This document shows, in pieces, positions 1 to 56,871 of a stretch of DNA of 56,871 nucleotides (position 1 is the first letter of the stretch; each line of letters starts with the position of its first letter). A program made the position numbers and the translations under genes. The notes below the pieces were generated by a model. That model saw nothing but the letters and a program-made list of their open reading frames with translations, had not been told where the DNA came from and ran no database searches. Origin of the DNA: Porticoccaceae bacterium (GTDB lineage: Bacteria; Pseudomonadota; Gammaproteobacteria; Pseudomonadales; Porticoccaceae); assembly GCA_036275455.1 (NCBI GenBank), contig DASUDS010000015.1:1-56871 (forward strand), in the 5' to 3' direction.

Positions 1-326
1 CCCATCGGCCCCTCGTCGCCGATGCGCAGCGTGCTCTTGCCGCGCGCGAGCTTGGCCGGGTGCAGGTCGGCAAAGTCCGCCGCGTGGCCCTCGCGGGTGT
101 GCAGCACCAGCAGCCCCGCCGCGCGCGCCGCGGCCAGCAGGCGCCGGCAGGGCTCGACCGCGCTGCGCAGGCGCGACACGTCGTTGCCCAGCATCGCGCC
201 GAACCCGCCGGGTTCGAGGAAGTCGCGCTGCATGTCGATCAGGATCAGCGCGGTGCTGGCCAGCCCAATGCGCAGGGGGTAGGGTTCGGCGGCGAGGGTG
301 ATCACGGCGGAAGGATCGATATTCAT
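1..326 (-). CDS. isochorismatase-family cysteine hydrolase (5' part; runs off window edge)
   Basis: Not in the ORF track because there is no stop in the window. The minus-strand ATG is the reverse complement of cat at 324-326. It translates to [51 protein letters not shown]...LVLHTREGH. The LILIDMQxDF motif and following pattern are typical of isochorismatase-like hydrolases. Confidence 0.8.
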
Positions 327-372
327 GACGGCGTGCCGATGCCTTGCATTTATCGAAGGAAGTCCTGAATAG

Positions 373-445
373 GTCGTCACCCCGGCGAAAGCCGGGGTCC
401 AGGCGCTTGATTTAACTGGATTCCGGCTTTCGCCGGAATGACGAA
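373..445. repeat. REP-like inverted pair of hairpin units
   Basis: Arm 1 (373-402) is gtcgtcaCCccggcgaaagccggGGtccag. The reverse complement of arm 2 (416-445) is tcgtcaTTccggcgaaagccggAAtccag. Each arm is itself a GC-rich stem-loop, and the two differences are compensatory within the stem. Confidence 0.7.
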
Positions 446-638
446 AGTCGACTTGTTCAGGGCTTCCGCACGTACTCAATATTCATGCCGGCCAGATCCG
501 CAACCGGCAACCGGTTGAAGAAAAAGAGAATCTGCCAGAGACGGAAAATGCGCTGCATAGCACAAGGTTGAAAAATGCACCACTTTAGCCGGATGCGCTG
601 TATACAATGGTGCGCAATCGGGTTTCGCCGCCTACGTG

Positions 639-1325
639 ATGAATGGATCACCAAGGATTTCCCCTGCCGATATCTATCTCCGCCTCAAGGAGATGATCCT
701 CAGTTTCGCGCTCTATCCCGGAGTGCGGGTCACGGAGACCGAGCTGGCCGATCACTTCGGCGTCAGCCGCACGCCGGTCCGGGAAGCCCTTCAGCGCCTT
801 GCCGCCGAGGGCTATCTGACCATCCGCCCGAAGCAGGGCTGTTTCGTACACGACATCGACCTGGACGTGATCAACCAGTATTACGAGGTTCGCATCGGCC
901 TCGAACTGCGCGCGCTCGACCTGCTGGGGCGGGCCGACTCCGCGCGCGAATTGAACAAGCTCGTCACGATCTGGGCACCGGAGCACATTCCCGCTCGGTC
1001 GCCGTCGGTTGCGGTCATGGTGACCCGGGATGAGGGTTTTCATCTGGCGTTGGCTGACGCGGCCGGCAATGCGGTGCTGGCGGGCTATCTGAAGGACGTC
1101 AACGACCACATCCACATCGTGCGCCGCCTCGACTTTACCGATCCGGAACGCATCGGGCCAACCTACCGGGAGCATCACGAGATTCTTCAGTGCCTGCTGA
1201 AGGGGGACGTCGATGGCGCCCGGGAGTTGCTCGAACGGCACATCCGGCGCAGCGCCGACGTCGCCAAGGCGATCACCCTGAGCCAGCTGGCGAGCCAGCG
1301 ATCCCGGGCATGGAAGCACCCCTGA
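639..1325 (+). CDS. GntR/FadR-family transcriptional regulator (FCD C-terminal domain)
   Basis: This is ORF 636..1325. The N-terminal winged-helix signature is ...LYPGVRVTETELADHFGVSRTPVREALQRLAAEGYL... The start is either ATG at 639 or GTG at 636. It is divergent from the hydrolase gene. Confidence 0.9.
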   Translation: MNGSPRISPADIYLRLKEMILSFALYPGVRVTETELADHFGVSRTPVREALQRLAAEGYLTIRPKQGCFVHDIDLDVINQYYEVRIGLELRALDLLGRADSARELNKLVTIWAPEHIPARSPSVAVMVTRDEGFHLALADAAGNAVLAGYLKDVNDHIHIVRRLDFTDPERIGPTYREHHEILQCLLKGDVDGARELLERHIRRSADVAKAITLSQLASQRSRAWKHP

Positions 1326-1338
1326 ACCCGGATTGGCG

Positions 1339-1923
1339 TCAGGGCCGCTCGAAACCCTGCCAGCGCTTGACCAGTCCGGCGGCCAGGTCCGGCAGGCCGA
1401 GATGGTCGAGGGTGCGGCCGACGGTGTGATCCACGAGGTCGGCGATGGTCGCGGGCGCGGTGTAGAAGGCCGGCGCGGGCGGTGCCACCAGGGCGCCCAT
1501 CTCGGTTACCGCGGTCATGTTGCGCAGATGCACCAGCGAGAGCGGCGTCTCCCGCGCCAGCAGCACCAGCCGGCGCCGTTCCTTGAGCATGACATCTGCG
1601 GCGCGGGTGACCAGATTGCTGGAAATGCCCTGGGCGATGGCGGCGAGGGTGTTCATCGAGCAGGGCGCGACCACCATGCCATCGACCGGAAACGAACCGC
1701 TGGCGATGGCGGCGCCGATCTCGCGATGGCCATGGTTGACCGCGGCCAGTGCCCGGAGCGCAGCGGGCTCCATGCCCAGCTCCTGGCGAATGGTGGCGGC
1801 CCCGGCGGGGGTGATGATGAGATGGGTTTCGACGCCGGTCTCCGGACGCAGCACCTGGAGCAGGCGCAGGCCGTAGATGGCGCCGGTGGCGCCGGTGATG
1901 GCGATGACGATTTTGCGCGACAT
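1339..1923 (-). CDS. ubiX: flavin prenyltransferase UbiX
   Basis: MSRKIVIAITGATGAIYGLRLLQVL...VVAPCSMNTLAAIAQGISSNLVTRAADVMLKERRRLVLLARETPL is a canonical UbiX/Pad1 sequence of 194 aa. Confidence 0.93.
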   Translation of the reverse strand: MSRKIVIAITGATGAIYGLRLLQVLRPETGVETHLIITPAGAATIRQELGMEPAALRALAAVNHGHREIGAAIASGSFPVDGMVVAPCSMNTLAAIAQGISSNLVTRAADVMLKERRRLVLLARETPLSLVHLRNMTAVTEMGALVAPPAPAFYTAPATIADLVDHTVGRTLDHLGLPDLAAGLVKRWQGFERP

Positions 1924-1984
1924 GGGTTCGGTGATCCGGGGCGTTGCGCCATTGTATCCCTGAGTCAGGGGTGCTCCGTTCTCC

Positions 1985-2092
1985 GCCTTCAGTCCGTCGC
2001 CTTCAGCCCGCCGCGATCAGTCCGCCACCATCAGTCCGCCACCTTCACACCTTCAGCCCGGCACCCGCCGCGATCAGTCCGCCACCGTCAGT
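1985..2092. repeat. degenerate tandem array (13-14 nt units, about 7-8 copies) containing the stop of the RND permease gene
   Basis: On the minus strand: cacTGAcggtggcgg / acTGAtcgcggcgggtgccggg / cTGAaggtg / TGAaggtggcgg / acTGAtggtggcgg / acTGAtcgcggcggg / cTGAaggcgacgg / acTGAaggcgg. The first copy is the real gene end (stop at 2088-2090). Confidence 0.75.
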
Positions 2093-5000
2093 GCACTGCG
2101 AACCAGTGCGGGTGGCGGGTCGCCAGCTGGTAATAGAGCGCGGGCAGCACCAGCAGGGTCAGGATCGTCGAGACGCTGGTGCCGAAGATGAGCGAGGTGG
2201 CCATCCCGGCGAACATCGGGTCGGTGTACATGATCAGCGTGCCCACGACCACGGTCGCGGCGGTGAGTACGATGGGCCGGAAGCGCACCGCGCCGGCCAG
2301 GCGCACGGCCTCTTCGAGCGGTTTGCCCTCGCGCTGATAGTCGCGGATGAAGTCGATGATCAGCAGCGAATTGCGGATCACCACCCCGGCCAGCGCCACG
2401 GTGCCGATCGCCGAGGCCATGCTGAAGGGAATGCCCACCAGCCAGTGGCCGGGAAAGACGCCGGCGAGCCCGAGGGGAATCGAAGTCATGGCCACCAGCG
2501 GGATGACGAAGGAGCGATAGGTGCCCACCAGCAGCAGGAAGATGAACAGCACCGCAACGCCCAGCACCACGGCCATTTCGCCCCAGGCATCCAGTGTCAG
2601 GCGCAGTTCGCCGTCCCACAGCAGCTTGTAGCCGTCGAGCGTCGAGGGCAGCACCGGCAACAGCGTGAGGTTGTCGGTATGCAGCACGTTGCCGTTGCCG
2701 AGGTCCAGGCCGTCGAGATCCTTATCCATGGCGAGGATGGCGTACACCGGCGCCGAGTCGGTGATTTCCGCGCCCACGTAGGTTACCCGCTCGTTGTCCT
2801 TGCGCAGGATGGGGCGATCGTGGCGGGTCTCCACCACGCGGGTCAGCTCCGAGAGCGGCACGCGGTCGCCGCGATCGTTGTCGACATGGATGCGATCCAG
2901 CAATGCCGGGTCGATGGCCAGCGCGCGCGGCACCTTGATGAGGATGGGCACCGGCGTCTTTTCGCCGGCGATATGGGCTTCGGACACCACGCGTCCGTCC
3001 ATCAGGCTTTGCAGGGTCTGCTCGATGGCGTGGGTGGTGACGCCGGAGAGCACGGCCTTTTCCTTGTCCACCTGGATGTCGAAACGGGGGATATCGGCGG
3101 ACTCGGTATCGTAGATATCGACCACCATGTAGCCCTGCTTGAAACGCTCCCGTACCTTGGCCGCGGCCTGGCGGAGTACCTCGGGGTCGGGGCCGTAGAT
3201 CTCGGCCAGTATCCGGGCGCGGGTCGGCGGCCCGGGCGGCGCCTCCACGAAGCGGACATCGAGGCCGGGGAACCGCTGCTTGATGGCTTCGGTTGCAGTG
3301 CGCAGCTCGGCGATCACGACCATCGACTTGGTCTTGCGGAGCTTCTTGTCGACCAGGTTGATGCTGATCTCGGCGACGTGCGGGCCGCGGCGATTGCTGT
3401 TGCCGCGGATCTGGCCGGCGAAATCGATCACCGCGGGGATGCCCACATAGGTCAGGTAATTGGCGACCAGCGGGTGCTCGCCGATCACCGCGCCGAACTC
3501 GCGCGCCACCCGGTCGGTGACTTCCACCGGGGTGTTTTCCGGCATGTCCAGGGTGATGTTGAAGGTGTTCTTGTCGTCCTTGGGCATGATCGCCAGCATC
3601 ACCCCGCCTGCGGACAGGGGGCCGTCCACGCCGGCGGGGCGGAGGAACTGCCAGGCCGGTTGCAGGAAGGACGCCAGGATCATCAGCACCGTCAGCGCAA
3701 ACAGGCCGTGGCGCAGGCGGGGGCGCTTCAGCAGGGGCGTGAGGATTCGCGCATAGGCCCGGTAGATCGGCGTGGCGTCGGGCGCCTCGACGACCGGCAC
3801 CACCCGGCCGTGCAGCCAGCGATGGCAGGTCCAGGGCACCACGATGTAGGCCACCAGCAGCGACAGCGCCATGGTCACCGGCACGTTGAAGGTGATCGGG
3901 TAGAAGAATTCGCCGTTCATGCCCGACACGATGCCGAGCGACGAAAACACCAGCACCACGGCGATGGTGGCCATGGTGGTGGGCGGGCCGATCTCGTTGG
4001 TGGCCTGCACCACCAGGGTGCGCGGATCGACACCAGGTGGCGGCTGCTGGTAATTGCGATAGATGTTTTCCAGGGTGACGATGCCGTCGTCGACGATCAT
4101 GCCCAGCGCCAGAATCAGCGCGAACAGCGACATCCGGTTGATGGTGGGGCCGATCAGCATGTCGATGGCCAAGGTCAGGCACAGGATCAGCGGCAGCTCG
4201 AAGGCGATGATCAGTCCGGCGCGCAGGCCGAGAAAGGGCAGCAGCACCAGGATCACGGCGCTGATGGCGATGCCCAGTTCGCCGATCACCTTGTTGACGG
4301 TATCGTCGGCGATCACGCCATCGTTGCGGGTGGTGACCACGCGCACTGCGGCCGGGATGAACTGTTCCTGCATCTGGCGGACCCTGGCGAGCACGTCGTC
4401 GGCCACGAATACCGCGTTCTTGTTGGTCTTTTTCGCCACCGAAAGGGTGACGGCGGGCATTTCGCCGAGCGCCCTGGCGTGCTCCGGGTCTCCGGCGCCA
4501 TAGCTGAACCGGGTGAGACTGGCGCGCTCCCGGGCGGGGCCGTCGAACACCTCGGCGACGTCGTCGACATAGATCAGCTGGCCGTCGTGGGCGCCCAGGG
4601 CCAGGCGTCGCACCGCCTCGACCGAGGTCAGTTCGCCGCGCAGATTGACCAGCAGATTGTTACCGCCGCGCACCGTGTTGCCGACCACCGCCGCCACGTT
4701 GCTCGCCTCGAGCATGGCAATGCCCTGGTTCATCGTCAGGCCGAAGGCCTCCAGCCGCGCGGGGTCGAGCTCGATGCGCAGCTCGCGGCTGCGGCCACCG
4801 TGGAGCTCGGTGACCGATACCTCTTCGATGGTGCTCAGGCGCTCCTTCATGCGCTCGGCCAGGCGCCGCAACGCGTAGTCGTCGTAGGTCTCGGAAGTGA
4901 GCGTGACGTTGACGATGGGCACGTCGTCGACGTCGACGCGGCGCACCAGCGGCAGCCCGGTGTCCGGCGGCAGCAGGTGCTGATGGCTCATCACGCGCTG

Positions 5001-5357
5001 GTAGACGCGCACCATGGCATCGTCCTTGTCCACGCCGACGTCGAATTGCACGCTGATCTGGCCGAGGCCGTGGGCGGCGACGGCGTAGGTGTGATCGACC
5101 TCCTCGATCTCGCGCAGCACGCCCTCCATGGGCGCGACCACGAGCTGCTCCACATCGGCCGCCGCGCGGCCCGGGATGCGGTAGGTGATCTCGGCGCCGG
5201 GCACCACGATCTGCGGGTTTTCCTCCCGCGGCGTCAGCACGGCGGCGATGGCGCCCACCACCAGGCAGAAGACGATGAATACCGGGGTGAGTTTGGAATC
5301 GACGAAGTAGTCGGTCAGCCGCCCGGCGGAATTGAGCCCCTGCCTGGACATCACCAC
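2088..5357 (-). CDS. efflux RND transporter permease subunit (AcrB/HAE family)
   Basis: The 1089-aa ORF has a typical RND N-terminus (FVDSKLTPVFIVFCLVVGAIAAVLTPREENPQIVVP), two large periplasmic loops and 12 TM-type segments. It sits directly downstream of an adaptor gene. Confidence 0.93.
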   Translation of the reverse strand: MVMSRQGLNSAGRLTDYFVDSKLTPVFIVFCLVVGAIAAVLTPREENPQIVVPGAEITYRIPGRAAADVEQLVVAPMEGVLREIEEVDHTYAVAAHGLGQISVQFDVGVDKDDAMVRVYQRVMSHQHLLPPDTGLPLVRRVDVDDVPIVNVTLTSETYDDYALRRLAERMKERLSTIEEVSVTELHGGRSRELRIELDPARLEAFGLTMNQGIAMLEASNVAAVVGNTVRGGNNLLVNLRGELTSVEAVRRLALGAHDGQLIYVDDVAEVFDGPARERASLTRFSYGAGDPEHARALGEMPAVTLSVAKKTNKNAVFVADDVLARVRQMQEQFIPAAVRVVTTRNDGVIADDTVNKVIGELGIAISAVILVLLPFLGLRAGLIIAFELPLILCLTLAIDMLIGPTINRMSLFALILALGMIVDDGIVTLENIYRNYQQPPPGVDPRTLVVQATNEIGPPTTMATIAVVLVFSSLGIVSGMNGEFFYPITFNVPVTMALSLLVAYIVVPWTCHRWLHGRVVPVVEAPDATPIYRAYARILTPLLKRPRLRHGLFALTVLMILASFLQPAWQFLRPAGVDGPLSAGGVMLAIMPKDDKNTFNITLDMPENTPVEVTDRVAREFGAVIGEHPLVANYLTYVGIPAVIDFAGQIRGNSNRRGPHVAEISINLVDKKLRKTKSMVVIAELRTATEAIKQRFPGLDVRFVEAPPGPPTRARILAEIYGPDPEVLRQAAAKVRERFKQGYMVVDIYDTESADIPRFDIQVDKEKAVLSGVTTHAIEQTLQSLMDGRVVSEAHIAGEKTPVPILIKVPRALAIDPALLDRIHVDNDRGDRVPLSELTRVVETRHDRPILRKDNERVTYVGAEITDSAPVYAILAMDKDLDGLDLGNGNVLHTDNLTLLPVLPSTLDGYKLLWDGELRLTLDAWGEMAVVLGVAVLFIFLLLVGTYRSFVIPLVAMTSIPLGLAGVFPGHWLVGIPFSMASAIGTVALAGVVIRNSLLIIDFIRDYQREGKPLEEAVRLAGAVRFRPIVLTAATVVVGTLIMYTDPMFAGMATSLIFGTSVSTILTLLVLPALYYQLATRHPHWFAVH

Positions 5358-5396
5358 CTCGCCGCGGGTTGCCGCGCGATCACGGGGCGCATTACC

Positions 5397-6485
5397 TCAG
5401 CGGCTCCCGGTCGGAGCAGCGAGCAGATCGCCGTCCTTCACCGTGGCAGTGACCTGCGCCAGCAGGGTTTCGCCGGCGTCGAGACCGGCGGTGATCTCGG
5501 TCCGCTCCCGATGCTCGGCACCGGTGCGCACCCAGCGAAAGCGCAGCACGCCAGCTTCGCCCACGACGAACACACCGGTCAGCCCGCCGCGCTCGGCGAG
5601 CGCCGCCGGAGGTATCAGAATCCCGGCGCGCGTACCCACGGTGAAGACGCTGCGACCGAACATGCCGGGCACCAGGCCCTGGGGGTCGGCGAGGCTGATC
5701 TTGACCAGATAGCGCCGGGTGACCGGGTTGCCGGACGACACCAGCCGCACCACCTCGCCGCCGTAGTCGGTACCGGTGGCGTCGATCTGCACGGTCACCG
5801 GATCGCCCAGCCGCACGTGGCCGAGCTGGCTTTCGGCGATGAAGGTCTCAAAGAGCAGAGCGGTGTCCGATTCCACGGTGACGATGGGTGCCCCGGGGGT
5901 TACCAGATCGCCGCTGCGCGCCGGGCGGGCCACCACCACGCCGGCCACCGGGCTCAGGATTTCGGTGTAGCGCAGCTCGGCGCGCGCCGCACTCAGGGCG
6001 GCCCGCGTCGCGTCCAGCTCCTTGGTGGCCACTTCGTGGGCCAGCCTGGCCTTGCGCAGTGCCGCCGCCGACACCACGCCCTTGGCGAACAGTTCCTCGG
6101 CATCCTGGAGATCCTTGCCGGCATCGAGCTGGGCCGCGGCCGCGCGGTCACGGTTCGCTTCCGCCTGGCGGATGGCGCCGCTGACGTCCTGACTGTCGAG
6201 GGTGGCGATGCGCTGGCCGCGTGCCACCCGTTCGCCCTCGCGGACTTCCAGGCTGCGCAGATAGGCAGCGATGCGCGAGCTGATCTCCACGCGCTCGTCC
6301 GAGACCACGGTGCCGGTGGTGGTGTAGTGGATCGGCAGGCTCTGGCTGGCGGCGACCAGCGTGGGCAGCGGGTGACTGGCGACGGGCGGCTGTGACGCCG
6401 GTGCCGGGTCGCGCCCGCAACCGGCCAGCGCTGCCAGCAGCAGGCCCGCGACGCTAGTCCGGGCGAGGATGGATGAGCGGATCAA
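5397..6485 (-). CDS. efflux RND transporter periplasmic adaptor (MFP/HlyD family) lipoprotein
   Basis: 362 aa with a lipobox in MIRSSILARTSVAGLLLAALAGCG. It has coiled-coil and beta-barrel adaptor-like sequence and lies upstream of the RND permease. No outer-membrane factor gene is present in the window. Confidence 0.88.
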   Translation of the reverse strand: MIRSSILARTSVAGLLLAALAGCGRDPAPASQPPVASHPLPTLVAASQSLPIHYTTTGTVVSDERVEISSRIAAYLRSLEVREGERVARGQRIATLDSQDVSGAIRQAEANRDRAAAAQLDAGKDLQDAEELFAKGVVSAAALRKARLAHEVATKELDATRAALSAARAELRYTEILSPVAGVVVARPARSGDLVTPGAPIVTVESDTALLFETFIAESQLGHVRLGDPVTVQIDATGTDYGGEVVRLVSSGNPVTRRYLVKISLADPQGLVPGMFGRSVFTVGTRAGILIPPAALAERGGLTGVFVVGEAGVLRFRWVRTGAEHRERTEITAGLDAGETLLAQVTATVKDGDLLAAPTGSR

Positions 6486-6569
6486 ACGCGAGTCCCTCGG
6501 GTCATGCCGTGCGCCGGGCGGCGAGTATAGAAGACCGCGATGGGTCGGGAAAAACCCGTCAAGGTCTTC

Positions 6570-6623
6570 CGGCAGAAAGCTGCCGCAGAAACCTGTCGCA
6601 GAAAGCTGTCGCAGAAAGCCCTG
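6570..6623. repeat. 13-14 nt x4 tandem repeat downstream of the LLM gene
   Basis: ggcagaaagctgcc / gcagaaacctgtc / gcagaaagctgtc / gcagaaagccctg. Confidence 0.7.
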
Positions 6624-6630
6624 ACGACGA

Positions 6631-7758
6631 TCAAGTGCCGAAATTCGGCAGCACCCGCCGCGCGAACAGATCGACGCTGTGCAGCAGCTTCTGCGGTTCC
6701 AGAATGCCCTGCGGAATCAGCAGAAAGACTTCGTCCAGCGGGATCTTGCCGGCGACTTCGGCGATGCGGCGGTTGAGGGTATCCGGGCTGCCGACCAGCA
6801 GTTCCGGGAAACCCTGGCCGAAGGGCATCATCCACTGCTCCCAGAGCCAGGCCATCTCGCCGTACCACTCGCGCGCCTGGGCATCGGTCTCCGCGCACAC
6901 CATGATGCCGCCCCAGCAGGCCTGGTCGCCGGGGCGATGGGCGACGCCGTGGCGGTCGGCCTCTGCGCTCCACTCCTGCCACAGCAGCTGCAGGAAGTCG
7001 AGGTCGCTGGCGAGCACGATCGGGCGGCCCTTGTGCCGTGCCCAGAACTTGGCCGAGCGCAGGCTGTGGGAGAAGCCGCCGTAGAGCGGGATTTCCGCCT
7101 GCAGCGGCCGCGGCGCGATGCCGATGCGCTCGATCGCCATGTCCGCGGTCACCCCCTGACCATAGCGGTGATATACCGGGTGCGGGTGGGGGTTGTGAAA
7201 GCCCGGCACCGGGAACTGCCAATAGTTGCCGGCATGGCTGAAGGTGTCTTCGCGCAGCGCCTTCAGCACCACCTCGACGAACTCGGCGAAGTATTCGCGA
7301 TTGGCTTCGTCGGCTGCGCTGCCCTTGTTCCAGGGGCCCACCGCGGTCAGTTCCGGGCGGATCTTGAAGTGCTCCACCCAGCGCGCCTGGTAGCCGCGCA
7401 CCAGCCCGACCCCCAGCCGTCCGCCCAGCATGCAGTCGAGGGTGGCGATCTTCTCGGCGGTGACCAGCGGGTTGTTGGTGGTGGACACGAAGCCGCAGGG
7501 GATGATGCGCAGGCGCTCGCTGTGCCGGCCCAGCCACATCGCCATCAGGCCGGGGTCGTTGGCGGCCTCGAAACCCTCGATCTGCAAATGGTGCTCGGGA
7601 TGGCCGAAGCCGAAGTAGCCGGCGCCGTCGGCAAGGCGTGCGAGTTCGGCGATCTCGTCGAGCATGCGCCGGTAGCGCCGGGCATCCTTGCCCGCCATCC
7701 CGGCTTCGAGTTCGGCGCGGCGGCCGACGGTGCCGTAGATGAACAGATTGAATTGCAT
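6631..7758 (-). CDS. LLM-class (luciferase-like) flavin-dependent oxidoreductase
   Basis: 375 aa. MQFNLFIYG...FGFGHPEHHLQIEGFEAANDPGLMAMWLG...LGVGLVRGY resembles bacterial luciferase-like monooxygenases. It is the last gene of a minus-strand trio with a flavin reductase. Confidence 0.8.
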   Translation of the reverse strand: MQFNLFIYGTVGRRAELEAGMAGKDARRYRRMLDEIAELARLADGAGYFGFGHPEHHLQIEGFEAANDPGLMAMWLGRHSERLRIIPCGFVSTTNNPLVTAEKIATLDCMLGGRLGVGLVRGYQARWVEHFKIRPELTAVGPWNKGSAADEANREYFAEFVEVVLKALREDTFSHAGNYWQFPVPGFHNPHPHPVYHRYGQGVTADMAIERIGIAPRPLQAEIPLYGGFSHSLRSAKFWARHKGRPIVLASDLDFLQLLWQEWSAEADRHGVAHRPGDQACWGGIMVCAETDAQAREWYGEMAWLWEQWMMPFGQGFPELLVGSPDTLNRRIAEVAGKIPLDEVFLLIPQGILEPQKLLHSVDLFARRVLPNFGT

Positions 7759-7824
7759 CGCGCTCGCCTCGTTGGGGTGGTTATGGTGGCGAGGAGGAGG
7801 GTGGCGATCGACCTTGCGCGCTGG

Positions 7825-7851
7825 CGTCGACTTCAGGCGTTGACGTCGACT

Positions 7852-7870
<19 letters not shown>
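7825..7870. repeat. 19-nt tandem duplication of the 3' end (with stop) of the acuI-like gene
   Basis: cgtcgacttcaggcgttga occurs at 7825-7843 and again at 7844-7862, followed by cgtccacc. The real stop tca is at 7852-7854 and the copy is at 7833-7835. Confidence 0.85.
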
Positions 7871-8850
<980 letters not shown>

Positions 8851-8873
8851 GGCATGGTCTCCGGCGGCCAGCG

Positions 8874-9350
8874 TCAGACGACGATCTTGGCGTACTTGCC
8901 CTTGTAGAACCCGAGCGGTTCGCGGTCCTTGGCGTCCATCTCGTGCACGCGGCCGACGATGATGATGTGGTCGCCGCCCTCGTGAAGGTGTTCGGTGGTG
9001 CACTCGAAGCGCACGCTGTAATCCTCGAGCAGCGGCGCACCGCCGGCATTCTCGTGCCACGCGAGGCTGGCGAACTTGTCGGCTTCCTTGGTGGCGAACA
9101 GGCGGCTGATGTTTTCCTGGCCGGAATGCAGGATATGGATGGCAAAGTGCCTGGCCTGCATGAAGGCGTCGAAACAGTTGGCGGTCTTGGCCACGCTCCA
9201 CAGCACCAGCGGGGGGTCCAGCGATACCGAGGAGAAGCTGTTGGCGGTGGCGCCCACCGGCTTGCCGTCGGCGTCCTTGGCGGTGACCACGGTGACGCCG
9301 GTGGCAAAGGCGCCCAGGGCATCCCGGAATTGGCGTTGGTCCAGACTCAT
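8874..9350 (-). CDS. flavin reductase family protein (NAD(P)H-flavin oxidoreductase component)
   Basis: MSLDQRQFRDALGAFATGVTVVTAKDADGKPVGATANSFSSVSLDPPLVLWSV... is the HpaC/flavin reductase-like domain. A GAGGA Shine-Dalgarno lies 7 nt upstream of the ATG at 9350. Confidence 0.88.
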   Translation of the reverse strand: MSLDQRQFRDALGAFATGVTVVTAKDADGKPVGATANSFSSVSLDPPLVLWSVAKTANCFDAFMQARHFAIHILHSGQENISRLFATKEADKFASLAWHENAGGAPLLEDYSVRFECTTEHLHEGGDHIIIVGRVHEMDAKDREPLGFYKGKYAKIVV

Positions 9351-9563
9351 TGCACATGTCCTCATGTAGGCGGGAATGGAAGGAAAATAATCGGGGTGAG
9401 ACAACGTCGGCGCGCGGCGCTTGTCTCCGGGTCGGCGCAGCAATCCGCTGCCGCCCGGATTGAGTAGTGGCCGGGGCGCGCCGGTCGCTGCGGCGCGCCC
9501 GTCAGCGCGATCAGCGGGGCCAGCTCGATCAGCGACGCAATGTAGCACAGCGCCAGTAGGCGA

Positions 9564-10199
9564 TCAGCCGTTGGCCTGCACTGCGGGCCGCGCGGCGATG
9601 CGCTGGTACCAGGCCCGGAGATGTACGCAGTCGGCGGGAATTTCGGCCTTGATCCACTTGGCGAAGTCGCAGGTGACCAGGGTGGTGATGTCGGCCATTG
9701 AGTAGAAATCGCCGGCGACGTATTCGTGATCCTGGAGCTGCTGGTCGAAGTCGGTGAAGAAATTGGCCACCCGGGCGCGGCCGCGCTCCGCCAGTTCCGC
9801 CGACTGCGGATAGGCGTGGGGGCCGACCACGGCACGGTTGGCGAAGCCCTTGGCGGTGTTGCGGAACACCTCGGCCACCGCCAGCAGACCGTTCATGAAC
9901 GCCAGGTGCTCCCACATCTCGCACAGCGCTTTTTGCTTGGGGGTGCTGCCCAGCAACGGCGTGGCGGGATGGATTTCCTCGAAGTAGCGGCAGATGGCGC
10001 GGATCTGGCTGATGCAGGTGCCGTCGTCCAGTTCGAGCATGGGAATGTCGCAGGCGGGATTCTTGGCGCGGTACTCGGGAGCGAGTTGTTCGCCTTTCAT
10101 CAGATCGACCGGCACCCGCGCCACGCTGATGCCTTTTTCGGCCAGAAAGATATTGACGCGGCGGGGGTTGGGCGCCTGCGGATAGTCGTAGAGTTTCAT
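9564..10199 (-). CDS. glutathione S-transferase
   Basis: 211 aa. MKLYDYPQAPNPRRVNIFLAEKGI...EYRAKNPACDIPMLELDDG is the GST N-terminal thioredoxin-like fold, followed by a helical C-terminal domain. Confidence 0.88.
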   Translation of the reverse strand: MKLYDYPQAPNPRRVNIFLAEKGISVARVPVDLMKGEQLAPEYRAKNPACDIPMLELDDGTCISQIRAICRYFEEIHPATPLLGSTPKQKALCEMWEHLAFMNGLLAVAEVFRNTAKGFANRAVVGPHAYPQSAELAERGRARVANFFTDFDQQLQDHEYVAGDFYSMADITTLVTCDFAKWIKAEIPADCVHLRAWYQRIAARPAVQANG

Positions 10200-10215
10200 C
10201 TGGGCTTATCCTCTT

Positions 10216-10300
10216 GGTGATGATTGCTGAAAATGTATAGTTACTGGAAATGATGGTTGCCGGAAATGATGATCACTGGAAATGATGGCTGCTGGAGATC
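10216..10300. repeat. 16-nt x5 degenerate tandem array in the GST 5' leader
   Basis: On the minus strand: cagcagccatcatttc / cagtgatcatcatttc / cggcaaccatcatttc / cagtaactatacatttt / cagcaatcatcaccaagagga-ATG. This is locally the lowest-GC stretch. Confidence 0.75.
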
Positions 10301-10419
10301 GTTGCTGCGCGGAACCGTTGGGCGGCAGACCGGCGCCGGGCGACTGCGTCGCATGGTAGCAGCGGCCATCCCCTTCGCACACGCGTCCGACAGGATGAAA
10401 AACCCCGGCGTTGCGCACC

Positions 10420-11712
10420 ATGGCGGAGGCTCCCTTGCCAGCTGACGTTCCTTTGCCAGCTGAACCTCCCTTGCCAGCTGAAGCTCCCGTGCCAACTGAA
10501 GCTCCCCTGCCCCTCGCGGAAGCCCGTTCGCGGATGCGCGACCGGGTGACCGCGGTGGAGGAAACCGAGCTGGTCCCGCTCGGCCAGCTCGCCGAGCGGA
10601 TTCTGGCCGCGCCGCTGCGTGCCGATGTCGATCTGCCGGCCGCCGACTGCTCGGCCATGGACGGCTATGCGCTGCGCCATGCCGATCTGCTGCCGGGTGC
10701 GCGGTTGCGGCTGATCGGCACCGCGCTGGCGGGCGCCCCCTTCGCGGATCGGGTCGATGCCGGCCAGTGCGTGCGCATCACCACGGGGGCGCAGCTACCG
10801 GCCGGTACCGATACCGTGGTGATTCAGGAGGACGTGGCGCGCGAGGGCGATGCCATCGCACTGACCGCGCAGGCGCCCCAACCTGGGGCCAATGTCCGCC
10901 GCACCGGAGAGGATATCGCCCGCGGCGAGCTGCTGCTGCCCGCCGGGCGGCGGCTGGGTGCGATCGAGATCGGCGTTCTGGCCACCCTGGGTCGGGCGCA
11001 GGCTCGGGTGCGGCGCCGGGTCCGGGTGGCCCTGCTGGCCAGCGGTGACGAACTGCGCCCGCCGGGTTCCCTGCTCGAACCGGGACAGATTCACGACAGC
11101 AACCGCTATGTGCTGGCGGCGATGCTGGCGCGGCTGGGGGTGGACGTGCGCGATTTCGGCATCGTTCCCGATCGCCCGGAAGCACTGCGCGCGGCGTTTC
11201 GCGCTGCCGCCGCGGAGGCCGATCTGGTACTCAGCTGCGGCGGTGCGTCGGTGGGCGAGGCCGATTTCACCCTGGAGATCTTGCGCGAGCTGGGCGAGGT
11301 GGCGTTCTGGAAGGTCGCCATAAAACCCGGCAAGCCGTTCATCTTTGGCCGCCTCGGCAATGCCCTGCTGTGCGGTCTGCCCGGCAATCCGGTATCGGCA
11401 TTGGTGACTTTTCACCAGCTCGCGGTCCCGGTGATTCGCGGCCTGCAGGGTGCGGAAGATCCCGAGCCGCTGCGGCTGGTCGCCCGCACCACGGTGCCGT
11501 TGCGGCCCAATCGCTCGCGGCTCGAACTGTTGCGCGGGCATCTGCAGCGCGATGTCGCCGGGGATCTGCGGGTTACCCCGGACCGGCAGCAGAGTTCGGC
11601 GGCGTTTGCGGCGCTGGCGCGTTGCAATGCCTTCATCGAGGTGCCGATGGGCACCGCAGAGATCGCCGCCGGAGCCGCGGTATCGGTGCTGCCGTTCGAC
11701 GCATTGTTGTGA
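10420..11712 (+). CDS. moeA: molybdopterin molybdotransferase MoeA
   Basis: ...LAAPLRADVDLPAADCSAMDGYALRHADL...ITTGAQLPAGTDTVVIQED...GGASVGEADF...KPGKPFIFG are canonical MoeA motifs. The start is ATG at 10420 (the ORF track uses TTG at 10411). The N-terminus is repeat-encoded. Confidence 0.9.
   Translation: MAEAPLPADVPLPAEPPLPAEAPVPTEAPLPLAEARSRMRDRVTAVEETELVPLGQLAERILAAPLRADVDLPAADCSAMDGYALRHADLLPGARLRLIGTALAGAPFADRVDAGQCVRITTGAQLPAGTDTVVIQEDVAREGDAIALTAQAPQPGANVRRTGEDIARGELLLPAGRRLGAIEIGVLATLGRAQARVRRRVRVALLASGDELRPPGSLLEPGQIHDSNRYVLAAMLARLGVDVRDFGIVPDRPEALRAAFRAAAAEADLVLSCGGASVGEADFTLEILRELGEVAFWKVAIKPGKPFIFGRLGNALLCGLPGNPVSALVTFHQLAVPVIRGLQGAEDPEPLRLVARTTVPLRPNRSRLELLRGHLQRDVAGDLRVTPDRQQSSAAFAALARCNAFIEVPMGTAEIAAGAAVSVLPFDALL
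10426..10515 (+). repeat. 18-nt x5 in-frame tandem repeat encoding the MoeA N-terminal (P-L-P-A-E-A)n tail
   Basis: gaggctcccttgccagct / gacgttcctttgccagct / gaacctcccttgccagct / gaagctcccgtgccaact / gaagctcccctgcccctc. Confidence 0.85.
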
Positions 11713-11930
11713 CTTTCGGTTCGCAGGCGATTTTCGGTTCGCAGGCGATTTTCGATTCGCTGGTGACTTGCGATCCGTTTACGATTTCCGCTTCGCTTGC
11801 GACTTCCGGTTCGATGGTAACTTTCGATTCGCTTGCAACTTTCGGTCGGCCGGTGACCGTCGATCCGCTGGTGACTGTCGATCGCTCGTGACCGTCGATC
11901 AGTTTGTGATGGGCGAATGGTTTGTGACCG
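11711..11930. repeat. 12-13 copies of an 18-nt degenerate tandem repeat starting at the moeA stop codon
   Basis: The units start gactttcggttcgcaggc / gattttcggttcgcaggc / gattttcgattcgctggt / gacttgcgatccgtttac and run to gaccgtcgatcagtttgt / gatgggcgaatggtttgt. The 18-nt phase is kept throughout except for one 17-nt unit. Confidence 0.9.
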
Positions 11931-12049
11931 GCGCCCGGTATTGTTGCTTTTTACCCAACGATCACCTCCACTAGCGGTAACCCGGTTTATTGATCTGGCG
12001 CAACCGCGCCGGGTTCATCCAAGGCTTAATAACCGCGAGGAGCTTCATC

Positions 12050-13207
12050 ATGAACAGCATGCGCATGCCCGTCGTTTCCGCCGACTCCCATATCGTCGAG
12101 CCGCCGGAGTGTTACCGCGATTACATCGATCCGGCCTACCGCGACCGGGCACCCCATCTGGTGGACGACGGCAAGGGCGGCGACGCCTATGCCATCGAGG
12201 GCTACAAGCGCCCACTGGAAATCGGCCTGATGTCGGCCGCCGGCATTCCCGACGAGGTGATGCCCAAGGTCGCCCCGCACCGCCGGTTCCACGCCATGCA
12301 CCAGAGCGGCTGGGATCCGGCGACCCGGGTCGCCGACCAGCAGCGCGATGGCGTCGATGCCGAAATCATCTACGCCTCCGTGGGCATGGTGCTGTGCAAC
12401 CTCAAGGATCCGCTCTACAAGGATGCCTGCTTCAGGGCCTACAACCGCTGGTTGCAGGAATATTGCGCGGCGGCGCCGAACAACCTGTTCGGCCTGGGCC
12501 AGACCGCGATACTGTCGGTGGATTCCGCCATCGAGGATTTTCGCCGCATCAAGGAAGCGGGTTTCGTCGGCGTGATGATGCCGGGCCGGCCGGTCGAGGA
12601 AGACTACGACCACCCCATGTATGACGCCCTGTGGGAATGCGCCACCGACCTCGACCTGCCGCTGTGCTTCCACATCCTGACCTCGAAGGAGAGCGCTGCC
12701 TCCCTCACCGAGTATCGCGGCCACAAGCTCAACAGCTTCCTGAAGCTGATTCGCGGCATTCAGGATCTGGTCGGACTGTTCGTGTTGGGCGGGGTGTTCG
12801 AGCGCCATCCCAAACTCAAGTTCGTCGGTGCCGAAGGCGACGCCGGCTGGCTGCCCCACTTCATGCACCGCATGAACCGCGCCGCCTACCGTCACGGCCA
12901 CGGCAAGCACGGCCCGGTGCTGCCGCGCCCGCCGAGCGAGTACATCCGCGAGAACGTCTGGCTCACCTTCCAGGACGACTGGGAGGCCTTCGCCTGTGCG
13001 CATCGGATGAACTCCAAGCGGCTGCTGTGGGCCAATGACTTCCCGCACAGCGATTCCACCTGGCCCTGGTCGCAGGACATGATCGACCGCCACACCCAGG
13101 GCGTGCCGCGGGAAGTGCGCGATCAGGCCATGGGGCTGAACTGCATCGAGCTGTTCAACCTGCCGATCCCGATCCCCGGGGCCGCGCAGGCCCGGGCTGG
13201 CGCCTAG
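12050..13207 (+). CDS. amidohydrolase-2 family protein (ACMSD-like metal-dependent hydrolase/decarboxylase)
   Basis: MNSMRMPVVSADSHIVEPPECYRDYIDPAYRDRAPHL...; the SADSH metal-binding start is typical of PF04909-type proteins. The ATG at 12050 is preceded by gcgagga. Confidence 0.8.
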   Translation: MNSMRMPVVSADSHIVEPPECYRDYIDPAYRDRAPHLVDDGKGGDAYAIEGYKRPLEIGLMSAAGIPDEVMPKVAPHRRFHAMHQSGWDPATRVADQQRDGVDAEIIYASVGMVLCNLKDPLYKDACFRAYNRWLQEYCAAAPNNLFGLGQTAILSVDSAIEDFRRIKEAGFVGVMMPGRPVEEDYDHPMYDALWECATDLDLPLCFHILTSKESAASLTEYRGHKLNSFLKLIRGIQDLVGLFVLGGVFERHPKLKFVGAEGDAGWLPHFMHRMNRAAYRHGHGKHGPVLPRPPSEYIRENVWLTFQDDWEAFACAHRMNSKRLLWANDFPHSDSTWPWSQDMIDRHTQGVPREVRDQAMGLNCIELFNLPIPIPGAAQARAGA

Positions 13208-13214
13208 CGAACGC

Positions 13215-13249
13215 TCGGCCCCGCGCTGGCTGGTACGGCGCGGGGCCGA
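13215..13249 (+). other. intergenic 12-bp GC stem-loop without a U-tract
   Basis: tcggccccgcgc (13215-13226) pairs perfectly with gcgcggggccga (13238-13249) across an 11-nt loop. It lies between the amidohydrolase and LLM genes. It may be an mRNA-stabilising or weak terminator element. Confidence 0.4.
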
Positions 13250-13287
13250 AGGAAATCTGTCATCAAGCCGTACCAGAGGAGTCCGCC

Positions 13288-14625
13288 ATGAAATTCGCCT
13301 ACTTCACCGAACGCCCCTACCGCCATATCGACGAGAACGTCGTGCTGGCCAACAAGGCGTTCTTCGGCGTATCCAACCGTCACCTGGATCGCAAGAAGGC
13401 TGCCCACGACTACAACCAGTTCATCGACGAATACTGCCTGGCCGAGGATGTCGGTTTCGATGGCGTGGCGCTCAACGAGCACCATGGCAACCCCTATTGC
13501 ATGGGCAACGTGATCAACATCGAGGCCGCAGTGCTGGCGCGCGCCACGCGCAAGGCCAAGATCATCCTGGTGGGCAATCCGCTGCCGGTGATCAAGCACC
13601 CGCTGCGCATCGCCGAGGAACTGGCCGAGATCGACCTCATCTCCGGTGGCCGCCTGGTGGCCGGCTGGGTACGCGGCGCGGGCTCGGAGCAGTTCTTCAA
13701 CAACGCCAACCCGGCCTACAACCGCGAGCTGTTCAACGAGGCCCACGACTTTATCATCCAGGCCTGGACCCGGCCCGGCCCCTGGCGCTACGAGGGCAAG
13801 CACTTCCACTACCGCCACGTGAACCCCTGGGCACTGCCGTTGCAGGAGCCCTATCCGCAGCAGTGGATTCCCGGCGTGCTGTCGCCCGAGACGGTGATCT
13901 GGTGCGCCGAGAAACGCTATCCCTACGTGGGCCTGGGTTCCGCCCTGGGGCCGACCTGCGATCTGTGGGACATGTACGCCGATACCGCGGCGGAACTGGG
14001 TTATCAGGCCGGACCGGAGAACTTCGGCTACCTGCTGCCGGTGTTCGTCTCCGACAACGAGGAGGAGGCGCAGCAGATCGGCCGCGGCTACGCCTTCGGT
14101 GGTGGCCAGAACGGTTTCAGCCGGCCCGAGCACACCCTGCCGCCGGGCTACAACTCCAAGACCGCGATCCGCATCCTGGCCAAGGCGCCTGGCGGTTCCT
14201 GGCTCGGCGTGAGCAAGGACAAGCTGGCCGCGGCGCGCAGCGGCAAATGGCAGGAGGAGCAGAATTTCGACATGATCAAGGAGAAGCTCTGGAACTCTTA
14301 CCAGCGCGCCCAGGAGAACCTGCAGATCGTGGTGGGTACGCCCAGGCAGGTGATCCCCAAGATCAAGGCGATTCTCAGCGTGATCCGCCCAGGCTCGTTC
14401 ACCTTCTTCAATGTGCAGGGCGTCGCCAGCGACCAGCAGCGCAACCGCTCCATCGAGCTGATCGGCAGGGAAGTGCTGCCCGAGCTGCGCGAATACGCCA
14501 GGGAGATCGGGCTGGTGGATTCCTTCGAGCGTGCCCCGGGCTCGGTCAAGCTCGCGCCTGGCACCAAGCGGGCGCCGGTGTGCGATCGCGAAGGCATGGC
14601 CAACCTGGGATTGCGTGTCTCCTGA
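13288..14625 (+). CDS. LLM-class flavin-dependent oxidoreductase
   Basis: 445 aa. MKFAYFTERPY...FDGVALNEHHGNPYCMG...LISGGRLVAGWVRG is luciferase-like monooxygenase-like. An AGGAG Shine-Dalgarno lies upstream. Confidence 0.8.
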   Translation: MKFAYFTERPYRHIDENVVLANKAFFGVSNRHLDRKKAAHDYNQFIDEYCLAEDVGFDGVALNEHHGNPYCMGNVINIEAAVLARATRKAKIILVGNPLPVIKHPLRIAEELAEIDLISGGRLVAGWVRGAGSEQFFNNANPAYNRELFNEAHDFIIQAWTRPGPWRYEGKHFHYRHVNPWALPLQEPYPQQWIPGVLSPETVIWCAEKRYPYVGLGSALGPTCDLWDMYADTAAELGYQAGPENFGYLLPVFVSDNEEEAQQIGRGYAFGGGQNGFSRPEHTLPPGYNSKTAIRILAKAPGGSWLGVSKDKLAAARSGKWQEEQNFDMIKEKLWNSYQRAQENLQIVVGTPRQVIPKIKAILSVIRPGSFTFFNVQGVASDQQRNRSIELIGREVLPELREYAREIGLVDSFERAPGSVKLAPGTKRAPVCDREGMANLGLRVS

Positions 14626-14651
14626 CGGCGGCTGAGCCGCACCGAAGGGCA

Positions 14652-14684
14652 AGAAGGGCGGCATTGCCGCCCTTCTGCTTTTTC
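14652..14684 (+). terminator. rho-independent terminator
   Basis: There is a perfect 11-bp stem, agaagggcggc-att-gccgcccttct (14652-14676), followed by gcttttt. Confidence 0.85.
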
Positions 14685-14730
14685 GGAGTCCTGGGGTAAG
14701 GTGCCGCCTTTCGATTCCGGCTCGCGACCC

Positions 14731-15360
14731 ATGGCGCTGCTCGATTTCATCCTCCACGTCGATCGCCACCTGCTCGAACTGCTGGGCCAGTACGGGCTGT
14801 GGCTGTACCCGATCCTGTTCCTGATCGTGTTCGTCGAAACCGGTCTGGTGGTGATGCCCTTCCTGCCCGGCGACAGCCTGCTGTTCGCCGCCGGCGCAAT
14901 GGCCGGCGTCGGCAGTCTGGACCCCTGGCTGCTGGGCGGCAGCCTGTTCGTCGCCGCGGTGCTTGGCGACAGCCTCAATTACTACATTGGCAGCCGCCTT
15001 GGCGCCGCAGTCTACGCGCGCGATTCGCGCTGGATCCGCCGCGACCATCTCGATCAGGCACGGGCATTCTTCGAGCGCCACGGCGGCAAGGCGATCGTGA
15101 TCGCGCGCTTCGCGCCCTTCCTGCGCACCTTCGTGCCCTTCGTGGCCGGCGTCGGCCGGATGCCCTACGGGTACTTTCTGGCGTGCAATCTGCTGGGCGC
15201 CCTGGCCTGGGTGGGAGCGTTCGTGGGGCTGGGCTACTTTTTCGGCAATCTGCCGGGTGTGAAACGGCATTTCACCTGGGTGCTGCTCGGCATCATCCTG
15301 GTCAGCCTGCTGCCCGCCGTGGTGGCCTGGCTGCGCGCCCGGCAAGGTAGCCGGGGCTAG
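14731..15360 (+). CDS. DedA-family inner membrane protein
   Basis: ...LFLIVFVETGLVVMPFLPGDSLLFAAGA...GGKAIVIARFAPFLRTFVPFVAG... carries DedA/SNARE-associated motifs. The start is probably ATG at 14731 (the ORF track uses GTG at 14701). Confidence 0.88.
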   Translation: MALLDFILHVDRHLLELLGQYGLWLYPILFLIVFVETGLVVMPFLPGDSLLFAAGAMAGVGSLDPWLLGGSLFVAAVLGDSLNYYIGSRLGAAVYARDSRWIRRDHLDQARAFFERHGGKAIVIARFAPFLRTFVPFVAGVGRMPYGYFLACNLLGALAWVGAFVGLGYFFGNLPGVKRHFTWVLLGIILVSLLPAVVAWLRARQGSRG

Positions 15361-15469
15361 CGCAGCGTAGCCGTAGCCGCGGAACTGTCGCTGTCGAAGC
15401 GACAATTGCTTTACCATTCATCGGAATCCACAGTCCCCTGAAACCAATAACCCCAACGAGGAGAAAGCC

Positions 15470-15757
15470 ATGATCGGTGTAATCGCAACCCTGAAAATCC
15501 AGGACGGCAAGCAGGCCGGCTTCGAGGCCCTGATGAAGGAGCTGACCGCCGCGGTGCGCGCCAATGAACCCGCCTGCACCTTCTATCAGCTGCACAAGAC
15601 CGACGATCCCACGGTTTACGTGATGCTCGAGCAGTACGGGAGCAAGGCCGATCTCGCCACCCACCGCGAGACCCCGCATTTCAAGACCCTGGGTGGCCGG
15701 CTCGGCGAGTTCCTGGCCGCGGCGCCTGGTATCCAGATCATGCCTGCCGTGGTCTGA
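15470..15757 (+). CDS. antibiotic-biosynthesis-monooxygenase (ABM) family protein / putative quinol monooxygenase
   Basis: 95 aa. MIGVIATLKIQDGKQAGFEALMKEL...YVMLEQYGSKADLATHRETPHFK is YgiN-like. A GAGGAG Shine-Dalgarno lies upstream. Confidence 0.85.
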   Translation: MIGVIATLKIQDGKQAGFEALMKELTAAVRANEPACTFYQLHKTDDPTVYVMLEQYGSKADLATHRETPHFKTLGGRLGEFLAAAPGIQIMPAVV

Positions 15758-15854
15758 ACCAAACGCGCAAGCTCCCACAAGGGATCCGCCGCCGCGCGGC
15801 GGCTCCCTTGCCCCCGCTGCTCCATTCCCGATGGCAAATCCCCAAGGAGTACTC

Positions 15855-16310
15855 ATGGCAGAACTGCTGACCCCCGAAATCAAGGCCCGGATCGGCACCG
15901 CCAGTCCCGAGATCCGCGTCGAAGTCACCCGGCGCGACATCCAGAAATACGCCGTCTCCACCGGCCAGCGCGCGCGCAAGTATCTGGATGGCGACGAAGC
16001 GCCGCCGCTGTTCCACTTCGGCTATTCGATGGAAATCCTGCCGCCCGAGCAGCTGCGCAAGGACGGCATCGCCGAAGACAAGCTGATCCCGCCGCTGCCG
16101 CTGAAGCGCGTCATGGCCGGCAACTCCGACACCACCTATCACCGGCCGATCCGCCCCGGCGACAAGCTGGTCATCACCCGGCGGCTCAAGGACATCTACG
16201 AGAAGGCCGGCAAGAGCGGCCCGTTGATCTTCGTGGTCACCGAGACCGAAGTGAAGACCGAGGCCGGAGAACCGGTGCTCAACGAAATCACCTCGCTCAT
16301 TGCGAGATAG
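15855..16310 (+). CDS. hotdog-fold (MaoC/FAS1-like dehydratase N-terminal type) protein, subunit 1 of a pair
   Basis: The internal ATG at 15855 is preceded by AAGGAG. MAELLTPEIKARIGTASPEIRVEVTRRDIQKYAVSTGQ...PLFHF is typical of the non-catalytic partner of two-gene hotdog hydratases. Confidence 0.75.
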   Translation: MAELLTPEIKARIGTASPEIRVEVTRRDIQKYAVSTGQRARKYLDGDEAPPLFHFGYSMEILPPEQLRKDGIAEDKLIPPLPLKRVMAGNSDTTYHRPIRPGDKLVITRRLKDIYEKAGKSGPLIFVVTETEVKTEAGEPVLNEITSLIAR

Positions 16311-16427
16311 CGTTAGCGGATTGCGAAATAGCTTGAGCGGATACGAGATAGCAGCCTGATTGAGAGATGGCCATCTGATTGCGAGATGGCCGTCGGATGG
16401 TAGATAGCCACCTGATTGCGAGATGAC
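16297..16427. repeat. 7 copies of an 18-22 nt unit spanning the stop of hotdog gene 1 and the start of hotdog gene 2
   Basis: tcattgcgagatagcgttagcg / gattgcgaaatagcttgagcg / gatacgagatagcagcct / gattgagagatggccatct / gattgcgagatggccgtcg / gatggtagatagccacct / gattgcgagATGAcc. Confidence 0.9.
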
Positions 16428-16839
16428 CATGCCCAAATTCGAAGACATCCAGCCCGGCGATGCGCTGCCCAGCCGCGACCACACCGCCGGCATCGTCCAA
16501 CTGTTCATGTACAACGCGGCGATCTGGAACCCGCACCGGATCCATTTCGACCACGCCTATGCCACCCAGGAAGAGGGCTATCCGGGCATCGTGCTCGACG
16601 GCCCGTTGCAGGGCGACTGGATCGGCCAGGTGGTCGCCGACTGGATCGGTGATGACGCCACGCTGGTTTCCTTCGGCTACGCCAACCGCCAGGCCGCCTT
16701 CCTCGGCGAGACCATGAGCGCGGGCGGCGTGGTGGAGTCGAAGGATGACGCCTCGCGCGAGGTCAAGGTCAGCCTGTTCCTGAAAAACGCCCAGGGTGAG
16801 ATCACCATTCCGGGGCATGCCCTGGTGCGGTTTCGTTGA
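16423..16839 (+). CDS. MaoC-like hotdog-fold dehydratase, subunit 2 of a pair
   Basis: 138 aa. ...FMYNAAIWNPHRIHFDHAYATQEEGYPGIVLDGPLQ... is a variant hydratase-2-like NPxxIHxD segment followed by a hotdog core. Confidence 0.75.
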   Translation: MTMPKFEDIQPGDALPSRDHTAGIVQLFMYNAAIWNPHRIHFDHAYATQEEGYPGIVLDGPLQGDWIGQVVADWIGDDATLVSFGYANRQAAFLGETMSAGGVVESKDDASREVKVSLFLKNAQGEITIPGHALVRFR

Positions 16840-16890
16840 CCGCGTCGGACAGCAAATCGCGGCCGGCCGCGGCCTAGTGACGGTCTCCCA

Positions 16891-17622
16891 ATGACCTATT
16901 GTCTCGGCATCTGTGTCGACCAAGGGCTGGTGCTGGCTTCCGACAGCCGCACCAGCGCCGGGGTCGACTACGCGTCCCTGTACAGCAAGATGCATGTGCT
17001 GCAACCGGCGCCGGACCGCCTGTTCGTGGTGCTCAGCGCCGGCAATCTGGCGCTCAGTCAACAGCTGCTGAGCTATCTGGAGCGCGATCTCGCCTACCCC
17101 GGCACCGCGGGCAACCTCAACAGCGCGCGCTATCTGTTCGAGGCCGCCGAGTACATCGGCGCCACCAATTTGCTGATCCAGAATCAGCACGGCCCGGCGC
17201 TGCGCGCCAGTGGCCAGGGACCGGAGGTCACGCTGATCCTGGGCGGCCAGATCGACGGCGAAGCCCCCGGGCTGTTCATCATCTATCCCCAGGGCAACTA
17301 CATGACGGCGTCCGCCCAGACGCCCTTCCTGCAGATCGGCGAGATCAAGTACGGGAAACCGATGCTGGATCGCGTCGCCCGCCCGGACCTGGCGCTGGAA
17401 GACGCGGCCCAGCTGTCCCTGGTCAGTCTGGATGGCGCCGCGCGCTCCAACATCTCGGTGGGGCCGCCCTACGAGGTCGCCCTCTACCAGCGCGACAGTC
17501 TGGCGCTGCAACGCCGGTTCCGCTTCGAGGGCGACGATCCCTTTCTCTCCCAACTGAGTGATGCCTGGCACGGCAAGGTCTGCGCAGCCTTTCAGCAACT
17601 ACCCCGTTTTCAGTGGTCTTGA
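16891..17622 (+). CDS. Anbu (ancestral beta-subunit) proteasome-type protease
   Basis: MTYCLGICVDQGLVLASDSRTSAGVDYASLYSKMHVL... The MTYC N-terminus (Thr2 nucleophile without propeptide), the SDSRT(N/S)AG motif and the roughly 240-aa length match the Anbu family as I remember it. Confidence 0.8.
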   Translation: MTYCLGICVDQGLVLASDSRTSAGVDYASLYSKMHVLQPAPDRLFVVLSAGNLALSQQLLSYLERDLAYPGTAGNLNSARYLFEAAEYIGATNLLIQNQHGPALRASGQGPEVTLILGGQIDGEAPGLFIIYPQGNYMTASAQTPFLQIGEIKYGKPMLDRVARPDLALEDAAQLSLVSLDGAARSNISVGPPYEVALYQRDSLALQRRFRFEGDDPFLSQLSDAWHGKVCAAFQQLPRFQWS

Positions 17623-17853
17623 GTACCGCGGCGCGGTTCAATCGCCGCCGCCCCACAGCCCCGCCGAACCGCCTCGGCGCGCTTCATCTTCTTGTCGGAA
17701 TGTGGCGTTACACTCGGGCCATGGCATGGGAGTTGCTGTCCAGCCAGTAGCAGCGAGACTGTAAAAGTTTCTGTGTAACCAGCTTTGATCTTCCTGTCGA
17801 ATGACGGACACTGGTGTACAAGTTGGATATTTGCTCGACACCGCCGTGCTAGC

Positions 17854-18471
17854 TCCACCGCCGGCCAGCCCACCCAGGTTGCGCTGCCCGAGGGCGTGGT
17901 ACTCGATTTTGCCTACGATCCGCGCGGCCGCCTGACCGGCGTCACCGACAACCTGGGCAACCGTGAGGAATACCGCTATGACGCCGAGGGCAACCGCATC
18001 GAGACCCTGACCCGGGATCCCGATGGCGGCCTCGCCCACCGCCAAGCCCAGGCCTTCGATTCGCTCGGCCGGCGCAGCGCCGTGATCGAGCCCGGGGAGA
18101 GCGCCGACGCGGTCACCGCCTTCAGCCACGACGGTGCCGGCAACCCGGTTGCGGTCACCGCCCCCAACGGCCACGTCACCCACAGTGCCTACGACCCGGG
18201 CCGGCGCCTCACCGGGCGCACCGACGCCCTGGGTGGCGCGACCGCGTTCGCCCACGATGCCCTGGGCCAGGTGGTCGCGGTCACCGCCCCCAACGGCGCG
18301 GCGACCGCCTTCACCCACGATCCCCTGGGCCGCCCGCTGACCGAGTCCAGCCCCGACCGCGGCGATCTGGTCTACACCCACGACGCCGACAACCGCCTGC
18401 TGACCCGCACCGATGCCCGCGGCATCACCGCCCGCTACAGCTACGATGCCCTGGACCGCCTGGAACACCTC
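17854..18471 (+). pseudogene. RHS/YD-repeat protein fragment (internal core repeats only)
   Basis: The translation of ORF 17785..18648 contains about 10 YD-type repeats: FAYDPRGRLTGVTDNLGNREEYRYDAEGNRIE...SAYDPGRRLTGRTDALGG...YTHDADNRLLTRTDARGITARYSYDALDRLEHL. There is no N-terminal domain, no PxxxxDPxGL core end and no toxin tip. It has no credible start, and the ORF runs on into the antisense of ptsP. Confidence 0.8.
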
Positions 18472-18540
18472 TGTTGCGAAGGGTATTCGCTTAACAGGGT
18501 GTCTCCGGGAGGGCTGGGCAAGTTCAGTGCTGACAGGTGC

Positions 18541-20838
18541 TCAGCCGCGGCCGCGCCGACTCGGGCTCTGGGTATGGAGCAGCCGCTCGATACCCGGGCG
18601 TTGCAGGGCCCGTTGCAGCTCGTGCTTGACGCTGGTCGCATCGGGTAGCGTGCTCAGGCGGGTGGCGAGTTCGGTCATCTCGGCCAGCGTCAGCTGGCGC
18701 AGCACGGCCTTGACCCGCAGCAGGTTGGCGGCACTCATCGACAGCGTCCGATAGCCGAGCCCCACCAGCAGTACGGCGCCCATGGGGTCGCCGGCCAACT
18801 CGCCGCAGACGCTGACCTCGCAGCCCACTGCCTGCGCTTCGCCGACGATGTGGCGCAGCGCCTGCAACAGCGCCGGGTGGTGGCCGTGATAGAGCGCGGC
18901 GACGCGAGGATTGTTGCGGTCCACCGCCAGCAGATACTGGGTGAGGTCGTTGGTGCCCACGGAGAGGAAATCGACCCGCTGCGCCAGCTCCCGCGTCTGA
19001 TAGACCGCGGCCGGCACCTCGATCATCACCCCGACCTGGGGCATCTCGATGCGGTAGCCCTCTTCCACCGTCAGTTCGGTGTAGACCCGCGAGATCAGCG
19101 CCATCGCGCTGTCGACTTCCTCGATGCAGGAGATCATCGGCAGCAGGATGCGCAGATTGTCGAGATCCTCGCTGGCACGCATCATGGCGCGGATCTGCGC
19201 CAGAAAGATTTCCGGGTGGTCGAGGGTGACGCGAATCCCCCGCCAGCCCAGAAAGGGATTTTCCTCGCTGATGGGAAAATAGGGCAGTGCCTTGTCGCCG
19301 CCGATGTCGAGGGTGCGCATGGTCACCGGGCAGGGCGCGTAGATCTGGAGCTGATCCCGGTAGATCTGTCGTTGCTCCTCTTCCGACGGGAAACGCTCGT
19401 GGAGGAAGAACGGAATTTCGGTGCGATAGAGTCCCACGCCGGCGGCGCCCACCTCCAGCGACAGCTTGGTATCGACCCGCAGCCCGGTATTCACCCATAG
19501 CGCGATTTCCTCGCCACTGGCAGTGATGCTGGGTTCGTCGCGGGTGGCGAGCAGATCGGCGGCGAGCACCTGCTCGCGGCGGAGTACCTTCTGGAACGCG
19601 CGCTCGACTTCCCGGGTGGCATCCACCAGGATCTGGCCGATGTGGCCATCGACGATGACGCGCTGACCTTCCAGCTCGGTCCAGGGCAGATCGATCGCAC
19701 CCATCACCGTGGGAATGCCCATGGCGCGCCCGATGATGGCCATGTGCGAGTTGTGCGAGCCGCGCACCGAGACGATGCCGCGGATATGCTCGAAAGGCAC
19801 TGCAGTCAGGTGCGTTGCCGCCAGATCCTCGCCGATCAGGATGGTGTCCTTCGGATAGACCCGTTCCTCCTCGCGTTCGGTCTGCTGCAGGTGTTCCAGC
19901 ACCCGGCGCCCGAGATCGCGCACGTCGGACGCGCGCTCGCGCAGGTATTCGCTTTCCATGCGGCTGAAGGTGCGGATGTGCTCGATGACGACCTGGCTCC
20001 AGGCGCTTTGCGCGGTGAAGCCCTCGTTGATCAGCGCGATCACCTCGCCGCCCAGGGCGCGATCCTCGAGCATGCGCAGGTAGACGTCGAACATCTCCAG
20101 CTCCTCGGCACTGAGGATGCCCCGGAGATCGTTCTTGGCACCGTGAACGTCCTGTTGCGTCTTCTCCAGGGCGCGGCGGAACTGCTCGATCTCTCCCGGG
20201 ACGTCGGCGGTGCGCCGCTTGGGCACCGCATGGAGATCGGCTGGCGAAGACACCACCACCGCGTTGCCGATGCCGATGCCGGGCGCACTGGCGATGCCGG
20301 GATAGACCTTGGATGGCCCGGTGGGCGCCTCCGGCGCGGTGACCCGCACCAGTTCGCCGGTCGCCTCGGCGTGGGCGATGACTCCGGCGAGCTGGGCCGA
20401 CACCGTGATCAGGAAGGCCTCTTCGCTCTCGTCGAAGCGGCGGCGTTCCTGCTGCTGCACCACCAGCACGCCGAGCACCTCGCGCTGGTGGATGATGGGC
20501 GCGCCGAGGAAGGAGCTGAAGCGCTCCTCGCCGGTTTCCGGAAAATAGGCGAAGCGGGGGTGGGTCTCGGCGTGCTCCAGGTTGACCGGCTCGGCGCGGC
20601 TGGCCACCAGGCCTACCAGGCCCTCGTCGGTGGACATGGCCACCTTGCCTACCGACTCGGGCAGCAGGCCGCGGGTGGCGGAGAGAATGTAGCGCTTGCT
20701 GACCGGGTCGAGCAGGTAGATCGAACACATACCGGTGTTCATCGCCGCCTTCACGCGCTCGACGATGATTTCCAGCACGGTGCCGAAATCGGGGGCGGCA
20801 TTGACCTCCTGGACGATCCGGCGCAGCGGTTCGAGCAT
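18541..20838 (-). CDS. ptsP: phosphoenolpyruvate-protein phosphotransferase PtsP (EI-Ntr, GAF domain)
   Basis: [44 protein letters not shown]... is a GAF domain, followed by EI motifs (GGRTSHMAI-like [22 protein letters not shown] and [12 protein letters not shown]). Its ATG overlaps the rppH stop (TGATG). Confidence 0.93.
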
Positions 20839-21347
20839 CAACGGCCCCGGCGCGTGCTGCGGGCCTCGGCGCCAGGCAGCGCCCGGGCGAGTTCCCTGAG
20901 TGCCTGGCGGTACACCTCGCGCTTGAATTCGATCACCTGGCCGACCGGATACCAGTAGCTGACCCAGCGCCAGGCGTCGAATTCCGCCTTGGGGCCGCGA
21001 TCGAAGCGGATATGGTGCTCCTCGCCCACCAGTTGCAGCAGAAACCACTTCTGTTTCTGGCCGACGCAGGGTTTCTCTTCGGAGCGGCGGATGAAGCGGG
21101 CCGGCAACTGGTACTTCAGCCAGCCCTGGGTCTCGGCGAGGATCTCCACGTGGCCGGGTTCGAGACCGACCTCTTCGTGCAACTCGCGGAACAGGGTATC
21201 GCGTGGCGATTCGCCGTGATGGATGCCGCCCTGGGGAAATTGCCAGGCGTTGTGGCCGACCCGCTTGGCCCAGAATACCTGGCCCTCGGCATCGCAGATC
21301 ACGATGCCGACATTGGGGCGATAACCGCTGGCGTCGATGATGTCCAC
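20838..21347 (-). CDS. rppH: RNA pyrophosphohydrolase RppH (NudH)
   Basis: [29 protein letters not shown]...[28 protein letters not shown] contains the Nudix box. The rppH-ptsP pairing is conserved. Confidence 0.93.
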
Positions 21348-21521
21348 GGTGATGGCCCGTCACTCCGGCATGGGGAAGTCGTTCGGTATTGTTCCACAGT
21401 TCCGAACCGCCACCAATTGGCGGCCCGCCGCTTTGTGGCCCGCCAGCTTGGCTGGCCTGGATCGGGCGCGGCCGCGATAATGCCCTCCGGTCGGGGAGCC
21501 GCAGTCGATCCGGGAGAGGCG

Positions 21522-22862
21522 ATGACGATGAAAACTGGCGGGCGTGTGGGCTTTGTCAGCCTGGGCTGCCCCAAGGCGCTGGTGGACTCTGAGCGCATTC
21601 TGACCCAGCTGCGGCTGGAGGGCTACGAAGTCTCGCCCACCTACGACGGGGCCGACGTGGTGGTGGTCAACACCTGTGGCTTCATCGACAGCGCCAAACA
21701 GGAATCCCTGGAGGCGATCGGCGAGGCGCTGGCCGAGAACGGCCGGGTGATCGTCACCGGCTGCATGGGCGGCGACGAGGCGGCGATTCGCGCCGCGCAT
21801 CCGGGCGTGCTGGCGGTGACCGGGCCGCATCAGTACGAACAGGTGGTCGCCGCGGTTCACCAATGGGCGCCGGCGCCGGCCGCGCACGATCCATTCGTCG
21901 ATCTGGTGCCGCCCCAAGGCATCAAGTTGACGCCCCGGCACTATGCTTACCTGAAGATAGCCGAGGGCTGCAATCACAAATGCACCTTCTGCATCATTCC
22001 CGACCTGCGCGGCCGCCTGGTGAGCCGGCCGGTGGGCGAAGTGCTCGACGAAGCCGAACGGCTGGTCAAGTCCGGGGTGCGCGAACTGCTGGTGATTTCC
22101 CAGGACACCAGTGCCTACGGCGTCGATATCAAGTACCGCACCGGGTTCTGGCAGGGCCGCCCGCTGAAAAGCAACCTGCTCGAGCTCTGTCAGGCGCTGG
22201 GCGATCTGGGCGCCTGGGTGCGCCTGCACTACATCTATCCCTATCCGCACGTGGATGCGCTGATCCCGCTGATGGCCCAGGGCCGCATCCTGCCCTACCT
22301 CGACATTCCCTTTCAGCACGCCAGCCCCGGGGTGCTCAAGGCGATGCAGCGGCCGGCCCACCAGGAGCGCACCTTGGAGCGGATCCGCGCCTGGCGCGAG
22401 CAGTGCCCTGATCTGGTGTTGCGCAGCACCTTCATCGTCGGTTTTCCCGGCGAGACCGATGCCGATTTCGAGCTGCTGCTGGACTGGCTGCACGAAGCCC
22501 AGCTCGACCGCGTGGGTTGCTTCCGCTACGAAGCGGTGGCCGGAGCCCGCGCCAATGCATTGCCCGGCGCGGTGCCCGAGGCGGTGAAGGAGGAGCGCTG
22601 GCACCGGCTGATGGCCGCCCAGCAGGAAATCAGCGCGGCGCGTCTCCAGCGCCGGGTCGGCCGGGTGCTCGATGTGCTGATCGACGGCCGCGACGAGGAT
22701 GGCGTGGTGGGCCACTCCGCCGCCGACGCGCCGGACATCGACGGCCTGGTTCACGTCGAGATTCCCACCGGCATGGCGACGCCAGCACCGGGAGACCGGG
22801 TATCGGTATTGATTGAAGACGCCGACGACTACGATCTGTTCGGGAGGCTGGCAACGGATTGA
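21522..22862 (+). CDS. rimO: ribosomal protein S12 methylthiotransferase RimO
   Basis: [37 protein letters not shown]...[14 protein letters not shown] (radical SAM CxxxCxxC)...TRAM domain. The ATG at 21522 follows gggagagg. Confidence 0.93.
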
Positions 22863-22937
22863 AAGGCGGCGAAAATGCGGTTCGGTCCCAGGGTCCGCTG
22901 GCCCTGACCGGGGGCAGGCATGACTTGCATGTCTGCC

Positions 22938-22985
22938 GTGTGGGCAAGGCCTTGTGCGCGCAAGGCCGTGTGTGAGCAAGGCCGT
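22938..22985. repeat. 16-nt x3 tandem repeat in the rimO/DUF1820 spacer
   Basis: gtgtgggcaaggcctt / gtgcgcgcaaggccgt / gtgtgagcaaggccgt. Confidence 0.7.
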
Positions 22986-23092
22986 GCGCCAGTGCCTATT
23001 GGCCGACCGGCTGTCGCCGGCAAGCGGTTGAAATTCCGGGCCCAGACCCCATTGTGCTAAGCTGCCGCCAGTAACCCCGAAGGCCGCCGGGC

Positions 23093-23434
23093 ATGTCCAA
23101 CGAACCCATCTATCGGATCATCTTCTTCAACCAGGGTCAGGTCTACGAGATCTACAGCCGCTACGTCTATCAGAGCGATCTGATGGGCTTTCTCGAGGTC
23201 GAGGAGTTCGTGTTCGGCGAGAAATCTCAGATGATCGTCGATCCGGCTGAAGAAAAGCTGAAATCCGAGTTTTCCGGGGTCAAGCGCAGCTTCATCCCGA
23301 TGCACGCCATCGTGCGCGTGGACGAAGTGGAGAAGGAAGGGGTCTGCAAGGTCAGCGACGCACGCGGCAGCAACGTCATGGCCTTCCCGCATTTCCCGTC
23401 GGTGTCCGGCCGAACCACCAAGACGGATTCCTGA
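23093..23434 (+). CDS. DUF1820-family protein
   Basis: MSNEPIYRIIFFNQGQVYEIYSRYVYQSDLMGFLEVEEFVFGE...KRSFIPMHAIVRVDEVEKEG matches the conserved gammaproteobacterial DUF1820 pattern as I recall it. Confidence 0.75.
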   Translation: MSNEPIYRIIFFNQGQVYEIYSRYVYQSDLMGFLEVEEFVFGEKSQMIVDPAEEKLKSEFSGVKRSFIPMHAIVRVDEVEKEGVCKVSDARGSNVMAFPHFPSVSGRTTKTDS

Positions 23435-23507
23435 TTCGCGGGCGGAGCGTCTGCCAAGGGAGTACGCGGAGCGGTTGGCCGGCACCTCGATAGCCAAGGA
23501 GGTGCCC

Positions 23508-23777
23508 GTGAAAGTGGGTCTGGTGATCGGCACGCTGGTGCTGCTGTACGTCTTTTATCCCACCCATGAAGCGCTGTCCCGAACGGGATCGGACGCCGCC
23601 TGGATCGCCGGCGACCGAACCTACTGGTCCCTGGCGGACTGTCGCAATGCCGGGCGGGCGCTCGCCCAAGGCGAATGGCGCTGCCGCAAGAACAACCCCT
23701 GGCATCTCCTGTTTCGCACCGGGACGCGCTACGACCCCGACATCAACGCCAGCCAGCGGGAGCTCGATGGTGGGTGA
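23508..23777 (+). CDS. hypothetical small membrane-anchored protein
   Basis: The GTG at 23508 lies 5 nt after AAGGAGG. It begins VKVGLVIGTLVLLYVFYP (one TM segment) and continues with a soluble roughly 65-aa part containing two Cys. It overlaps the next gene by 11 nt. I recognise no family. Confidence 0.5.
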   Translation: MKVGLVIGTLVLLYVFYPTHEALSRTGSDAAWIAGDRTYWSLADCRNAGRALAQGEWRCRKNNPWHLLFRTGTRYDPDINASQRELDGG

Positions 23778-24303
23778 GCGCGATCCGGCGGTCTCGCCAC
23801 TCGCGGGTGAGCTGGTGGCGATCCACATTGCGCCAGAGCGGGGCGCGCTGCCGGTGGCGGTCGTGGCCGCCGAAGCCGTGGCCGGCCGTGGACTGACAGG
23901 GGATCGCTACTACCATGGCTCCGGGACCTGGTCGCAGTGGCCGGGCACCGGTCGCGCGGTGACGCTGATCGCTGCGGAGATACTGGAACAATTGCCCGCT
24001 GGCTGGCGCATCAGCGCCGCCGAATCGCGACGCAATCTGCTCACCCGCGGCGTCGATCTCGATACCCTGCTGGGACGCGAGTTTCGCATCGGCAGCGCCT
24101 GGTTCCTGGGGCAGCGCCGGTGCGAACCCTGCGCGCATCTGGAGCGATTGACGCGGCCGGGGATCGCCGCCCAGCTGGAGGGGCGCGGCGGATTGCGTGC
24201 CGAGGTGCTGTGCGGTGGTTGGCTGCGCGTGGGGGATGCCGTGGTCGTCGGCGAATTTCCGGTGCCAGCGGAGGCGGATGAGGAGCGGTGCAATGGCGAT
24301 TGA
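23767..24303 (+). CDS. MOSC domain-containing protein
   Basis: MVGERDP...VAIHIAPERGALP...GLTGDRYYHGSG...RRNLLTRGVDLDTLLGREFRIG...GQRRCEPCAHLERL is MOSC/YiiM-like. Confidence 0.82.
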   Translation: MVGERDPAVSPLAGELVAIHIAPERGALPVAVVAAEAVAGRGLTGDRYYHGSGTWSQWPGTGRAVTLIAAEILEQLPAGWRISAAESRRNLLTRGVDLDTLLGREFRIGSAWFLGQRRCEPCAHLERLTRPGIAAQLEGRGGLRAEVLCGGWLRVGDAVVVGEFPVPAEADEERCNGD

Positions 24304-24736
24304 AGCCACCAGGATTCGCGGCGCCTGTCTGTGCGGCGCGGTTGCCTTCGCGGTCTGGGGGCCGTTCGAGCGCTTCGTGCTCTGTCATTGCTCCCGCTGC
24401 CGCAAGGCCACCGCCTCGGCCCACGCCGCCAATCTGTTCACCGCGCCGGACCATGTCGAATGGCTCCATGGGGTGGATTTGATCCGCCGCTACCAGGTGC
24501 TGGAAGCGCGCAGTTTTGCCAAGTGTTTCTGCATTCAGTGCGGCTCGGCGCTGCCCTATGTCAGCCGCAATGGTGCCCACCTGATCGTGCCCGCGGGGGT
24601 GCTGGATGAGGATCTCGGCATTGCCCCGGACCGGCAGATCTTCTGGGCCAGCCGCGCCTGCTGGTACGAGGCGGGGCTCGCGGTGCCGCGCTTTGCCGAA
24701 TATCCGCCGGAGGGCTGGCTCCCCGACGCCGAATAA
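24293..24736 (+). CDS. GFA-family (CENP-V/glutathione-dependent formaldehyde-activating-like) zinc protein
   Basis: MAIEATRIRGACLCGAVAFAV...CHCSRCRKATASAHA...CIQCGSALP shows the GFA Cys pattern. Confidence 0.85.
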   Translation: MAIEATRIRGACLCGAVAFAVWGPFERFVLCHCSRCRKATASAHAANLFTAPDHVEWLHGVDLIRRYQVLEARSFAKCFCIQCGSALPYVSRNGAHLIVPAGVLDEDLGIAPDRQIFWASRACWYEAGLAVPRFAEYPPEGWLPDAE

Positions 24737-24752
24737 TGATGGTGTCGGCGGC

Positions 24753-25616
24753 TCAGGCCCAGTGCCTCAACATGTCCCGCAGCGCGTCGATGAACGCCAG
24801 GGGTTCGTCCAGGAAGACGTGGTGGGCGGCACCGGGAAGGGTGCGAAACGGTGACCCGCGCGGAGCCACGTACTGGATATAGGCGAGATCTTCCTCGGTG
24901 ACGGAAGCGCTCAGGGCGCCGTGGATCATGCCGAAGCCGGTGGTGAGGCCCAGCAGCGCATCGGTCTGATCCTCGAAACGAAAGCGATCGAGCAGTGCCG
25001 CATCGGCCTTCAGCTCCCAGCCCTCGGCCGTCTGCCGCACCGAGTGGCGGGCGATGTGGTCGAGCAGGAACTGGTTGGCGCAGCGCTGGGGCGGCACGAC
25101 CCGAAAGCCCGTGATTGCGCTCGCCTCGTCCGGGTAGATCGTATGGGGCAGAAAGCCGCTGGTGCCGCGTGGTCGGTGCTCGCCGGGTGGCGATACCAGC
25201 CGGGCATCCACCGAGATCATGGCCTTGATCCGCTCGGGGTGGGCGGCGGCGGTGCGCAGCGCGATGCCGCCGCCGAAGCTGTGGCCGACCACCACCAGGT
25301 CGTTGCCGATGCCGGCGCCAGCGGCGACCGCCAGCACTTCGCGCGCGTAGGTGTCGAGGTCATAGCGCTCGCGATGGCCGCTGTCACCGGCACCCGAGCA
25401 GTCGAGCGCCATCACCCGGTGGTCGACGGCAAAGGCCGGGGCGATGAAATCCCACCAGTGGCTGTTGGCGCTGTAACCGTGGATCAGCAGCAGTCCGGGT
25501 CGACCGACTTCGCCCCAGCAGCGATAGGCGATCGCGCAGCCATCCACTGCGACCGAGTGCTCGGTCGCAGTGTGGGCGATGGCGGCGTCGAACCAGATCG
25601 GCTGCTCGGTGCTCAT
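24753..25616 (-). CDS. alpha/beta-fold hydrolase
   Basis: 287 aa with the nucleophile elbow VVVGHSFGGGIAL and HG oxyanion motif LLLIHGYS. Confidence 0.88.
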   Translation of the reverse strand: MSTEQPIWFDAAIAHTATEHSVAVDGCAIAYRCWGEVGRPGLLLIHGYSANSHWWDFIAPAFAVDHRVMALDCSGAGDSGHRERYDLDTYAREVLAVAAGAGIGNDLVVVGHSFGGGIALRTAAAHPERIKAMISVDARLVSPPGEHRPRGTSGFLPHTIYPDEASAITGFRVVPPQRCANQFLLDHIARHSVRQTAEGWELKADAALLDRFRFEDQTDALLGLTTGFGMIHGALSASVTEEDLAYIQYVAPRGSPFRTLPGAAHHVFLDEPLAFIDALRDMLRHWA

Positions 25617-25635
25617 CGGGCATGCCTCGAAACTG

Positions 25636-25685
25636 TGGCTGTCAGAGCAGCAGCTTTCAGAACGGCAGCTGTCAGAACAGTAGCT
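25636..25685. repeat. 15-nt x3 tandem copies of the MAPEG gene 3' end including the stop codon
   Basis: On the minus strand: ctactgttcTGAcag / ctgccgttcTGAaag / ctgctgctcTGAcag. The plus-strand tca triplets are at 25672, 25657 and 25642, all in one frame. Confidence 0.85.
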
Positions 25686-26079
25686 GATAGGCGTAGCAGG
25701 CCATCAGCAGCACCTGCGCGAAGAAGAAGGTGGCGCGGACCCAGACCATCGCCGGGCTGGTGGAAATGATGTGGGCCACCGACTGGCCGATGCGCGCATA
25801 GAGCACATACATCACCGTGCCTTCCATTACCGCGAGCGGGCCGGAGAGCCCGGCGGCGGCCACCAGCGCGGCGAACGCCGGCAGGTTTTCCACGCAGTTC
25901 ATGTGCGCACGGGTGATGCGGTGGCCGAACCCGGGCAAGTCTTCGCCAGTCGGGGAGAATTTGTTGATGGGGATCTTGGCGCCGCCGAACAGATTGGCCA
26001 TGCGATTGGCGGCCATGACCAGCGTGAGCAGCAGGGTCCAGCCGGCGAATCCGGCGAGTGCGTAGTAGGCGGGGTTCAT
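25672..26079 (-). CDS. MAPEG-family membrane protein
   Basis: The internal ATG at 26079 gives MNPAYYALAGFAGWTLLLTLVMAANR...ITRAHMNCVENLPAFAALV..., 135 aa with 3-4 TM segments. The upstream part of ORF 25672..26235 has no support. Confidence 0.78.
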   Translation of the reverse strand: MNPAYYALAGFAGWTLLLTLVMAANRMANLFGGAKIPINKFSPTGEDLPGFGHRITRAHMNCVENLPAFAALVAAAGLSGPLAVMEGTVMYVLYARIGQSVAHIISTSPAMVWVRATFFFAQVLLMACYAYQLLF

Positions 26080-26143
26080 GCTAGGTTTCCCTTCGTGGTT
26101 GTTATGGGAACCGCGATGGTAACCCCGCTGTTGTGGAGCGTAA

Positions 26144-26746
26144 ATGTCTAATTCGATGAAGCCCGATTCCCTGGAGCAACCGCTGTTTCCCCTCCAGCGT
26201 CTGGTATTCCCCGGCGTTGCCATCCCCATGCGCATCTTCGAGCAGCGCTACCTGCGCCTGGTGCGCGACACCCTGGCGGCCGACGGCGGCTTTGGCGTGG
26301 TGCCGATTCTCGCCGGGCGCGAGGTCGGTGCCACGCCGAGCATCGCTCCGCTGGGCACCTGGGTGCGGATCGTGGACTGGTCCACGCTGCCTGGCGGTCT
26401 GTTGGGCATCGAGATTCGCGGCGAGCGGCGCCTGCGCGTCGGTGCCACCCGCATCGAGGCCGATGGTCTGATGCGGGGCGAGGTGACGCAGCTGGCCCCG
26501 GAGGTGCCGCTGCCGCTGGCCGAGGACGATGCCGACCTCGTGGCCCTGCTGGGCGAACTGGCCCGCGAGCTGGGCGTCGCCGAGCGCTATCTCGACGCTG
26601 CCCTCGACGGCAGCCAGCTCGCCTGGCGGCTCGCCGATCTGCTGCCGGTACCCTTGGCGAGCAAGATCGCGCTGCTGGAGCTGGACGATCCCGCCGCGCG
26701 GCTCGCCCTAGTGCGGCGCTGGGTGTGGCAGATGGCCCACCGCTGA
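26144..26746 (+). CDS. LON-peptidase substrate-binding (Lon N-terminal) domain protein
   Basis: ...QPLFPLQRLVFPGVAIPMRIFEQRYLRLVRD... is a stand-alone Lon N-domain protein of about 200 aa. The start could instead be the ATG at 26156. Confidence 0.8.
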   Translation: MSNSMKPDSLEQPLFPLQRLVFPGVAIPMRIFEQRYLRLVRDTLAADGGFGVVPILAGREVGATPSIAPLGTWVRIVDWSTLPGGLLGIEIRGERRLRVGATRIEADGLMRGEVTQLAPEVPLPLAEDDADLVALLGELARELGVAERYLDAALDGSQLAWRLADLLPVPLASKIALLELDDPAARLALVRRWVWQMAHR

Positions 26747-26763
26747 GCGCCTGCGACGGGTGC

Positions 26764-27219
26764 TTACTGCTCGCGACCCTTCAGCATGCGCAGCGGGTTG
26801 TAGGTCAGCACTTCCTCGCCATTCTGGTTGAGCACCCGGTTGAAGGTGCGTACGAGGCCGCGGTTGCCTTTGCTGGTCTGCCGCACTTCGACGACTTCGA
26901 CCTCGACGTGGATGGTGTCGCCGGCAAAGCAGGGCCGCTTGATGTCCAGTTCCATGTTGAGAAAGGCCATCCCGGTGCCCTGCATGCTCGGCAGCAGCAG
27001 GCCCTCGGCGAAGCTGTAGACCAGGGCGCCCGGCGCGAACGGGCGTTTGATTACCGATTTTTCGCGCAGGAATTCGCGATCGCTGAACACCACTTCGTGG
27101 AGGCCGATCAGGTTGATGAAGTTGGCGATGTCGGCTTCCAGCACCGTGCGGCCCCAGGTACGGAAGCGGTCGCCCGGTTGCAGATCCTGCCAATAGAAAC
27201 CCGTGCCCAGTTGACGCAT
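26764..27219 (-). CDS. MaoC-family dehydratase (hotdog fold)
   Basis: MRQLGTGFYWQDLQPGDRFRTWGRTVLEADIANFINLIGLHEVVFSD...GDTIHVEVEVVEVR. The start is the internal ATG at 27219. Confidence 0.82.
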   Translation of the reverse strand: MRQLGTGFYWQDLQPGDRFRTWGRTVLEADIANFINLIGLHEVVFSDREFLREKSVIKRPFAPGALVYSFAEGLLLPSMQGTGMAFLNMELDIKRPCFAGDTIHVEVEVVEVRQTSKGNRGLVRTFNRVLNQNGEEVLTYNPLRMLKGREQ

Positions 27220-27246
27220 GAAAATGGCCCCAAAAAGTGTGGAGCC

Positions 27247-27316
27247 GCGATGGTGCGGCAATCTACCGGGTGCGGCAATCCACCGGATGCGGCAATCCAC
27301 TGGATGCTGCAAAGGG
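27247..27316. repeat. 17-nt x4 tandem repeat in the divergent MaoC/proA spacer
   Basis: cgcgatggtgcggcaatcta / ccgggtgcggcaatcca / ccggatgcggcaatcca / ctggatgctgcaaaggg. Confidence 0.8.
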
Positions 27317-27407
27317 ACGGCCGGCCAAAGCGGCGGCCGGTATCAAGGGGTGGTCTGTATAATGAAGCGCTACACGGCATAGCGTCGGTATGACGCCGAG
27401 GTTGAGG

Positions 27408-28664
27408 ATGGATATCGTGTCCTACATGCGCGATCTGGGGCGGCAGGCACGCCAGGCGGCACGGGTAGTGGCGGCCGCCGGCAGCCGCGAGAAGGACGCC
27501 GCGCTCGCCGCTATCGCCGCGGCGCTCGACGCGCAGCGGAAGGAACTGGCAGCCGCCAACGCGCGGGATCTGCAAGCCGGGCGGGACAGCGGCCTCGATG
27601 CGGCGCAACTGGATCGCCTCGCACTCACTCCGGCGCGCATCGACGCCATGATCGAGGGTCTGCGCCAGGTGCTGGCGCTGGCCGACCCGGTGGGCGAGAT
27701 CACCGGGCTCAGCTACCGGCCGAGTGGCATCCAGGTCGGCCGCATGCGGGTGCCGCTGGGGGTGATCGGCATCATCTACGAATCGCGGCCCAATGTGACG
27801 GTCGATGCCGCTAGCCTGTGCCTCAAATCCGGCAACGCCTGCATCCTGCGCGGCGGCAGCGAATCGCTGCACTCCAACGGCGCCATCGCCGCCTGTATCC
27901 AGCGCGGGCTGGCGGATGCGGGCCTGCCGGCCGCCGCCGTGCAGGTGGTCGAGACCCCGGACCGGGCTGCGGTGGGCGAGCTGATCGCCATGCCCGAATT
28001 CGTCGACGTGATCGTGCCGCGTGGCGGCAAGAGTCTGATCGAGCGCATCAGCGCCGAGGCGCGGGTGCCGGTGATCAAGCACCTGGATGGCGTCTGCCAC
28101 GTCTATGTCGACGAGCGCGCCGATCTCGACAAGGCCTTCGCCATCGCCCTCAATGCCAAGACCCACCGTTACGGCGTATGCAACGCCATGGAGACGCTGC
28201 TCGTCGCCGAGCCGGTGGCCGCGACGCTGCTGCCGCGCCTCGCCGCGGCCTACGCCGCCGCTGGGGTCGAGCTGCGCGGCTGCGCGCGCACCCAGGCGCT
28301 GGTGGCCGAGTGCCGGCCCGCCAGCGAGGATGACTGGTACGCGGAGTATCTGGCGCCGATCCTGGCGGTGCGCGTGGTGCCCGATCTCGATGCGGCGATC
28401 GACCACATCGGCCGCTACGGTTCCGCGCATACCGATGCCATCGTCACCGAGGACTATTCACGCGCGCGGCGCTTTCTGCGCGAGGTGGATTCCAGCTCGG
28501 TGATGGTCAATGCCTCCACCCGCTTTGCCGACGGCTTCGAATACGGCCTTGGCGCGGAGATCGGCATTTCCACCGACAAGCTCCATGCCCGTGGACCGGT
28601 TGGCCTCGAAGGGCTGACCAGCCAGAAGTTCGTGGTGCTGGGCGACGGCCAGGTGCGCGGCTGA
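27408..28664 (+). CDS. proA: glutamate-5-semialdehyde dehydrogenase (gamma-glutamyl phosphate reductase) ProA
   Basis: [20 protein letters not shown]...[35 protein letters not shown]...[18 protein letters not shown] is canonical ProA. The ORF track starts 6 codons earlier, at 27390. Confidence 0.93.
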
Positions 28665-28666
28665 GC

Positions 28667-29359
28667 TTGGACGCCATCGGCCTGTTCGGCGGCACCTTCG
28701 ATCCGGTGCACATCGGCCATCTGCGCACCGCCGTCGAGCTGCGTGAAGCCTTGGGGCTGCGCCGCGTGCTGCTGGTGCCGAGCGCGCGGCCGCCGCACCG
28801 GGCCCCGCCGCGGGCGAGTGCCGTCCAGCGCCTGGCGATGCTGGCCGCGGCCATCGGCGACGAGCCCGGGCTCGTCGCCGACGCTCGCGAGCGGCGCCGC
28901 GCCGGACTTTCCTACACCATCGACACCCTCGCCGAGCTGCGCGCCGAGCTTGGCCCCGGAGTGGCGCTGTGCCTGTGCCTAGGCATGGACGCGCTGGTCG
29001 GCCTGGCGAGCTGGCACCGCTGGCGTGAATTCACCGATCTCGCTCACCTCGTGGTGGCGGCCCGGCCCGGCTGGCAGGCGCCGGAATCGGGCCCGGTGGC
29101 CGAATGGCTGGCGGAGCGCTGGGTTCAGGATCCGGCGGCGCTGCACGCCACTGCCCACGGGCGCGCGCTGATCCGTGCGCTGACCCTGCTGCCGGTATCT
29201 TCGAGCGGCCTCCGGGAGGATCTCGCGGCCGCGCGCTCAGTGCGCTACCTGGTGCCCGACGCGGCACTGGCCTATCTGCGCGACCATCGGCTCTATGCCG
29301 CCGGTGGCGGCAGTCAACTCCATGCCGCCACCGGCGGCGACAGTCGGGAATTGCCATGA
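28667..29359 (+). CDS. nadD: nicotinate-nucleotide adenylyltransferase NadD
   Basis: The TTG start gives MDAIGLFGGTFDPVHIGHLRTAVEL. The (H/T)xGH motif and its position after proA are as in other gammaproteobacteria. Confidence 0.9.
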   Translation: MDAIGLFGGTFDPVHIGHLRTAVELREALGLRRVLLVPSARPPHRAPPRASAVQRLAMLAAAIGDEPGLVADARERRRAGLSYTIDTLAELRAELGPGVALCLCLGMDALVGLASWHRWREFTDLAHLVVAARPGWQAPESGPVAEWLAERWVQDPAALHATAHGRALIRALTLLPVSSSGLREDLAAARSVRYLVPDAALAYLRDHRLYAAGGGSQLHAATGGDSRELP

Positions 29360-29703
29360 ATGACAGCCTCGCCGCGGTGGTCGTCGCCGCGCTGGAAGAT
29401 ATCAAGGGGCAGGACATCGTCCGCCTCGATGTGAGCGAACTCACCGATGTCACCGATACCCTGGTGGTGGCCAGCGGCAGCTCCACCCGCCAGGTGAAGG
29501 CGCTCGCCGAGAATGCCGTCGAAGAGGCCCGCAAGCTGGGCATTCGGCCCCTGGGGGTCGAGGGCATGGAGACCGCGGAGTGGGTGCTGGTGGATTTCGG
29601 CGATCTGGTGCTGCACGTCATGCTGCCGGCGACCCGAGCCTTCTACGAACTGGAAAAACTCTGGTCGCTGCGCCCCGAGGATCTCAAGCGCGGCGAGGAG
29701 TGA
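29356..29703 (+). CDS. rsfS: ribosome silencing factor RsfS
   Basis: MNDSLAAVVVAALEDIKGQDIVRLDVSELTDVTDTLVVASGSSTRQVKALAENAV...WVLVDFGDLVLHVM. It overlaps the nadD stop as ATGA. Confidence 0.92.
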   Translation: MNDSLAAVVVAALEDIKGQDIVRLDVSELTDVTDTLVVASGSSTRQVKALAENAVEEARKLGIRPLGVEGMETAEWVLVDFGDLVLHVMLPATRAFYELEKLWSLRPEDLKRGEE

Positions 29704-29709
29704 AGCAGC

Positions 29710-30177
29710 TTGCGGCTGCGCCTGCTGGCGGTGGGAACCCGCATGCCGGCCTGGGTCGGGCTCGGGGTGGCCGACTACGCGCGCCGCCTGCCGCCGGAAT
29801 TGAAGCTGGAGATCGTCGAGATCCCGCTCGGTGCCCGGCCGGCCAATGCGGACCCCGCAGCGGCCGTAGCCGCCGAGGGCCGGGCGCTGCTCAAGGCGGT
29901 TGGCCCACGCGACACCCTGGTTGCGCTCGATGTCGCCGGAGAGTCCTGGAGCACGCCCCAGCTCGCGGCGCGACTCGCCGGCTGGCAGGCGGCCGGTGGC
30001 AACTGTTGTCTGCTGGTCGGCGGTCCCGACGGCCTGGATCCGCAATGCCTGCATCGCGCCCACCAGCGCTGGTCGCTGTCGGCATTGACCCTGCCGCATC
30101 CCTTGGTGCGGGTGCTGGTCGCCGAACAGCTCTACCGCGCCTGGACGCTCAACATCGGCCATCCCTACCACCGCTGA
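29710..30177 (+). CDS. rlmH: 23S rRNA (pseudouridine1915-N3)-methyltransferase RlmH
   Basis: The TTG start gives MRLRLLAVGTRMPAWV...LLVGGPDGLDPQC...WSLSALTLPHPLVRVLVAEQLYRAWTLNIGHPYHR, collinear with E. coli RlmH. Confidence 0.93.
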   Translation: MRLRLLAVGTRMPAWVGLGVADYARRLPPELKLEIVEIPLGARPANADPAAAVAAEGRALLKAVGPRDTLVALDVAGESWSTPQLAARLAGWQAAGGNCCLLVGGPDGLDPQCLHRAHQRWSLSALTLPHPLVRVLVAEQLYRAWTLNIGHPYHR

Positions 30178-30290
30178 AGGGTGGCAAACGCCGATCAAGT
30201 GCGACAGTCGCAGATGAAAATTGCCCGAAAATCGCCGATGCAGATCGACAGTCACCGATGAAATCCGACCACCGATGAACGCCGACCGTC
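30166..30290. repeat. about 6 copies (19-24 nt) of the rlmH-stop/mrdA-start junction
   Basis: ccaccgcTGAagggtggcaaa / cgccgatcaagtgcgacagt / cgcagATGAaaattgcccgaaaat / cgccgATGcagatcgacagt / caccgATGAaatccgacca / ccgATGAacgccgaccgt. Confidence 0.85.
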
Positions 30291-32134
30291 TGCTGCGCGA
30301 TCACCGGCGCGAGCATCTGCTGTTCCGTGGCCGGCTGATGTTCTCCCTGCTGGTGATGATGTTGCTGCTCGCGGTGCTGATCTGGCGCTACTTCGATCTG
30401 CAGGTACTGCGGCACGAGGATTTCGTCACCCGCGCCGAGCGCAATCGCATCCACGTGCGGGCGATTCCCCCGACACGCGGCCTGATCTTCGATCGCAACG
30501 GCGTACTGCTGGCCGAAAACCGGCCCGGCTTCACCCTGTCCATCATGGTCGAGCGCGCCGGCAAGCTCGATACGTTGCTCGCCGAACTGCGCGAGCTGCT
30601 CTCGCTCGGTGACGCCGAGATCGAGCGCTTCCGCCAGCTCGCCGCCCGCAGGCGGCCCTATGAATCGGTACCGCTGCGTTACAACCTGAGCGAGGAGGAG
30701 CAGAGCATCCTCGCGGTCAACGAATACCATCTCGACGGTGTGGAGATCTCTGCGCAGCTGGTGCGCCATTATCCCCATGGCGCCATGCTCGCCCATGTGC
30801 TCGGCTACATGGGCCGCATCGACGAACAGGAGCTCAAGGCCCTGGATGCCGAAACCTATCGCGGCGTCTACAGCATCGGCAAGGCGGGGCTGGAGCGTTT
30901 CTACGAGGCCAGCCTGCTCGGCAAACCGGGTTACGAATACGCCGAAACCAATGCCCGCGGGCGGGTAATGCGAGTGATCGAGCGCACCGAACCCACCGCC
31001 GGGCAGAACCTGCGCCTGCACCTCGATCTGCGCCTGCAAGAGGAAGCCTATGCCGCCCTCGCCGGCGAGCGCGGCGCGGTGGTAGCGCTCGACGTCACCG
31101 ACGGCGGCGTGCTGGCGCTGGCCAGTGCCCCCGGCTTCGATCCCAATCCGTTCGTGACCGGCATCTCCACCGCCGCCTACAAGGCGCTGATCGAATCCCC
31201 CGACCGGCCACTGTTCGACCGCGCGACGCGGGGCCAGTATCCACCGGGCTCGACAGTCAAGCCGCTGTTTGCGCTGGCCGCCATCGACAGCGGCGTGGTC
31301 ACCCCGCAGACCCGCATCTACGATCCGGGTTTCTTCCGCCTCGAGAACAGCTCCCACCGCTATCGCGACTGGAAGCGCGGCGGCCATGGCATGGTGACCA
31401 TGCGCGATGCGGTGGTGCAGTCGTGCGACATCTTTTTCTACACCGTCGGCGTGCGCATGGGGATCGATCGCCTGCACGAGACGGGCGCGGCGTTCGGGCT
31501 GGGCGCCCGGACTGGGATCGATCTGCCCAACGAGGCCGCTGGCGTGATGCCCTCCCGCGACTGGAAGCGCGCCGCGCGCGGCGTCTCCTGGTACCCGGGA
31601 GATACGGTCAATACCAGCATCGGTCAGGGCTTCACGACGGCCACGCCGTTGCAGTTGGCGGTGGCGGCGATGCGCATCGCGACCCGTGGTGAAATTCGCG
31701 CGCCGCGGCTGGCCCGCACCCTGGGGCAGGCGCTGGTCGAAACGCCGCTCGAGGAGCGGCGCATCGAACTCGCCGCGACCGCCTGGGATGGCGTCATCGA
31801 CGCCATGCGCGGCGTGGCGGAGGATCAACGCGGTACGGCGCGTGCCGCGCTGGCGGCGATGGGGCCGCTGCACTACAGCCTGGCCGGCAAGACCGGCACC
31901 GCACAGGTCGTGGGCATCAAGCAGAATGAGCGCTATGACGCGCGTCGCCTGCGCAAGGAGCAACTCGACCACGCGCTGTTCATCGCCTTTGCGCCGGTGG
32001 AAGCGCCGCGCATCGCGGTGGCGGTGATCGTCGAGAATGGCGAGCATGGCAGTTCGACGGCGGCGCCGGTCGCGCGGCGGGTGATCGACGCCTATTTCAA
32101 GTTCGCAGCGCTGGAGGTGGCCGAGGGTGAGTAA
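30275..32134 (+). CDS. mrdA: penicillin-binding protein 2 (elongasome transpeptidase)
   Basis: MNADRLLRDHRREHLLFRGRLMFSLLVMMLLLAVLIWRYFDLQV...RGLIFDRNG...PPGSTVKP (SxxK)...SCD...KTGTAQ are PBP2 motifs. The gene lies upstream of rodA. Confidence 0.93.
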   Translation: MNADRLLRDHRREHLLFRGRLMFSLLVMMLLLAVLIWRYFDLQVLRHEDFVTRAERNRIHVRAIPPTRGLIFDRNGVLLAENRPGFTLSIMVERAGKLDTLLAELRELLSLGDAEIERFRQLAARRRPYESVPLRYNLSEEEQSILAVNEYHLDGVEISAQLVRHYPHGAMLAHVLGYMGRIDEQELKALDAETYRGVYSIGKAGLERFYEASLLGKPGYEYAETNARGRVMRVIERTEPTAGQNLRLHLDLRLQEEAYAALAGERGAVVALDVTDGGVLALASAPGFDPNPFVTGISTAAYKALIESPDRPLFDRATRGQYPPGSTVKPLFALAAIDSGVVTPQTRIYDPGFFRLENSSHRYRDWKRGGHGMVTMRDAVVQSCDIFFYTVGVRMGIDRLHETGAAFGLGARTGIDLPNEAAGVMPSRDWKRAARGVSWYPGDTVNTSIGQGFTTATPLQLAVAAMRIATRGEIRAPRLARTLGQALVETPLEERRIELAATAWDGVIDAMRGVAEDQRGTARAALAAMGPLHYSLAGKTGTAQVVGIKQNERYDARRLRKEQLDHALFIAFAPVEAPRIAVAVIVENGEHGSSTAAPVARRVIDAYFKFAALEVAEGE

Positions 32135-33269
32135 CCGCGATTTCCTTCATCAGTTGCGCGAGCCGGGCGCCGCGGTCTACGGCGAGCGCAGCCGCTGGCT
32201 GCGCTTTCAGTTCGATCCGTTGCTCAGTCTGCTGGTGATGGCGGTGATGGGCGTCGGCCTGATGGTGCTCTACAGCGCCGACGACAGCGGCCACGCGCAA
32301 TTGCGCCGTCAGGGAATGTACATGATCGTCGGGCTGGTGATCATGCTGGTCACCGCCCAGTTCTCGCCGCGCTTGCTGGAGCGCTGGGCCTGGTGGCCCT
32401 ATGGGCTTGCCGTGCTGCTGCTGCTGGCGGTCGATCTCATCGGCAGCGATGCCAAGGGTGCGCGCCGCTGGCTGGCACTGGGTCCGGTGCGCTTTCAGCC
32501 CGCCGAACTGATGAAGCTCGCCCTGCCCATGGTGCTGTCCGCCTATCTGGCCGCCCGCCCGCTGCCGCCGCGGTTGCGGCATCTCGGCGTGGTACTCGCG
32601 GTGATGGCAGTGCCCTTGGTCCTGGTGGTATTGCAGCCGGATCTCGGCACCGCGGTGCTGATTGGTTCCGGCGGTGCGTTCGTGCTGTTTCTGGCGGGGC
32701 TCGGCCTTCGTTACGTGCTGCTGGCGAGTCTGGGAGCCCTGGTTGCGGCGCCGATCATGTGGCTGTTCGTGCTGCACGAGTACCAGAAGACCCGGGTGCT
32801 GACGCTGCTCGACCCCGAATCCGACAAGTTGGGTGCCGGCTGGAACATCATCCAGTCGACCACCGCGATCGGTTCCGGGGGCTGGTTCGGCAAGGGCTGG
32901 ATGCAGGGCACCCAGTCACAGCTCGATTTTCTTCCGGAGGGGCATACCGATTTCATCATCGCGGTACTGGCCGAAGAATTCGGTCTGGTGGCCGTGCTCG
33001 GTCTGCTGAGCCTGTATCTGCTGATCATTCTCCGGGGTCTGGCGATCAGCCGGGATGCCTCCTCGCCGTTTGCCCAGATGTTGTCGGGCAGCATCGTGCT
33101 GACCTTCTTTGTCTATGTCTTTGTCAACATGGGCATGGTCGCCGGGTTGCTTCCCGTGGTGGGGGTTCCGCTGCCGATGGTGAGCTACGGCGGCACCTCG
33201 GTGGTCACTTTGTCCATCGGGTTTGGTATCCTCATGGCCATTCGATCCGAGACCGGTAGGCGTGGTTAG
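32127..33269 (+). CDS. rodA: rod shape-determining peptidoglycan glycosyltransferase RodA
   Basis: GTG start, SEDS family: ...FQPAELMKLALPM...LQPDLGTA...GWNIIQSTTAIGSGGWFGKG...LPEGHTDFIIAVLAEEFG...PLPMVSYGGTS. Confidence 0.93.
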   Translation: MSNRDFLHQLREPGAAVYGERSRWLRFQFDPLLSLLVMAVMGVGLMVLYSADDSGHAQLRRQGMYMIVGLVIMLVTAQFSPRLLERWAWWPYGLAVLLLLAVDLIGSDAKGARRWLALGPVRFQPAELMKLALPMVLSAYLAARPLPPRLRHLGVVLAVMAVPLVLVVLQPDLGTAVLIGSGGAFVLFLAGLGLRYVLLASLGALVAAPIMWLFVLHEYQKTRVLTLLDPESDKLGAGWNIIQSTTAIGSGGWFGKGWMQGTQSQLDFLPEGHTDFIIAVLAEEFGLVAVLGLLSLYLLIILRGLAISRDASSPFAQMLSGSIVLTFFVYVFVNMGMVAGLLPVVGVPLPMVSYGGTSVVTLSIGFGILMAIRSETGRRG

Positions 33270-34275
33270 AACTGGAGCAGCGGCGTCCATCGGGCGCTGG
33301 ATCGCAATTCTTGGCTGTTGTCTGTCCATCAGCGCAGGCGCCATGGCTCGCGAATACGGGAGTCACCCGGCCGCCCAGGCCTTCGTCACCACCATGGTCG
33401 AACGGCATGGCTTCGAGCGCGGTGCGCTGGAGCGCCTGTTCGCCGCGGCTCGCTATCAGGACGCCATCGTCAAGGCCATGGACCGCCCGGCGGAGCGGGT
33501 CAAGCCCTGGCACGAATACCGGGCGATCTTCCTCACCGAAAAACGGATTCGCGACGGCGTCGATTTCTGGCGTGCCAATCGCGAGGTGCTGGCGCGCGCC
33601 GAGCAGGACTATGGTGTCGATCCCGCGGTGGTGGTGGCGATCATCGGCGTGGAGACGTTCTACGGTCGGGTGATGGGCGGGTTCCGGGTGCTGGACGCGC
33701 TGGCCACGTTGGCATTCGATTATCCCAAGCGTAGCCAGTTTTTCTCCCGTGAACTGGAGCAGTACCTGCTGCTGGCGCGCGAACAGGGCATCGACCCCCT
33801 GGCGCTCAAGGGTTCCTATGCTGGCGCCATGGGCTATGGCCAATTCATTCCCAGCAGTTACCGATCCTATGCCATCGATTACAATGGCGACCGCAAGGCG
33901 GATATCTGGAACAATCCGACCGACGCCATCGGCAGCGTGGCCAACTATTTTGCCCGCCACGGCTGGCAGCGCGGCGGCCCGGTAGCCGTCCCGGCGCTGG
34001 CTGCCGGAAGCCACGACCCGGCGGTGGTCAATGTCCTGGCCAAGCCGGTGTTGACCCCGGCGGAGCTGGCGGCCATGGGGTTTCGGCCGCAGGGGCCGGG
34101 CATCGATGCGGCAGGATTGCCGCTGCAACTGGAAGGTATCGAGGGGGCGGAATACTGGCTCGCCTATGAGAATTTCTACGTGATTACCCGCTACAACCAC
34201 AGCCACCGCTATGCCATGGCGGTGTTCCAACTCGCCCGGGAGTTGTCGCGGCGGATGGCCGATGCCCAGGGTTAA
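33262..34275 (+). CDS. mltB: lytic murein transglycosylase B (lipoprotein)
   Basis: ...RYQDAIVKAMDRPAE..KPWHEYRAIFLTEKRIRDGVDFW...VVAIIGVETFYGR...GAMGYGQFIPSSYRSYAIDYNGD... are MltB motifs. The candidate GTG at 33262 gives a signal peptide with lipobox ILGC. The exact start is uncertain; the ORF track begins at 33223 inside rodA. Confidence 0.85.
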   Translation: MVRTGAAASIGRWIAILGCCLSISAGAMAREYGSHPAAQAFVTTMVERHGFERGALERLFAAARYQDAIVKAMDRPAERVKPWHEYRAIFLTEKRIRDGVDFWRANREVLARAEQDYGVDPAVVVAIIGVETFYGRVMGGFRVLDALATLAFDYPKRSQFFSRELEQYLLLAREQGIDPLALKGSYAGAMGYGQFIPSSYRSYAIDYNGDRKADIWNNPTDAIGSVANYFARHGWQRGGPVAVPALAAGSHDPAVVNVLAKPVLTPAELAAMGFRPQGPGIDAAGLPLQLEGIEGAEYWLAYENFYVITRYNHSHRYAMAVFQLARELSRRMADAQG

Positions 34276-35137
34276 CGCGCGCCTGCTGGCGCTGCTCGCG
34301 TCCGTGCTCCTGCTGGCTGCCTGTGCGGGCAGCCGGGGGCCAACCACGAGCATTGGCGCGCGCACGCCGGAGCCCGCGGGCGATGCCCTGCCGGGAGGGG
34401 CGCCCGCCTATCCCCGTGCCGGCAACAAGAGCCCCTATACCGTGCTGGGCAAGACCTACCACCTCCTGCCCACCGCCAAGGGCTATCGCGAAGTAGGCAT
34501 CGCCTCTTGGTATGGCAGCAAGTTCCATGGCCGTTCCACTTCCAATGGCGAGGCCTACGACATGTTCGCCATGACCGCCGCCCACAAGACGCTGCCGATC
34601 CCGGCCTATGTGCGGGTCACCAACGTCGATAATGGCCGCAGCGCCATCGTGCGCGTCAACGATCGTGGTCCCTTCCACGACGACCGCATCATCGATCTGT
34701 CCTACGCGGCGGCGCGCAAGCTCGGCGTCTATGCCAATGGCACGGCCAAGGTCGAGGTGGTCGCCATCGACCCGGCCGACTATCAGCGCAACAGTGTGGA
34801 AGAGCCGCGGGTGGTCGCCCGGACCCGCCTCGACCGTCCGCCGCTGGCGCGTCGCGATCTCGGTCCGGATGCCAAGGACGGTCCTCCGCTGGGGCGGCCG
34901 ACCTTCCTTCAGGTGGGCTCTTTCGCCAGCCTGGAATCGGCCCGCTCCCTGGAGACCAGGGTCTTGCAACGGGTGACCGCACCGACCCGGGTGAGCAAGA
35001 CCCAGGTGAGCGGGCGGCAGTTGTTCCGGGTGCTGGTAGGCCCATTCGCCGACCCGTCCGAGCTCGACTACGCACGCACCCTGCTGGTGGAGGCGGAGCG
35101 CCTCAACCCCTTCGTGGTCACCGAGCGGCTGCCCTGA
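34262..35137 (+). CDS. rlpA: septal ring lytic transglycosylase RlpA (DPBB + SPOR domains)
   Basis: MPRVNARLLALLASVLLLAACAG contains the lipobox. ...GIASWYGSKFHGRSTSNGEAYDMFAMTAAHKTLPIPAYVRVTNVDNGRSAIVRVNDRGPF... is the DPBB domain, and there is a C-terminal SPOR-like segment. Confidence 0.92.
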   Translation: MPRVNARLLALLASVLLLAACAGSRGPTTSIGARTPEPAGDALPGGAPAYPRAGNKSPYTVLGKTYHLLPTAKGYREVGIASWYGSKFHGRSTSNGEAYDMFAMTAAHKTLPIPAYVRVTNVDNGRSAIVRVNDRGPFHDDRIIDLSYAAARKLGVYANGTAKVEVVAIDPADYQRNSVEEPRVVARTRLDRPPLARRDLGPDAKDGPPLGRPTFLQVGSFASLESARSLETRVLQRVTAPTRVSKTQVSGRQLFRVLVGPFADPSELDYARTLLVEAERLNPFVVTERLP

Positions 35138-35218
35138 GCCAGGCGCGCGCGGCGCGCGTGCTACACTGAACGACCCCCGATTTTCTTTCGATTCGCCTTG
35201 CCCAGGAACCCCGTTCGG

Positions 35219-36430
35219 ATGATGCGAAGCCCCGTCGCTGGCCTGTTGGCCCTGATGCTGTCGTTGCCGCTGTTCGCCGTAGCCGCTGCCCCCGCTGCTC
35301 CGGTTCCAACTCCTGTCCCGGCCCCGGCCCCGGCCGCGCAGCCCGCACCATTGCCGACACCGCCGGAGCTTGCCGCCAAGTCCTGGATTCTGATCGATGC
35401 CCACACCGGGCAGGTGCTGGTGGAGCGCAATGCCGACGAACGCCTGCCCCCGGCCAGTCTGACCAAGCTGATGACCAGCTATCTGATTGCCGAGGAGATC
35501 GGCAAGGGCAAGTTCACCGAGCAGACCGAGGTGCCGATCAGCGTCAAGGCCTGGCGCATGGGTGGCTCCAAGATGTTCGTGCGCGAGGGCTCCCAGGTAC
35601 CCGTGGGTGATCTGTTGCGCGGCATCATCATCCAGTCCGGCAATGACGCCACGGTGGCCATGGCCGAGCACATCGCCGGCAGCGAGGAGTCCTTCGCGCA
35701 GCTCATGAACCAGAATGCCGTGCGTTTGGGGATGACCGGCAGCCACTTCCAAAACGCCTCCGGTTGGCCGGCCGATGACCATTTCACGACTGCTCGCGAC
35801 ATGGCGACCTTGCTGCGCGCGATGATTCGCGAGCACCCCGACCACTATCGGATCTATGCGGAAAAGTACTTCGAATACAACGGGATCCGCCAGCCCAACC
35901 GCAATTTGCTGTTGTGGCGTGATCCCACGGTCGATGGCGGCAAGACCGGCCACACCGAAGCCGCCGGCTACTGTCTGGTGGCTTCGGCGCTGCGCGATGA
36001 CATGCGGCTGATCAGCGTGGTGATGGGCACCGCGAGCGAGCAGGCGCGCGCCGCCGAGACCCAGAAGCTGCTCGGCTATGGCTTCCGCTTTTACGAAACG
36101 GCGAAGCTCTATCAGGCCGGCGAGGTATTGCAGGCTGATGCCCGGGTGTGGTTCGGCAAGCGCGATCGCATCGATCTGGTGGCGCCCGAAACCGTCTATC
36201 TCACGCTGCCCCGGGGTACGCGCGACAGCCTCAAGGCCACCCTGGTGGTCGACGAGGTGATCCGCGCGCCGCTGACCAGGACCACCACCGTCGGGACATT
36301 GAAGGTGGAAAATGCCGGCGAGGCGTTGCTCAGCGTGGCGGTGGTGCCGGATCAGGAGGTCGCCGAAGCGGGCTTTTTCGCCCGCCTGTGGGATCACCTG
36401 ATGCTGTTCCTCAAGGGGCTGTTTTCCTGA
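35219..36430 (+). CDS. D-alanyl-D-alanine carboxypeptidase (PBP5/6 family)
   Basis: ...SWILIDAHTGQVLVERNADERLPPASLTKLMTSY (SxxK)...IIQSGNDA (SxN)...KTGHT (KTG). The start is probably ATG at 35219 or 35222. A Pro/Ala-rich stretch follows the signal peptide. Confidence 0.9.
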   Translation: MMRSPVAGLLALMLSLPLFAVAAAPAAPVPTPVPAPAPAAQPAPLPTPPELAAKSWILIDAHTGQVLVERNADERLPPASLTKLMTSYLIAEEIGKGKFTEQTEVPISVKAWRMGGSKMFVREGSQVPVGDLLRGIIIQSGNDATVAMAEHIAGSEESFAQLMNQNAVRLGMTGSHFQNASGWPADDHFTTARDMATLLRAMIREHPDHYRIYAEKYFEYNGIRQPNRNLLLWRDPTVDGGKTGHTEAAGYCLVASALRDDMRLISVVMGTASEQARAAETQKLLGYGFRFYETAKLYQAGEVLQADARVWFGKRDRIDLVAPETVYLTLPRGTRDSLKATLVVDEVIRAPLTRTTTVGTLKVENAGEALLSVAVVPDQEVAEAGFFARLWDHLMLFLKGLFS

Positions 36431-36442
36431 GCCGGGTGCGCC

Positions 36443-36712
36443 GTGGCTGACGAACAACCACCGCGAATCGAGTTCCCCTGTGCCTATCCGGTCACTGTGG
36501 TGATCAATGCCAAGTCGGTGCTCCGCGAGCAGATATTCGCGGTATTCGCCCGCCATGCTCCTGGCTTCGACACCGCCAGCGTGACCGAGCGTGCCAGCCG
36601 CAATGGCAACTATCGCTCCCTGGTGTTCACCATCACCGCCACCGGGGAGACCCAGTTGCGCCAGCTGTTCGAGGGCCTGAAGGAGTGTCCGGGCGTCCAC
36701 CTGGTGCTCTAG
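36443..36712 (+). CDS. ybeD: YbeD-family (DUF493) protein
   Basis: The GTG start gives ...[16 protein letters not shown]...FARHAPGFD...[26 protein letters not shown]..., collinear with E. coli YbeD. It sits upstream of lipB as usual. Confidence 0.88.
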
Positions 36713-37398
36713 GGTTTGCCACCGCCAGGGTGGCGGTGCGCGAGCTGGGCCTGCGCCCCTATCTGCCGGTGCTGGAGGCGATGCGGCGCCGAGTCGATGC
36801 CCTTGGCGCGGACGGCCCCGACGAGATCTGGGCGGTGCAGCATCCGCCGGTATATACCCAGGGCCAGGCGGGACGGGCCGAACACCTGCTGGCTCCCGGA
36901 GCAATCCCGGTCATCGCCACCGATCGCGGTGGCCAGGTCACCTATCACGGCCCCGGCCAGCTGGTCTTCTACCCCTTGGTGCAACTGCGTCGCCTGGGCC
37001 TGGACGTGCGCCGCCTGGTCACGGCGCTGGAGCAGACCGCGATCGACTGGCTCGCCGAGCTGGGCATCGCGGCCGCGAGCAGGCCGGGCGCTCCGGGCGT
37101 CTACGTCGGTGATGCCAAGATCGCCGCGCTGGGGCTGCGCATCCGCAAGGGCCGCAGCTATCACGGCCTGGCGGTCAACGTGCAGATGGACCTGGAGCCC
37201 TTCCTGCGCATCAATCCCTGCGGCTATGCCGGCCTGCGCGTCACCCAGGTCGCCGACCTGCTGCCCGCCGCGCGGGTGCCCATGCTTGCCGCCGCCCAGC
37301 GCGGTTTGCTCGCTCATCTGGCGCGACGGCTGGGCTACACTGGTTGGCACTTCGAGGATGACGGGTTGCCGTGCGGAGAGAGCGATGAACGAGGGTGA
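36685..37398 (+). CDS. lipB: lipoyl(octanoyl) transferase LipB
   Basis: ...[22 protein letters not shown]...[23 protein letters not shown]...[19 protein letters not shown]...[22 protein letters not shown]. The start is ambiguous: GTG at 36685 (overlapping ybeD), 36730 or 36736. Confidence 0.88.
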
Positions 37399-38446
37399 CG
37401 CGCTGCCGGTACGCCGCACCCGCCGCCTGCTGGCTGGCGAGAAGCTGCGCGACGCGGCCAAGGTCGAGCGCATTCCGGTCAAGGTGATCGCCAGCGACGC
37501 GGTGCCGCGCAAGCCGCCCTGGATCCGGGTGCGCGCGGGCGTGGGTGGCGAGGTGCTGCGCATCAAGCGCATTCTCCGCGCGCACGGGCTGGCCACGGTG
37601 TGCGAGGAAGCGTCCTGTCCCAATCTGGGCGAATGCTTTGGTGGTGGCACCGCGACCTTCATGATCCTGGGGGAGATCTGCACCCGCCGTTGCCCGTTCT
37701 GCGATGTCGGCCACGGCAAGCCCAACCCGCCCGATGGCGATGAACCCGAGCGCCTGGCCGCCTGCATCGCCGAGCTGGGGCTGGGCTATGTGGTGATTAC
37801 CTCGGTGGATCGCGACGATCTGCGCGACGGCGGTGCCGCCCATTTCGCGGCCTGCATCGCCGCGGTGCGCGCGCGCGCCCCGGGGATCGTCATCGAGGTG
37901 CTGACCCCGGACTTTCGCGGCCGCATGGAGGGCGCGCTGGATATCCTCGGCCACCAGCCGCCCGACGTGTTCAACCACAATCTGGAAACGGTGCCGGCGC
38001 TGTATCGCGAGGTGCGACCGGGCGCCAACTACGCCTGGTCGCTGCGCCTGCTGGCGGAGTTCGGCCGCCGCAACCCCCAGGTACCCACCAAGTCCGGTCT
38101 GATGGTGGGGCTTGGCGAGACCCGCGAACAGCTGCTCGCGACCCTAGACGACCTGCGCGCCCATGATGTTGCCATGGTCACCATCGGCCAGTATCTGCAG
38201 CCTTCGCGGGCGCACCTGCCGGTGCAGCGCTACGTCCATCCGGACGAATTTGCGGAGTACCGCGACTACGGTTACCGCATCGGCTTTCGCCATGTGGCGT
38301 CGGGGCCGTTGGTGCGGTCGTCCTACCATGCCGACCAACAGGCGCGCGGCGAGGGCCTGGTGCGCAGCGCGGGCATTGGCCGCAACGAGGACATCGCCTG
38401 CAACGAGGACATTGGCTGCAACGAGGAGCCCATTCATGGCCACTGA
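37385..38446 (+). CDS. lipA: lipoyl synthase LipA (with repeat-encoded C-terminal tail)
   Basis: [11 protein letters not shown]...[38 protein letters not shown]...[10 protein letters not shown]...[10 protein letters not shown] is canonical LipA. The extra tail is [33 protein letters not shown]. Confidence 0.92.
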
Positions 38447-38518
38447 TTCTCACACCAAAAGCGATTCCCACACCAAAAGCGATTCCCGCACCGAAATCGC
38501 TGCCCGTACCGAAATCGA
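38375..38518 (+). repeat. two adjacent 18-nt in-frame tandem arrays across the lipA stop and the DUF1244 start
   Basis: First array: attggccgcaacgaggac / atcgcctgcaacgaggac / attggctgcaacgaggag / cccattcatggccacTGA. Second array: ttctcacaccaaaagcga / ttcccacaccaaaagcga / ttcccgcaccgaaatcgc / tgcccgtaccgaaatcga. Confidence 0.9.
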
Positions 38519-38786
38519 GGCTGCGGTGTTTCGCCGCCTGCTGGCGCATCTGGACGGGCGCAAGGACGTGCAGAATATCGAGCTGATGAATCTCGCCGGG
38601 TTCTGCCGCAACTGCCTGGCGAAATGGTATGTGGCGGCCGCGGCCGAGCGTGGCGAAACCATCGACTACGAACGGGCGCGCGAGCGGGTCTACGGGCAGC
38701 CCTACGAGGCCTGGAAGGCCAAGCATCAGCGCGAGGCCACGCCCGAACAGTTGGCACGGTTCAATGAGGGCGGCCAGCAGCGCTAG
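38436..38786 (+). CDS. DUF1244 domain-containing protein (with repeat-encoded N-terminus)
   Basis: The N-terminus [30 protein letters not shown] is followed by the conserved core [35 protein letters not shown]... The ATG at 38436 overlaps the end of lipA. Confidence 0.78.
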
Positions 38787-38868
38787 GCCGGGTGCGCCGT
38801 AGCGCGAGGCGGGATACGCGCCAGCGCCGGGACGCGGAGCCGGGCGCTCAGCAGATGAGGGGGGCTTC

Positions 38869-41313
38869 ATGGATCACCAGCCGTTGTCGCTGGAGCAGCT
38901 GCCGCGCTGTTGCGCCGAGGCTGAATTCGATTTCACGACCACCGACGATCTGGAACCGCTGACCGAGATCATCGGCCAGGATCGCGCCATCGAGGCGATC
39001 CGCTTCGGCCTTGGCATGGTCCACCAGGGCTACAACCTGTTCGTGCTCGGTCCGCCCGGGGTCGGCAAGTTCACCGCCATCAACCAGTACCTGACCGAGG
39101 CTGCCCGGCGCGGCCCCATCCCCGGCGACTGGTGCTACGTCAACAATTTCGCCGACGATTCCAGGCCGATCCTGCTGGCGTTGCCCGCGGGGCGCGGCAG
39201 CCTGCTGCACGACGACATGCAGCGCCTGATCGACGACCTGAAGAACGCCATTCCCCAGGCCTTCGACAGCGATCACTACAAGGCTCGCGCGCAGCAGATC
39301 GAGGCGGAGTTCCAGGGCCGCCAGGAGCGCGCCTTCCAGGAAATCCACGACGCCGCGGCGCACGACAACATCCGCGTCTACCAGAATGCCGGCGAAATCA
39401 CGCTGGTGCCGATGGTCGACGGCGCGGATCTGGAGCCGGAAGCCTTCCAGAAACTGCCCGAAGCCCAGCGCAAGCAACTCGAAGACGCGGTGGTCGAGAT
39501 CCGCCGCCAGTTGCAGGAGGTCTTTCAGCGCCGCATGCCGGCCTGGCGCAAGGAGGCGCGCGAGTGGTTCCGCGCGCTCAATCACGAAGTCACCCGCGAG
39601 GCGGTGGGGCTCTACATGGAGAGCCTGAGTCGCCACTACGCGGATTTGCCCCAGGTGCTCGAGTATCTCAACGGCGTGCAGAAAGACATCATCGCGCACG
39701 CCGAACTGTTCCGGCCGCAGGAGGCCCAGGCGCAGTTTCTGCCCATGGTCGACGATGCCCTGCATCGCTACCGGGTGAATCTGGTGCTCGACCACAGCCA
39801 GAGCATCGGGCGGCCGGTGATCTACGAGGATCATCCCAGTTACGCCAATCTGGTCGGGCGCATCGAACACCGTGCGGTGATGGGCGCGCTGCTCACCAAC
39901 TTCACCCTGATCAAGCCCGGCGCGCTGCACCGCGCCAACGGCGGCTACCTGATTCTGGATGCGCGCAAGCTGCTCGGGCAGCCGTTCGCCTGGGAGGCGC
40001 TCAAGCAGGCGCTCGGCAAGCGCGAGCTGCGCCTGGAATCACTGGAGCAGGTGCTGAGCTTCGCCACCACCACCTCGATCGAGCCGCAACCGATGCCGCT
40101 CGACGTCAAGATCGTGCTGCTCGGCGAGCGTTGGCTCTATTACCTGCTCCACGCCCATGACCCGGATTTTGCCGAGCTGTTCAAGGTCGCGGCCGACTTC
40201 GAGACCGGGCTCCCGCGTTCCCCGCAGAACGATCTGCTCTACGCGCGCATGATCGCGACGCAGGTTCGCGAGCGCGACCTTGCGCCCTTCGATCGCGCCG
40301 CGGTCTCGGCGGTCATCCAGCACAGCATGCGCCTGGAGGCGGATGCGCTGAAGCTTTCCACCCACATGCGCAGCGTCGCCGATCTGCTGGTCGAGGCCCA
40401 TTACTGGGCCGGGCAGAGCGGGCACGCCACGGTCACCGCAGCGGACGTGCGCCAGGCGATCCGTGCCCAGATCGATCGCCTCGACCGGGTCCGCGATCGC
40501 AGCTACGAGCACATCCTCCGCGATGCGGTGATGATCGACACCCAGGGCGCGGTGGTCGGCCAGGTGAACGGGCTCTCGGTGCTCCAGGTCGGCAACTTCA
40601 GCTTCGGGCAGCCATCGCGCATCACCGCCACCGCCCGCTTGGGCGACGGTCGGGTGATCGACATCGAGCGCGAAACCGAGATGGGGGGCCCAATCCACAG
40701 CAAGGGCGTGTTCATCCTGTCCAGCTTTCTTGGCGCCCGCTACGGCCAGACCCAGCCGCTCGCGCTCACCGCGAGCCTGACCTTCGAACAATCCTATGGC
40801 GGCGTGGAAGGCGACAGCGCCTCCATGGCCGAACTCTGTGCGCTGCTGTCCTCGCTGAGCCAGGCGCCCATCCGCCAGTGCCTGGCCATGACCGGCTCGG
40901 TGAACCAGCTCGGCCGCGCCCAGGTCATCGGCGGGGTGAGCGAGAAGGTCGAGGGTTTCTTCGACATCTGCAAGGCGCGGGGGCTGACCGGGGAGCAGGG
41001 CGTGCTGATTCCCAGGGCCAACGTGGTCAACCTGATCCTGCGCCAGGAGGTGCTGGATGCGGTCGGTGCTGGGCAGTTCCATCTGTACGCCATCGAGGAT
41101 GTCGATCAGGCCATCGAAATCCTCACTGGCCTCAGTGCCGGCACGCCGGATGCCGAAGGCAACTATCCCGCAGACAGCCTCAACGGCCGGGTGCAGGCGC
41201 GCTTGCGCCGCTTTGCCGAGCTGCGCCGCGACTTCGGCCGCAACGACGGCAGGGAAGTGAACCAGGCCGGCACCCGCAAGGCGGAGCCGGTGCCGCCGCC
41301 GGCGTTGCCCTGA
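38869..41313 (+). CDS. Lon-like (LonC/LonB-type) AAA+ protease family protein with inserted coiled-coil domain
   Basis: 814 aa. It has a Walker A (LFVLGPPGVGKF), a long helical insertion, a second AAA+ half and a C-terminal Lon proteolytic domain (...GVEGDSASMAELCALLSSLS...MTGSVNQLGRAQVIGGVSEKVEGFF...) with the Ser-Lys dyad context. Confidence 0.82.
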   Translation: MDHQPLSLEQLPRCCAEAEFDFTTTDDLEPLTEIIGQDRAIEAIRFGLGMVHQGYNLFVLGPPGVGKFTAINQYLTEAARRGPIPGDWCYVNNFADDSRPILLALPAGRGSLLHDDMQRLIDDLKNAIPQAFDSDHYKARAQQIEAEFQGRQERAFQEIHDAAAHDNIRVYQNAGEITLVPMVDGADLEPEAFQKLPEAQRKQLEDAVVEIRRQLQEVFQRRMPAWRKEAREWFRALNHEVTREAVGLYMESLSRHYADLPQVLEYLNGVQKDIIAHAELFRPQEAQAQFLPMVDDALHRYRVNLVLDHSQSIGRPVIYEDHPSYANLVGRIEHRAVMGALLTNFTLIKPGALHRANGGYLILDARKLLGQPFAWEALKQALGKRELRLESLEQVLSFATTTSIEPQPMPLDVKIVLLGERWLYYLLHAHDPDFAELFKVAADFETGLPRSPQNDLLYARMIATQVRERDLAPFDRAAVSAVIQHSMRLEADALKLSTHMRSVADLLVEAHYWAGQSGHATVTAADVRQAIRAQIDRLDRVRDRSYEHILRDAVMIDTQGAVVGQVNGLSVLQVGNFSFGQPSRITATARLGDGRVIDIERETEMGGPIHSKGVFILSSFLGARYGQTQPLALTASLTFEQSYGGVEGDSASMAELCALLSSLSQAPIRQCLAMTGSVNQLGRAQVIGGVSEKVEGFFDICKARGLTGEQGVLIPRANVVNLILRQEVLDAVGAGQFHLYAIEDVDQAIEILTGLSAGTPDAEGNYPADSLNGRVQARLRRFAELRRDFGRNDGREVNQAGTRKAEPVPPPALP

Positions 41314-41320
41314 GGCGGCT

Positions 41321-42007
41321 TCAGCAGGCGGCGTCGAAGCCGAGAAAGCGGGCGAAGCCGGCCACCGGTTCGCGCGCAAGATCGAACCGGTTGGCGGGGT
41401 GATCCGGATCCCGATGGCCCAGCGCCATGCCGTTGTAGACGTGGAATTCCGGGTCGATGTCCAGTACCTCGTGGACCGCTGGCGCCACGTCCTGCCAGAA
41501 ACCCTGAGCGCAGGTATCGAGCCCGAATTCGCGCGCGGCGAGCATCACATGTGCCATGAACATGCCCAGGTCGCCGAGCTGCCCGGGCAGCAGCGAGCGG
41601 TGGATGCTGAAGAACAGGCCCACCGGCGCATCGAAGAAATCGAAATTGCGCAACAGCTGCTGCTCGCGCGCGGGTTTGTCGCGCCGATCGATGCCGAGCG
41701 CAGCATAGAGCGCCATGCCGCAATCGAAGCGGCGTTGCCTGTAGGGCTTCACGAACCCGGCCGGATCGCCGCGCAAGGGGTGCGGGTTGCTGCCCACCGG
41801 ATGCTCCTGCGCCCAGGCGAGTGCGCGTGCGATCAGCCGCTCGCGCACCGTGCCGGTGACCACATGCACCTGCCAGGGCTGCATGTTGCTGCCGGACGGA
41901 CAGTGGCGCGCCACCTCCAGGATGCGTGCGACGGTGGCGCGAGGCACCGGCGTGGGCAGGAAGGCGCGGATCGAGCGGCGGCTGGCGATCGCCTCGATCA
42001 GTTCCAT
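41321..42007 (-). CDS. nitroreductase-family protein
   Basis: MELIEAIASRRSIRAFLPTPVPRATVARILEVARHCPSGSNMQPWQVHVV is the classic nitroreductase N-terminus. Confidence 0.9.
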   Translation of the reverse strand: MELIEAIASRRSIRAFLPTPVPRATVARILEVARHCPSGSNMQPWQVHVVTGTVRERLIARALAWAQEHPVGSNPHPLRGDPAGFVKPYRQRRFDCGMALYAALGIDRRDKPAREQQLLRNFDFFDAPVGLFFSIHRSLLPGQLGDLGMFMAHVMLAAREFGLDTCAQGFWQDVAPAVHEVLDIDPEFHVYNGMALGHRDPDHPANRFDLAREPVAGFARFLGFDAAC

Positions 42008-42010
42008 GGC

Positions 42011-42688
42011 TCAGCGCGCCCGGATGGTGTCGATGCCGCCGGGGCGGGCCAGCAGCAGCACATCCGCCGGGCGCAGGGCGAACAGGCCGTTGCAGACCAC
42101 GCCGGCGATGTTGTTGAGGCGCTCCTCCAGCGCCCGCGCCGGCGCGATCGGATGCAGCCCGTGGGCGTCGATCAGCAGGTTGCCGTTGTCGGTGACCACG
42201 CCCTGGCGCCACTCGGGATGGGCGCCCAGCGCGCGCAGCTGGCGGCCGACGTGGCTGCGCGCCATGGGAATCACTTCCACGGGCAGCGGAAACTTGCCCA
42301 GGTGATCGACCCATTTGGATTGATCGGCGATGCACACGAACTCGCGCGCCACCGCGGCGACGATCTTCTCCCGGGTGAGCGCGCCGCCGCCGCCCTTGAT
42401 CATCTCCAGCGCCGGATTGATCTCGTCGGCGCCGTCCACATAGATGGCCACCTCGGCGACGCTGTTGAGATCGACCACCGGGATCTGGTGCTGGCGCAAC
42501 AGCTTGGCGGAAGCTTCGGAACTGGCCACGGCGGCGCCGATGCGGCCCCGGTGCGGTGCCAGCAAGGCGATGAACTGATTGACCGTGGAGCCGGTGCCGA
42601 TCCCGATCACGGCATCGTTGCCGGTTCTGGCGAGGCAGTAATCGAGCGCCGCCCGCGCGGCCGCCTGCTTGAGTTGTTCCGCGCCCAT
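42011..42688 (-). CDS. rpiA: ribose-5-phosphate isomerase A
   Basis: ...[14 protein letters not shown]...[29 protein letters not shown]...PVEVIPMA... are RpiA motifs. Confidence 0.93.
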
Positions 42689-42784
42689 GAACCGATCTCC
42701 GCCGTGACGGGCCGATTATAAGCTGCCGCCGCCATAGCGACGGCGGCGCTGCGTTACCATGGCGCCTCGCCGCGAGGGGCTGCC

Positions 42785-44296
42785 ATGAGCAGGGAATACC
42801 TGAAGAAGATTCTCGATGCCCGGATCTACGATCTGGTGGAGCAGACGCCGCTCGACGAGGCGCCGCTGCTGTCGTCGCGGATCGGCAACCGGGTGCTGCT
42901 CAAGCGCGAGGATCTGCAACCGGTGTTCTCCTTCAAGCTGCGCGGCGCCTACAACAAGCTCCTGCAACTGTCGGCCGACGAGCGCGCCGCCGGTGTGGTG
43001 GCTGCCTCGGCGGGCAATCACGCCCAGGGGTTGGCGCTCGCCGCCACCCGCATGGGCATCAAGGCCACCATTCTGATGCCGCGCACCACGCCACAGATCA
43101 AGGTCGATGCGGTGCGCAGCCGCGGGGTGCGGGTGATCCTGCACGGCGATACCTACGACGAGGCTGCCGAATACGCCCAGCGCCTGGTCGCCGAGCGCGG
43201 CATGATCTATGTACATCCCTTCGACGACCCCGACGTGATCGCCGGGCAGGGCACCGTGGGCGTGGAAATCCTGCGCCAGCATCCCGGGCCGCTCGACGCG
43301 CTGTTCGTGCCGGTCGGCGGCGGCGGCCTGTGCGCCGGCATCGCCACCTATGTGAAGTACGTGCGGCCGGAGATCGCCATCTACGGCGTGGAGGCCGAAG
43401 ATTCCGCCTGCCTGGCGGCGGCGATGGCGGCGGGCCGCCGGGTGCGGCTCAAGGAAGTCGGGCTGTTCGCCGACGGCACCGCGGTGGCCCAGGTGGGCAA
43501 GGAGACCTTCCGCCTGCTCAAGGGCAGCATCGACGGTGTGATCACCGTGTCGGTGGACGAGATCTGCGCGGCGATCAAGGACATCTACGACGATACCCGC
43601 TCGATCGCCGAACCGGCGGGCGCGCTCGCCGTGGCCGGGCTCAAGAAATACGCGGCCCGCGGCCGCCATCGCGAGCAGACGCTGGTGGCCATCGACAGCG
43701 GCGCCAACATCAACTTCGACCGCCTGCGCTACATCGCCGAGCGCACCGAGATCGGCGAGCGTCGCGAGGCGGTGCTGGCGATCACCATTCCCGAGCAGCG
43801 CGGCAGCTTCCGCCGCTTCTGCCATGCGCTGAGCCGGCGCAACGTCACCGAATTCAACTACCGTTTCGCCGATGCGCAGGAAGCCCACATCTTCGTCGGC
43901 ATAGCGGTGGCGTCCGATGCCGACCGTGAGCACCTGATCGCCGATCTGCGCGAGCGCGGCTATCGGGTCACCGACATGACCGACAACGAAATGGCCAAGC
44001 TGCACATCCGCCACATGGTCGGCGGTCGCGCACCGGACATCGCTGACGAAGTCGTGTACCTGTTCGAGTTTCCCGAACGCCCCGGCGCGCTCGCCAAGTT
44101 TCTCGACCGCCTGGGCGGGCGCTGGAACATCTCCATGTTCCACTACCGCAACCACGGCGCCGCCTATGGCCGGGTGCTGGTCGGCATGCAGGTGCCGGTG
44201 GCCGAGCGCGGCGCGGTGCCGGCGTTTCTCGACGGCCTCAACTACCGCTACAGCGAAGCGACCCAAAATCCGGCGTATCGCTTTTTTCTGAGCTGA
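42785..44296 (+). CDS. ilvA: threonine ammonia-lyase, biosynthetic (IlvA)
   Basis: 503 aa. ...LLKREDLQPVFSFKLRGAYNK (PLP Lys)...AASAGNHAQG... plus two C-terminal ACT-like regulatory domains. Confidence 0.93.
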   Translation: MSREYLKKILDARIYDLVEQTPLDEAPLLSSRIGNRVLLKREDLQPVFSFKLRGAYNKLLQLSADERAAGVVAASAGNHAQGLALAATRMGIKATILMPRTTPQIKVDAVRSRGVRVILHGDTYDEAAEYAQRLVAERGMIYVHPFDDPDVIAGQGTVGVEILRQHPGPLDALFVPVGGGGLCAGIATYVKYVRPEIAIYGVEAEDSACLAAAMAAGRRVRLKEVGLFADGTAVAQVGKETFRLLKGSIDGVITVSVDEICAAIKDIYDDTRSIAEPAGALAVAGLKKYAARGRHREQTLVAIDSGANINFDRLRYIAERTEIGERREAVLAITIPEQRGSFRRFCHALSRRNVTEFNYRFADAQEAHIFVGIAVASDADREHLIADLRERGYRVTDMTDNEMAKLHIRHMVGGRAPDIADEVVYLFEFPERPGALAKFLDRLGGRWNISMFHYRNHGAAYGRVLVGMQVPVAERGAVPAFLDGLNYRYSEATQNPAYRFFLS

Positions 44297-44322
44297 GGCT
44301 TCGCCGGGAAGATCCGCCGGGT

Positions 44323-45756
44323 TCAGCGACGATCCACTGGCGACGATGACGGAATGAGCTCGCCCAGGGTGCGGATCTGGATGGCGCCGACCCCGGCGCC
44401 GGCGAGGATGTCCTGCAATACCACCAGCTTGTCTTCGGCCGCGAACTGGCCGCTGGCGGCGAGCAGGGCGCCGGCTTCGGCCAACACCTGTTCTGGTGTT
44501 CCCGGGCGCGTCAGGCAGTAACTCTGCACGTTGCGATTGAGCGCCAGCTGCCGCCGCGTGGCGGCATCGAAGGCGAAGGCGCAGATCAGCGGAGTCTGCG
44601 GGTGGCAGTTGGTCACATAGCTGGCCATGCGCCCGCTGCGCGTGGGCACGATGATGGCGCGCGCGCCGATGGATTCGGCCAGCCGCACCGCGGCGGCGGC
44701 GACCTGCTGCTTGTCGTTGCCGAGCACCAGTTCATCGGTGAAACGCAGCCCGCGGCTGTTTTCGATGGAGCGGGCGATGCGGTCGAGCATCTCCACGCAG
44801 CGCACGGGGTACTTGCCCACCGTGGTCTCGCCCGAGAGCATGATGGCGTCCGCCTCCTCGTACACCGCATTGGCGACGTCGGTGACTTCGGCACGGGTCG
44901 GCGTCGGATTCTCGATCATGGATTCGAGCATGTGGGTGGCGACGATGACCCTTTTGCCCTGCACCGCGCACAGGCGCACGATGCGCCGCTGCACCCGCGG
45001 CAGCAGCTCGATGGGAATTTCGACGCCGAGATCGCCGCGCGCGACCATGACGCCGTCGGCGGCTGCGATGATCGCTTCGAGGTGGGTGAGTGCTTCCTGA
45101 TTCTCGATCTTGGCGATGAGTTTGATGTTGCAATCGGCGCCGAGCAGTTCGCGCGCCTGGGCGATGTCCGCGGCACTGCGCACGAACGACAGGGCGATGA
45201 AATCGGCGCCCAGCTCGCGGGCGAAGACGATGTCCCGCTTGTCCTTTTCGGTGATGCCCGGCAGGTTGACGCGGATGCCGGGCAGATTGACGTGGCGTTT
45301 GCTCTTTAGTACGCCGCCGTCGGTGACGCGACAGCGCATGGCGCGTTTGCCCTTGCTCAATACTTCGAGATTGATCAGGCCGTTGTCCAGGGTGATCTTG
45401 TCGCCGACCCCGACATCGGTGATCAGATCGGCGTAGTTCACCTGGATCGAGGTGGTTTCGACGTCGGTCTCGCCGAGCGGCACCACGGTGATTTCGTCGC
45501 CGTCGTGCAGGTTCAGATCCTGGGCCAGATCGCCGGTGCGGATTTCCGGGCCCTGGGTGTCCACCAGGATGGCGACGGGATGCTCGCGCCGCGCGTTGAG
45601 CTCCTGGATGCGGCGGATTACCAGGCCGTGGGAGGCGTGGTCGCCGTGCGACAGATTGAGCCGCGCCAGATTCATCCCGGCGGCGGCGAGTTTGTCCAGC
45701 ATGTCCGCCGATTCGGTCGCCGGGCCGATGGTGCAGATGATCTTGGTCTTACGCAT
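44323..45756 (-). CDS. pyk: pyruvate kinase
   Basis: MRKTKIICTIGPATESADMLDKLAAAGMNLARLNLSHGDH...MVARGDLGVEIP...MLESMIENPTPTRAEVTDVANAV is canonical. The 26-codon N-terminal extension in the ORF track (MSPHPTFSPHPTF...) is the upstream repeat read in another frame. Confidence 0.93.
   Translation of the reverse strand: MRKTKIICTIGPATESADMLDKLAAAGMNLARLNLSHGDHASHGLVIRRIQELNARREHPVAILVDTQGPEIRTGDLAQDLNLHDGDEITVVPLGETDVETTSIQVNYADLITDVGVGDKITLDNGLINLEVLSKGKRAMRCRVTDGGVLKSKRHVNLPGIRVNLPGITEKDKRDIVFARELGADFIALSFVRSAADIAQARELLGADCNIKLIAKIENQEALTHLEAIIAAADGVMVARGDLGVEIPIELLPRVQRRIVRLCAVQGKRVIVATHMLESMIENPTPTRAEVTDVANAVYEEADAIMLSGETTVGKYPVRCVEMLDRIARSIENSRGLRFTDELVLGNDKQQVAAAAVRLAESIGARAIIVPTRSGRMASYVTNCHPQTPLICAFAFDAATRRQLALNRNVQSYCLTRPGTPEQVLAEAGALLAASGQFAAEDKLVVLQDILAGAGVGAIQIRTLGELIPSSSPVDRR
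45253..45294. repeat. 21-nt x2 in-frame tandem repeat inside pyk
   Basis: gatgcccggcaggttgacgcg / gatgcccggcagattgacgtg (19/21 identical) encodes VNLPGIR-VNLPGIT on the minus strand. Confidence 0.8.
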
Positions 45757-46426
45757 GGTGCTGGCTCCGCGCGGTGAGGGAGACGCGTGCGGTGAGAAAG
45801 TTGGATGCGGTGAGAAAGTTGGATGCGGTGACAAGGGCGCGTTCGGTGGCGATGCCGTCGAGCGGTACGTCCCAGGGCGCGGCCGCGAGCTGGGGCACCT
45901 GCTGGAAGGCGTGGGCCAGCCCGATCAGCCGTGGGTGGCGGCGCCCGCGGCGGCGAAATGCCAGCGCACGATCGTAGAATCCGGCGCCCTGGCCAAGGCG
46001 ATTGCCGGCGGCATCGAAGGCGACCAGGGGCACCAGGATCAGATCCAGGCTCCAGGTCGGCACCGGGCGGCGCAGCAGGGGTTCGGCAATGCCGAAGTGG
46101 TTGCGCACCAGCGGTTCGCCTTCGCGCCAGGCGACGAAATGCAGGCGGTTGTGCCCGAGAGGATGCAGCACCGGGAGAAAGCAGCGTTTGCCGAGTCGTT
46201 CGGCGCGGCGGCGCAAAGGTGCCGGATCGATTTCGCCGCCATGGGCGAGATAGAAGCCGATGCGGCGCGCGCGGCGAAAGGCCGGCAGCGCGGCCACCAC
46301 GGTGTCCAGCGCGGCGCTGGCCGCGGCCTGCTGGCTCGGGCTGAGGGCGCGGCGCCTGGCGCGCAGCGCGCGGCGCAACTGGCCTGCATCTGTGGTTTGA
46401 CGTGGTGGCGTGCCGGAACCGGTCAT
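45749..46426 (-). CDS. ygfA: 5-formyltetrahydrofolate cyclo-ligase (with repeat-encoded C-terminal tail)
   Basis: ...RIGFYLAHGGEIDPAPL...CFLPVL...FGIAEP...LDLILVPLVAFDAAGNRLGQGAGFYDR...DVPLDGIATE... are 5-FCL motifs. Its position downstream of ssrS is as in E. coli. The tail ...VTASNFLTASNFLTARVSLTARSQHHA overlaps the pyk ATG by 8 nt. Confidence 0.88.
   Translation of the reverse strand: MTGSGTPPRQTTDAGQLRRALRARRRALSPSQQAAASAALDTVVAALPAFRRARRIGFYLAHGGEIDPAPLRRRAERLGKRCFLPVLHPLGHNRLHFVAWREGEPLVRNHFGIAEPLLRRPVPTWSLDLILVPLVAFDAAGNRLGQGAGFYDRALAFRRRGRRHPRLIGLAHAFQQVPQLAAAPWDVPLDGIATERALVTASNFLTASNFLTARVSLTARSQHHA
45770..45841. repeat. 18-nt x4 tandem repeat at the 5-FCL 3' end / pyk 5' leader
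   Basis: gcgcggtgagggagacgcg / tgcggtgagaaagttgga / tgcggtgagaaagttgga / tgcggtgacaagggcgcg. The two central copies are identical. Confidence 0.88.
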
Positions 46427-46487
46427 GCTCGGTGTCGGATGTGCCGGCGCACGGTCCGGTTGGGGATGGTGGCGCGCCGGTGTAATT

Positions 46488-46660
46488 GGACCCCGGAGAT
46501 GCCGCTGTCGAGGTGACCTTGAACCGAAAGTTCAAGGCGGGATTCCCGGTTGGGCTTCAGGCTTTCCGTCATGCGGACATGCTCAACGGCCCGGAATGAG
46601 AACCCCATGACAGAGATATCGGCTAAGGACGTGATCGACTGGCGAACACCCCAGGGCGAG
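46488..46660 (-). ncRNA. ssrS: 6S RNA
   Basis: The minus strand reads ...CCCUGGGGUGUUCGCCAGUCGAUCACGUCCUUAGCCGAUAUCUCUGUCAUGG...GAGCAUGUCCGCAUGACGGAAAGCCUGAAGCC...CGCCUUGAACUUUCGGUUCAAGGUCACCUCGACAGCGGCAUCUCCGGGG. It aligns segment by segment with the E. coli 6S RNA I remember (GAGCAUGCUCGG..., CACCUUGAACCAAGGGUUCAAGG, GCGGCAUCUCGGAG). It sits between zapA and the 5-FCL gene, as in E. coli. The ends are approximate, within about 5 nt. Confidence 0.8.
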
Positions 46661-46663
46661 CCC

Positions 46664-46669
46664 ATTATA
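46664..46669 (-). promoter_or_regulatory. candidate -10 box (TATAAT) for ssrS
   Basis: A perfect TATAAT on the minus strand lies about 6-8 nt upstream of where the 6S closing stem begins. The -35 region is poor (tgtccc). Confidence 0.4.
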
Positions 46670-46710
46670 GTGCGCGTTCCCGGTCGGGGACAGGACGGCG
46701 CGTGCGCCGG

Positions 46711-47013
46711 CTATTCCAGATCAAGAATTGCCTGACTCAGCTTGCCGTCGAGGCGCTGGAGATCGGCGCTCGCGGCGCCGCTGATCTGGGTCGTCTGGCG
46801 CGACTGGGCCAGCTCGTAGGAGAGGTTCAGAGCCACCATCACCGCGATGCGCTCGATGCCGATGACGTTGCCGGAGCGGCGGATGTCGCGCATCCGCTGG
46901 TCGAGATCGCGCGCGGCGCCGAGCAGCGCTTCCTCCTGTTCGGGCGGGCAGTGGACCTGGTAGTCCTTGTCGAGGATGCGGATGCCGACAGTGGCATTGC
47001 TGGTCTCGGTCAT
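46711..47013 (-). CDS. zapA: cell division protein ZapA
   Basis: MTETSNATVGIRILDKDYQVHCPPEQEEALLGAARDLDQRMRDIR...IERIAVMVALNLSYEL is canonical ZapA. Confidence 0.92.
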   Translation of the reverse strand: MTETSNATVGIRILDKDYQVHCPPEQEEALLGAARDLDQRMRDIRRSGNVIGIERIAVMVALNLSYELAQSRQTTQISGAASADLQRLDGKLSQAILDLE

Positions 47014-47019
47014 CGGCGT

Positions 47020-47235
47020 TCAGGACTCCGGGGCCAGGGCCTTGAGGCGGGCGATCATGTTCTCGATCTTGCCGCGGGCGCGCTCGTTCTTTTCGAGCAG
47101 CTGGCTGCGTTCCCGCGCCAGGCTCGCTTCGCGCTCGCGGAGCAGCTCGTTCTCCGCCTTGAGGCGCGCACTGGCCGCGACCAGGCGATCGATCTTCTGT
47201 TCGAGTTCGGCGATCGAGGGCCCGTTCATGGCCAT
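47020..47235 (-). CDS. small coiled-coil protein (TIGR02449/ZapB-like) upstream of zapA
   Basis: The 71-aa heptad-rich sequence is ...IAELEQKIDRLVAASARLKAENELLREREASLARERSQLLEKNERARGKIENMIARLKAL. Its position upstream of zapA is conserved in Pseudomonas-like genomes. Confidence 0.75.
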   Translation of the reverse strand: MAMNGPSIAELEQKIDRLVAASARLKAENELLREREASLARERSQLLEKNERARGKIENMIARLKALAPES

Positions 47236-47347
47236 ATTTCGCTCTGGGCTATCGACGCGAGACTATAATTGCCCGGCCGCGAAATGGTCAATCGATGCGG
47301 GGCCCGTGCTAGGATGCGGCGATCCCCCAGCGTCGATTCCGGCTCCG

Positions 47348-47881
47348 GTGACTCCGTTCGACCAGCTCGCCGCCGCTTTCGCGGCCCTGCAAATCCCCCT
47401 GCACCCTGCCGAATGGCATGGGTTGATGGCCGGCGCCGGGGCCGGTGGCGGGCGTACGCCGGAGCAGGTGCTGACGCTGCTCGAGGCCGAGCTTGCCGCC
47501 GAGGTGATCGAAGACGGCGTGCGTCGCGCCTTTGCCGCAATCGCCGCCGATACGGCCGCCGAGCTGACCCGGATCGATTACGGGTTCCAGCTGCTCCTGC
47601 CCACCGATGAAAAACCGCTGCCGGCACGGGTCGAGGCACTCGCCGCCTGGTGCCAGGGCTTTCTCGCCGGGCTCGGCCAGAGCGGCGTGGCGCGCTCGCT
47701 GGGCGCCGATACCAGTGCGGCGCTCAACGACCTGGCCGCGATCGGTTGTGCCGACACCCTGCTCGACGGTTCGGAGGAGGACGAACGCGACTACGCCGAA
47801 CTGGTCGAGTACGTGCGTGCCGCCGCGCTGCTGATCGACGCCGAGCTGCGCGAGCGCCGTGCCGCCGCCAAGCTGCACTGA
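47348..47881 (+). CDS. ygfB: UPF0149-family protein YgfB
   Basis: ...HPAEWHGLMAGAGAGG...LLLPTDEKPLPARVEALAAWCQGFLAGLG...DLAAIGCAD...EEDERDYAELVEYVRAAALLI is YgfB-like and lies upstream of pepP. The start is GTG at 47348 or 47306; the long ORF-track N-terminus overlaps zapA in antisense. Confidence 0.82.
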   Translation: MTPFDQLAAAFAALQIPLHPAEWHGLMAGAGAGGGRTPEQVLTLLEAELAAEVIEDGVRRAFAAIAADTAAELTRIDYGFQLLLPTDEKPLPARVEALAAWCQGFLAGLGQSGVARSLGADTSAALNDLAAIGCADTLLDGSEEDERDYAELVEYVRAAALLIDAELRERRAAAKLH

Positions 47882-47923
47882 TTCGCCCCACCGCACCCCG
47901 TCATCCTGAACTACGGAACGCCG

Positions 47924-49234
47924 ATGATCACGCCTCAGGAATTTGCCCGCCGCCGCCGCGACCTGATGGCGATGATGGGCAGGAACAGCATCGCCGTACT
48001 GACTGCGGCGCCGGAGCGGGTGCGCAGCCGTGACACCCATTTTCCCTACCGGCAGGACAGCGATTTTCATTATCTGAGCGGTTTTCCCGAGCCCGAGGCG
48101 GTGTTGGTGCTGCTGCCCAAGCGGCGCGAAGGCGAATTCATCCTGTTCTGTCGCGAGCGCGATCGCGCCCGCGAGATCTGGGACGGCTATCGCGCCGGTC
48201 CCGAGGGTGCGCGCGAGCACTATGGCGCCGACGACGCCTTTCCCGTCGCCGACATCGACGACATCCTGCCCGGGCTGCTGGAAGGCCGTGATCGGGTCTA
48301 CTACGCACTGGGCCGCAACCGTGCCTTCGATACCCAGATGCTGGACTGGCTCGACGGCATCCGCGCCCGTGCGCGCAGCGGTGCGGTACCGCCGGAAGAA
48401 TTCGTCGATCTCGATCACCTGCTGCACGAGATGCGACTGTTCAAGAGCGCCAAGGAGCTCGGGGTGATGCGCAAGGCGGGCGCCATCAGTGCGCGCGCCC
48501 ACTGTCGGGCGATGCGCGCGGCACGGCCGGGTCTCTATGAGTATCAGCTCCAGGCCGAGATCGAGCACGCCTTCGCCAGTGAGGGCGCGCGTCATCCGGC
48601 CTATGGCTCCATCGTCGGCGGCGGCGCCAACGCCTGCGTGCTGCATTATGTCGACAATAGCGCACTGCTCCAGGATGGCGACCTGGTGCTGATCGATGCC
48701 GGCTGTGAATACCAGCATTACGCCGCCGACATCACCCGCACCTTTCCGGTCAACGGGCGCTTTTCGGCGCCGCAGCAGGCGCTCTACGAAGTGGTGCTGG
48801 CCGCCCAGCTCGCCGCCATCGACGCGGTGCGTGCCGGCAATCACTGGGACGAGCCCCACAAGGCCACGGTGCGAGTTATCACCGAGGGTCTGGTCGAATT
48901 GGGTCTGCTCAAGGGCAATGTCGGGGAGCTGATCGAGCGCAATGCCTACGCCGAGTTCTACATGCACCGCGCGGGTCACTGGCTGGGCATGGATGTGCAC
49001 GACGTCGGCGATTACAAGGTGGACGGCGAATGGCGCACGCTGGAGCCGGGCATGGTGATGACCGTCGAGCCCGGCATCTATGTGGCGCCGGACCACCGCA
49101 AGGTGGCCAAGAAATGGCGCGGCATCGGCATCCGCATCGAGGACGACGTCGCCATCACCCGCAAGGGCCCGGAGGTGCTCACCGCCGGGGTGCCCAAGAC
49201 CATCGCCGATATCGAGCACCTGATGGCGAGCTGA
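47924..49234 (+). CDS. pepP: Xaa-Pro aminopeptidase PepP
   Basis: ...FPYRQDSDFHYLSGFPEPEAVLVL...VLIDAGCEYQHYAADITRTFPVNGRF...HRAGHWLGMDVHDVG...VMTVEPGIY...GIRIEDDV are M24B motifs. Confidence 0.93.
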   Translation: MITPQEFARRRRDLMAMMGRNSIAVLTAAPERVRSRDTHFPYRQDSDFHYLSGFPEPEAVLVLLPKRREGEFILFCRERDRAREIWDGYRAGPEGAREHYGADDAFPVADIDDILPGLLEGRDRVYYALGRNRAFDTQMLDWLDGIRARARSGAVPPEEFVDLDHLLHEMRLFKSAKELGVMRKAGAISARAHCRAMRAARPGLYEYQLQAEIEHAFASEGARHPAYGSIVGGGANACVLHYVDNSALLQDGDLVLIDAGCEYQHYAADITRTFPVNGRFSAPQQALYEVVLAAQLAAIDAVRAGNHWDEPHKATVRVITEGLVELGLLKGNVGELIERNAYAEFYMHRAGHWLGMDVHDVGDYKVDGEWRTLEPGMVMTVEPGIYVAPDHRKVAKKWRGIGIRIEDDVAITRKGPEVLTAGVPKTIADIEHLMAS

Positions 49235-49238
49235 CCGG

Positions 49239-50450
49239 ATGGACGATGCCGTGGACATCGCCATTGCTGGATCGGGCCACACCGCGCTTGCTGCGGCACT
49301 GATGCTGGCTCGAGCGGTGCCGCAGTGGCGCATCGCGCTGCTCGGCGGTGCGGACGCCGCCGCCAGCACCGATCCCCGGGTCACCGCGTTGGCGGCCAGC
49401 AGCCGGGAAATCTTCACCGAGCTCGGTATCTGGTCGGCGCTGGCCGCGGTGGCCGCGCCCATCCTCGACATCCGCATCGACGAGCACGGTGCGCCGGCGC
49501 GGGCGAACCTGGGGCCGGTGCCGGCAGAAGATGCCCTCGGCCATGTGATCGCAAACGCCGCGCTTTCCGCCGGCCTGGCCGCGGCCGTCGCCGCACAGGC
49601 CAACGTGCTGGCGTTGCCGGCCGTGGCTGGCCCGCCACGGTTTGCTGCCGATCACGTCGCCGTGCCGGTCGGCGGCGGCATGCTGAGCGCACGTCTGCTG
49701 ATCGTCGCGGACGGCGCGAATTCTCCATTGCGCACCGGGCTCGGCATCGAGACCGACACCCGCGACTACGCCGCCACCGCGCTGCTCGCTACCCTGGAAC
49801 TCGACTCGCCCCATTGCGGTGTCGCCTTCGAGCATTTCACCGCCAGTGGCCCGCTCGCCCTGCTGCCGTTGCCGGCGTGCGCTGGCCGCGCGCGCATGGC
49901 CCTGGTCTGGGTGTTGCCCCCCGAGCGCGCCGCCGCACTGGCCGCGCAGACACCGGAGCGGCGCCTGATCGCGTTGCACGCGGCGCTGCCGCCGGGGGTC
50001 GCCGTGGTCGCCGCCATGAGCGCCCCGGCGCTGGTGCCGCTGCGCCGGATCCGTGCCTGCGAGCAGGTGCGCTCGCGGCTGGTGCTGGCCGGCAATGCCG
50101 CCCACAGCCTGCATCCGGTGGCCGGCCAGGGCTTCAATCTCGGCGTGCGCGATCTCGCCGCGCTTGCGCAGGCGCTGCGCGAGCAGGCAGCGGACGGTGG
50201 TGATCCGGGCGCGCTGCGGGTGCTCGCGGACTACGCCCGGCGTCGTGAGCGCGATCAACAGCGCACCCTGGTATTCAGCGAAACCCTGCCGGCGCTGTTT
50301 GCGCGACGCGAGCTGCCGCTGCGGCTCGGCCGCCAGTTGGGGCTGATTGCCCTGGATCGGTTGCCGCCGCTGCGCCGGGCGGTGGCCCGCTTCGGCGCGG
50401 GGCTCAGCCTGCCGGCAGCCCGCGTGGTGGATGCCGATGCACGACTGTGA
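49239..50450 (+). CDS. ubiH: FAD-dependent ubiquinone-biosynthesis hydroxylase (UbiH-type)
   Basis: ...VDIAIAGSGHTALAAAL...LLIVADGANSPLR...VLAGNAAHSLHPVAGQGFNLGVRD... fits the UbiH/UbiF/Coq6 family. It occupies the pepP-ubiH-visC position. Confidence 0.85.
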   Translation: MDDAVDIAIAGSGHTALAAALMLARAVPQWRIALLGGADAAASTDPRVTALAASSREIFTELGIWSALAAVAAPILDIRIDEHGAPARANLGPVPAEDALGHVIANAALSAGLAAAVAAQANVLALPAVAGPPRFAADHVAVPVGGGMLSARLLIVADGANSPLRTGLGIETDTRDYAATALLATLELDSPHCGVAFEHFTASGPLALLPLPACAGRARMALVWVLPPERAAALAAQTPERRLIALHAALPPGVAVVAAMSAPALVPLRRIRACEQVRSRLVLAGNAAHSLHPVAGQGFNLGVRDLAALAQALREQAADGGDPGALRVLADYARRRERDQQRTLVFSETLPALFARRELPLRLGRQLGLIALDRLPPLRRAVARFGAGLSLPAARVVDADARL

Positions 50451-51648
50451 CGTCCTGGTGGTCGGCGCCGGTCCGGTGGGTGCCGCCTTTGCGCTGGCGC
50501 TCGCCCAGGCGCCGGCCGCGGCGCAACTGCGCATCCTGCTGGTGGAAACCCAGCCCGCCGCGGCGCTGGACGAAACGCCGTTGCTGGAGCCCCGGGCGCT
50601 GGCGCTGAGCCCGCGCAGCCGGAAATTGCTGGAGCGCCTAGGCGCCTGGACGCCGGAACTGGCCGCGCGCGCCTGTTCCTACCAGACCATGGAAGTCTGG
50701 GATCGCAGCACTTCGGGTCGGGTCGGCTTCGACAGTGCGGAGATCCACCAGCCCGAGCTTGGCCATATTCTCGGTCAGCCGGCGCTGGTCGCCGCCCTGA
50801 CCACGGCGCTGCGCGCGCAACCCAATATCGTGCTGCGCTGCCCGGCGACGGTGACCGGCATCGAGCGGCTGGTGGGAGGCGGCTGCGGGATTCGGCTGGG
50901 CGCGGAATTGGTCCGCACCGCACTGCTGGTGGCGGCCGACGGCCCCGATTCACCGGTACGCGAACACTTCGGCATCGCCACGCAGCGCTGGGATCCGGGC
51001 CAGCAGGCGCTGGTCGCGGTGCTGCGCACCGAGCGCGCGCATGGGCATTGCGCTCGGCAGTGGTTCGCGCCCAGCGGCCCGCTGGCCTTTCTGCCCCTGG
51101 CCGGCGATCGACATCATGTCGCCATCGTCTGGTCGCAGGAGCGGGTCGAGGCCGAGCGCCTCCATGCGCTCGATGCCCAGGCGCTGGCCCGAGCCCTGGA
51201 GCTGGCCAGCGAAGGTGTACTCGGCAGCATTGCCTTGGTGGGTCCGCCGCGCCTGATCCCGCTGCACCAGCACCATGCCGACAGCTATGTGTTGCCGGGC
51301 GTCGCCCTGCTGGGTGATGCCGCCCACGTGGTACATCCGCTGGCCGGCCAGGGCGTCAACCTGGGGCTGGCCGATGCCGAGGTGCTGGCGGCCGAGTTGG
51401 TCGCAGGTCTCGATGGTGGTGGCGCCATCGCCAGCTGCGCAGCGGAAGCACTGGCCCGCTACCAGCGCCGGCGGCGGCCGGAGAATCTGGCGATGCTCGC
51501 CGCGATGCGCGGCTTCAAGACGCTGTTCGGCGATACCCGGCTGCCGGTTTCGCTGCTGCGTGCGGCCGGCATGGTGGCGTTCGAACGTCTCGCTCCGCTC
51601 AAGCACCTGGTGATGGCCGCGGCAGCCGGCGAGCGCTGGACACCATGA
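50437..51648 (+). CDS. ubiI: FAD-dependent ubiquinone-biosynthesis hydroxylase (UbiI/VisC-type)
   Basis: MHDCDVLVVGAGPVGAAFALAL...LLVAADGPDSPVRE...LLGDAAHVVHPLAGQGVNLGLAD... The start is ATG at 50437 or 50431 and overlaps the ubiH end. Confidence 0.82.
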   Translation: MHDCDVLVVGAGPVGAAFALALAQAPAAAQLRILLVETQPAAALDETPLLEPRALALSPRSRKLLERLGAWTPELAARACSYQTMEVWDRSTSGRVGFDSAEIHQPELGHILGQPALVAALTTALRAQPNIVLRCPATVTGIERLVGGGCGIRLGAELVRTALLVAADGPDSPVREHFGIATQRWDPGQQALVAVLRTERAHGHCARQWFAPSGPLAFLPLAGDRHHVAIVWSQERVEAERLHALDAQALARALELASEGVLGSIALVGPPRLIPLHQHHADSYVLPGVALLGDAAHVVHPLAGQGVNLGLADAEVLAAELVAGLDGGGAIASCAAEALARYQRRRRPENLAMLAAMRGFKTLFGDTRLPVSLLRAAGMVAFERLAPLKHLVMAAAAGERWTP

Positions 51649-51799
51649 CCCGGCAGCCGTAACCGAGGTTACCGCGCGGTTTACCCTCTCCAGTGCATCC
51701 TCTATAGTGTTTTTCCTGAGGTGCAGCGTTTTTCCTTGCGTTTTTCCCGCCTTGCATCGCGTGCAGGGTGCGGATATCCAATAAGCAGGTGACATCATC

Positions 51800-52981
51800 A
51801 TGGCGGATCTGGAACTGTTCAGGCGCGAGACCCGCGCCTGGCTGGAAGCCAACTGCCCGCAATCGCAGCGGGAGCCAGTAGTCGAGTTCGAGGACCGCTG
51901 CTGGGGCGGGACGAAATGGAAATTCACCAGCGACGATCAACGGCGCTGGCTGGAAGTGATGGCCGAGCGCGGCTGGACCGCGCCCGACTGGCCCGCCGAG
52001 TACGGTGGTGGCGGCCTCGACAAGGAAGAAACCAAGATCCTCCGCGAGGAGATGCAGCGCATCGGCGCGCGCCTGCCGCTGTTCAGCATGGGCCTGTCGA
52101 TGATCGGCCCGGCGCTGCTCAAGTACGGTTCCGAGGCGCTCAAGCGCCAGCACATCCCGAATATCGTGCAGGGCAGGATCTGGTGGTGCCAGGGCTACAG
52201 CGAGCCCAACTACGGCTCCGATCTGGCCGGCCTGCAGACCCGCGCCGAAGATCGCGGCGATCACTTTCTGGTCAATGGCCAGAAGGTATGGACCTCCTAC
52301 GCCGAACGCGCCGACTGGATGTTCTGCCTGGTGCGCACCGCGCCGGACGCGCCCAAGCACGCCGGCATCAGTCTGGTGCTGTTCGACATGACCACCCCCG
52401 GGGTGACGGTGAAGCCGATCCGGCTCATCTCCGGCAAGTCGCCGTTCTGCGAGACCTTCCTCGACAATGTGCGCGTCGAGAAGGATCAGCTGGTCGGTGA
52501 ACTCAACCGCGGCTGGGAGCTGGCCACCTACCTGCTCACCCATGAGCGCGAGATGATCGGCAGCATCGGCCAGAGCAACGTCGATGCCCGTCTCCATCCC
52601 CCGGCCATCGCCGAGATCGGCCTGGTCCATGGCCAGCTCGCCGACAGCGTGCTGCGCACCGACATCGCCCGCTGGGAGATGGATCACCGCGCCTTCGAAC
52701 TCACCGCCGAGCGGATCACCGACGAAGCTACCGCCGGGCACGGGGTCGGCGCCGCCTCCTCGATGCTCAAGTACGCCGGCACCGAGATCAACAAGCGCCG
52801 CCACGAATTGCTGGTGGCCATCCACGGCCAGCGTGGCCTGGCCTGGGAGGGCGATGCCTACGACCACGGCATCACGGCGACCCAGTGGCTGCGCACCAAG
52901 GGCAATTCCATCGAGGGCGGCACCTCGGAAGTGCAATTGAACATCATCGCCAAGCGCATTCTGGGCTTGGGCAGGGAATGA
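51800..52981 (+). CDS. acyl-CoA dehydrogenase family protein (catalytic-type subunit)
   Basis: ...WCQGYSEPNYGSDLAGLQTRAEDRGDHFLVNGQKVWTSYAERADWMFCLVRT...NSIEGGTSEVQLNIIAKRILGL. The C-terminal IEGGTSE segment retains the Glu at the usual catalytic-base position. Confidence 0.88.
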   Translation: MADLELFRRETRAWLEANCPQSQREPVVEFEDRCWGGTKWKFTSDDQRRWLEVMAERGWTAPDWPAEYGGGGLDKEETKILREEMQRIGARLPLFSMGLSMIGPALLKYGSEALKRQHIPNIVQGRIWWCQGYSEPNYGSDLAGLQTRAEDRGDHFLVNGQKVWTSYAERADWMFCLVRTAPDAPKHAGISLVLFDMTTPGVTVKPIRLISGKSPFCETFLDNVRVEKDQLVGELNRGWELATYLLTHEREMIGSIGQSNVDARLHPPAIAEIGLVHGQLADSVLRTDIARWEMDHRAFELTAERITDEATAGHGVGAASSMLKYAGTEINKRRHELLVAIHGQRGLAWEGDAYDHGITATQWLRTKGNSIEGGTSEVQLNIIAKRILGLGRE

Positions 52982-52992
52982 CGGGGCGAACC

Positions 52993-54120
52993 ATGGCGCT
53001 GGTACTCAACGAAGAACAACGCATGCTCAAGGATGCGGCGCGCGAATTCCTCGCCGCGAACGCTCCGGTGGCCCAGTTGCGTGAATTGCGCGACGCGCGC
53101 GATCCGCTCGGCTATCGCCCGGAGACCTGGCAGGCCATGGTCGAGCTGGGCTGGACCGGGGTGCTGGTGCCCGAGGCCCAGGGCGGGCTCGATTTCGGCC
53201 ACGTCGGCATGGGCCAGATCAGCGAGGAGGCCGGCCGCACCCTGACGGCATCGCCGCTGTTCGCCACCGCGGTGATGGGCGTCTCTGCCCTGGTGCTGGC
53301 AGGGACGGAGGCGCAGCGCGCGGCGCTGCTGCCGGCCATCGTCGCCGGCGAACTGACCCTGGCGCCGGCCTTCGACGAGGGCCCGCGTCACGCGCCAGAT
53401 GCGGTCGCCACCCGGCTGCGGCAAAGTGGTTCCGGCTGGGTGCTCGACGGTGCCAAGGCGTTCGTGCCCGATGGCCACAGCGCCGATCACCTGCTGGTGT
53501 CGGCGCGCATCGAGGGCAGCGCGCGGCTGGCCCTGGTGCTGGTCGAGCGCGCCGCGCCGGGCGTCGCCGTCGAGCGGGTGGTCATGGCGGATCAACGCAA
53601 CAGCGCCAATGTGCGTCTTGCGGGCGTGGCGGTGGCCGCCGATGCCGTACTCGGCGGCGTTGCGGACGCCAGTGCGGTGCTCGCGCGGCTCGCCGACATC
53701 GGCAACGCCCACCTCGCCGCCGAACTGCTCGGGTTGGCGGCGGAAGTGTTTCAGCGCACCGTCGAGTACCTCAACACGCGCAAGCAGTTCGGCGTGCTCA
53801 TCGGTTCCTATCAGGGCTTGCAGCACCGCGCCGCGCACCTCTACAGCGAGCTCGAACTGCTCAAGTCGCTGGTCCTGAAGACTCTCCAGGCGCTCGATGC
53901 CGGCAGCGACGAGGTGGCGGTACTGGCCAGCCTCGCCAAGGCCAAGGCCGGGGAGGTTGCGACGCTCGCCACCAACGAGGCGGTGCAGATGCACGGCGGC
54001 GTGGGCATGACCGACGAGCTGGAGATCGGCTTCTTCATGAAGCGGGCGCGGGTCGCGGAGCAGCTCTATGGCGACCACCGCTACCACCTGCAACGCTACG
54101 CCGCCCTGTGCGGTTACTGA
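52993..54120 (+). CDS. acyl-CoA dehydrogenase family protein (partner subunit; usual catalytic Glu position is Gly)
   Basis: MALVLNEEQRMLKDAAREFL...TVEYLNTRKQFGVLIGSYQGLQHRAA...VQMHGGVGMTDELEIGFFMKRARVAEQLYGDHRYH. The start is ATG at 52993, or at 52978 (an ATGA overlap with the previous stop). Confidence 0.85.
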   Translation: MALVLNEEQRMLKDAAREFLAANAPVAQLRELRDARDPLGYRPETWQAMVELGWTGVLVPEAQGGLDFGHVGMGQISEEAGRTLTASPLFATAVMGVSALVLAGTEAQRAALLPAIVAGELTLAPAFDEGPRHAPDAVATRLRQSGSGWVLDGAKAFVPDGHSADHLLVSARIEGSARLALVLVERAAPGVAVERVVMADQRNSANVRLAGVAVAADAVLGGVADASAVLARLADIGNAHLAAELLGLAAEVFQRTVEYLNTRKQFGVLIGSYQGLQHRAAHLYSELELLKSLVLKTLQALDAGSDEVAVLASLAKAKAGEVATLATNEAVQMHGGVGMTDELEIGFFMKRARVAEQLYGDHRYHLQRYAALCGY

Positions 54121-54151
54121 TCCCCATCTTCCCAGCCACGAGGATATCTGC

Positions 54152-54616
54152 ATGACCCTGCGCATCGACCCCACCAATCTGGCCGCCTGCATCGGCCAGG
54201 ACGCTGGCACCTCCGACTGGTTCGCCATCGATCAGTCGCGCGTCAACGACTTCGCCGACGTCACCCTGGATCACCAGTTCATCCACGTCGATCCCGAGCG
54301 CGCCAAACAGTCGCCCTTCGGCACCACCATCGCCCACGGTTTTCTGACACTGTCGATGCTCGCCTACTTCCTGCAAAACGGCGTCGGCATCGACGTGCCC
54401 AACCGCACCATGGGCGTCAACTACGGTTTCGACAAGGTGCGCTTCCTGGCCCCGGTCAAGGTCGGCCGCCGCATCCGCGCCAATGCCAAGGTGCTGGAGG
54501 CCGCGGAAAAGAGCCCCGGCCAGTTCCTGTTCAAGCTCGACATCACCGTGGAGATCGAAGGCGAGGACAAGCCGGCACTCAAGGCCGAGTGGCTCAACAT
54601 GATTTTCACCCGCTGA
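54152..54616 (+). CDS. MaoC-family (R)-specific enoyl-CoA hydratase-like dehydratase
   Basis: MTLRIDPTNLAACIGQDAGTSDWFAIDQSRVNDFADVTLDHQFIHVDPERAKQSPFGTTIAHGFL is a hotdog hydratase motif variant. Confidence 0.85.
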   Translation: MTLRIDPTNLAACIGQDAGTSDWFAIDQSRVNDFADVTLDHQFIHVDPERAKQSPFGTTIAHGFLTLSMLAYFLQNGVGIDVPNRTMGVNYGFDKVRFLAPVKVGRRIRANAKVLEAAEKSPGQFLFKLDITVEIEGEDKPALKAEWLNMIFTR

Positions 54617-54784
54617 CGGATCCGCACCCGCTGACGGATCCGCACCCGCTGACGGATCCCTGCCCGCTGAACGCGGCCTGCAACGCCCAAGAACCTGCAA
54701 TATCGAAGATATCCAGGAGCCTGCAATATCCAAGAGCCTGCAACGCTCCAGAACCTGTAACGCTCCAGAAAGAGGAACTCCAGC
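54607..54784. repeat. two consecutive tandem arrays filling the MaoC/SDR spacer: 18 nt x4 (stop-containing), then about 17 nt x5 (RBS-containing)
   Basis: First array: cacccgcTGAcggatccg x3, then tgcccgcTGAacgcggcc. Second array: tgcaacgcccaagaacc / tgcaatatcgaagatatccaggagcc / tgcaatatccaagagcc / tgcaacgctccagaacc / tgtaacgctccagaaagaggaactccagc-ATG. Confidence 0.9.
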
Positions 54785-55696
54785 ATGACTATTCGATTCG
54801 ACGGCCGCGTGGCCATCGTCACCGGCGCCGGCAACGGCCTGGGCCGCTCCCATGCGCTGGCCCTGGCGGCGCGCGGTGCCAAGGTGGTGGTCAATGACCT
54901 CGGCGGCGCCCGCGACGGCACCGGTGCTTCCAGCGAAGCGGCGCGCGCCGTGGTCGCGGAAATCAAGGCCGCTGGCGGCGAAGCCATCGCCAATGGCGCC
55001 AACGTGGCCGATTTCGCCCAGGTGCAGGCGATGGTCAAGGAGACGATGGACGCCTGGGGACGGGTGGACATCCTCATCAACAACGCCGGCATCCTGCGCG
55101 ACAAGTCCTTCTCCAAGATGGACATGGCCGACTTCAAGCTGGTGATGGACGTGCACCTGATGGGCGCGGCCTACTGCGCCAAGGCAGTGTGGGAGATCAT
55201 GAAGGAGCAGAACTACGGCCGCATCGTGATGACCTCGTCGTCGAGTGGCCTGTACGGCAATTTCGGCCAGTCGAACTACAGCGCTGCCAAGCTCGCCGTG
55301 GTCGGCCTGATGAACAGCCTCGCCCAGGAAGGCGAAAAGTACAATGTGCGGGTCAATTCGCTGGCGCCCGCGGCGCTGACGCGGATGACCGAGGACATCA
55401 TTCCCGACCCGCGTGCCGCCGCGGTGATGCAGCCCGAGCCGGTCAGCGCCGGGGTGCTGGTGCTGTGCTCCGAAGACGCGCCCAACAAGTTCATTCTCTG
55501 TGCCGGTGCCGGTGGTTACGCCAGCGCCCACCTCTACGAGACCCGCGGTCTCTATCTGGCCGAACAGACCCCGGAAGCGGTGCAGGAGCACTGGGCGCAG
55601 ATCGACGATCCCAAGGGCGAGGAGCGGCTTTCCGGAGCCCTCAAGCAGACCGAGAAATTCATCGGCTACGCGCTCGCCGCGCAGAAATCATCCTGA
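54785..55696 (+). CDS. SDR-family oxidoreductase (MFE-2-type 3-hydroxyacyl-CoA dehydrogenase-like)
   Basis: MTIRFDGRVAIVTGAGNGLGRSHALALAARGAKVVVNDLGG...NNAGILRDKSF...SSSSGLYGNFGQSNYSAAKLA resembles the N-terminal dehydrogenase domain of multifunctional enzyme type 2. Confidence 0.88.
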   Translation: MTIRFDGRVAIVTGAGNGLGRSHALALAARGAKVVVNDLGGARDGTGASSEAARAVVAEIKAAGGEAIANGANVADFAQVQAMVKETMDAWGRVDILINNAGILRDKSFSKMDMADFKLVMDVHLMGAAYCAKAVWEIMKEQNYGRIVMTSSSSGLYGNFGQSNYSAAKLAVVGLMNSLAQEGEKYNVRVNSLAPAALTRMTEDIIPDPRAAAVMQPEPVSAGVLVLCSEDAPNKFILCAGAGGYASAHLYETRGLYLAEQTPEAVQEHWAQIDDPKGEERLSGALKQTEKFIGYALAAQKSS

Positions 55697-55717
55697 TTCC
55701 ACTCATCCTGATTCCAC
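55688..55717. repeat. 15-nt x2 perfect tandem duplication of the SDR gene 3' end including TGA
   Basis: tcatccTGAttccac occurs at 55688-55702 and again at 55703-55717. The stops at 55694 and 55709 are in frame. Confidence 0.88.
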
Positions 55718-55735
55718 GTATCGAGGAGCACTGAC

Positions 55736-56871
55736 ATGAGAGAAGCCGTCGTCGTTTCGTCCGCCCGAACCCCCATCGGCCGCGCCTATCGCGGCCTGTT
55801 CAACGACACCGCCGGCCCGAGCCTGGGCGCCATCGCGATCCGCGAGGCGGTCGCCCGCGCCAAGGTCGATCCGGCCGAGATCGAGGATGTGATCATGGGC
55901 TGTGCCCTGAGCCAGGGCACCACCGGCTACAACATCGGCCGCTGCGCCGCGCTCGCCGCCGGCCTGCCGGTGACCGTGAGTGGCATGACCATGGATCGCC
56001 AGTGCTCCTCGGGGCTGATGGCCATCGCCACCGCCGCCAAGCAGATCGTCCACGACGGCATGAACATCGCCGTCGGCGCCGGCATCGAATCCATCAGCCT
56101 GGTCCAGAACGAGCACCAGAACCGCCATCGCGCCCAGGATCCGGATCTGGTCGCGCTGCACAAGCATATCTACATGTCGATGCTGGAAACCGCCGAGGTG
56201 GTCGCCAAGCGCTACAAGATCAGCCGCGAGGCGCAGGACGAGTACGGGCTCCAGTCCCAGCTGCGCACCGCCGCGGCGCAGCAGGCCGGGCTGTTCGCCG
56301 ACGAGATCGTCGAGGTGACCGCCAACGTGCGCCTGGTGGACAAGGCCACCGGCAAGGAAGCCATCGACACCCGCACGCTCGCGCTTGACGAAGGCAACCG
56401 CGCCGACACCACCGCCGCCGGTCTGGCAGCGCTGAAGCCGGTGTTCGAAGGTGGCGTGATCACCGCCGGCAACGCCAGCCAGCTCTCCGACGGCTCCGCC
56501 GCCTGCGTACTGATGGAGCGCAAGCTCGCCGAACAGCGCGGCCTGCAACCCCTCGGCCTCTACCGCGGCATCGCCGTGGCCGGCTGCGAGCCCGATGAAA
56601 TGGGCATCGGTCCGGTGTTCGCCGTTCCCAAGCTGCTCAAGCAACACGGCTTGAAGATCGACGACATCGGTGTTTGGGAATTGAACGAGGCCTTCGCGGT
56701 GCAGGTGATCTATTGCCGCGACCGGCTCGGCATTCCCAACGAGCGGCTCAACATCAACGGCGGCGCCATCGCCATCGGCCATCCCTACGGCATGAGCGGC
56801 GCGCGGCTGACGGGCCATGCGCTCATCGAAGGCAAGCGGCGCGGGGATAAGTACGCCGTCGTCACGATGTG
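55736..56871 (+). CDS. acetyl-CoA C-acyltransferase (thiolase), 3' end beyond window
   Basis: Not in the ORF track because there is no stop in the window. The ATG at 55736 follows [30 protein letters not shown]...[14 protein letters not shown] (active-site Cys)...[12 protein letters not shown]...NEAFAVQ...[20 protein letters not shown]. Confidence 0.92.

Follow-up and report, generated by a model that had tools for sequence, protein, structure and literature searches.

Short tandem arrays at gene boundaries of an uncultured Porticoccaceae species are probably locus-specific products of active tandem duplication filtered by selection

Short head-to-tail repeats recur at gene ends throughout a 56.9-kb, 67% GC stretch of DNA from an uncultured Porticoccaceae species (the window), and the question is what produces them. 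The analysis covered ~66 kb of sequence from this species in total. Using Tandem Repeats Finder (TRF; score ≥50, period 10–60, calls merged), we counted 21 arrays in the 56.9 kb. Dinucleotide shuffles (n = 50) yielded a mean of 0.84 arrays and a maximum of three, in keeping with the excess that a sequence-only reading of this DNA had presumed. Array density is 3.7 per 10 kb, 4.6-fold higher than the 0.80 per 10 kb seen in controls (160 loci from other genomes, 2.0 Mb). Two control loci reach a similar density: another Porticoccaceae (L008) and a Burkholderiales locus of 74% GC (L077), where the repeats, 8–9 arrays in 21 kb, are mostly of coding type. The array level is high, but not unique among the loci compared. 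No arrays occur in the 8–9 kb of same-species sequence past the right end of the window, and genome-wide density may be lower than in the window. TRF recovered all 15 arrays that the sequence-only reading had listed, at the positions and with the periods it gave (13–24 nt), in 2–10 copies and with 69–100% matches. One of these, at 30166–30290, is real as an 81-nt insertion of diverged copies relative to relative L189 (spacer 16 nt), but is weaker in TRF, which calls only 30253–30287 (17 nt x2.1). The statement that nearly every spacer longer than ~40 nt is affected was too strong, as only ~12 of ~30 spacers >40 nt (~40%) carry arrays. The arrays discussed here, with one repeat that TRF missed, are listed in Table 1.

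Table 1. Tandem arrays and repeats in the window, by position
Position	Strand	Repeat	Location or content	Basis
1983–2091	-	14 nt, ~7 copies	from RND permease stop (2088–2090) downstream towards ubiX	TRF
6572–6619	-	13 nt x3.7	12 nt downstream of luciferase-like monooxygenase (6631–7758) stop	TRF
7825–7866	-	19 nt x2.2, perfect duplication	includes stop of acuI (7852–8850)	TRF
10218–10296	.	16 nt x4.9	divergent GST/moeA spacer, adjoining GST ribosome-binding site	TRF
10429–10511	+	18 nt x4.6, in-frame	MoeA N-terminus, encodes MAEAPLPADVPLPAEPPLPAEAPVPTEAPLPL	TRF, translation
11709–11930	+	18 nt, 10–12 copies, 54-nt higher-order period	begins at moeA stop (11710–11712)	TRF
16299–16430	+	19–21 nt, ~7 copies	FAS1_DH stop (TAG, 16308–16310) to next start (ATG 16423)	TRF
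22935–22986	+	16 nt x3.4, unit palindromic	mid-spacer, MiaB-like gene/DUF1820	TRF
25638–25686	-	15 nt x3.3	MAPEG gene's final 4 codons and stop (QLLF*)	TRF, translation
27254–27312	.	17 nt x3.5	divergent FAS1_DH/proA spacer	TRF
29288–29335	+	~24 nt x2, diverged, in-frame	NadD C-terminus	alignment to L189; missed by TRF
30179–30290	+	17–24 nt, degenerate copies of mrdA start region	rlmH/mrdA spacer	TRF (30253–30287)
38363–38427	+	18 nt x3.6, in-frame	encodes LipA C-terminal tail	TRF, translation
38445–38518	+	18 nt x~4, in-frame	DUF1244 N-terminal extension	TRF, translation
45770–45841 (45788)	-	18 nt x~4, in-frame	5-formyltetrahydrofolate cyclo-ligase C-terminal tail, TASNFL repeats	TRF, Pfam
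54607–54678	+	18 nt, ~4–5 copies (TRF 3.6)	MaoC dehydratase final codons and stop (TGA 54614–54616)	TRF, translation
54679–54784	+	17 nt, ~5 copies	directly upstream of SDR ribosome-binding site and start (ATG 54785)	TRF (54709–54770)
55688–55717	+	15 nt x2, perfect duplication	includes SDR stop (55694–55696)	TRF

On a provisional gene map, 17 of the 21 arrays lie in or touch the non-coding 11% of the window; once start codons had been corrected, 14 counted as non-coding and seven as coding. Real gene ends do fall inside arrays, as had been claimed. By our recount, seven arrays contain a real stop codon (1983, 7825, 11709, 16299, 25638, 54607, and 55688) and two a real start codon (16356 and 30253). 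Seven non-coding arrays repeat a gene's final codons and stop; at 54607, each copy carries an in-frame TGA. The mini-uORFs reported upstream of mrdA, chained by ATGA, are confirmed by translation: uORF1 (30214–30261) runs into uORF2 (30258–30278), and this into the mrdA ATG at 30275.

Coding arrays occupy protein tips, outside Pfam domains. Four are terminal and in-frame (10429, 38363, 38445, and 45788), and the proteins with repeat-bearing termini are MoeA (true start ATG 10420), LipA, DUF1244, 5-formyl-THF cyclo-ligase, and additionally NadD. Compared with L189, LipA has 353 rather than 328 aa, DUF1244 116 rather than 98 aa, and NadD 230 rather than 222 aa; nadD has a 24-nt insertion resembling the adjacent 24 nt. 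The cyclo-ligase has 186 aa in L176, and compared with that locus its gene in the window holds a 57-nt insertion. The 38445 array had been taken as intergenic; it is in fact coding, since DUF1244 starts at ATG 38436, overlapping the lipA stop. The lipA/DUF1244 overlap is still 11 nt, and the array's unit is homologous to codons TRTEIE of the L189 DUF1244 gene. The period is divisible by three in 7/7 coding arrays versus 5/14 non-coding arrays (p = 0.007, hypergeometric test). An earlier generalization, that arrays intruding into genes always have an 18-nt period, needs correcting: 18 nt is not peculiar to coding arrays, being found also in the non-coding arrays at 11709 and 54607, and among weaker coding repeats the period is 15, 21, or 24.

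Comparison with sister species, which share 81%–86% nucleotide identity with the window and have conserved gene order, shows what these junctions look like without arrays. At array junctions the sisters have 10–40-nt spacers or overlaps. Junction lengths are near-identical at 17 of 21 junctions, and the differences fall exactly at array sites. Length differences of at least 20 nt comprise ~15 extra in the window versus one extra in a sister; in aligned regions, arrays scoring ≥50 number ~18 in the window versus ~2 in the sisters. Alignment found arrays missing or with fewer copies in L001, L164, L175, L176, L189, and L203, a comparison that the sequence-only reading had proposed. Relative to L203, the 1983 junction has a 164-nt spacer (40 nt in L203), the 6572 array is absent there, and the 7825 array is single copy. 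The 10218 array is absent in L001 and represented by two homologous copies with a 16-nt period in L164; the 10429 unit is present once in both. The spacer with the 11709 array is 224 nt in the window versus 14 nt (L001) and 38 nt (L164), and the distance between the called genes is 337 nt versus 122 nt in L203. Two copies in L203 and three in L001 correspond to the 16299 array, and two copies in L189 to the four at 27254. The 25638 unit occurs once in L189, in a 10-nt spacer (55 nt in the window). In both L175 and L176 the 54607 and 55688 units are single copy and the 54679 array is absent, the whole spacer there being 37 and 29 nt, respectively, versus 168 nt in the window. The idea that ancestrally overlapping genes were driven apart fits only FAS1_DH/Htd2, which plausibly derives from an ATGA overlap; most affected junctions are 10–40-nt spacers in the sisters. 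L164, the closest relative, has its own, different array (16 nt x3.7) in a spacer that also carries one in the window, and the array-forming process is common to it and the window species.

Variation is also seen within the species. Among independent same-species assemblies (98%–99.9% identical), 8/18 arrays differ by whole units, with up to 4–5 length alleles, as called from short-read metagenome assemblies, and identical alleles recur in independent samples. This whole-unit variation agrees with the suspected VNTR behavior. The variable arrays are 7825 (+19 nt in L193 and L194, +38 nt in L195 and L196), 16299 (+21, +42, and +63 nt), 54607 (3.6, 2.6, or ~1.6 copies on the TRF scale across 11 sequences, the last deduced from a 36-nt gap), 45788 (one 18-nt unit more in L165), 10429 (−36 nt, two units, in L161–L163), 6572 (+26 nt, two units, in L193), 1983 (−57 nt in L193), and 55688 (present or absent, with a single copy in L174). 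No variation was found at 10218 among same-species contigs, at 54679 within the species, or at 22935 in L179 and L181, and the 11709 array is identical in all same-species contigs.

Our preferred reading, to which we assign a probability of about 0.8, is that the arrays are locus-specific minisatellite-type VNTRs generated by unusually active, lineage-specific short tandem duplication, followed by slippage and filtered by selection. On this reading an ordinary mutational process is running at an unusually high level, with no new genetic element. The sequence-only reading had likewise proposed frequent short tandem duplication under selection, and the relatives, the within-species variation, the unrelated units, and the divisible-by-three coding periods all bear this out. 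A segment of 13–24 nt would first undergo tandem duplication, most likely when replication slips, or the template switches, from one short direct repeat to another (microhomology). Such pairs occur at matching spacing in three single-copy outgroups: TCGA 19 nt apart in L203 (array 7825), in L189 GATGAAC at the rlmH stop and again, at a distance of 20 nt, at the start of mrdA, and TCATC 15 nt apart in L175 (array 55688). Microhomology of at least 4 nt is found for only three of ~10 testable arrays, in outgroups that are ~15% diverged, which leaves this origin step a proposal. Once two similar copies exist, as the population data show, slipped-strand mispairing gains and loses whole units, giving growth to 2–12 copies and higher-order blocks, followed by stabilization as point mutations make the copies diverge. 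The mutS/mutL functions are poor candidates where loops of 13–24 nt are concerned; single-strand exonucleases, flap processing, and replisome factors bear on such loops more closely.

The period statistics show a third step, in which purifying selection purges gene-damaging events. The survivors are duplications within spacers, duplications of a gene's final codons and stop that leave the protein unchanged, start-region duplications that give short uORFs, and in-frame (multiple-of-three) duplications in tolerant N- or C-terminal protein tips. The genome is tightly packed and has hardly any permissive sites other than gene boundaries, hence the location of the arrays, and no function is needed for them. 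Per nucleotide of ancestral non-coding DNA, our count shows short operon junctions favored over long promoter spacers, a preference for which selective filtering alone can account only under stronger constraint on the long spacers.

That preference is where a different account, possible but in our view unlikely, finds its footing: the mutation itself may be targeted to gene ends, with tandem duplications arising preferentially at stop/start junctions. Ribosome release could possibly uncouple transcription from translation and stall forks there, or the GATGA, ATGA, and RBS-like motifs shared by stop and start contexts could act as microhomology. The array sites are mostly short junctions in the sisters, arrays are missing from ~11 of 13 long spacers (>60 nt), the GATGAAC pair of L189 sits at a stop and a start, GATTGCGAGAT is found both at the stop of FAS1_DH and at the start of Htd2, and arrays take in stops more often than starts (seven versus two). 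However, the numbers are small and the per-junction rates (27% versus 15%) are not significantly different. Selection alone predicts the same bias toward stops, since a stop-including duplication is the most neutral event. Some arrays lie instead in the middle of a spacer or between divergent promoters (22935, 27254, and 10218), and 0/6 convergent junctions have one despite the stop codons there (P about 0.14).

It is less probable still that the arrays were selected as tunable, contingency-like elements, with copy number setting spacing, uORF chains, translational coupling, or protein tails. Many do lie at junctions within operons and vary across the population; the copy adjoining a ribosome-binding site or start is always intact, and ATGA overlaps are kept in the rlmH–mrdA units, preserving a termination–reinitiation chain. 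Against this, the units are unrelated between loci, which makes a common trans-acting factor impossible, the affected genes are unrelated housekeeping genes, and the sister species function without arrays. Old arrays decay by point mutation (69%–85% matches), and those past a stop, with an in-frame stop in every copy, cannot alter the protein.

An assembly artefact or ordinary high-GC background is very improbable. Short reads can mis-assemble tandem repeats, and high-GC genomes contain some chance repeats, as the Burkholderiales control locus illustrates. But identical arrays and recurring alleles are found across assemblies (NCBI, ENA, and Logan) that were produced independently, by different assemblers and on different samples, which disposes of the artefact that the sequence-only reading had allowed for; the copies are diverged, and most arrays are shorter than k-mer or read length. 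The shuffles argue against background, as do sister species of the same GC content, with 0–1.4 arrays per 10 kb. Least credible of all is descent from a single dispersed family of repeats or mobile elements (REP/BIME, MITE, or MIRU-like) or from transposon excision footprints: the position between co-directional genes, stop and start codons included, is MIRU-like, but units resemble one another no better than shuffled units do (mean best identity 0.572 versus 0.558, all rotations and both strands), as the sequence-only reading had held, unit comparison and RNA folding revealed no common consensus, inverted repeats, or terminal structure across arrays, alignment to relatives with a single copy traces each unit to the gene end at its own locus, and arrays of up to 10–12 copies exclude footprints. 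Of 17 arrays, 15 show nothing unusual in their folding; the z-scores at 22935 and 27254 are −3.1 and −3.3.

Among known systems, bacterial VNTRs or minisatellites, used in MLVA typing (e.g., of Yersinia pestis, Burkholderia pseudomallei, and Pseudomonas), are similar in their locus-specific head-to-tail units of at least 10 nt, in strains differing by whole units, and in the instability of perfect and stability of diverged arrays. Slipped-strand mispairing is their accepted mechanism. The window differs in its density (~3–4 per 10 kb over ~60 kb, several times the control baseline), in that the units of most arrays come from the stop or start region of the gene itself, in that housekeeping operon junctions and enzyme termini are hit, and in the lack of arrays in sister species at ~85% nucleotide identity. 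Mycobacterial interspersed repetitive units (MIRU), which Supply and colleagues are said to have described in 1997, reportedly form one family with a shared 40–100 bp consensus at ~40 loci. They too are variable-copy tandem repeats in spacers of co-directional operon genes, with stop and start codons overlapping the flanking genes and small ORFs created; MIRU are a dispersed family, whereas each window locus has its own 13–24-nt unit from local sequence.

Microhomology-mediated tandem duplications occur genome-wide in S. pombe, and in E. coli at about 1/20 that frequency; they are mostly subclonal two-copy events of 10 to several hundred bp (PMC8639346). They resemble the proposed origin in that a short segment flanked by a microhomology pair is duplicated in tandem de novo, in that slippage can reverse the event, and in that selection against damage to essential coding sequence acts as a filter, and three window arrays have a matching pair in single-copy relatives. 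The window arrays, in contrast, are fixed, multi-copy, and concentrated in one lineage, and microhomology is not seen for most. A lineage-specific excess of intergenic tandem repeats, detected as long-read structural variants and attributed by the authors to polymerase slippage, is known from freshwater Planctomycetota (PMC9426551). There too one lineage stands out by many repeat-associated non-coding indel polymorphisms, but in another phylum with large genomes and long spacers, and that study reports no link to stops, starts, or protein termini. Simple-sequence contingency loci and dispersed short direct repeats, such as the TAACTGA repeats of Beggiatoaceae (PMC4679880) and the G-rich heptamers of Xanthomonas and Nostoc (PMC4692102), are likewise variable-copy tandem direct repeats in non-coding DNA. 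Their units are 1–9 nt, and the genome-wide recurrence of one short motif implies a common factor or function, whereas the units in the window are 13–24 nt long and unrelated.

Growth and shrinkage of the gene-end arrays by whole units is seen directly within the species. Protein look-ups yielded about 40 contigs of 98%–99.9% nucleotide identity from independent sources (MAGs from NCBI plus assemblies from ENA and Logan), and nearly all of the indels that separate them from the window are whole repeat units. Copy-number differences of this kind occur at eight of the 18 arrays, which is VNTR behavior (see the table). The polymorphic arrays tend to be those with the most similar copies, and the invariant arrays are the degenerate ones. 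Because identical alleles recur from sample to sample, assembly error is an unlikely source of the differences. Whole-unit gain and loss is the classical behavior of slipped-strand mispairing. Indels or frameshifts in acyl-CoA dehydrogenase and moeA were also seen in three contigs (L167 at ~4955–5409, L197 at 6663–7223, and L199 at window position 10719); these events, of 5 nt, 44 nt and 33 nt (the last an insertion), are not tandem-repeat changes and could be assembly errors or genuine pseudogenization.

Tandem arrays and associated features, with variation among same-species contigs and comparison with relatives (positions in the window unless a contig is named)
Position	Site or feature	Same-species variation	Window versus relatives
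1983	RND stop	-57 nt	
6572	monooxygenase 3' end	+26 nt	
7825	acuI stop	+19 and +38 nt	
10218	GST/moeA spacer		2-copy version in L164
10429	MoeA N-terminus, APLPAE-like ×5	-36 nt	
11709–11886	moeA 3' spacer	invariant	224 nt; L001 14 nt, L164 38 nt
16299	FAS1_DH/Htd2 junction	+21, +42 and +63 nt	7 copies; L001 3, L203 2
22935–22986	MiaB-like/DUF1820 spacer	invariant	
25638	MAPEG stop/abhydrolase start	invariant	55 nt; L189 10 nt
27254–27312	FAS1_DH/proA spacer	invariant	4 copies; L189 2 copies
30179	rlmH-mrdA junction	invariant	97 nt; L189 16 nt
38363	LipA C-terminus, IGRNED ×3	invariant	353 aa; L189 328 aa
38445	DUF1244 N-terminus, DSHTKS/RTEI ×4	invariant	116 aa; L189 98 aa
45770–45841 (TRF start 45788)	5-formyl-THF cyclo-ligase C-terminus, TASNFL	one additional 18-nt unit in L165	
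54607	MaoC stop	TRF copies 3.6, 2.6, ~1.6	MaoC-SDR spacer 132–168 nt in this species; L175 37 nt, L176 29 nt
54679–54784 (TRF core from 54709)	upstream of SDR	invariant	
55688	SDR stop	15-nt duplication present/absent	SDR-thiolase spacer 39 nt; 24 nt in relatives
46486–46660 (-)	6S RNA (SsrS, RF00013, 87 bits) between zapA and the cyclo-ligase gene		
L176 17402–17472, 20803–20873	CGCAATC repeats		
L177 11593–11649, 14978–15062	CGCAATC repeats		
L178 10522–10592	CGCAATC repeats		

Tandem Repeats Finder (TRF; score at least 50, period 10–60, arrays merged) recovered all 15 arrays claimed in the sequence-only reading, at the positions and periods it gave. The merged total for the window is 21, with 1.9–10.3 copies at periods of 13–24 nt, apart from a single higher-order period of 54 nt. 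Dinucleotide shuffles (n = 50) contained a mean of 0.84 arrays and a maximum of three, and the window's density of 3.7 arrays per 10 kb compares with 0.80 in controls (160 loci, 2.0 Mb, other genomes). Only two control loci are comparably dense. One belongs to a 51% GC Porticoccaceae MAG (L008, JAGPUQ010000007.1, 5658–9868) that shows eight short arrays over 21 kb, nearly all of them in spacers around the same GST-moeA neighborhood; with a MoeA 59% identical, it is a distant family member, and the array tendency may recur patchily across Porticoccaceae. The provisional gene map leaves 11% of the window non-coding, and 17 of the 21 arrays fall within that part or reach into it; once start codons are corrected, 14 arrays are non-coding and seven are coding. 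The statement that nearly every spacer longer than 40 nt is affected was too strong, as the actual figure is ~12 of ~30. Convergent junctions carry arrays in zero of six cases, divergent in two of seven and co-directional in 12 of 43, numbers too few to discriminate. The 13–24-nt period itself is not a special length scale or signature, since control genomes show the same range at the same TRF threshold. A period of 18 nt is overrepresented (six of 21 window arrays versus eight of 160 control arrays); the six include two non-coding arrays, and in-frame constraint alone does not account for the excess. At the moeA 3' array, a 54-nt (3 × 18) higher-order period outscores the 18-nt one, indicating growth by duplication of multi-unit blocks.

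All of this takes place in an ordinary housekeeping region (by Pfam and NCBIfam annotation) of 67% GC, whose closest proteins are from uncultured Porticoccaceae/Pseudomonadales MAGs. Along the region lie, in this order, ubiX, an RND efflux pair, luciferase-like monooxygenases, acuI, flavin reductase, GST and moeA; amidohydrolase, MaoC-type dehydratase pairs, ptsP and rppH; proA-nadD-rsfS-rlmH-mrdA-rodA-mltB-rlpA-dacA-ybeD-lipB-lipA-DUF1244; a Lon-like protease, rpiA, ilvA, pyk, 5-formyl-THF cyclo-ligase, 6S RNA, zapA/zapB and pepP; and ubiH-like genes, acyl-CoA dehydrogenases and a MaoC-SDR-thiolase group. A search of the spacers for known ncRNAs and tRNAs found the 6S RNA alone and no tRNA. 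Its position matches the conserved gammaproteobacterial arrangement, and the 332-nt zapA/cyclo-ligase "spacer" is array-free because the 6S RNA occupies it.

The earlier proposal that duplications are filtered by selection is borne out by the reading frame: the period is a multiple of three in all seven coding arrays (18, 18, 18, 18, 15, 21 and 24), as against five of 14 non-coding arrays (hypergeometric p = 0.007). The 18-nt period is not, as had been thought, limited to coding arrays, being found also in the non-coding arrays at the moeA 3' end and the MaoC stop. The four strong coding arrays form low-complexity tips of MoeA, LipA, DUF1244 and the cyclo-ligase, outside Pfam domains, and an additional 24-nt duplication, overlooked at first, extends the C-terminus of NadD. 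Contrary to the earlier reading, the DUF1244 array is coding, and an 11-nt lipA/DUF1244 overlap is retained. In seven non-coding arrays the last codons and the stop are duplicated and the protein is unaltered; where the period of such an array is 15 or 18 nt, the strings of in-frame back-up stops described earlier do appear. Start regions are duplicated in two arrays. The ATGA-chained mini-uORFs also hold up: upstream of mrdA (PBP2), at 30214–30278, repeat units have made two small uORFs, MKIARKSPMQIDSHR and MKSDHR, joined to each other and to the mrdA start by ATGA overlaps. As the ATGA motif recurs at a 17-nt period, the TGA of the next copy is automatically in frame. Repeats also cause start codons to be mis-called at 10420 (MoeA, truly 430 aa and called as 392 or 401 aa), 38436 (DUF1244, 86 instead of 116 aa) and 54785 (SDR, 295 instead of 303 aa), a caution for gene callers.

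Five relatives are collinear with the window: L001, L175, L176 and L189, at 81%–86% nucleotide identity, and L203, which was gauged by its MoeA protein (76%). The closest relative, L164, is at 88%–92%. The genome contig collection gave L001 as its best match (80%), and the metagenome contig collection, scanned with MoeA, gave nothing nearer than 69%; closer sequences were retrieved only through protein database and contig look-ups. L189 can be compared over 17 kb; of the 21 junctions there, 17 match the window's in length to within a few nucleotides, and the four that deviate are exactly the array sites. Where lengths differ by at least 20 nt, the window is the longer in ~15 cases and the sister in one. 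The arrays at the RND, monooxygenase and acuI stops are not present in L203. The arrays are therefore young and lineage-specific, and two are older than the rest, those at the FAS1_DH/Htd2 junction and in the GST/moeA spacer. L164 has a separate, different array of its own (16 nt × 3.7) in the spacer upstream of moeA, so the process is active in that lineage too. The suggestion that gene pairs were ancestrally overlapped was overstated, as the relatives show mostly short spacers. Array-poor L203 and the array-rich same-species contigs L165 and L194 all come from ENA sample ERZ27299535; because both types share one metagenome, environment alone does not explain the difference. In several sister contigs, peptidase S8 genes have, immediately after an ATG at their 5' end, a perfect CGCAATC heptamer repeated 8.1–12.1 times, with copy number varying between contigs. 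By its sequence it resembles a contingency locus that undergoes classical frameshift phase variation, in contrast to the window's 13–24-nt arrays.

The initiating step would be a microhomology-mediated tandem duplication of a short segment. Single-copy relatives have a short direct repeat one unit apart at the acuI stop (TCGA at 19 nt) and the SDR stop (TCATC at 15 nt), and the single-copy, L189-type rlmH-mrdA junction has a GATGAAC pair spaced 20 nt; these three loci fit microhomology-mediated tandem duplication (PMC8639346). At the remaining loci microhomology is 3 nt or less in outgroups ~15% diverged. It is also conceivable, if rather doubtful, that tandem duplication is mutationally biased towards gene ends: most of the arrays arose at short junctions within operons rather than in long promoter spacers (the numbers being small), but duplications that include a stop are also the most neutral events. 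Loops of 13–24 nt escape MutS, as is known from Escherichia coli genetics, which points away from mismatch repair; the candidate causes of the raised rate in this lineage are single-strand exonucleases, flap processing by Pol I and replisome factors. The ~66 kb of this species' sequence that was covered contains no recJ, xonA/sbcB, xseAB, exoX, polA 5'-nuclease or xni, and likewise no dnaQ, holC/D, uvrD or rep. More improbable than a gene-end bias is that a heritable change in replication or repair has produced a natural "minisatellite mutator," with 13–24-nt junction duplications far above the bacterial norm and some polymorphic arrays acting as tunable expression elements. It would affect this species and perhaps other Porticoccaceae in patches, L008 and L164 among them, with defective flap or single-strand exonuclease processing or a defective replisome accessory factor as candidates; the uORF chain before mrdA, operon-internal spacers and variable enzyme tails might be the tunable elements.

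If the pattern extends genome-wide, this species would exemplify, in nature and in a free-living bacterium, a mutational regime that generates minisatellites. Short tandem duplications here provide spacers, uORFs and back-up stops that were not there before, and they lengthen conserved enzymes (MoeA, LipA, NadD, 5-formyl-THF cyclo-ligase and DUF1244) at the N- or C-terminus; the process is visible at several stages, from perfect two-copy polymorphisms to decayed 12-copy arrays. Finding a genetic cause would make the case more interesting, and comparison of array-rich with array-poor relatives is the route; the presence of L203 in one sample with array-rich contigs permits a clean search. As strain markers the arrays are ready-made and offer high resolution. 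They also call for caution in short-read assembly, many of this species' contigs being short.

Among known systems, the mycobacterial MIRU arrays are similar in that the arrays occupy 12 co-directional junctions, with stop or start codons included in the units, but a MIRU-type family has a shared consensus, and here similarity between loci is at chance level (all-against-all unit identity 0.572, versus 0.558 for shuffled units). Units align instead to local single-copy sequence in relatives, in agreement with the earlier view that this is not one dispersed REP/MITE family. REP/BIME and MITE elements are further set apart by their palindromes, terminal inverted repeats or hairpins: RNA fold z-scores of 15 of 17 arrays lie between -2 and +1.1, no better than shuffles, and this ordinary folding rules out a structured RNA, terminator or REP origin for most arrays. 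Strong RNA structure is predicted for two arrays alone, those in the MiaB-like/DUF1820 spacer (z ~-3.1) and the FAS1_DH/proA spacer (z ~-3.3); their units have inverted repeats, and the arrays are distant from stop codons and, on these folding predictions, may overlap a terminator or operator. Simple-sequence contingency loci have units of 1–9 nt, whereas the units here are 13–24 nt, the coding arrays are in frame and the genes are housekeeping; CRISPR arrays are dismissed by contiguous copies without spacers. Full-text literature searches turned up no account of housekeeping operons densely set with locus-specific arrays made of stop or start regions, and nothing on Porticoccaceae tandem repeats. 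A lineage-specific excess of intergenic tandem repeats has been reported in freshwater Planctomycetota (PMC9426551). The arrays have every tested property of VNTRs or bacterial minisatellites (tandem units, whole-unit variation between strains and a locus-specific unit), and they are a well-documented case, striking in its numbers, of a familiar process.

What the first reader, a model, noticed from the sequence alone, without database searches (positions are those of the whole stretch)
16297..16427. The junction of two hotdog-subunit genes has been duplicated about 6 times, separating an apparently ancestral ATGA overlap
The first unit contains the real end of gene 1 (att gcg aga TAG, 16299-16310). 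The last unit contains the real start of gene 2 (att gcg ag-ATG-A, 16415-16426). Read in gene 1's frame, the last unit would give ...I A R TGA with the gene 2 ATG overlapping as ATGA. That is exactly the arrangement expected for a translationally coupled two-subunit enzyme. Between these two units lie five degenerate copies of the same junction, and 112 nt now separate the stop from the start. Several copies carry in-frame TAG codons (16314, 16329). This is the clearest case where the array's origin can be read from the sequence, and it predicts a change in the coupling or stoichiometry of a heteromeric hydratase.
Basis: partly seen in the sequence, partly recalled or inferred. Interest (0 to 1): 0.65.

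Follow-up and report, generated by a model that had tools for sequence, protein, structure and literature searches.

The report
Variable tandem repeat splitting two enzyme-subunit genes
The short DNA stretch that joined the two halves of a split hydratase enzyme has been copied head to tail 7 to 9 times in this uncultured bacterium, pushing the two genes 118 bases apart; it is an ordinary, still-changing tandem repeat, but its birth and growth can be read step by step from relatives.

Summary
Positions 16299-16433 hold seven head-to-tail units of 18-21 nt. The first unit carries the stop of gene 1 and the last carries the ribosome-binding site and start of gene 2.

Relatives show a growth series:
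- 1 unit in L002, L003, L041 and L042 (GCGAGA-TAG-CC-ATG).
- 2 units in a relative seen in two metagenomes.
- 3 units in L001.
- 7, 8 and 9 units among strains whose gene 1 protein is identical to the window's.

The array is therefore a real variable-number tandem repeat derived from the gene junction.

The immediate ancestor had a 2-nt spacer, not an ATGA overlap. All 39 other close relatives have +2 to +6 nt. The ATGA in the last unit is a derived change. The orthologous start is the ATG at 16429, not 16423.

The two genes match the N- and C-terminal hot-dog halves of single-chain itaconyl-CoA hydratase. The 118-nt gap should abolish termination-reinitiation coupling, leaving gene 2 dependent on a weak ribosome-binding site of its own.

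A relay of mini-ORFs, an operator and an internal promoter are not supported. Similar private arrays at other gene junctions of this window are missing in relatives, which points to a lineage-wide duplication process.

The parts
15855..16310 (+). Gene 1: 151-aa N-terminal hot-dog subunit (FAS1_DH_region, HadA-like), ending ...S L I A R TAG
   Evidence: Pfam PF13452, E 1.6e-21. Weak HadA hits in NCBIfam. Aligns to residues 17-138 of itaconyl-CoA hydratase 8huc_A/8khg_A. Same C-terminus in all relatives.
16299..16340 (+). Units 1-2 (21 nt each): the young, copy-number-variable 5' sub-array. Unit 1 carries the real stop TAG at 16308-16310. Further in-frame TAGs lie at 16314 and 16329.
   Evidence: Strains with an identical gene 1 protein carry 2, 3 or 4 units of 21 nt here.
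16341..16414 (+). Units 3-6 (18, 19, 19, 18 nt): older, diverged, non-coding copies of the junction. They were invariant among the strains examined.
16366..16394 (+). Hairpin formed by units 4 and 5 (11-bp stem, 7-nt loop), containing the 12-nt palindrome AGATGGCCATCT
   Evidence: Inverted repeat I1. It is the strongest stem in the RNA fold. The whole spacer has z = -2.06, which is marginal. No T-run follows, so it is not an intrinsic terminator.
16397..16426 (+). Mini-ORF MVDSHLIAR. Its TGA overlaps the ATG at 16423 (ATGA) and ends 2 nt before the ATG at 16429. There is no evidence that it is used. Two other mini-ORFs lie at 16367-16378 and 16386-16403.
   Evidence: No ATG-started ORF lies between the gene 1 stop and 16367, and L001 has no equivalent.
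16415..16433 (+). Unit 7: the working copy of the junction. It holds the Shine-Dalgarno-like GAGATGA (16420-16426), a lineage-specific in-frame ATG (16423-16425) and the orthologous start ATG (16429-16431).
   Evidence: Alignment with relatives. Public gene calls give the 136-aa product. Anti-SD pairing is -5.0 kcal/mol, against weaker than -3.2 at the L003 junction. GAGATGACCATGCCC is identical in the window and L001.
16429..16839 (+). Gene 2: 136-aa C-terminal hot-dog subunit (HadB / MaoC / Htd2-like)
   Evidence: NCBIfam HadB and fused HadA/HadB weak hits. Aligns to residues 171-238 of 8huc_A/8khg_A, E 2.6e-9. PF27832 Htd2 (weak) on public records.

Best explanation
This is a private variable-number tandem repeat (minisatellite) built from the gene junction itself.

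Origin. In the common ancestor of this species and its sister (L001), a stretch of about 19 nt was duplicated head to tail. The stretch, CCTGATTGCGAGATAGCCA, holds the last codons of gene 1 with the embedded ribosome-binding site, the TAG stop, the 2-nt spacer and the first base of the gene 2 ATG. The duplication was harmless because the first copy keeps the gene 1 stop and the last copy keeps the ribosome-binding site and start of gene 2.

Growth. The array then grew and shrank by whole units through slipped-strand mispairing or unequal recombination. Inner copies decayed. The most similar 21-nt units at the 5' end are still gaining and losing copies in natural populations.

Consequence (inferred). 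The stop-to-start distance rose from 2 nt to 118 nt. That is far beyond the roughly 20 nt at which termination-reinitiation coupling is lost. Gene 2 must now be translated by independent initiation at the weak Shine-Dalgarno of the last unit. The TAG-to-TGA change in that unit slightly improved this site. The array itself is probably neutral or nearly so. It is one product of a lineage-wide tendency to duplicate short stretches, which survive only at gene boundaries.
For: Shown:
- The single-copy junction ATTGCGAGATAGCCATGCCC occurs in L002, L003, L041 and L042, and 39 of 40 close relatives have a +2 to +6 nt spacer.
- The joint between units, GCCA|CCTGATT (16406-16417), is exactly what a head-to-tail copy of the 19-nt stretch predicts.
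- Intermediate states exist: 2 units in an ~88%-identical relative in runs X8 and X19, which shares 16 of 19 variant letters with L001, and 3 units in L001.
- Among strains with an identical gene 1 protein there are 7-unit and 9-unit alleles with full sequences. Both possible 8-unit intermediates also occur. Window unit 1 is an a/b hybrid of the 9-unit allele.
- The unit occurs nowhere else in the window.
- No promoter-like site and no T-run terminator lie in the spacer, and there is no Rfam match.
- Metatranscriptome contigs cover 16299-16340 and 16372-16698 (X29) and 16389-16873 (X25).
- Both genes are intact and 97% and 93% identical to those of L001.
- Replicates at other junctions: the MaoC-SDR spacer is 168 nt here against 29-40 nt in five relatives, and the SDR-thiolase junction has a perfect 15-nt duplication flanked by TCATC microhomology.

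From the literature: intergenic distances of about 20 nt almost abolish termination-reinitiation in E. coli and Haloferax, and short overlaps are enriched among subunits of heteromers (PMC10666635).
Against: - No expression measurement exists, so loss of coupling and altered subunit ratio are inferences.
- No RNA contig spans the whole array, so co-transcription is not proven.
- The reconstructed 19-nt founder duplication has no flanking microhomology, so its first step may not have been classical slippage.
- Persistence of degenerate inner units across about 13% nucleotide divergence is somewhat unexpected under bacterial deletion bias and leaves room for weak selection.
Confidence: 0.75

Rival explanations
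1. The array is a selected translational relay, a home-made counterpart of MIRUs. Chained mini-ORFs with stop/start overlaps would hand ribosomes from gene 1 to gene 2 and so preserve coupling across the spacer.
For: Units 4-6 contain ATG-started mini-ORFs: MAI at 16367-16378, MAVGW at 16386-16403 and MVDSHLIAR at 16397-16426. The last one ends in TGA overlapping the ATG at 16423. MIRUs are described as carrying ORFs coupled at -4 nt to the flanking gene (PMC12548453, PMC3184786).
Against: No ATG lies in the 56 nt after the gene 1 stop. Units 1-3 carry TAG instead of ATG, so there is no unbroken relay. Unit lengths of 18, 19 and 21 nt do not fit the 3n+2 period that an ATGA relay needs. The 2-unit and 3-unit forms (L001) have no mini-ORF chain at all. 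The mini-ORF starts lack Shine-Dalgarno-like pairing at -4.5 kcal/mol or better.
Confidence: 0.08
2. Copy number is an adaptive rheostat. Slippage in the 21-nt units would tune the gene 2 to gene 1 ratio, or mRNA stability, to local conditions.
For: Alleles of 7, 8 and 9 units coexist in nature behind identical proteins, and sometimes within one sample (X6, X17, X19). The gene pair encodes two halves of one enzyme, so the ratio matters.
Against: The variable units lie at the gene 1 end of the array, more than 75 nt from the gene 2 ribosome-binding site. Coupling should already be lost at about 20 nt (PMC10666635), so 118 versus 160 nt should make little difference. Similar arrays sit at many unrelated junctions, which is what a mutational process predicts.
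Confidence: 0.12
3. The repeats are iterated binding sites (operator or iteron-like) or contain an internal promoter that gives gene 2 its own regulation.
For: Direct repeats at 18-21-bp spacing and a 12-nt palindrome, AGATGGCCATCT, are present. The array has lower G+C, about 52-54% against 67% for the window. RNA contigs begin inside the array at 16372 and 16389.
Against: No sigma-70-like site was found. Unit sequences are poorly conserved between the window and L001, and the palindrome is absent from L001. Copy number varies freely. Contig ends in low-depth k-mer assemblies do not mark transcript 5' ends.
Confidence: 0.04
4. The in-frame TAG copies are selected as back-up stops against read-through of the gene 1 TAG.
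For: The 21-nt units keep the frame. TAG recurs in frame at 16314 and 16329, and more often in the 9-unit allele.
Against: In-frame stops follow automatically from a period divisible by three. The older units, and many other arrays in the window, have periods not divisible by three. One back-up stop would be enough.
Confidence: 0.03

Closest known systems
Bacterial VNTR / minisatellite loci evolving by slipped-strand mispairing
   Same: Head-to-tail units occur in non-coding DNA. Whole-unit gains and losses are seen among otherwise near-identical strains. The most similar neighbouring units are the unstable ones.
   Different: The unit is demonstrably a copy of a functional gene junction (C-terminal codons with the ribosome-binding site, the stop, and the start). 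The single-copy progenitor and the 2- and 3-unit intermediates are preserved in relatives.
MIRUs (mycobacterial interspersed repetitive units; Supply et al. 1997, as summarised in PMC3184786 and PMC12548453)
   Same: Both are variable-copy repeats sitting between co-transcribed genes of an operon, next to the stop and start codons of the flanking genes.
   Different: MIRUs are 40-100 bp. They form a dispersed family of about 40-50 loci with a shared sequence, appear to insert at start codons, and carry an ORF coupled at -4 nt. Here the units are 18-21 nt, private to this locus, born in situ, and form no continuous ORF relay.
Translationally coupled subunit gene pairs with -4/-1 overlaps or very short spacers (Huber et al. 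2019 and 2023; PMC6728339, PMC10666635)
   Same: The homologous hot-dog pairs have exactly this architecture. In 109 pairs there are 18 with -4, 7 with -1 and 79 with +2 to +11 nt. The Shine-Dalgarno sits in the last codons of gene 1.
   Different: The window has lost it. Its spacer is 118 nt, the largest among the homologous pairs examined.
Single-chain double hot-dog itaconyl-CoA hydratase (PDB 8huc, 8khg) and the heterodimeric HadAB dehydratases
   Same: Gene 1 aligns to the N-terminal half of the single chain and gene 2 to the C-terminal half. There are weak HadA, HadB and fused HadA/HadB hits.
   Different: Here the enzyme is split into two genes. All scores are far below the NCBIfam cut-offs, so substrate and exact family are unknown.

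Membership tests
VNTR / minisatellite (slippage-driven tandem repeat) | Head-to-tail repeated units well beyond chance | tested here: met
   TRF scores 73 and 87. Seven units. The window has 21 arrays against 0.9 in shuffles.
VNTR / minisatellite (slippage-driven tandem repeat) | Copy number differs among closely related strains by whole units | tested here: met
   Alleles of 7, 8 (two kinds) and 9 units occur behind an identical gene 1 protein. The sister species carries 2 and 3 units.
VNTR / minisatellite (slippage-driven tandem repeat) | Instability concentrated where neighbouring units are most alike | tested here: met
   All polymorphism lies in the 21-nt units, which match at 18 of 21 positions. 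Units 3-7 match at 12-16 of 19 and are invariant.
MIRU | Unit of about 40-100 bp | tested here: not met
   Units are 18-21 nt.
MIRU | Dispersed family: the same sequence at many loci | tested here: not met
   All five matches with up to 3 mismatches in the 56.9-kb window lie inside this array. The other arrays have unrelated units. The whole genome could not be searched.
MIRU | Internal ORF whose start and stop overlap those of the flanking genes | tested here: not met
   Only the last mini-ORF (16397-26) overlaps an ATG. None abuts the gene 1 stop, and L001 has none.
MIRU | Located between genes of one operon and transcribed | tested here: inconclusive
   The genes are co-directional and no terminator or promoter was found. 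RNA contigs cover both ends of the array but none spans it.
ATGA (-4) overlapping coupled gene pair as the ancestral state | Orthologues in close relatives show the 4-nt overlap | tested here: not met
   0 of 40 close relatives have it; they show +2 to +6 nt. It occurs in 18 of 69 distant homologues.
Two-subunit (split double hot-dog) hydratase/dehydratase | Adjacent genes that correspond to the N- and C-terminal hot-dog halves of a fused enzyme | tested here: met
   Gene 1 aligns to residues 17-138 and gene 2 to residues 171-238 of 8huc_A/8khg_A. PF13452 is present on gene 1.
Two-subunit (split double hot-dog) hydratase/dehydratase | Physical heteromer and catalytic residues in the second subunit | not tested
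   No structure prediction or motif analysis was done. This needs co-purification or a complex model.
Operator / iteron array | Repeat sequence and number conserved among relatives; associated promoter | tested here: not met
   Units diverge between the window and L001, copy number varies, and no promoter-like site was found.

The most novel reading that the evidence does not exclude
This lineage runs an unusual, still-active process that duplicates 13-21-nt stretches. The resulting arrays at operon junctions are not only tolerated. They serve as evolvable spacers that uncouple subunit genes and let slippage reset their expression ratio. The cause might be a defect or change in lagging-strand flap processing or a related repair step. 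The hot-dog pair, with 1, 2, 3, 7, 8 and 9 units available in nature, would then be a ready-made allelic series for measuring how translational coupling decays with distance in a native context.
Probability: 0.12. Interest if true: 0.65.

Novelty: new variant of a known kind. Interest (0 to 1): 0.4.

Why it matters
On its own, this is a neutral-looking minisatellite. Its value is as a documented natural experiment.

- The progenitor junction, the first duplication, intermediate sizes and currently segregating alleles are all preserved in public data.
- The genes involved are the two halves of one enzyme, and their relatives almost universally keep them within a few nucleotides of each other.
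- This gives a direct way to test how much termination-reinitiation coupling matters for subunit balance in vivo, and how a cell compensates when it is lost. Here the compensation may be a two-base change that strengthens the downstream ribosome-binding site.

It is also one clear case within a genome whose gene boundaries are unusually rich in such private arrays. Several of these are absent from relatives with 97% identical proteins. That points to a recent change in mutational regime in this widespread environmental gammaproteobacterium.

Tried and rejected
No whole-genome census of arrays and no check of replication or repair genes was possible.
- Pfam gave no hit for gene 2, even at E = 10. 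The PDB and NCBIfam searches were needed instead.
- Rfam returned only one chance-level hit in 15700-16900.
- The promoter and terminator scan found nothing in the spacer.
- The RNA fold of the spacer is only marginally more stable than shuffles (z = -2.06), so a structured RNA element was rejected.
- Eight metatranscriptome runs were laid on the locus. Low-depth contigs cover both genes and both ends of the array, but none spans it, so co-transcription is not settled.
- The exact-sequence look-up of the 138-aa version of gene 2 found nothing. The 136-aa version is the one on record.
- The MAG record behind L121 has a run of N inside the array, so its apparent 202-nt spacer was discarded.
- The mini-ORF relay idea, a lead from earlier notes, was tested and not met.
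- Literature searches for this kind of junction-derived private array in bacteria found no direct description.
- A classical microhomology for the founder duplication was looked for by eye and not found. TG...TG is 17 nt apart and does not fit the 19-nt joint.

Full report
**What is in the sequence**

Gene 1 (15855-16310) ends ...S-L-I-A-R-TAG. From its last four codons onward, the sequence runs as seven head-to-tail units:

| Unit | Sequence | Coordinates |
|---|---|---|
| 1 | ATTGCGAGATAGCGTTAGCGG | 16299-16319 |
| 2 | ATTGCGAAATAGCTTGAGCGG | 16320-16340 |
| 3 | ATACGAGATAGCAGCCTG | 16341-16358 |
| 4 | ATTGAGAGATGGCCATCTG | 16359-16377 |
| 5 | ATTGCGAGATGGCCGTCGG | 16378-16396 |
| 6 | ATGGTAGATAGCCACCTG | 16397-16414 |
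| 7 | ATTGCGAGATGACCATGCC | 16415-16433 |

- Tandem Repeats Finder splits the run into a 21-nt array (score 73) and a 19-nt array (score 87).
- The window as a whole has 21 arrays of period 10-30, against 0.9 expected from shuffles.
- The unit occurs nowhere else in the window.
- The array is about 52-54% G+C in a 67% G+C window.

**The genes**

- Gene 1 is a FAS1_DH_region / HadA-like hot-dog protein.
- Gene 2 has no Pfam hit but gives weak hits to HadB and to fused HadA/HadB.
- Both genes hit the same solved single-chain enzyme, itaconyl-CoA hydratase 8huc/8khg. Gene 1 aligns to residues 17-138 and gene 2 to residues 171-238.
- The pair is therefore a split double hot-dog hydratase. Substrate and heteromer formation were not tested.

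**What relatives show**

One scan of species genomes and one of metagenomes gave 120 loci. In 109 of them both genes are adjacent and complete.

- The stop-to-start distance is -4 to +11 nt in 104 pairs.
- Among the 40 close relatives (gene 1 at least 76% identical), 39 have +2 to +6 nt. The Shine-Dalgarno (GCGAGG) sits inside the last two codons of gene 1.
- The nearest single-copy relatives (L002, L003, L041, L042) read ...CTG ATT GCG AGA TAG CC ATG CCC.
- The ancestral state was therefore a 2-nt spacer, not an ATGA overlap. ATGA overlaps exist only among distant homologues, in 18 of 69.
- The orthologous start in the window is the ATG at 16429 (MPKFED...). This is also the start that public gene calls use, giving a 136-aa product.
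- The ATG at 16423 and the ATGA it forms come from a two-base change, TAGCC to TGACC. That change is confined to the last unit of the array-bearing lineages.

**Origin and growth**

A head-to-tail copy of the 19-nt stretch CCTGATTGCGAGATAGCCA of the single-copy junction predicts the joint ...GCCA|CCTGATT.... This is exactly what stands between units 6 and 7. The reconstruction is inference.

Intermediate sizes are preserved:

- A relative about 88% identical to the window, seen in two metagenomes, has 2 units. It shares 16 of 19 variant letters with L001.
- L001, the closest genome (97% and 93% protein identity, 86-87% nucleotide identity), has 3 units.
- Both keep GAGATGACCATGCCC as the last unit.

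Within the window's own species, public assemblies with an identical gene 1 protein carry two main alleles:

- The 7-unit allele is found in 4 other samples.
- The 9-unit allele is found in 8 samples. Its four 21-nt units are a ATTGCGAGATAGCTTTAGCAG, b ATTGCGCGATAGCGTTAGCGG, c ATTGCGAAATAGCTTGAGCGG and d ATTACGAGATAGCTTGAGCGG.

The window's unit 1 is an a/b hybrid and its unit 2 equals c. Both possible 8-unit intermediates exist: a+b without d in X9, and the hybrid with c+d in X19. Minor alleles coexist within single samples. All variation lies in the most similar units, and units 3-7 are fixed. This is the behaviour of a slippage-driven VNTR.

**Function**

- The spacer has no promoter-like site and no terminator with a T-run.
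- It has no Rfam match.
- Its fold is only marginally more stable than shuffles. The one strong feature is a hairpin made by units 4 and 5.
- Metatranscriptome contigs cover gene 1, both ends of the array and gene 2 at similar low depth, but none spans the array.

Experiments in E. coli and Haloferax show that distances of about 20 nt almost abolish termination-reinitiation, and that short overlaps are enriched among subunits of heteromers (PMC10666635). I therefore infer that coupling is lost here, and already in L001.

Predicted anti-SD pairing at the junction falls along the lineage:

| Sequence | Pairing (kcal/mol) |
|---|---|
| L018 | -11.8 |
| L005 | -7.8 |
| L003-type junction | weaker than -3.2 |
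| Last unit of window and L001 | -5.0 |

The TAG-to-TGA change in the last unit may therefore be a partial compensation.

**Rivals**

- The mini-ORF relay was suggested by earlier notes on other genomes and by the MIRU literature (PMC12548453, PMC3184786). It fails here. No ATG lies in the 56 nt after the gene 1 stop, the unit lengths do not fit a relay, and the 2- and 3-unit forms have no chain.
- An operator or promoter role does not fit the poor conservation and free copy number.
- Back-up stops are a by-product of a 21-nt period.
- A copy-number rheostat cannot be excluded. It is unlikely to act at 118 versus 160 nt.

**Context**

The same thing has happened at other junctions of this window.

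- The MaoC-SDR spacer is 168 nt and is filled by two arrays. The first is built on the MaoC stop. In five relatives, including two with 97% identical SDR, the spacer is 29-40 nt.
- The SDR-thiolase junction has a perfect 15-nt duplication flanked by TCATC microhomology. L145 has an independent 18-nt duplication at the same place.
- In 12 kb of synteny, the sister genomes L141 and L142 have one array each (a coding repeat in pyk), against five in the window.

The hot-dog array is thus one, relatively old, product of a lineage-wide tendency.

**Verdict**

This is a new variant of a known kind, a private junction-derived VNTR. It has moderate interest as a natural allelic series for studying translational coupling.

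Noticed in passing
window 54607-54784: The MaoC-SDR spacer is 168 nt. It is filled by an 18-nt array built on the MaoC stop (CACCCGCTGA repeated) and a 17-nt array ahead of the SDR ribosome-binding site. Five relatives, two of them with 97% identical SDR, have 29-40 nt and no array.
   Followed up: yes
window 55688-55717; L145 3916-3957: A perfect 15-nt duplication, TCATCCTGATTCCAC, includes the SDR stop and is flanked by the microhomology TCATC. L144 and L141 have the single copy. L145 has an independent 18-nt duplication at the same junction.
   Followed up: yes
window 45253-45292; L142 647-686: A 21-nt x2 repeat inside pyruvate kinase (window 45253-45292). The only array TRF found in sister genome L142 is also 21-nt x2 and lies within its pyk gene, so this may be an old coding repeat rather than part of the recent burst; L141's single array (8762-8801) is not in pyk, and correspondence by alignment was not checked.
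   Followed up: partly
window 16891-17622: The gene after the hot-dog pair is a 243-aa proteasome-family (Ntn) protein (PF00227, E 5.9e-07). Earlier notes link look-alike stretches in other genomes to Anbu operons. RNA contigs run from gene 2 into its 5' end.
   Followed up: no
L121 (GCA_031969735.1 contig DALYJS010000051.1), about 1970-2070: This public MAG has a run of N exactly inside the 21-nt sub-array. Assemblers break at this VNTR, so spacer lengths taken from scaffolded MAGs are unreliable.
   Followed up: partly
L003 2491-2530; L014 2484-2524; L020 1981-2018; L021 123-161: More distant Porticoccaceae-like relatives also carry occasional private 13-16-nt intergenic arrays, two of them just upstream of gene 1. 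This suggests a family-wide low background of the process that is strongly amplified in the window's lineage.
   Followed up: partly
L057 and L058 (about 59% identical homologues), gene 1 stop to gene 2 start: These are the only other homologous pairs with a long spacer (50-51 nt). The spacer holds ATCGAA three times and may be an independent junction expansion.
   Followed up: no
window 15400-15950: Metatranscriptome contigs run without a break from the ABM monooxygenase gene (15470-15757) into gene 1. This suggests that the hot-dog pair is co-transcribed with the upstream gene.
   Followed up: partly
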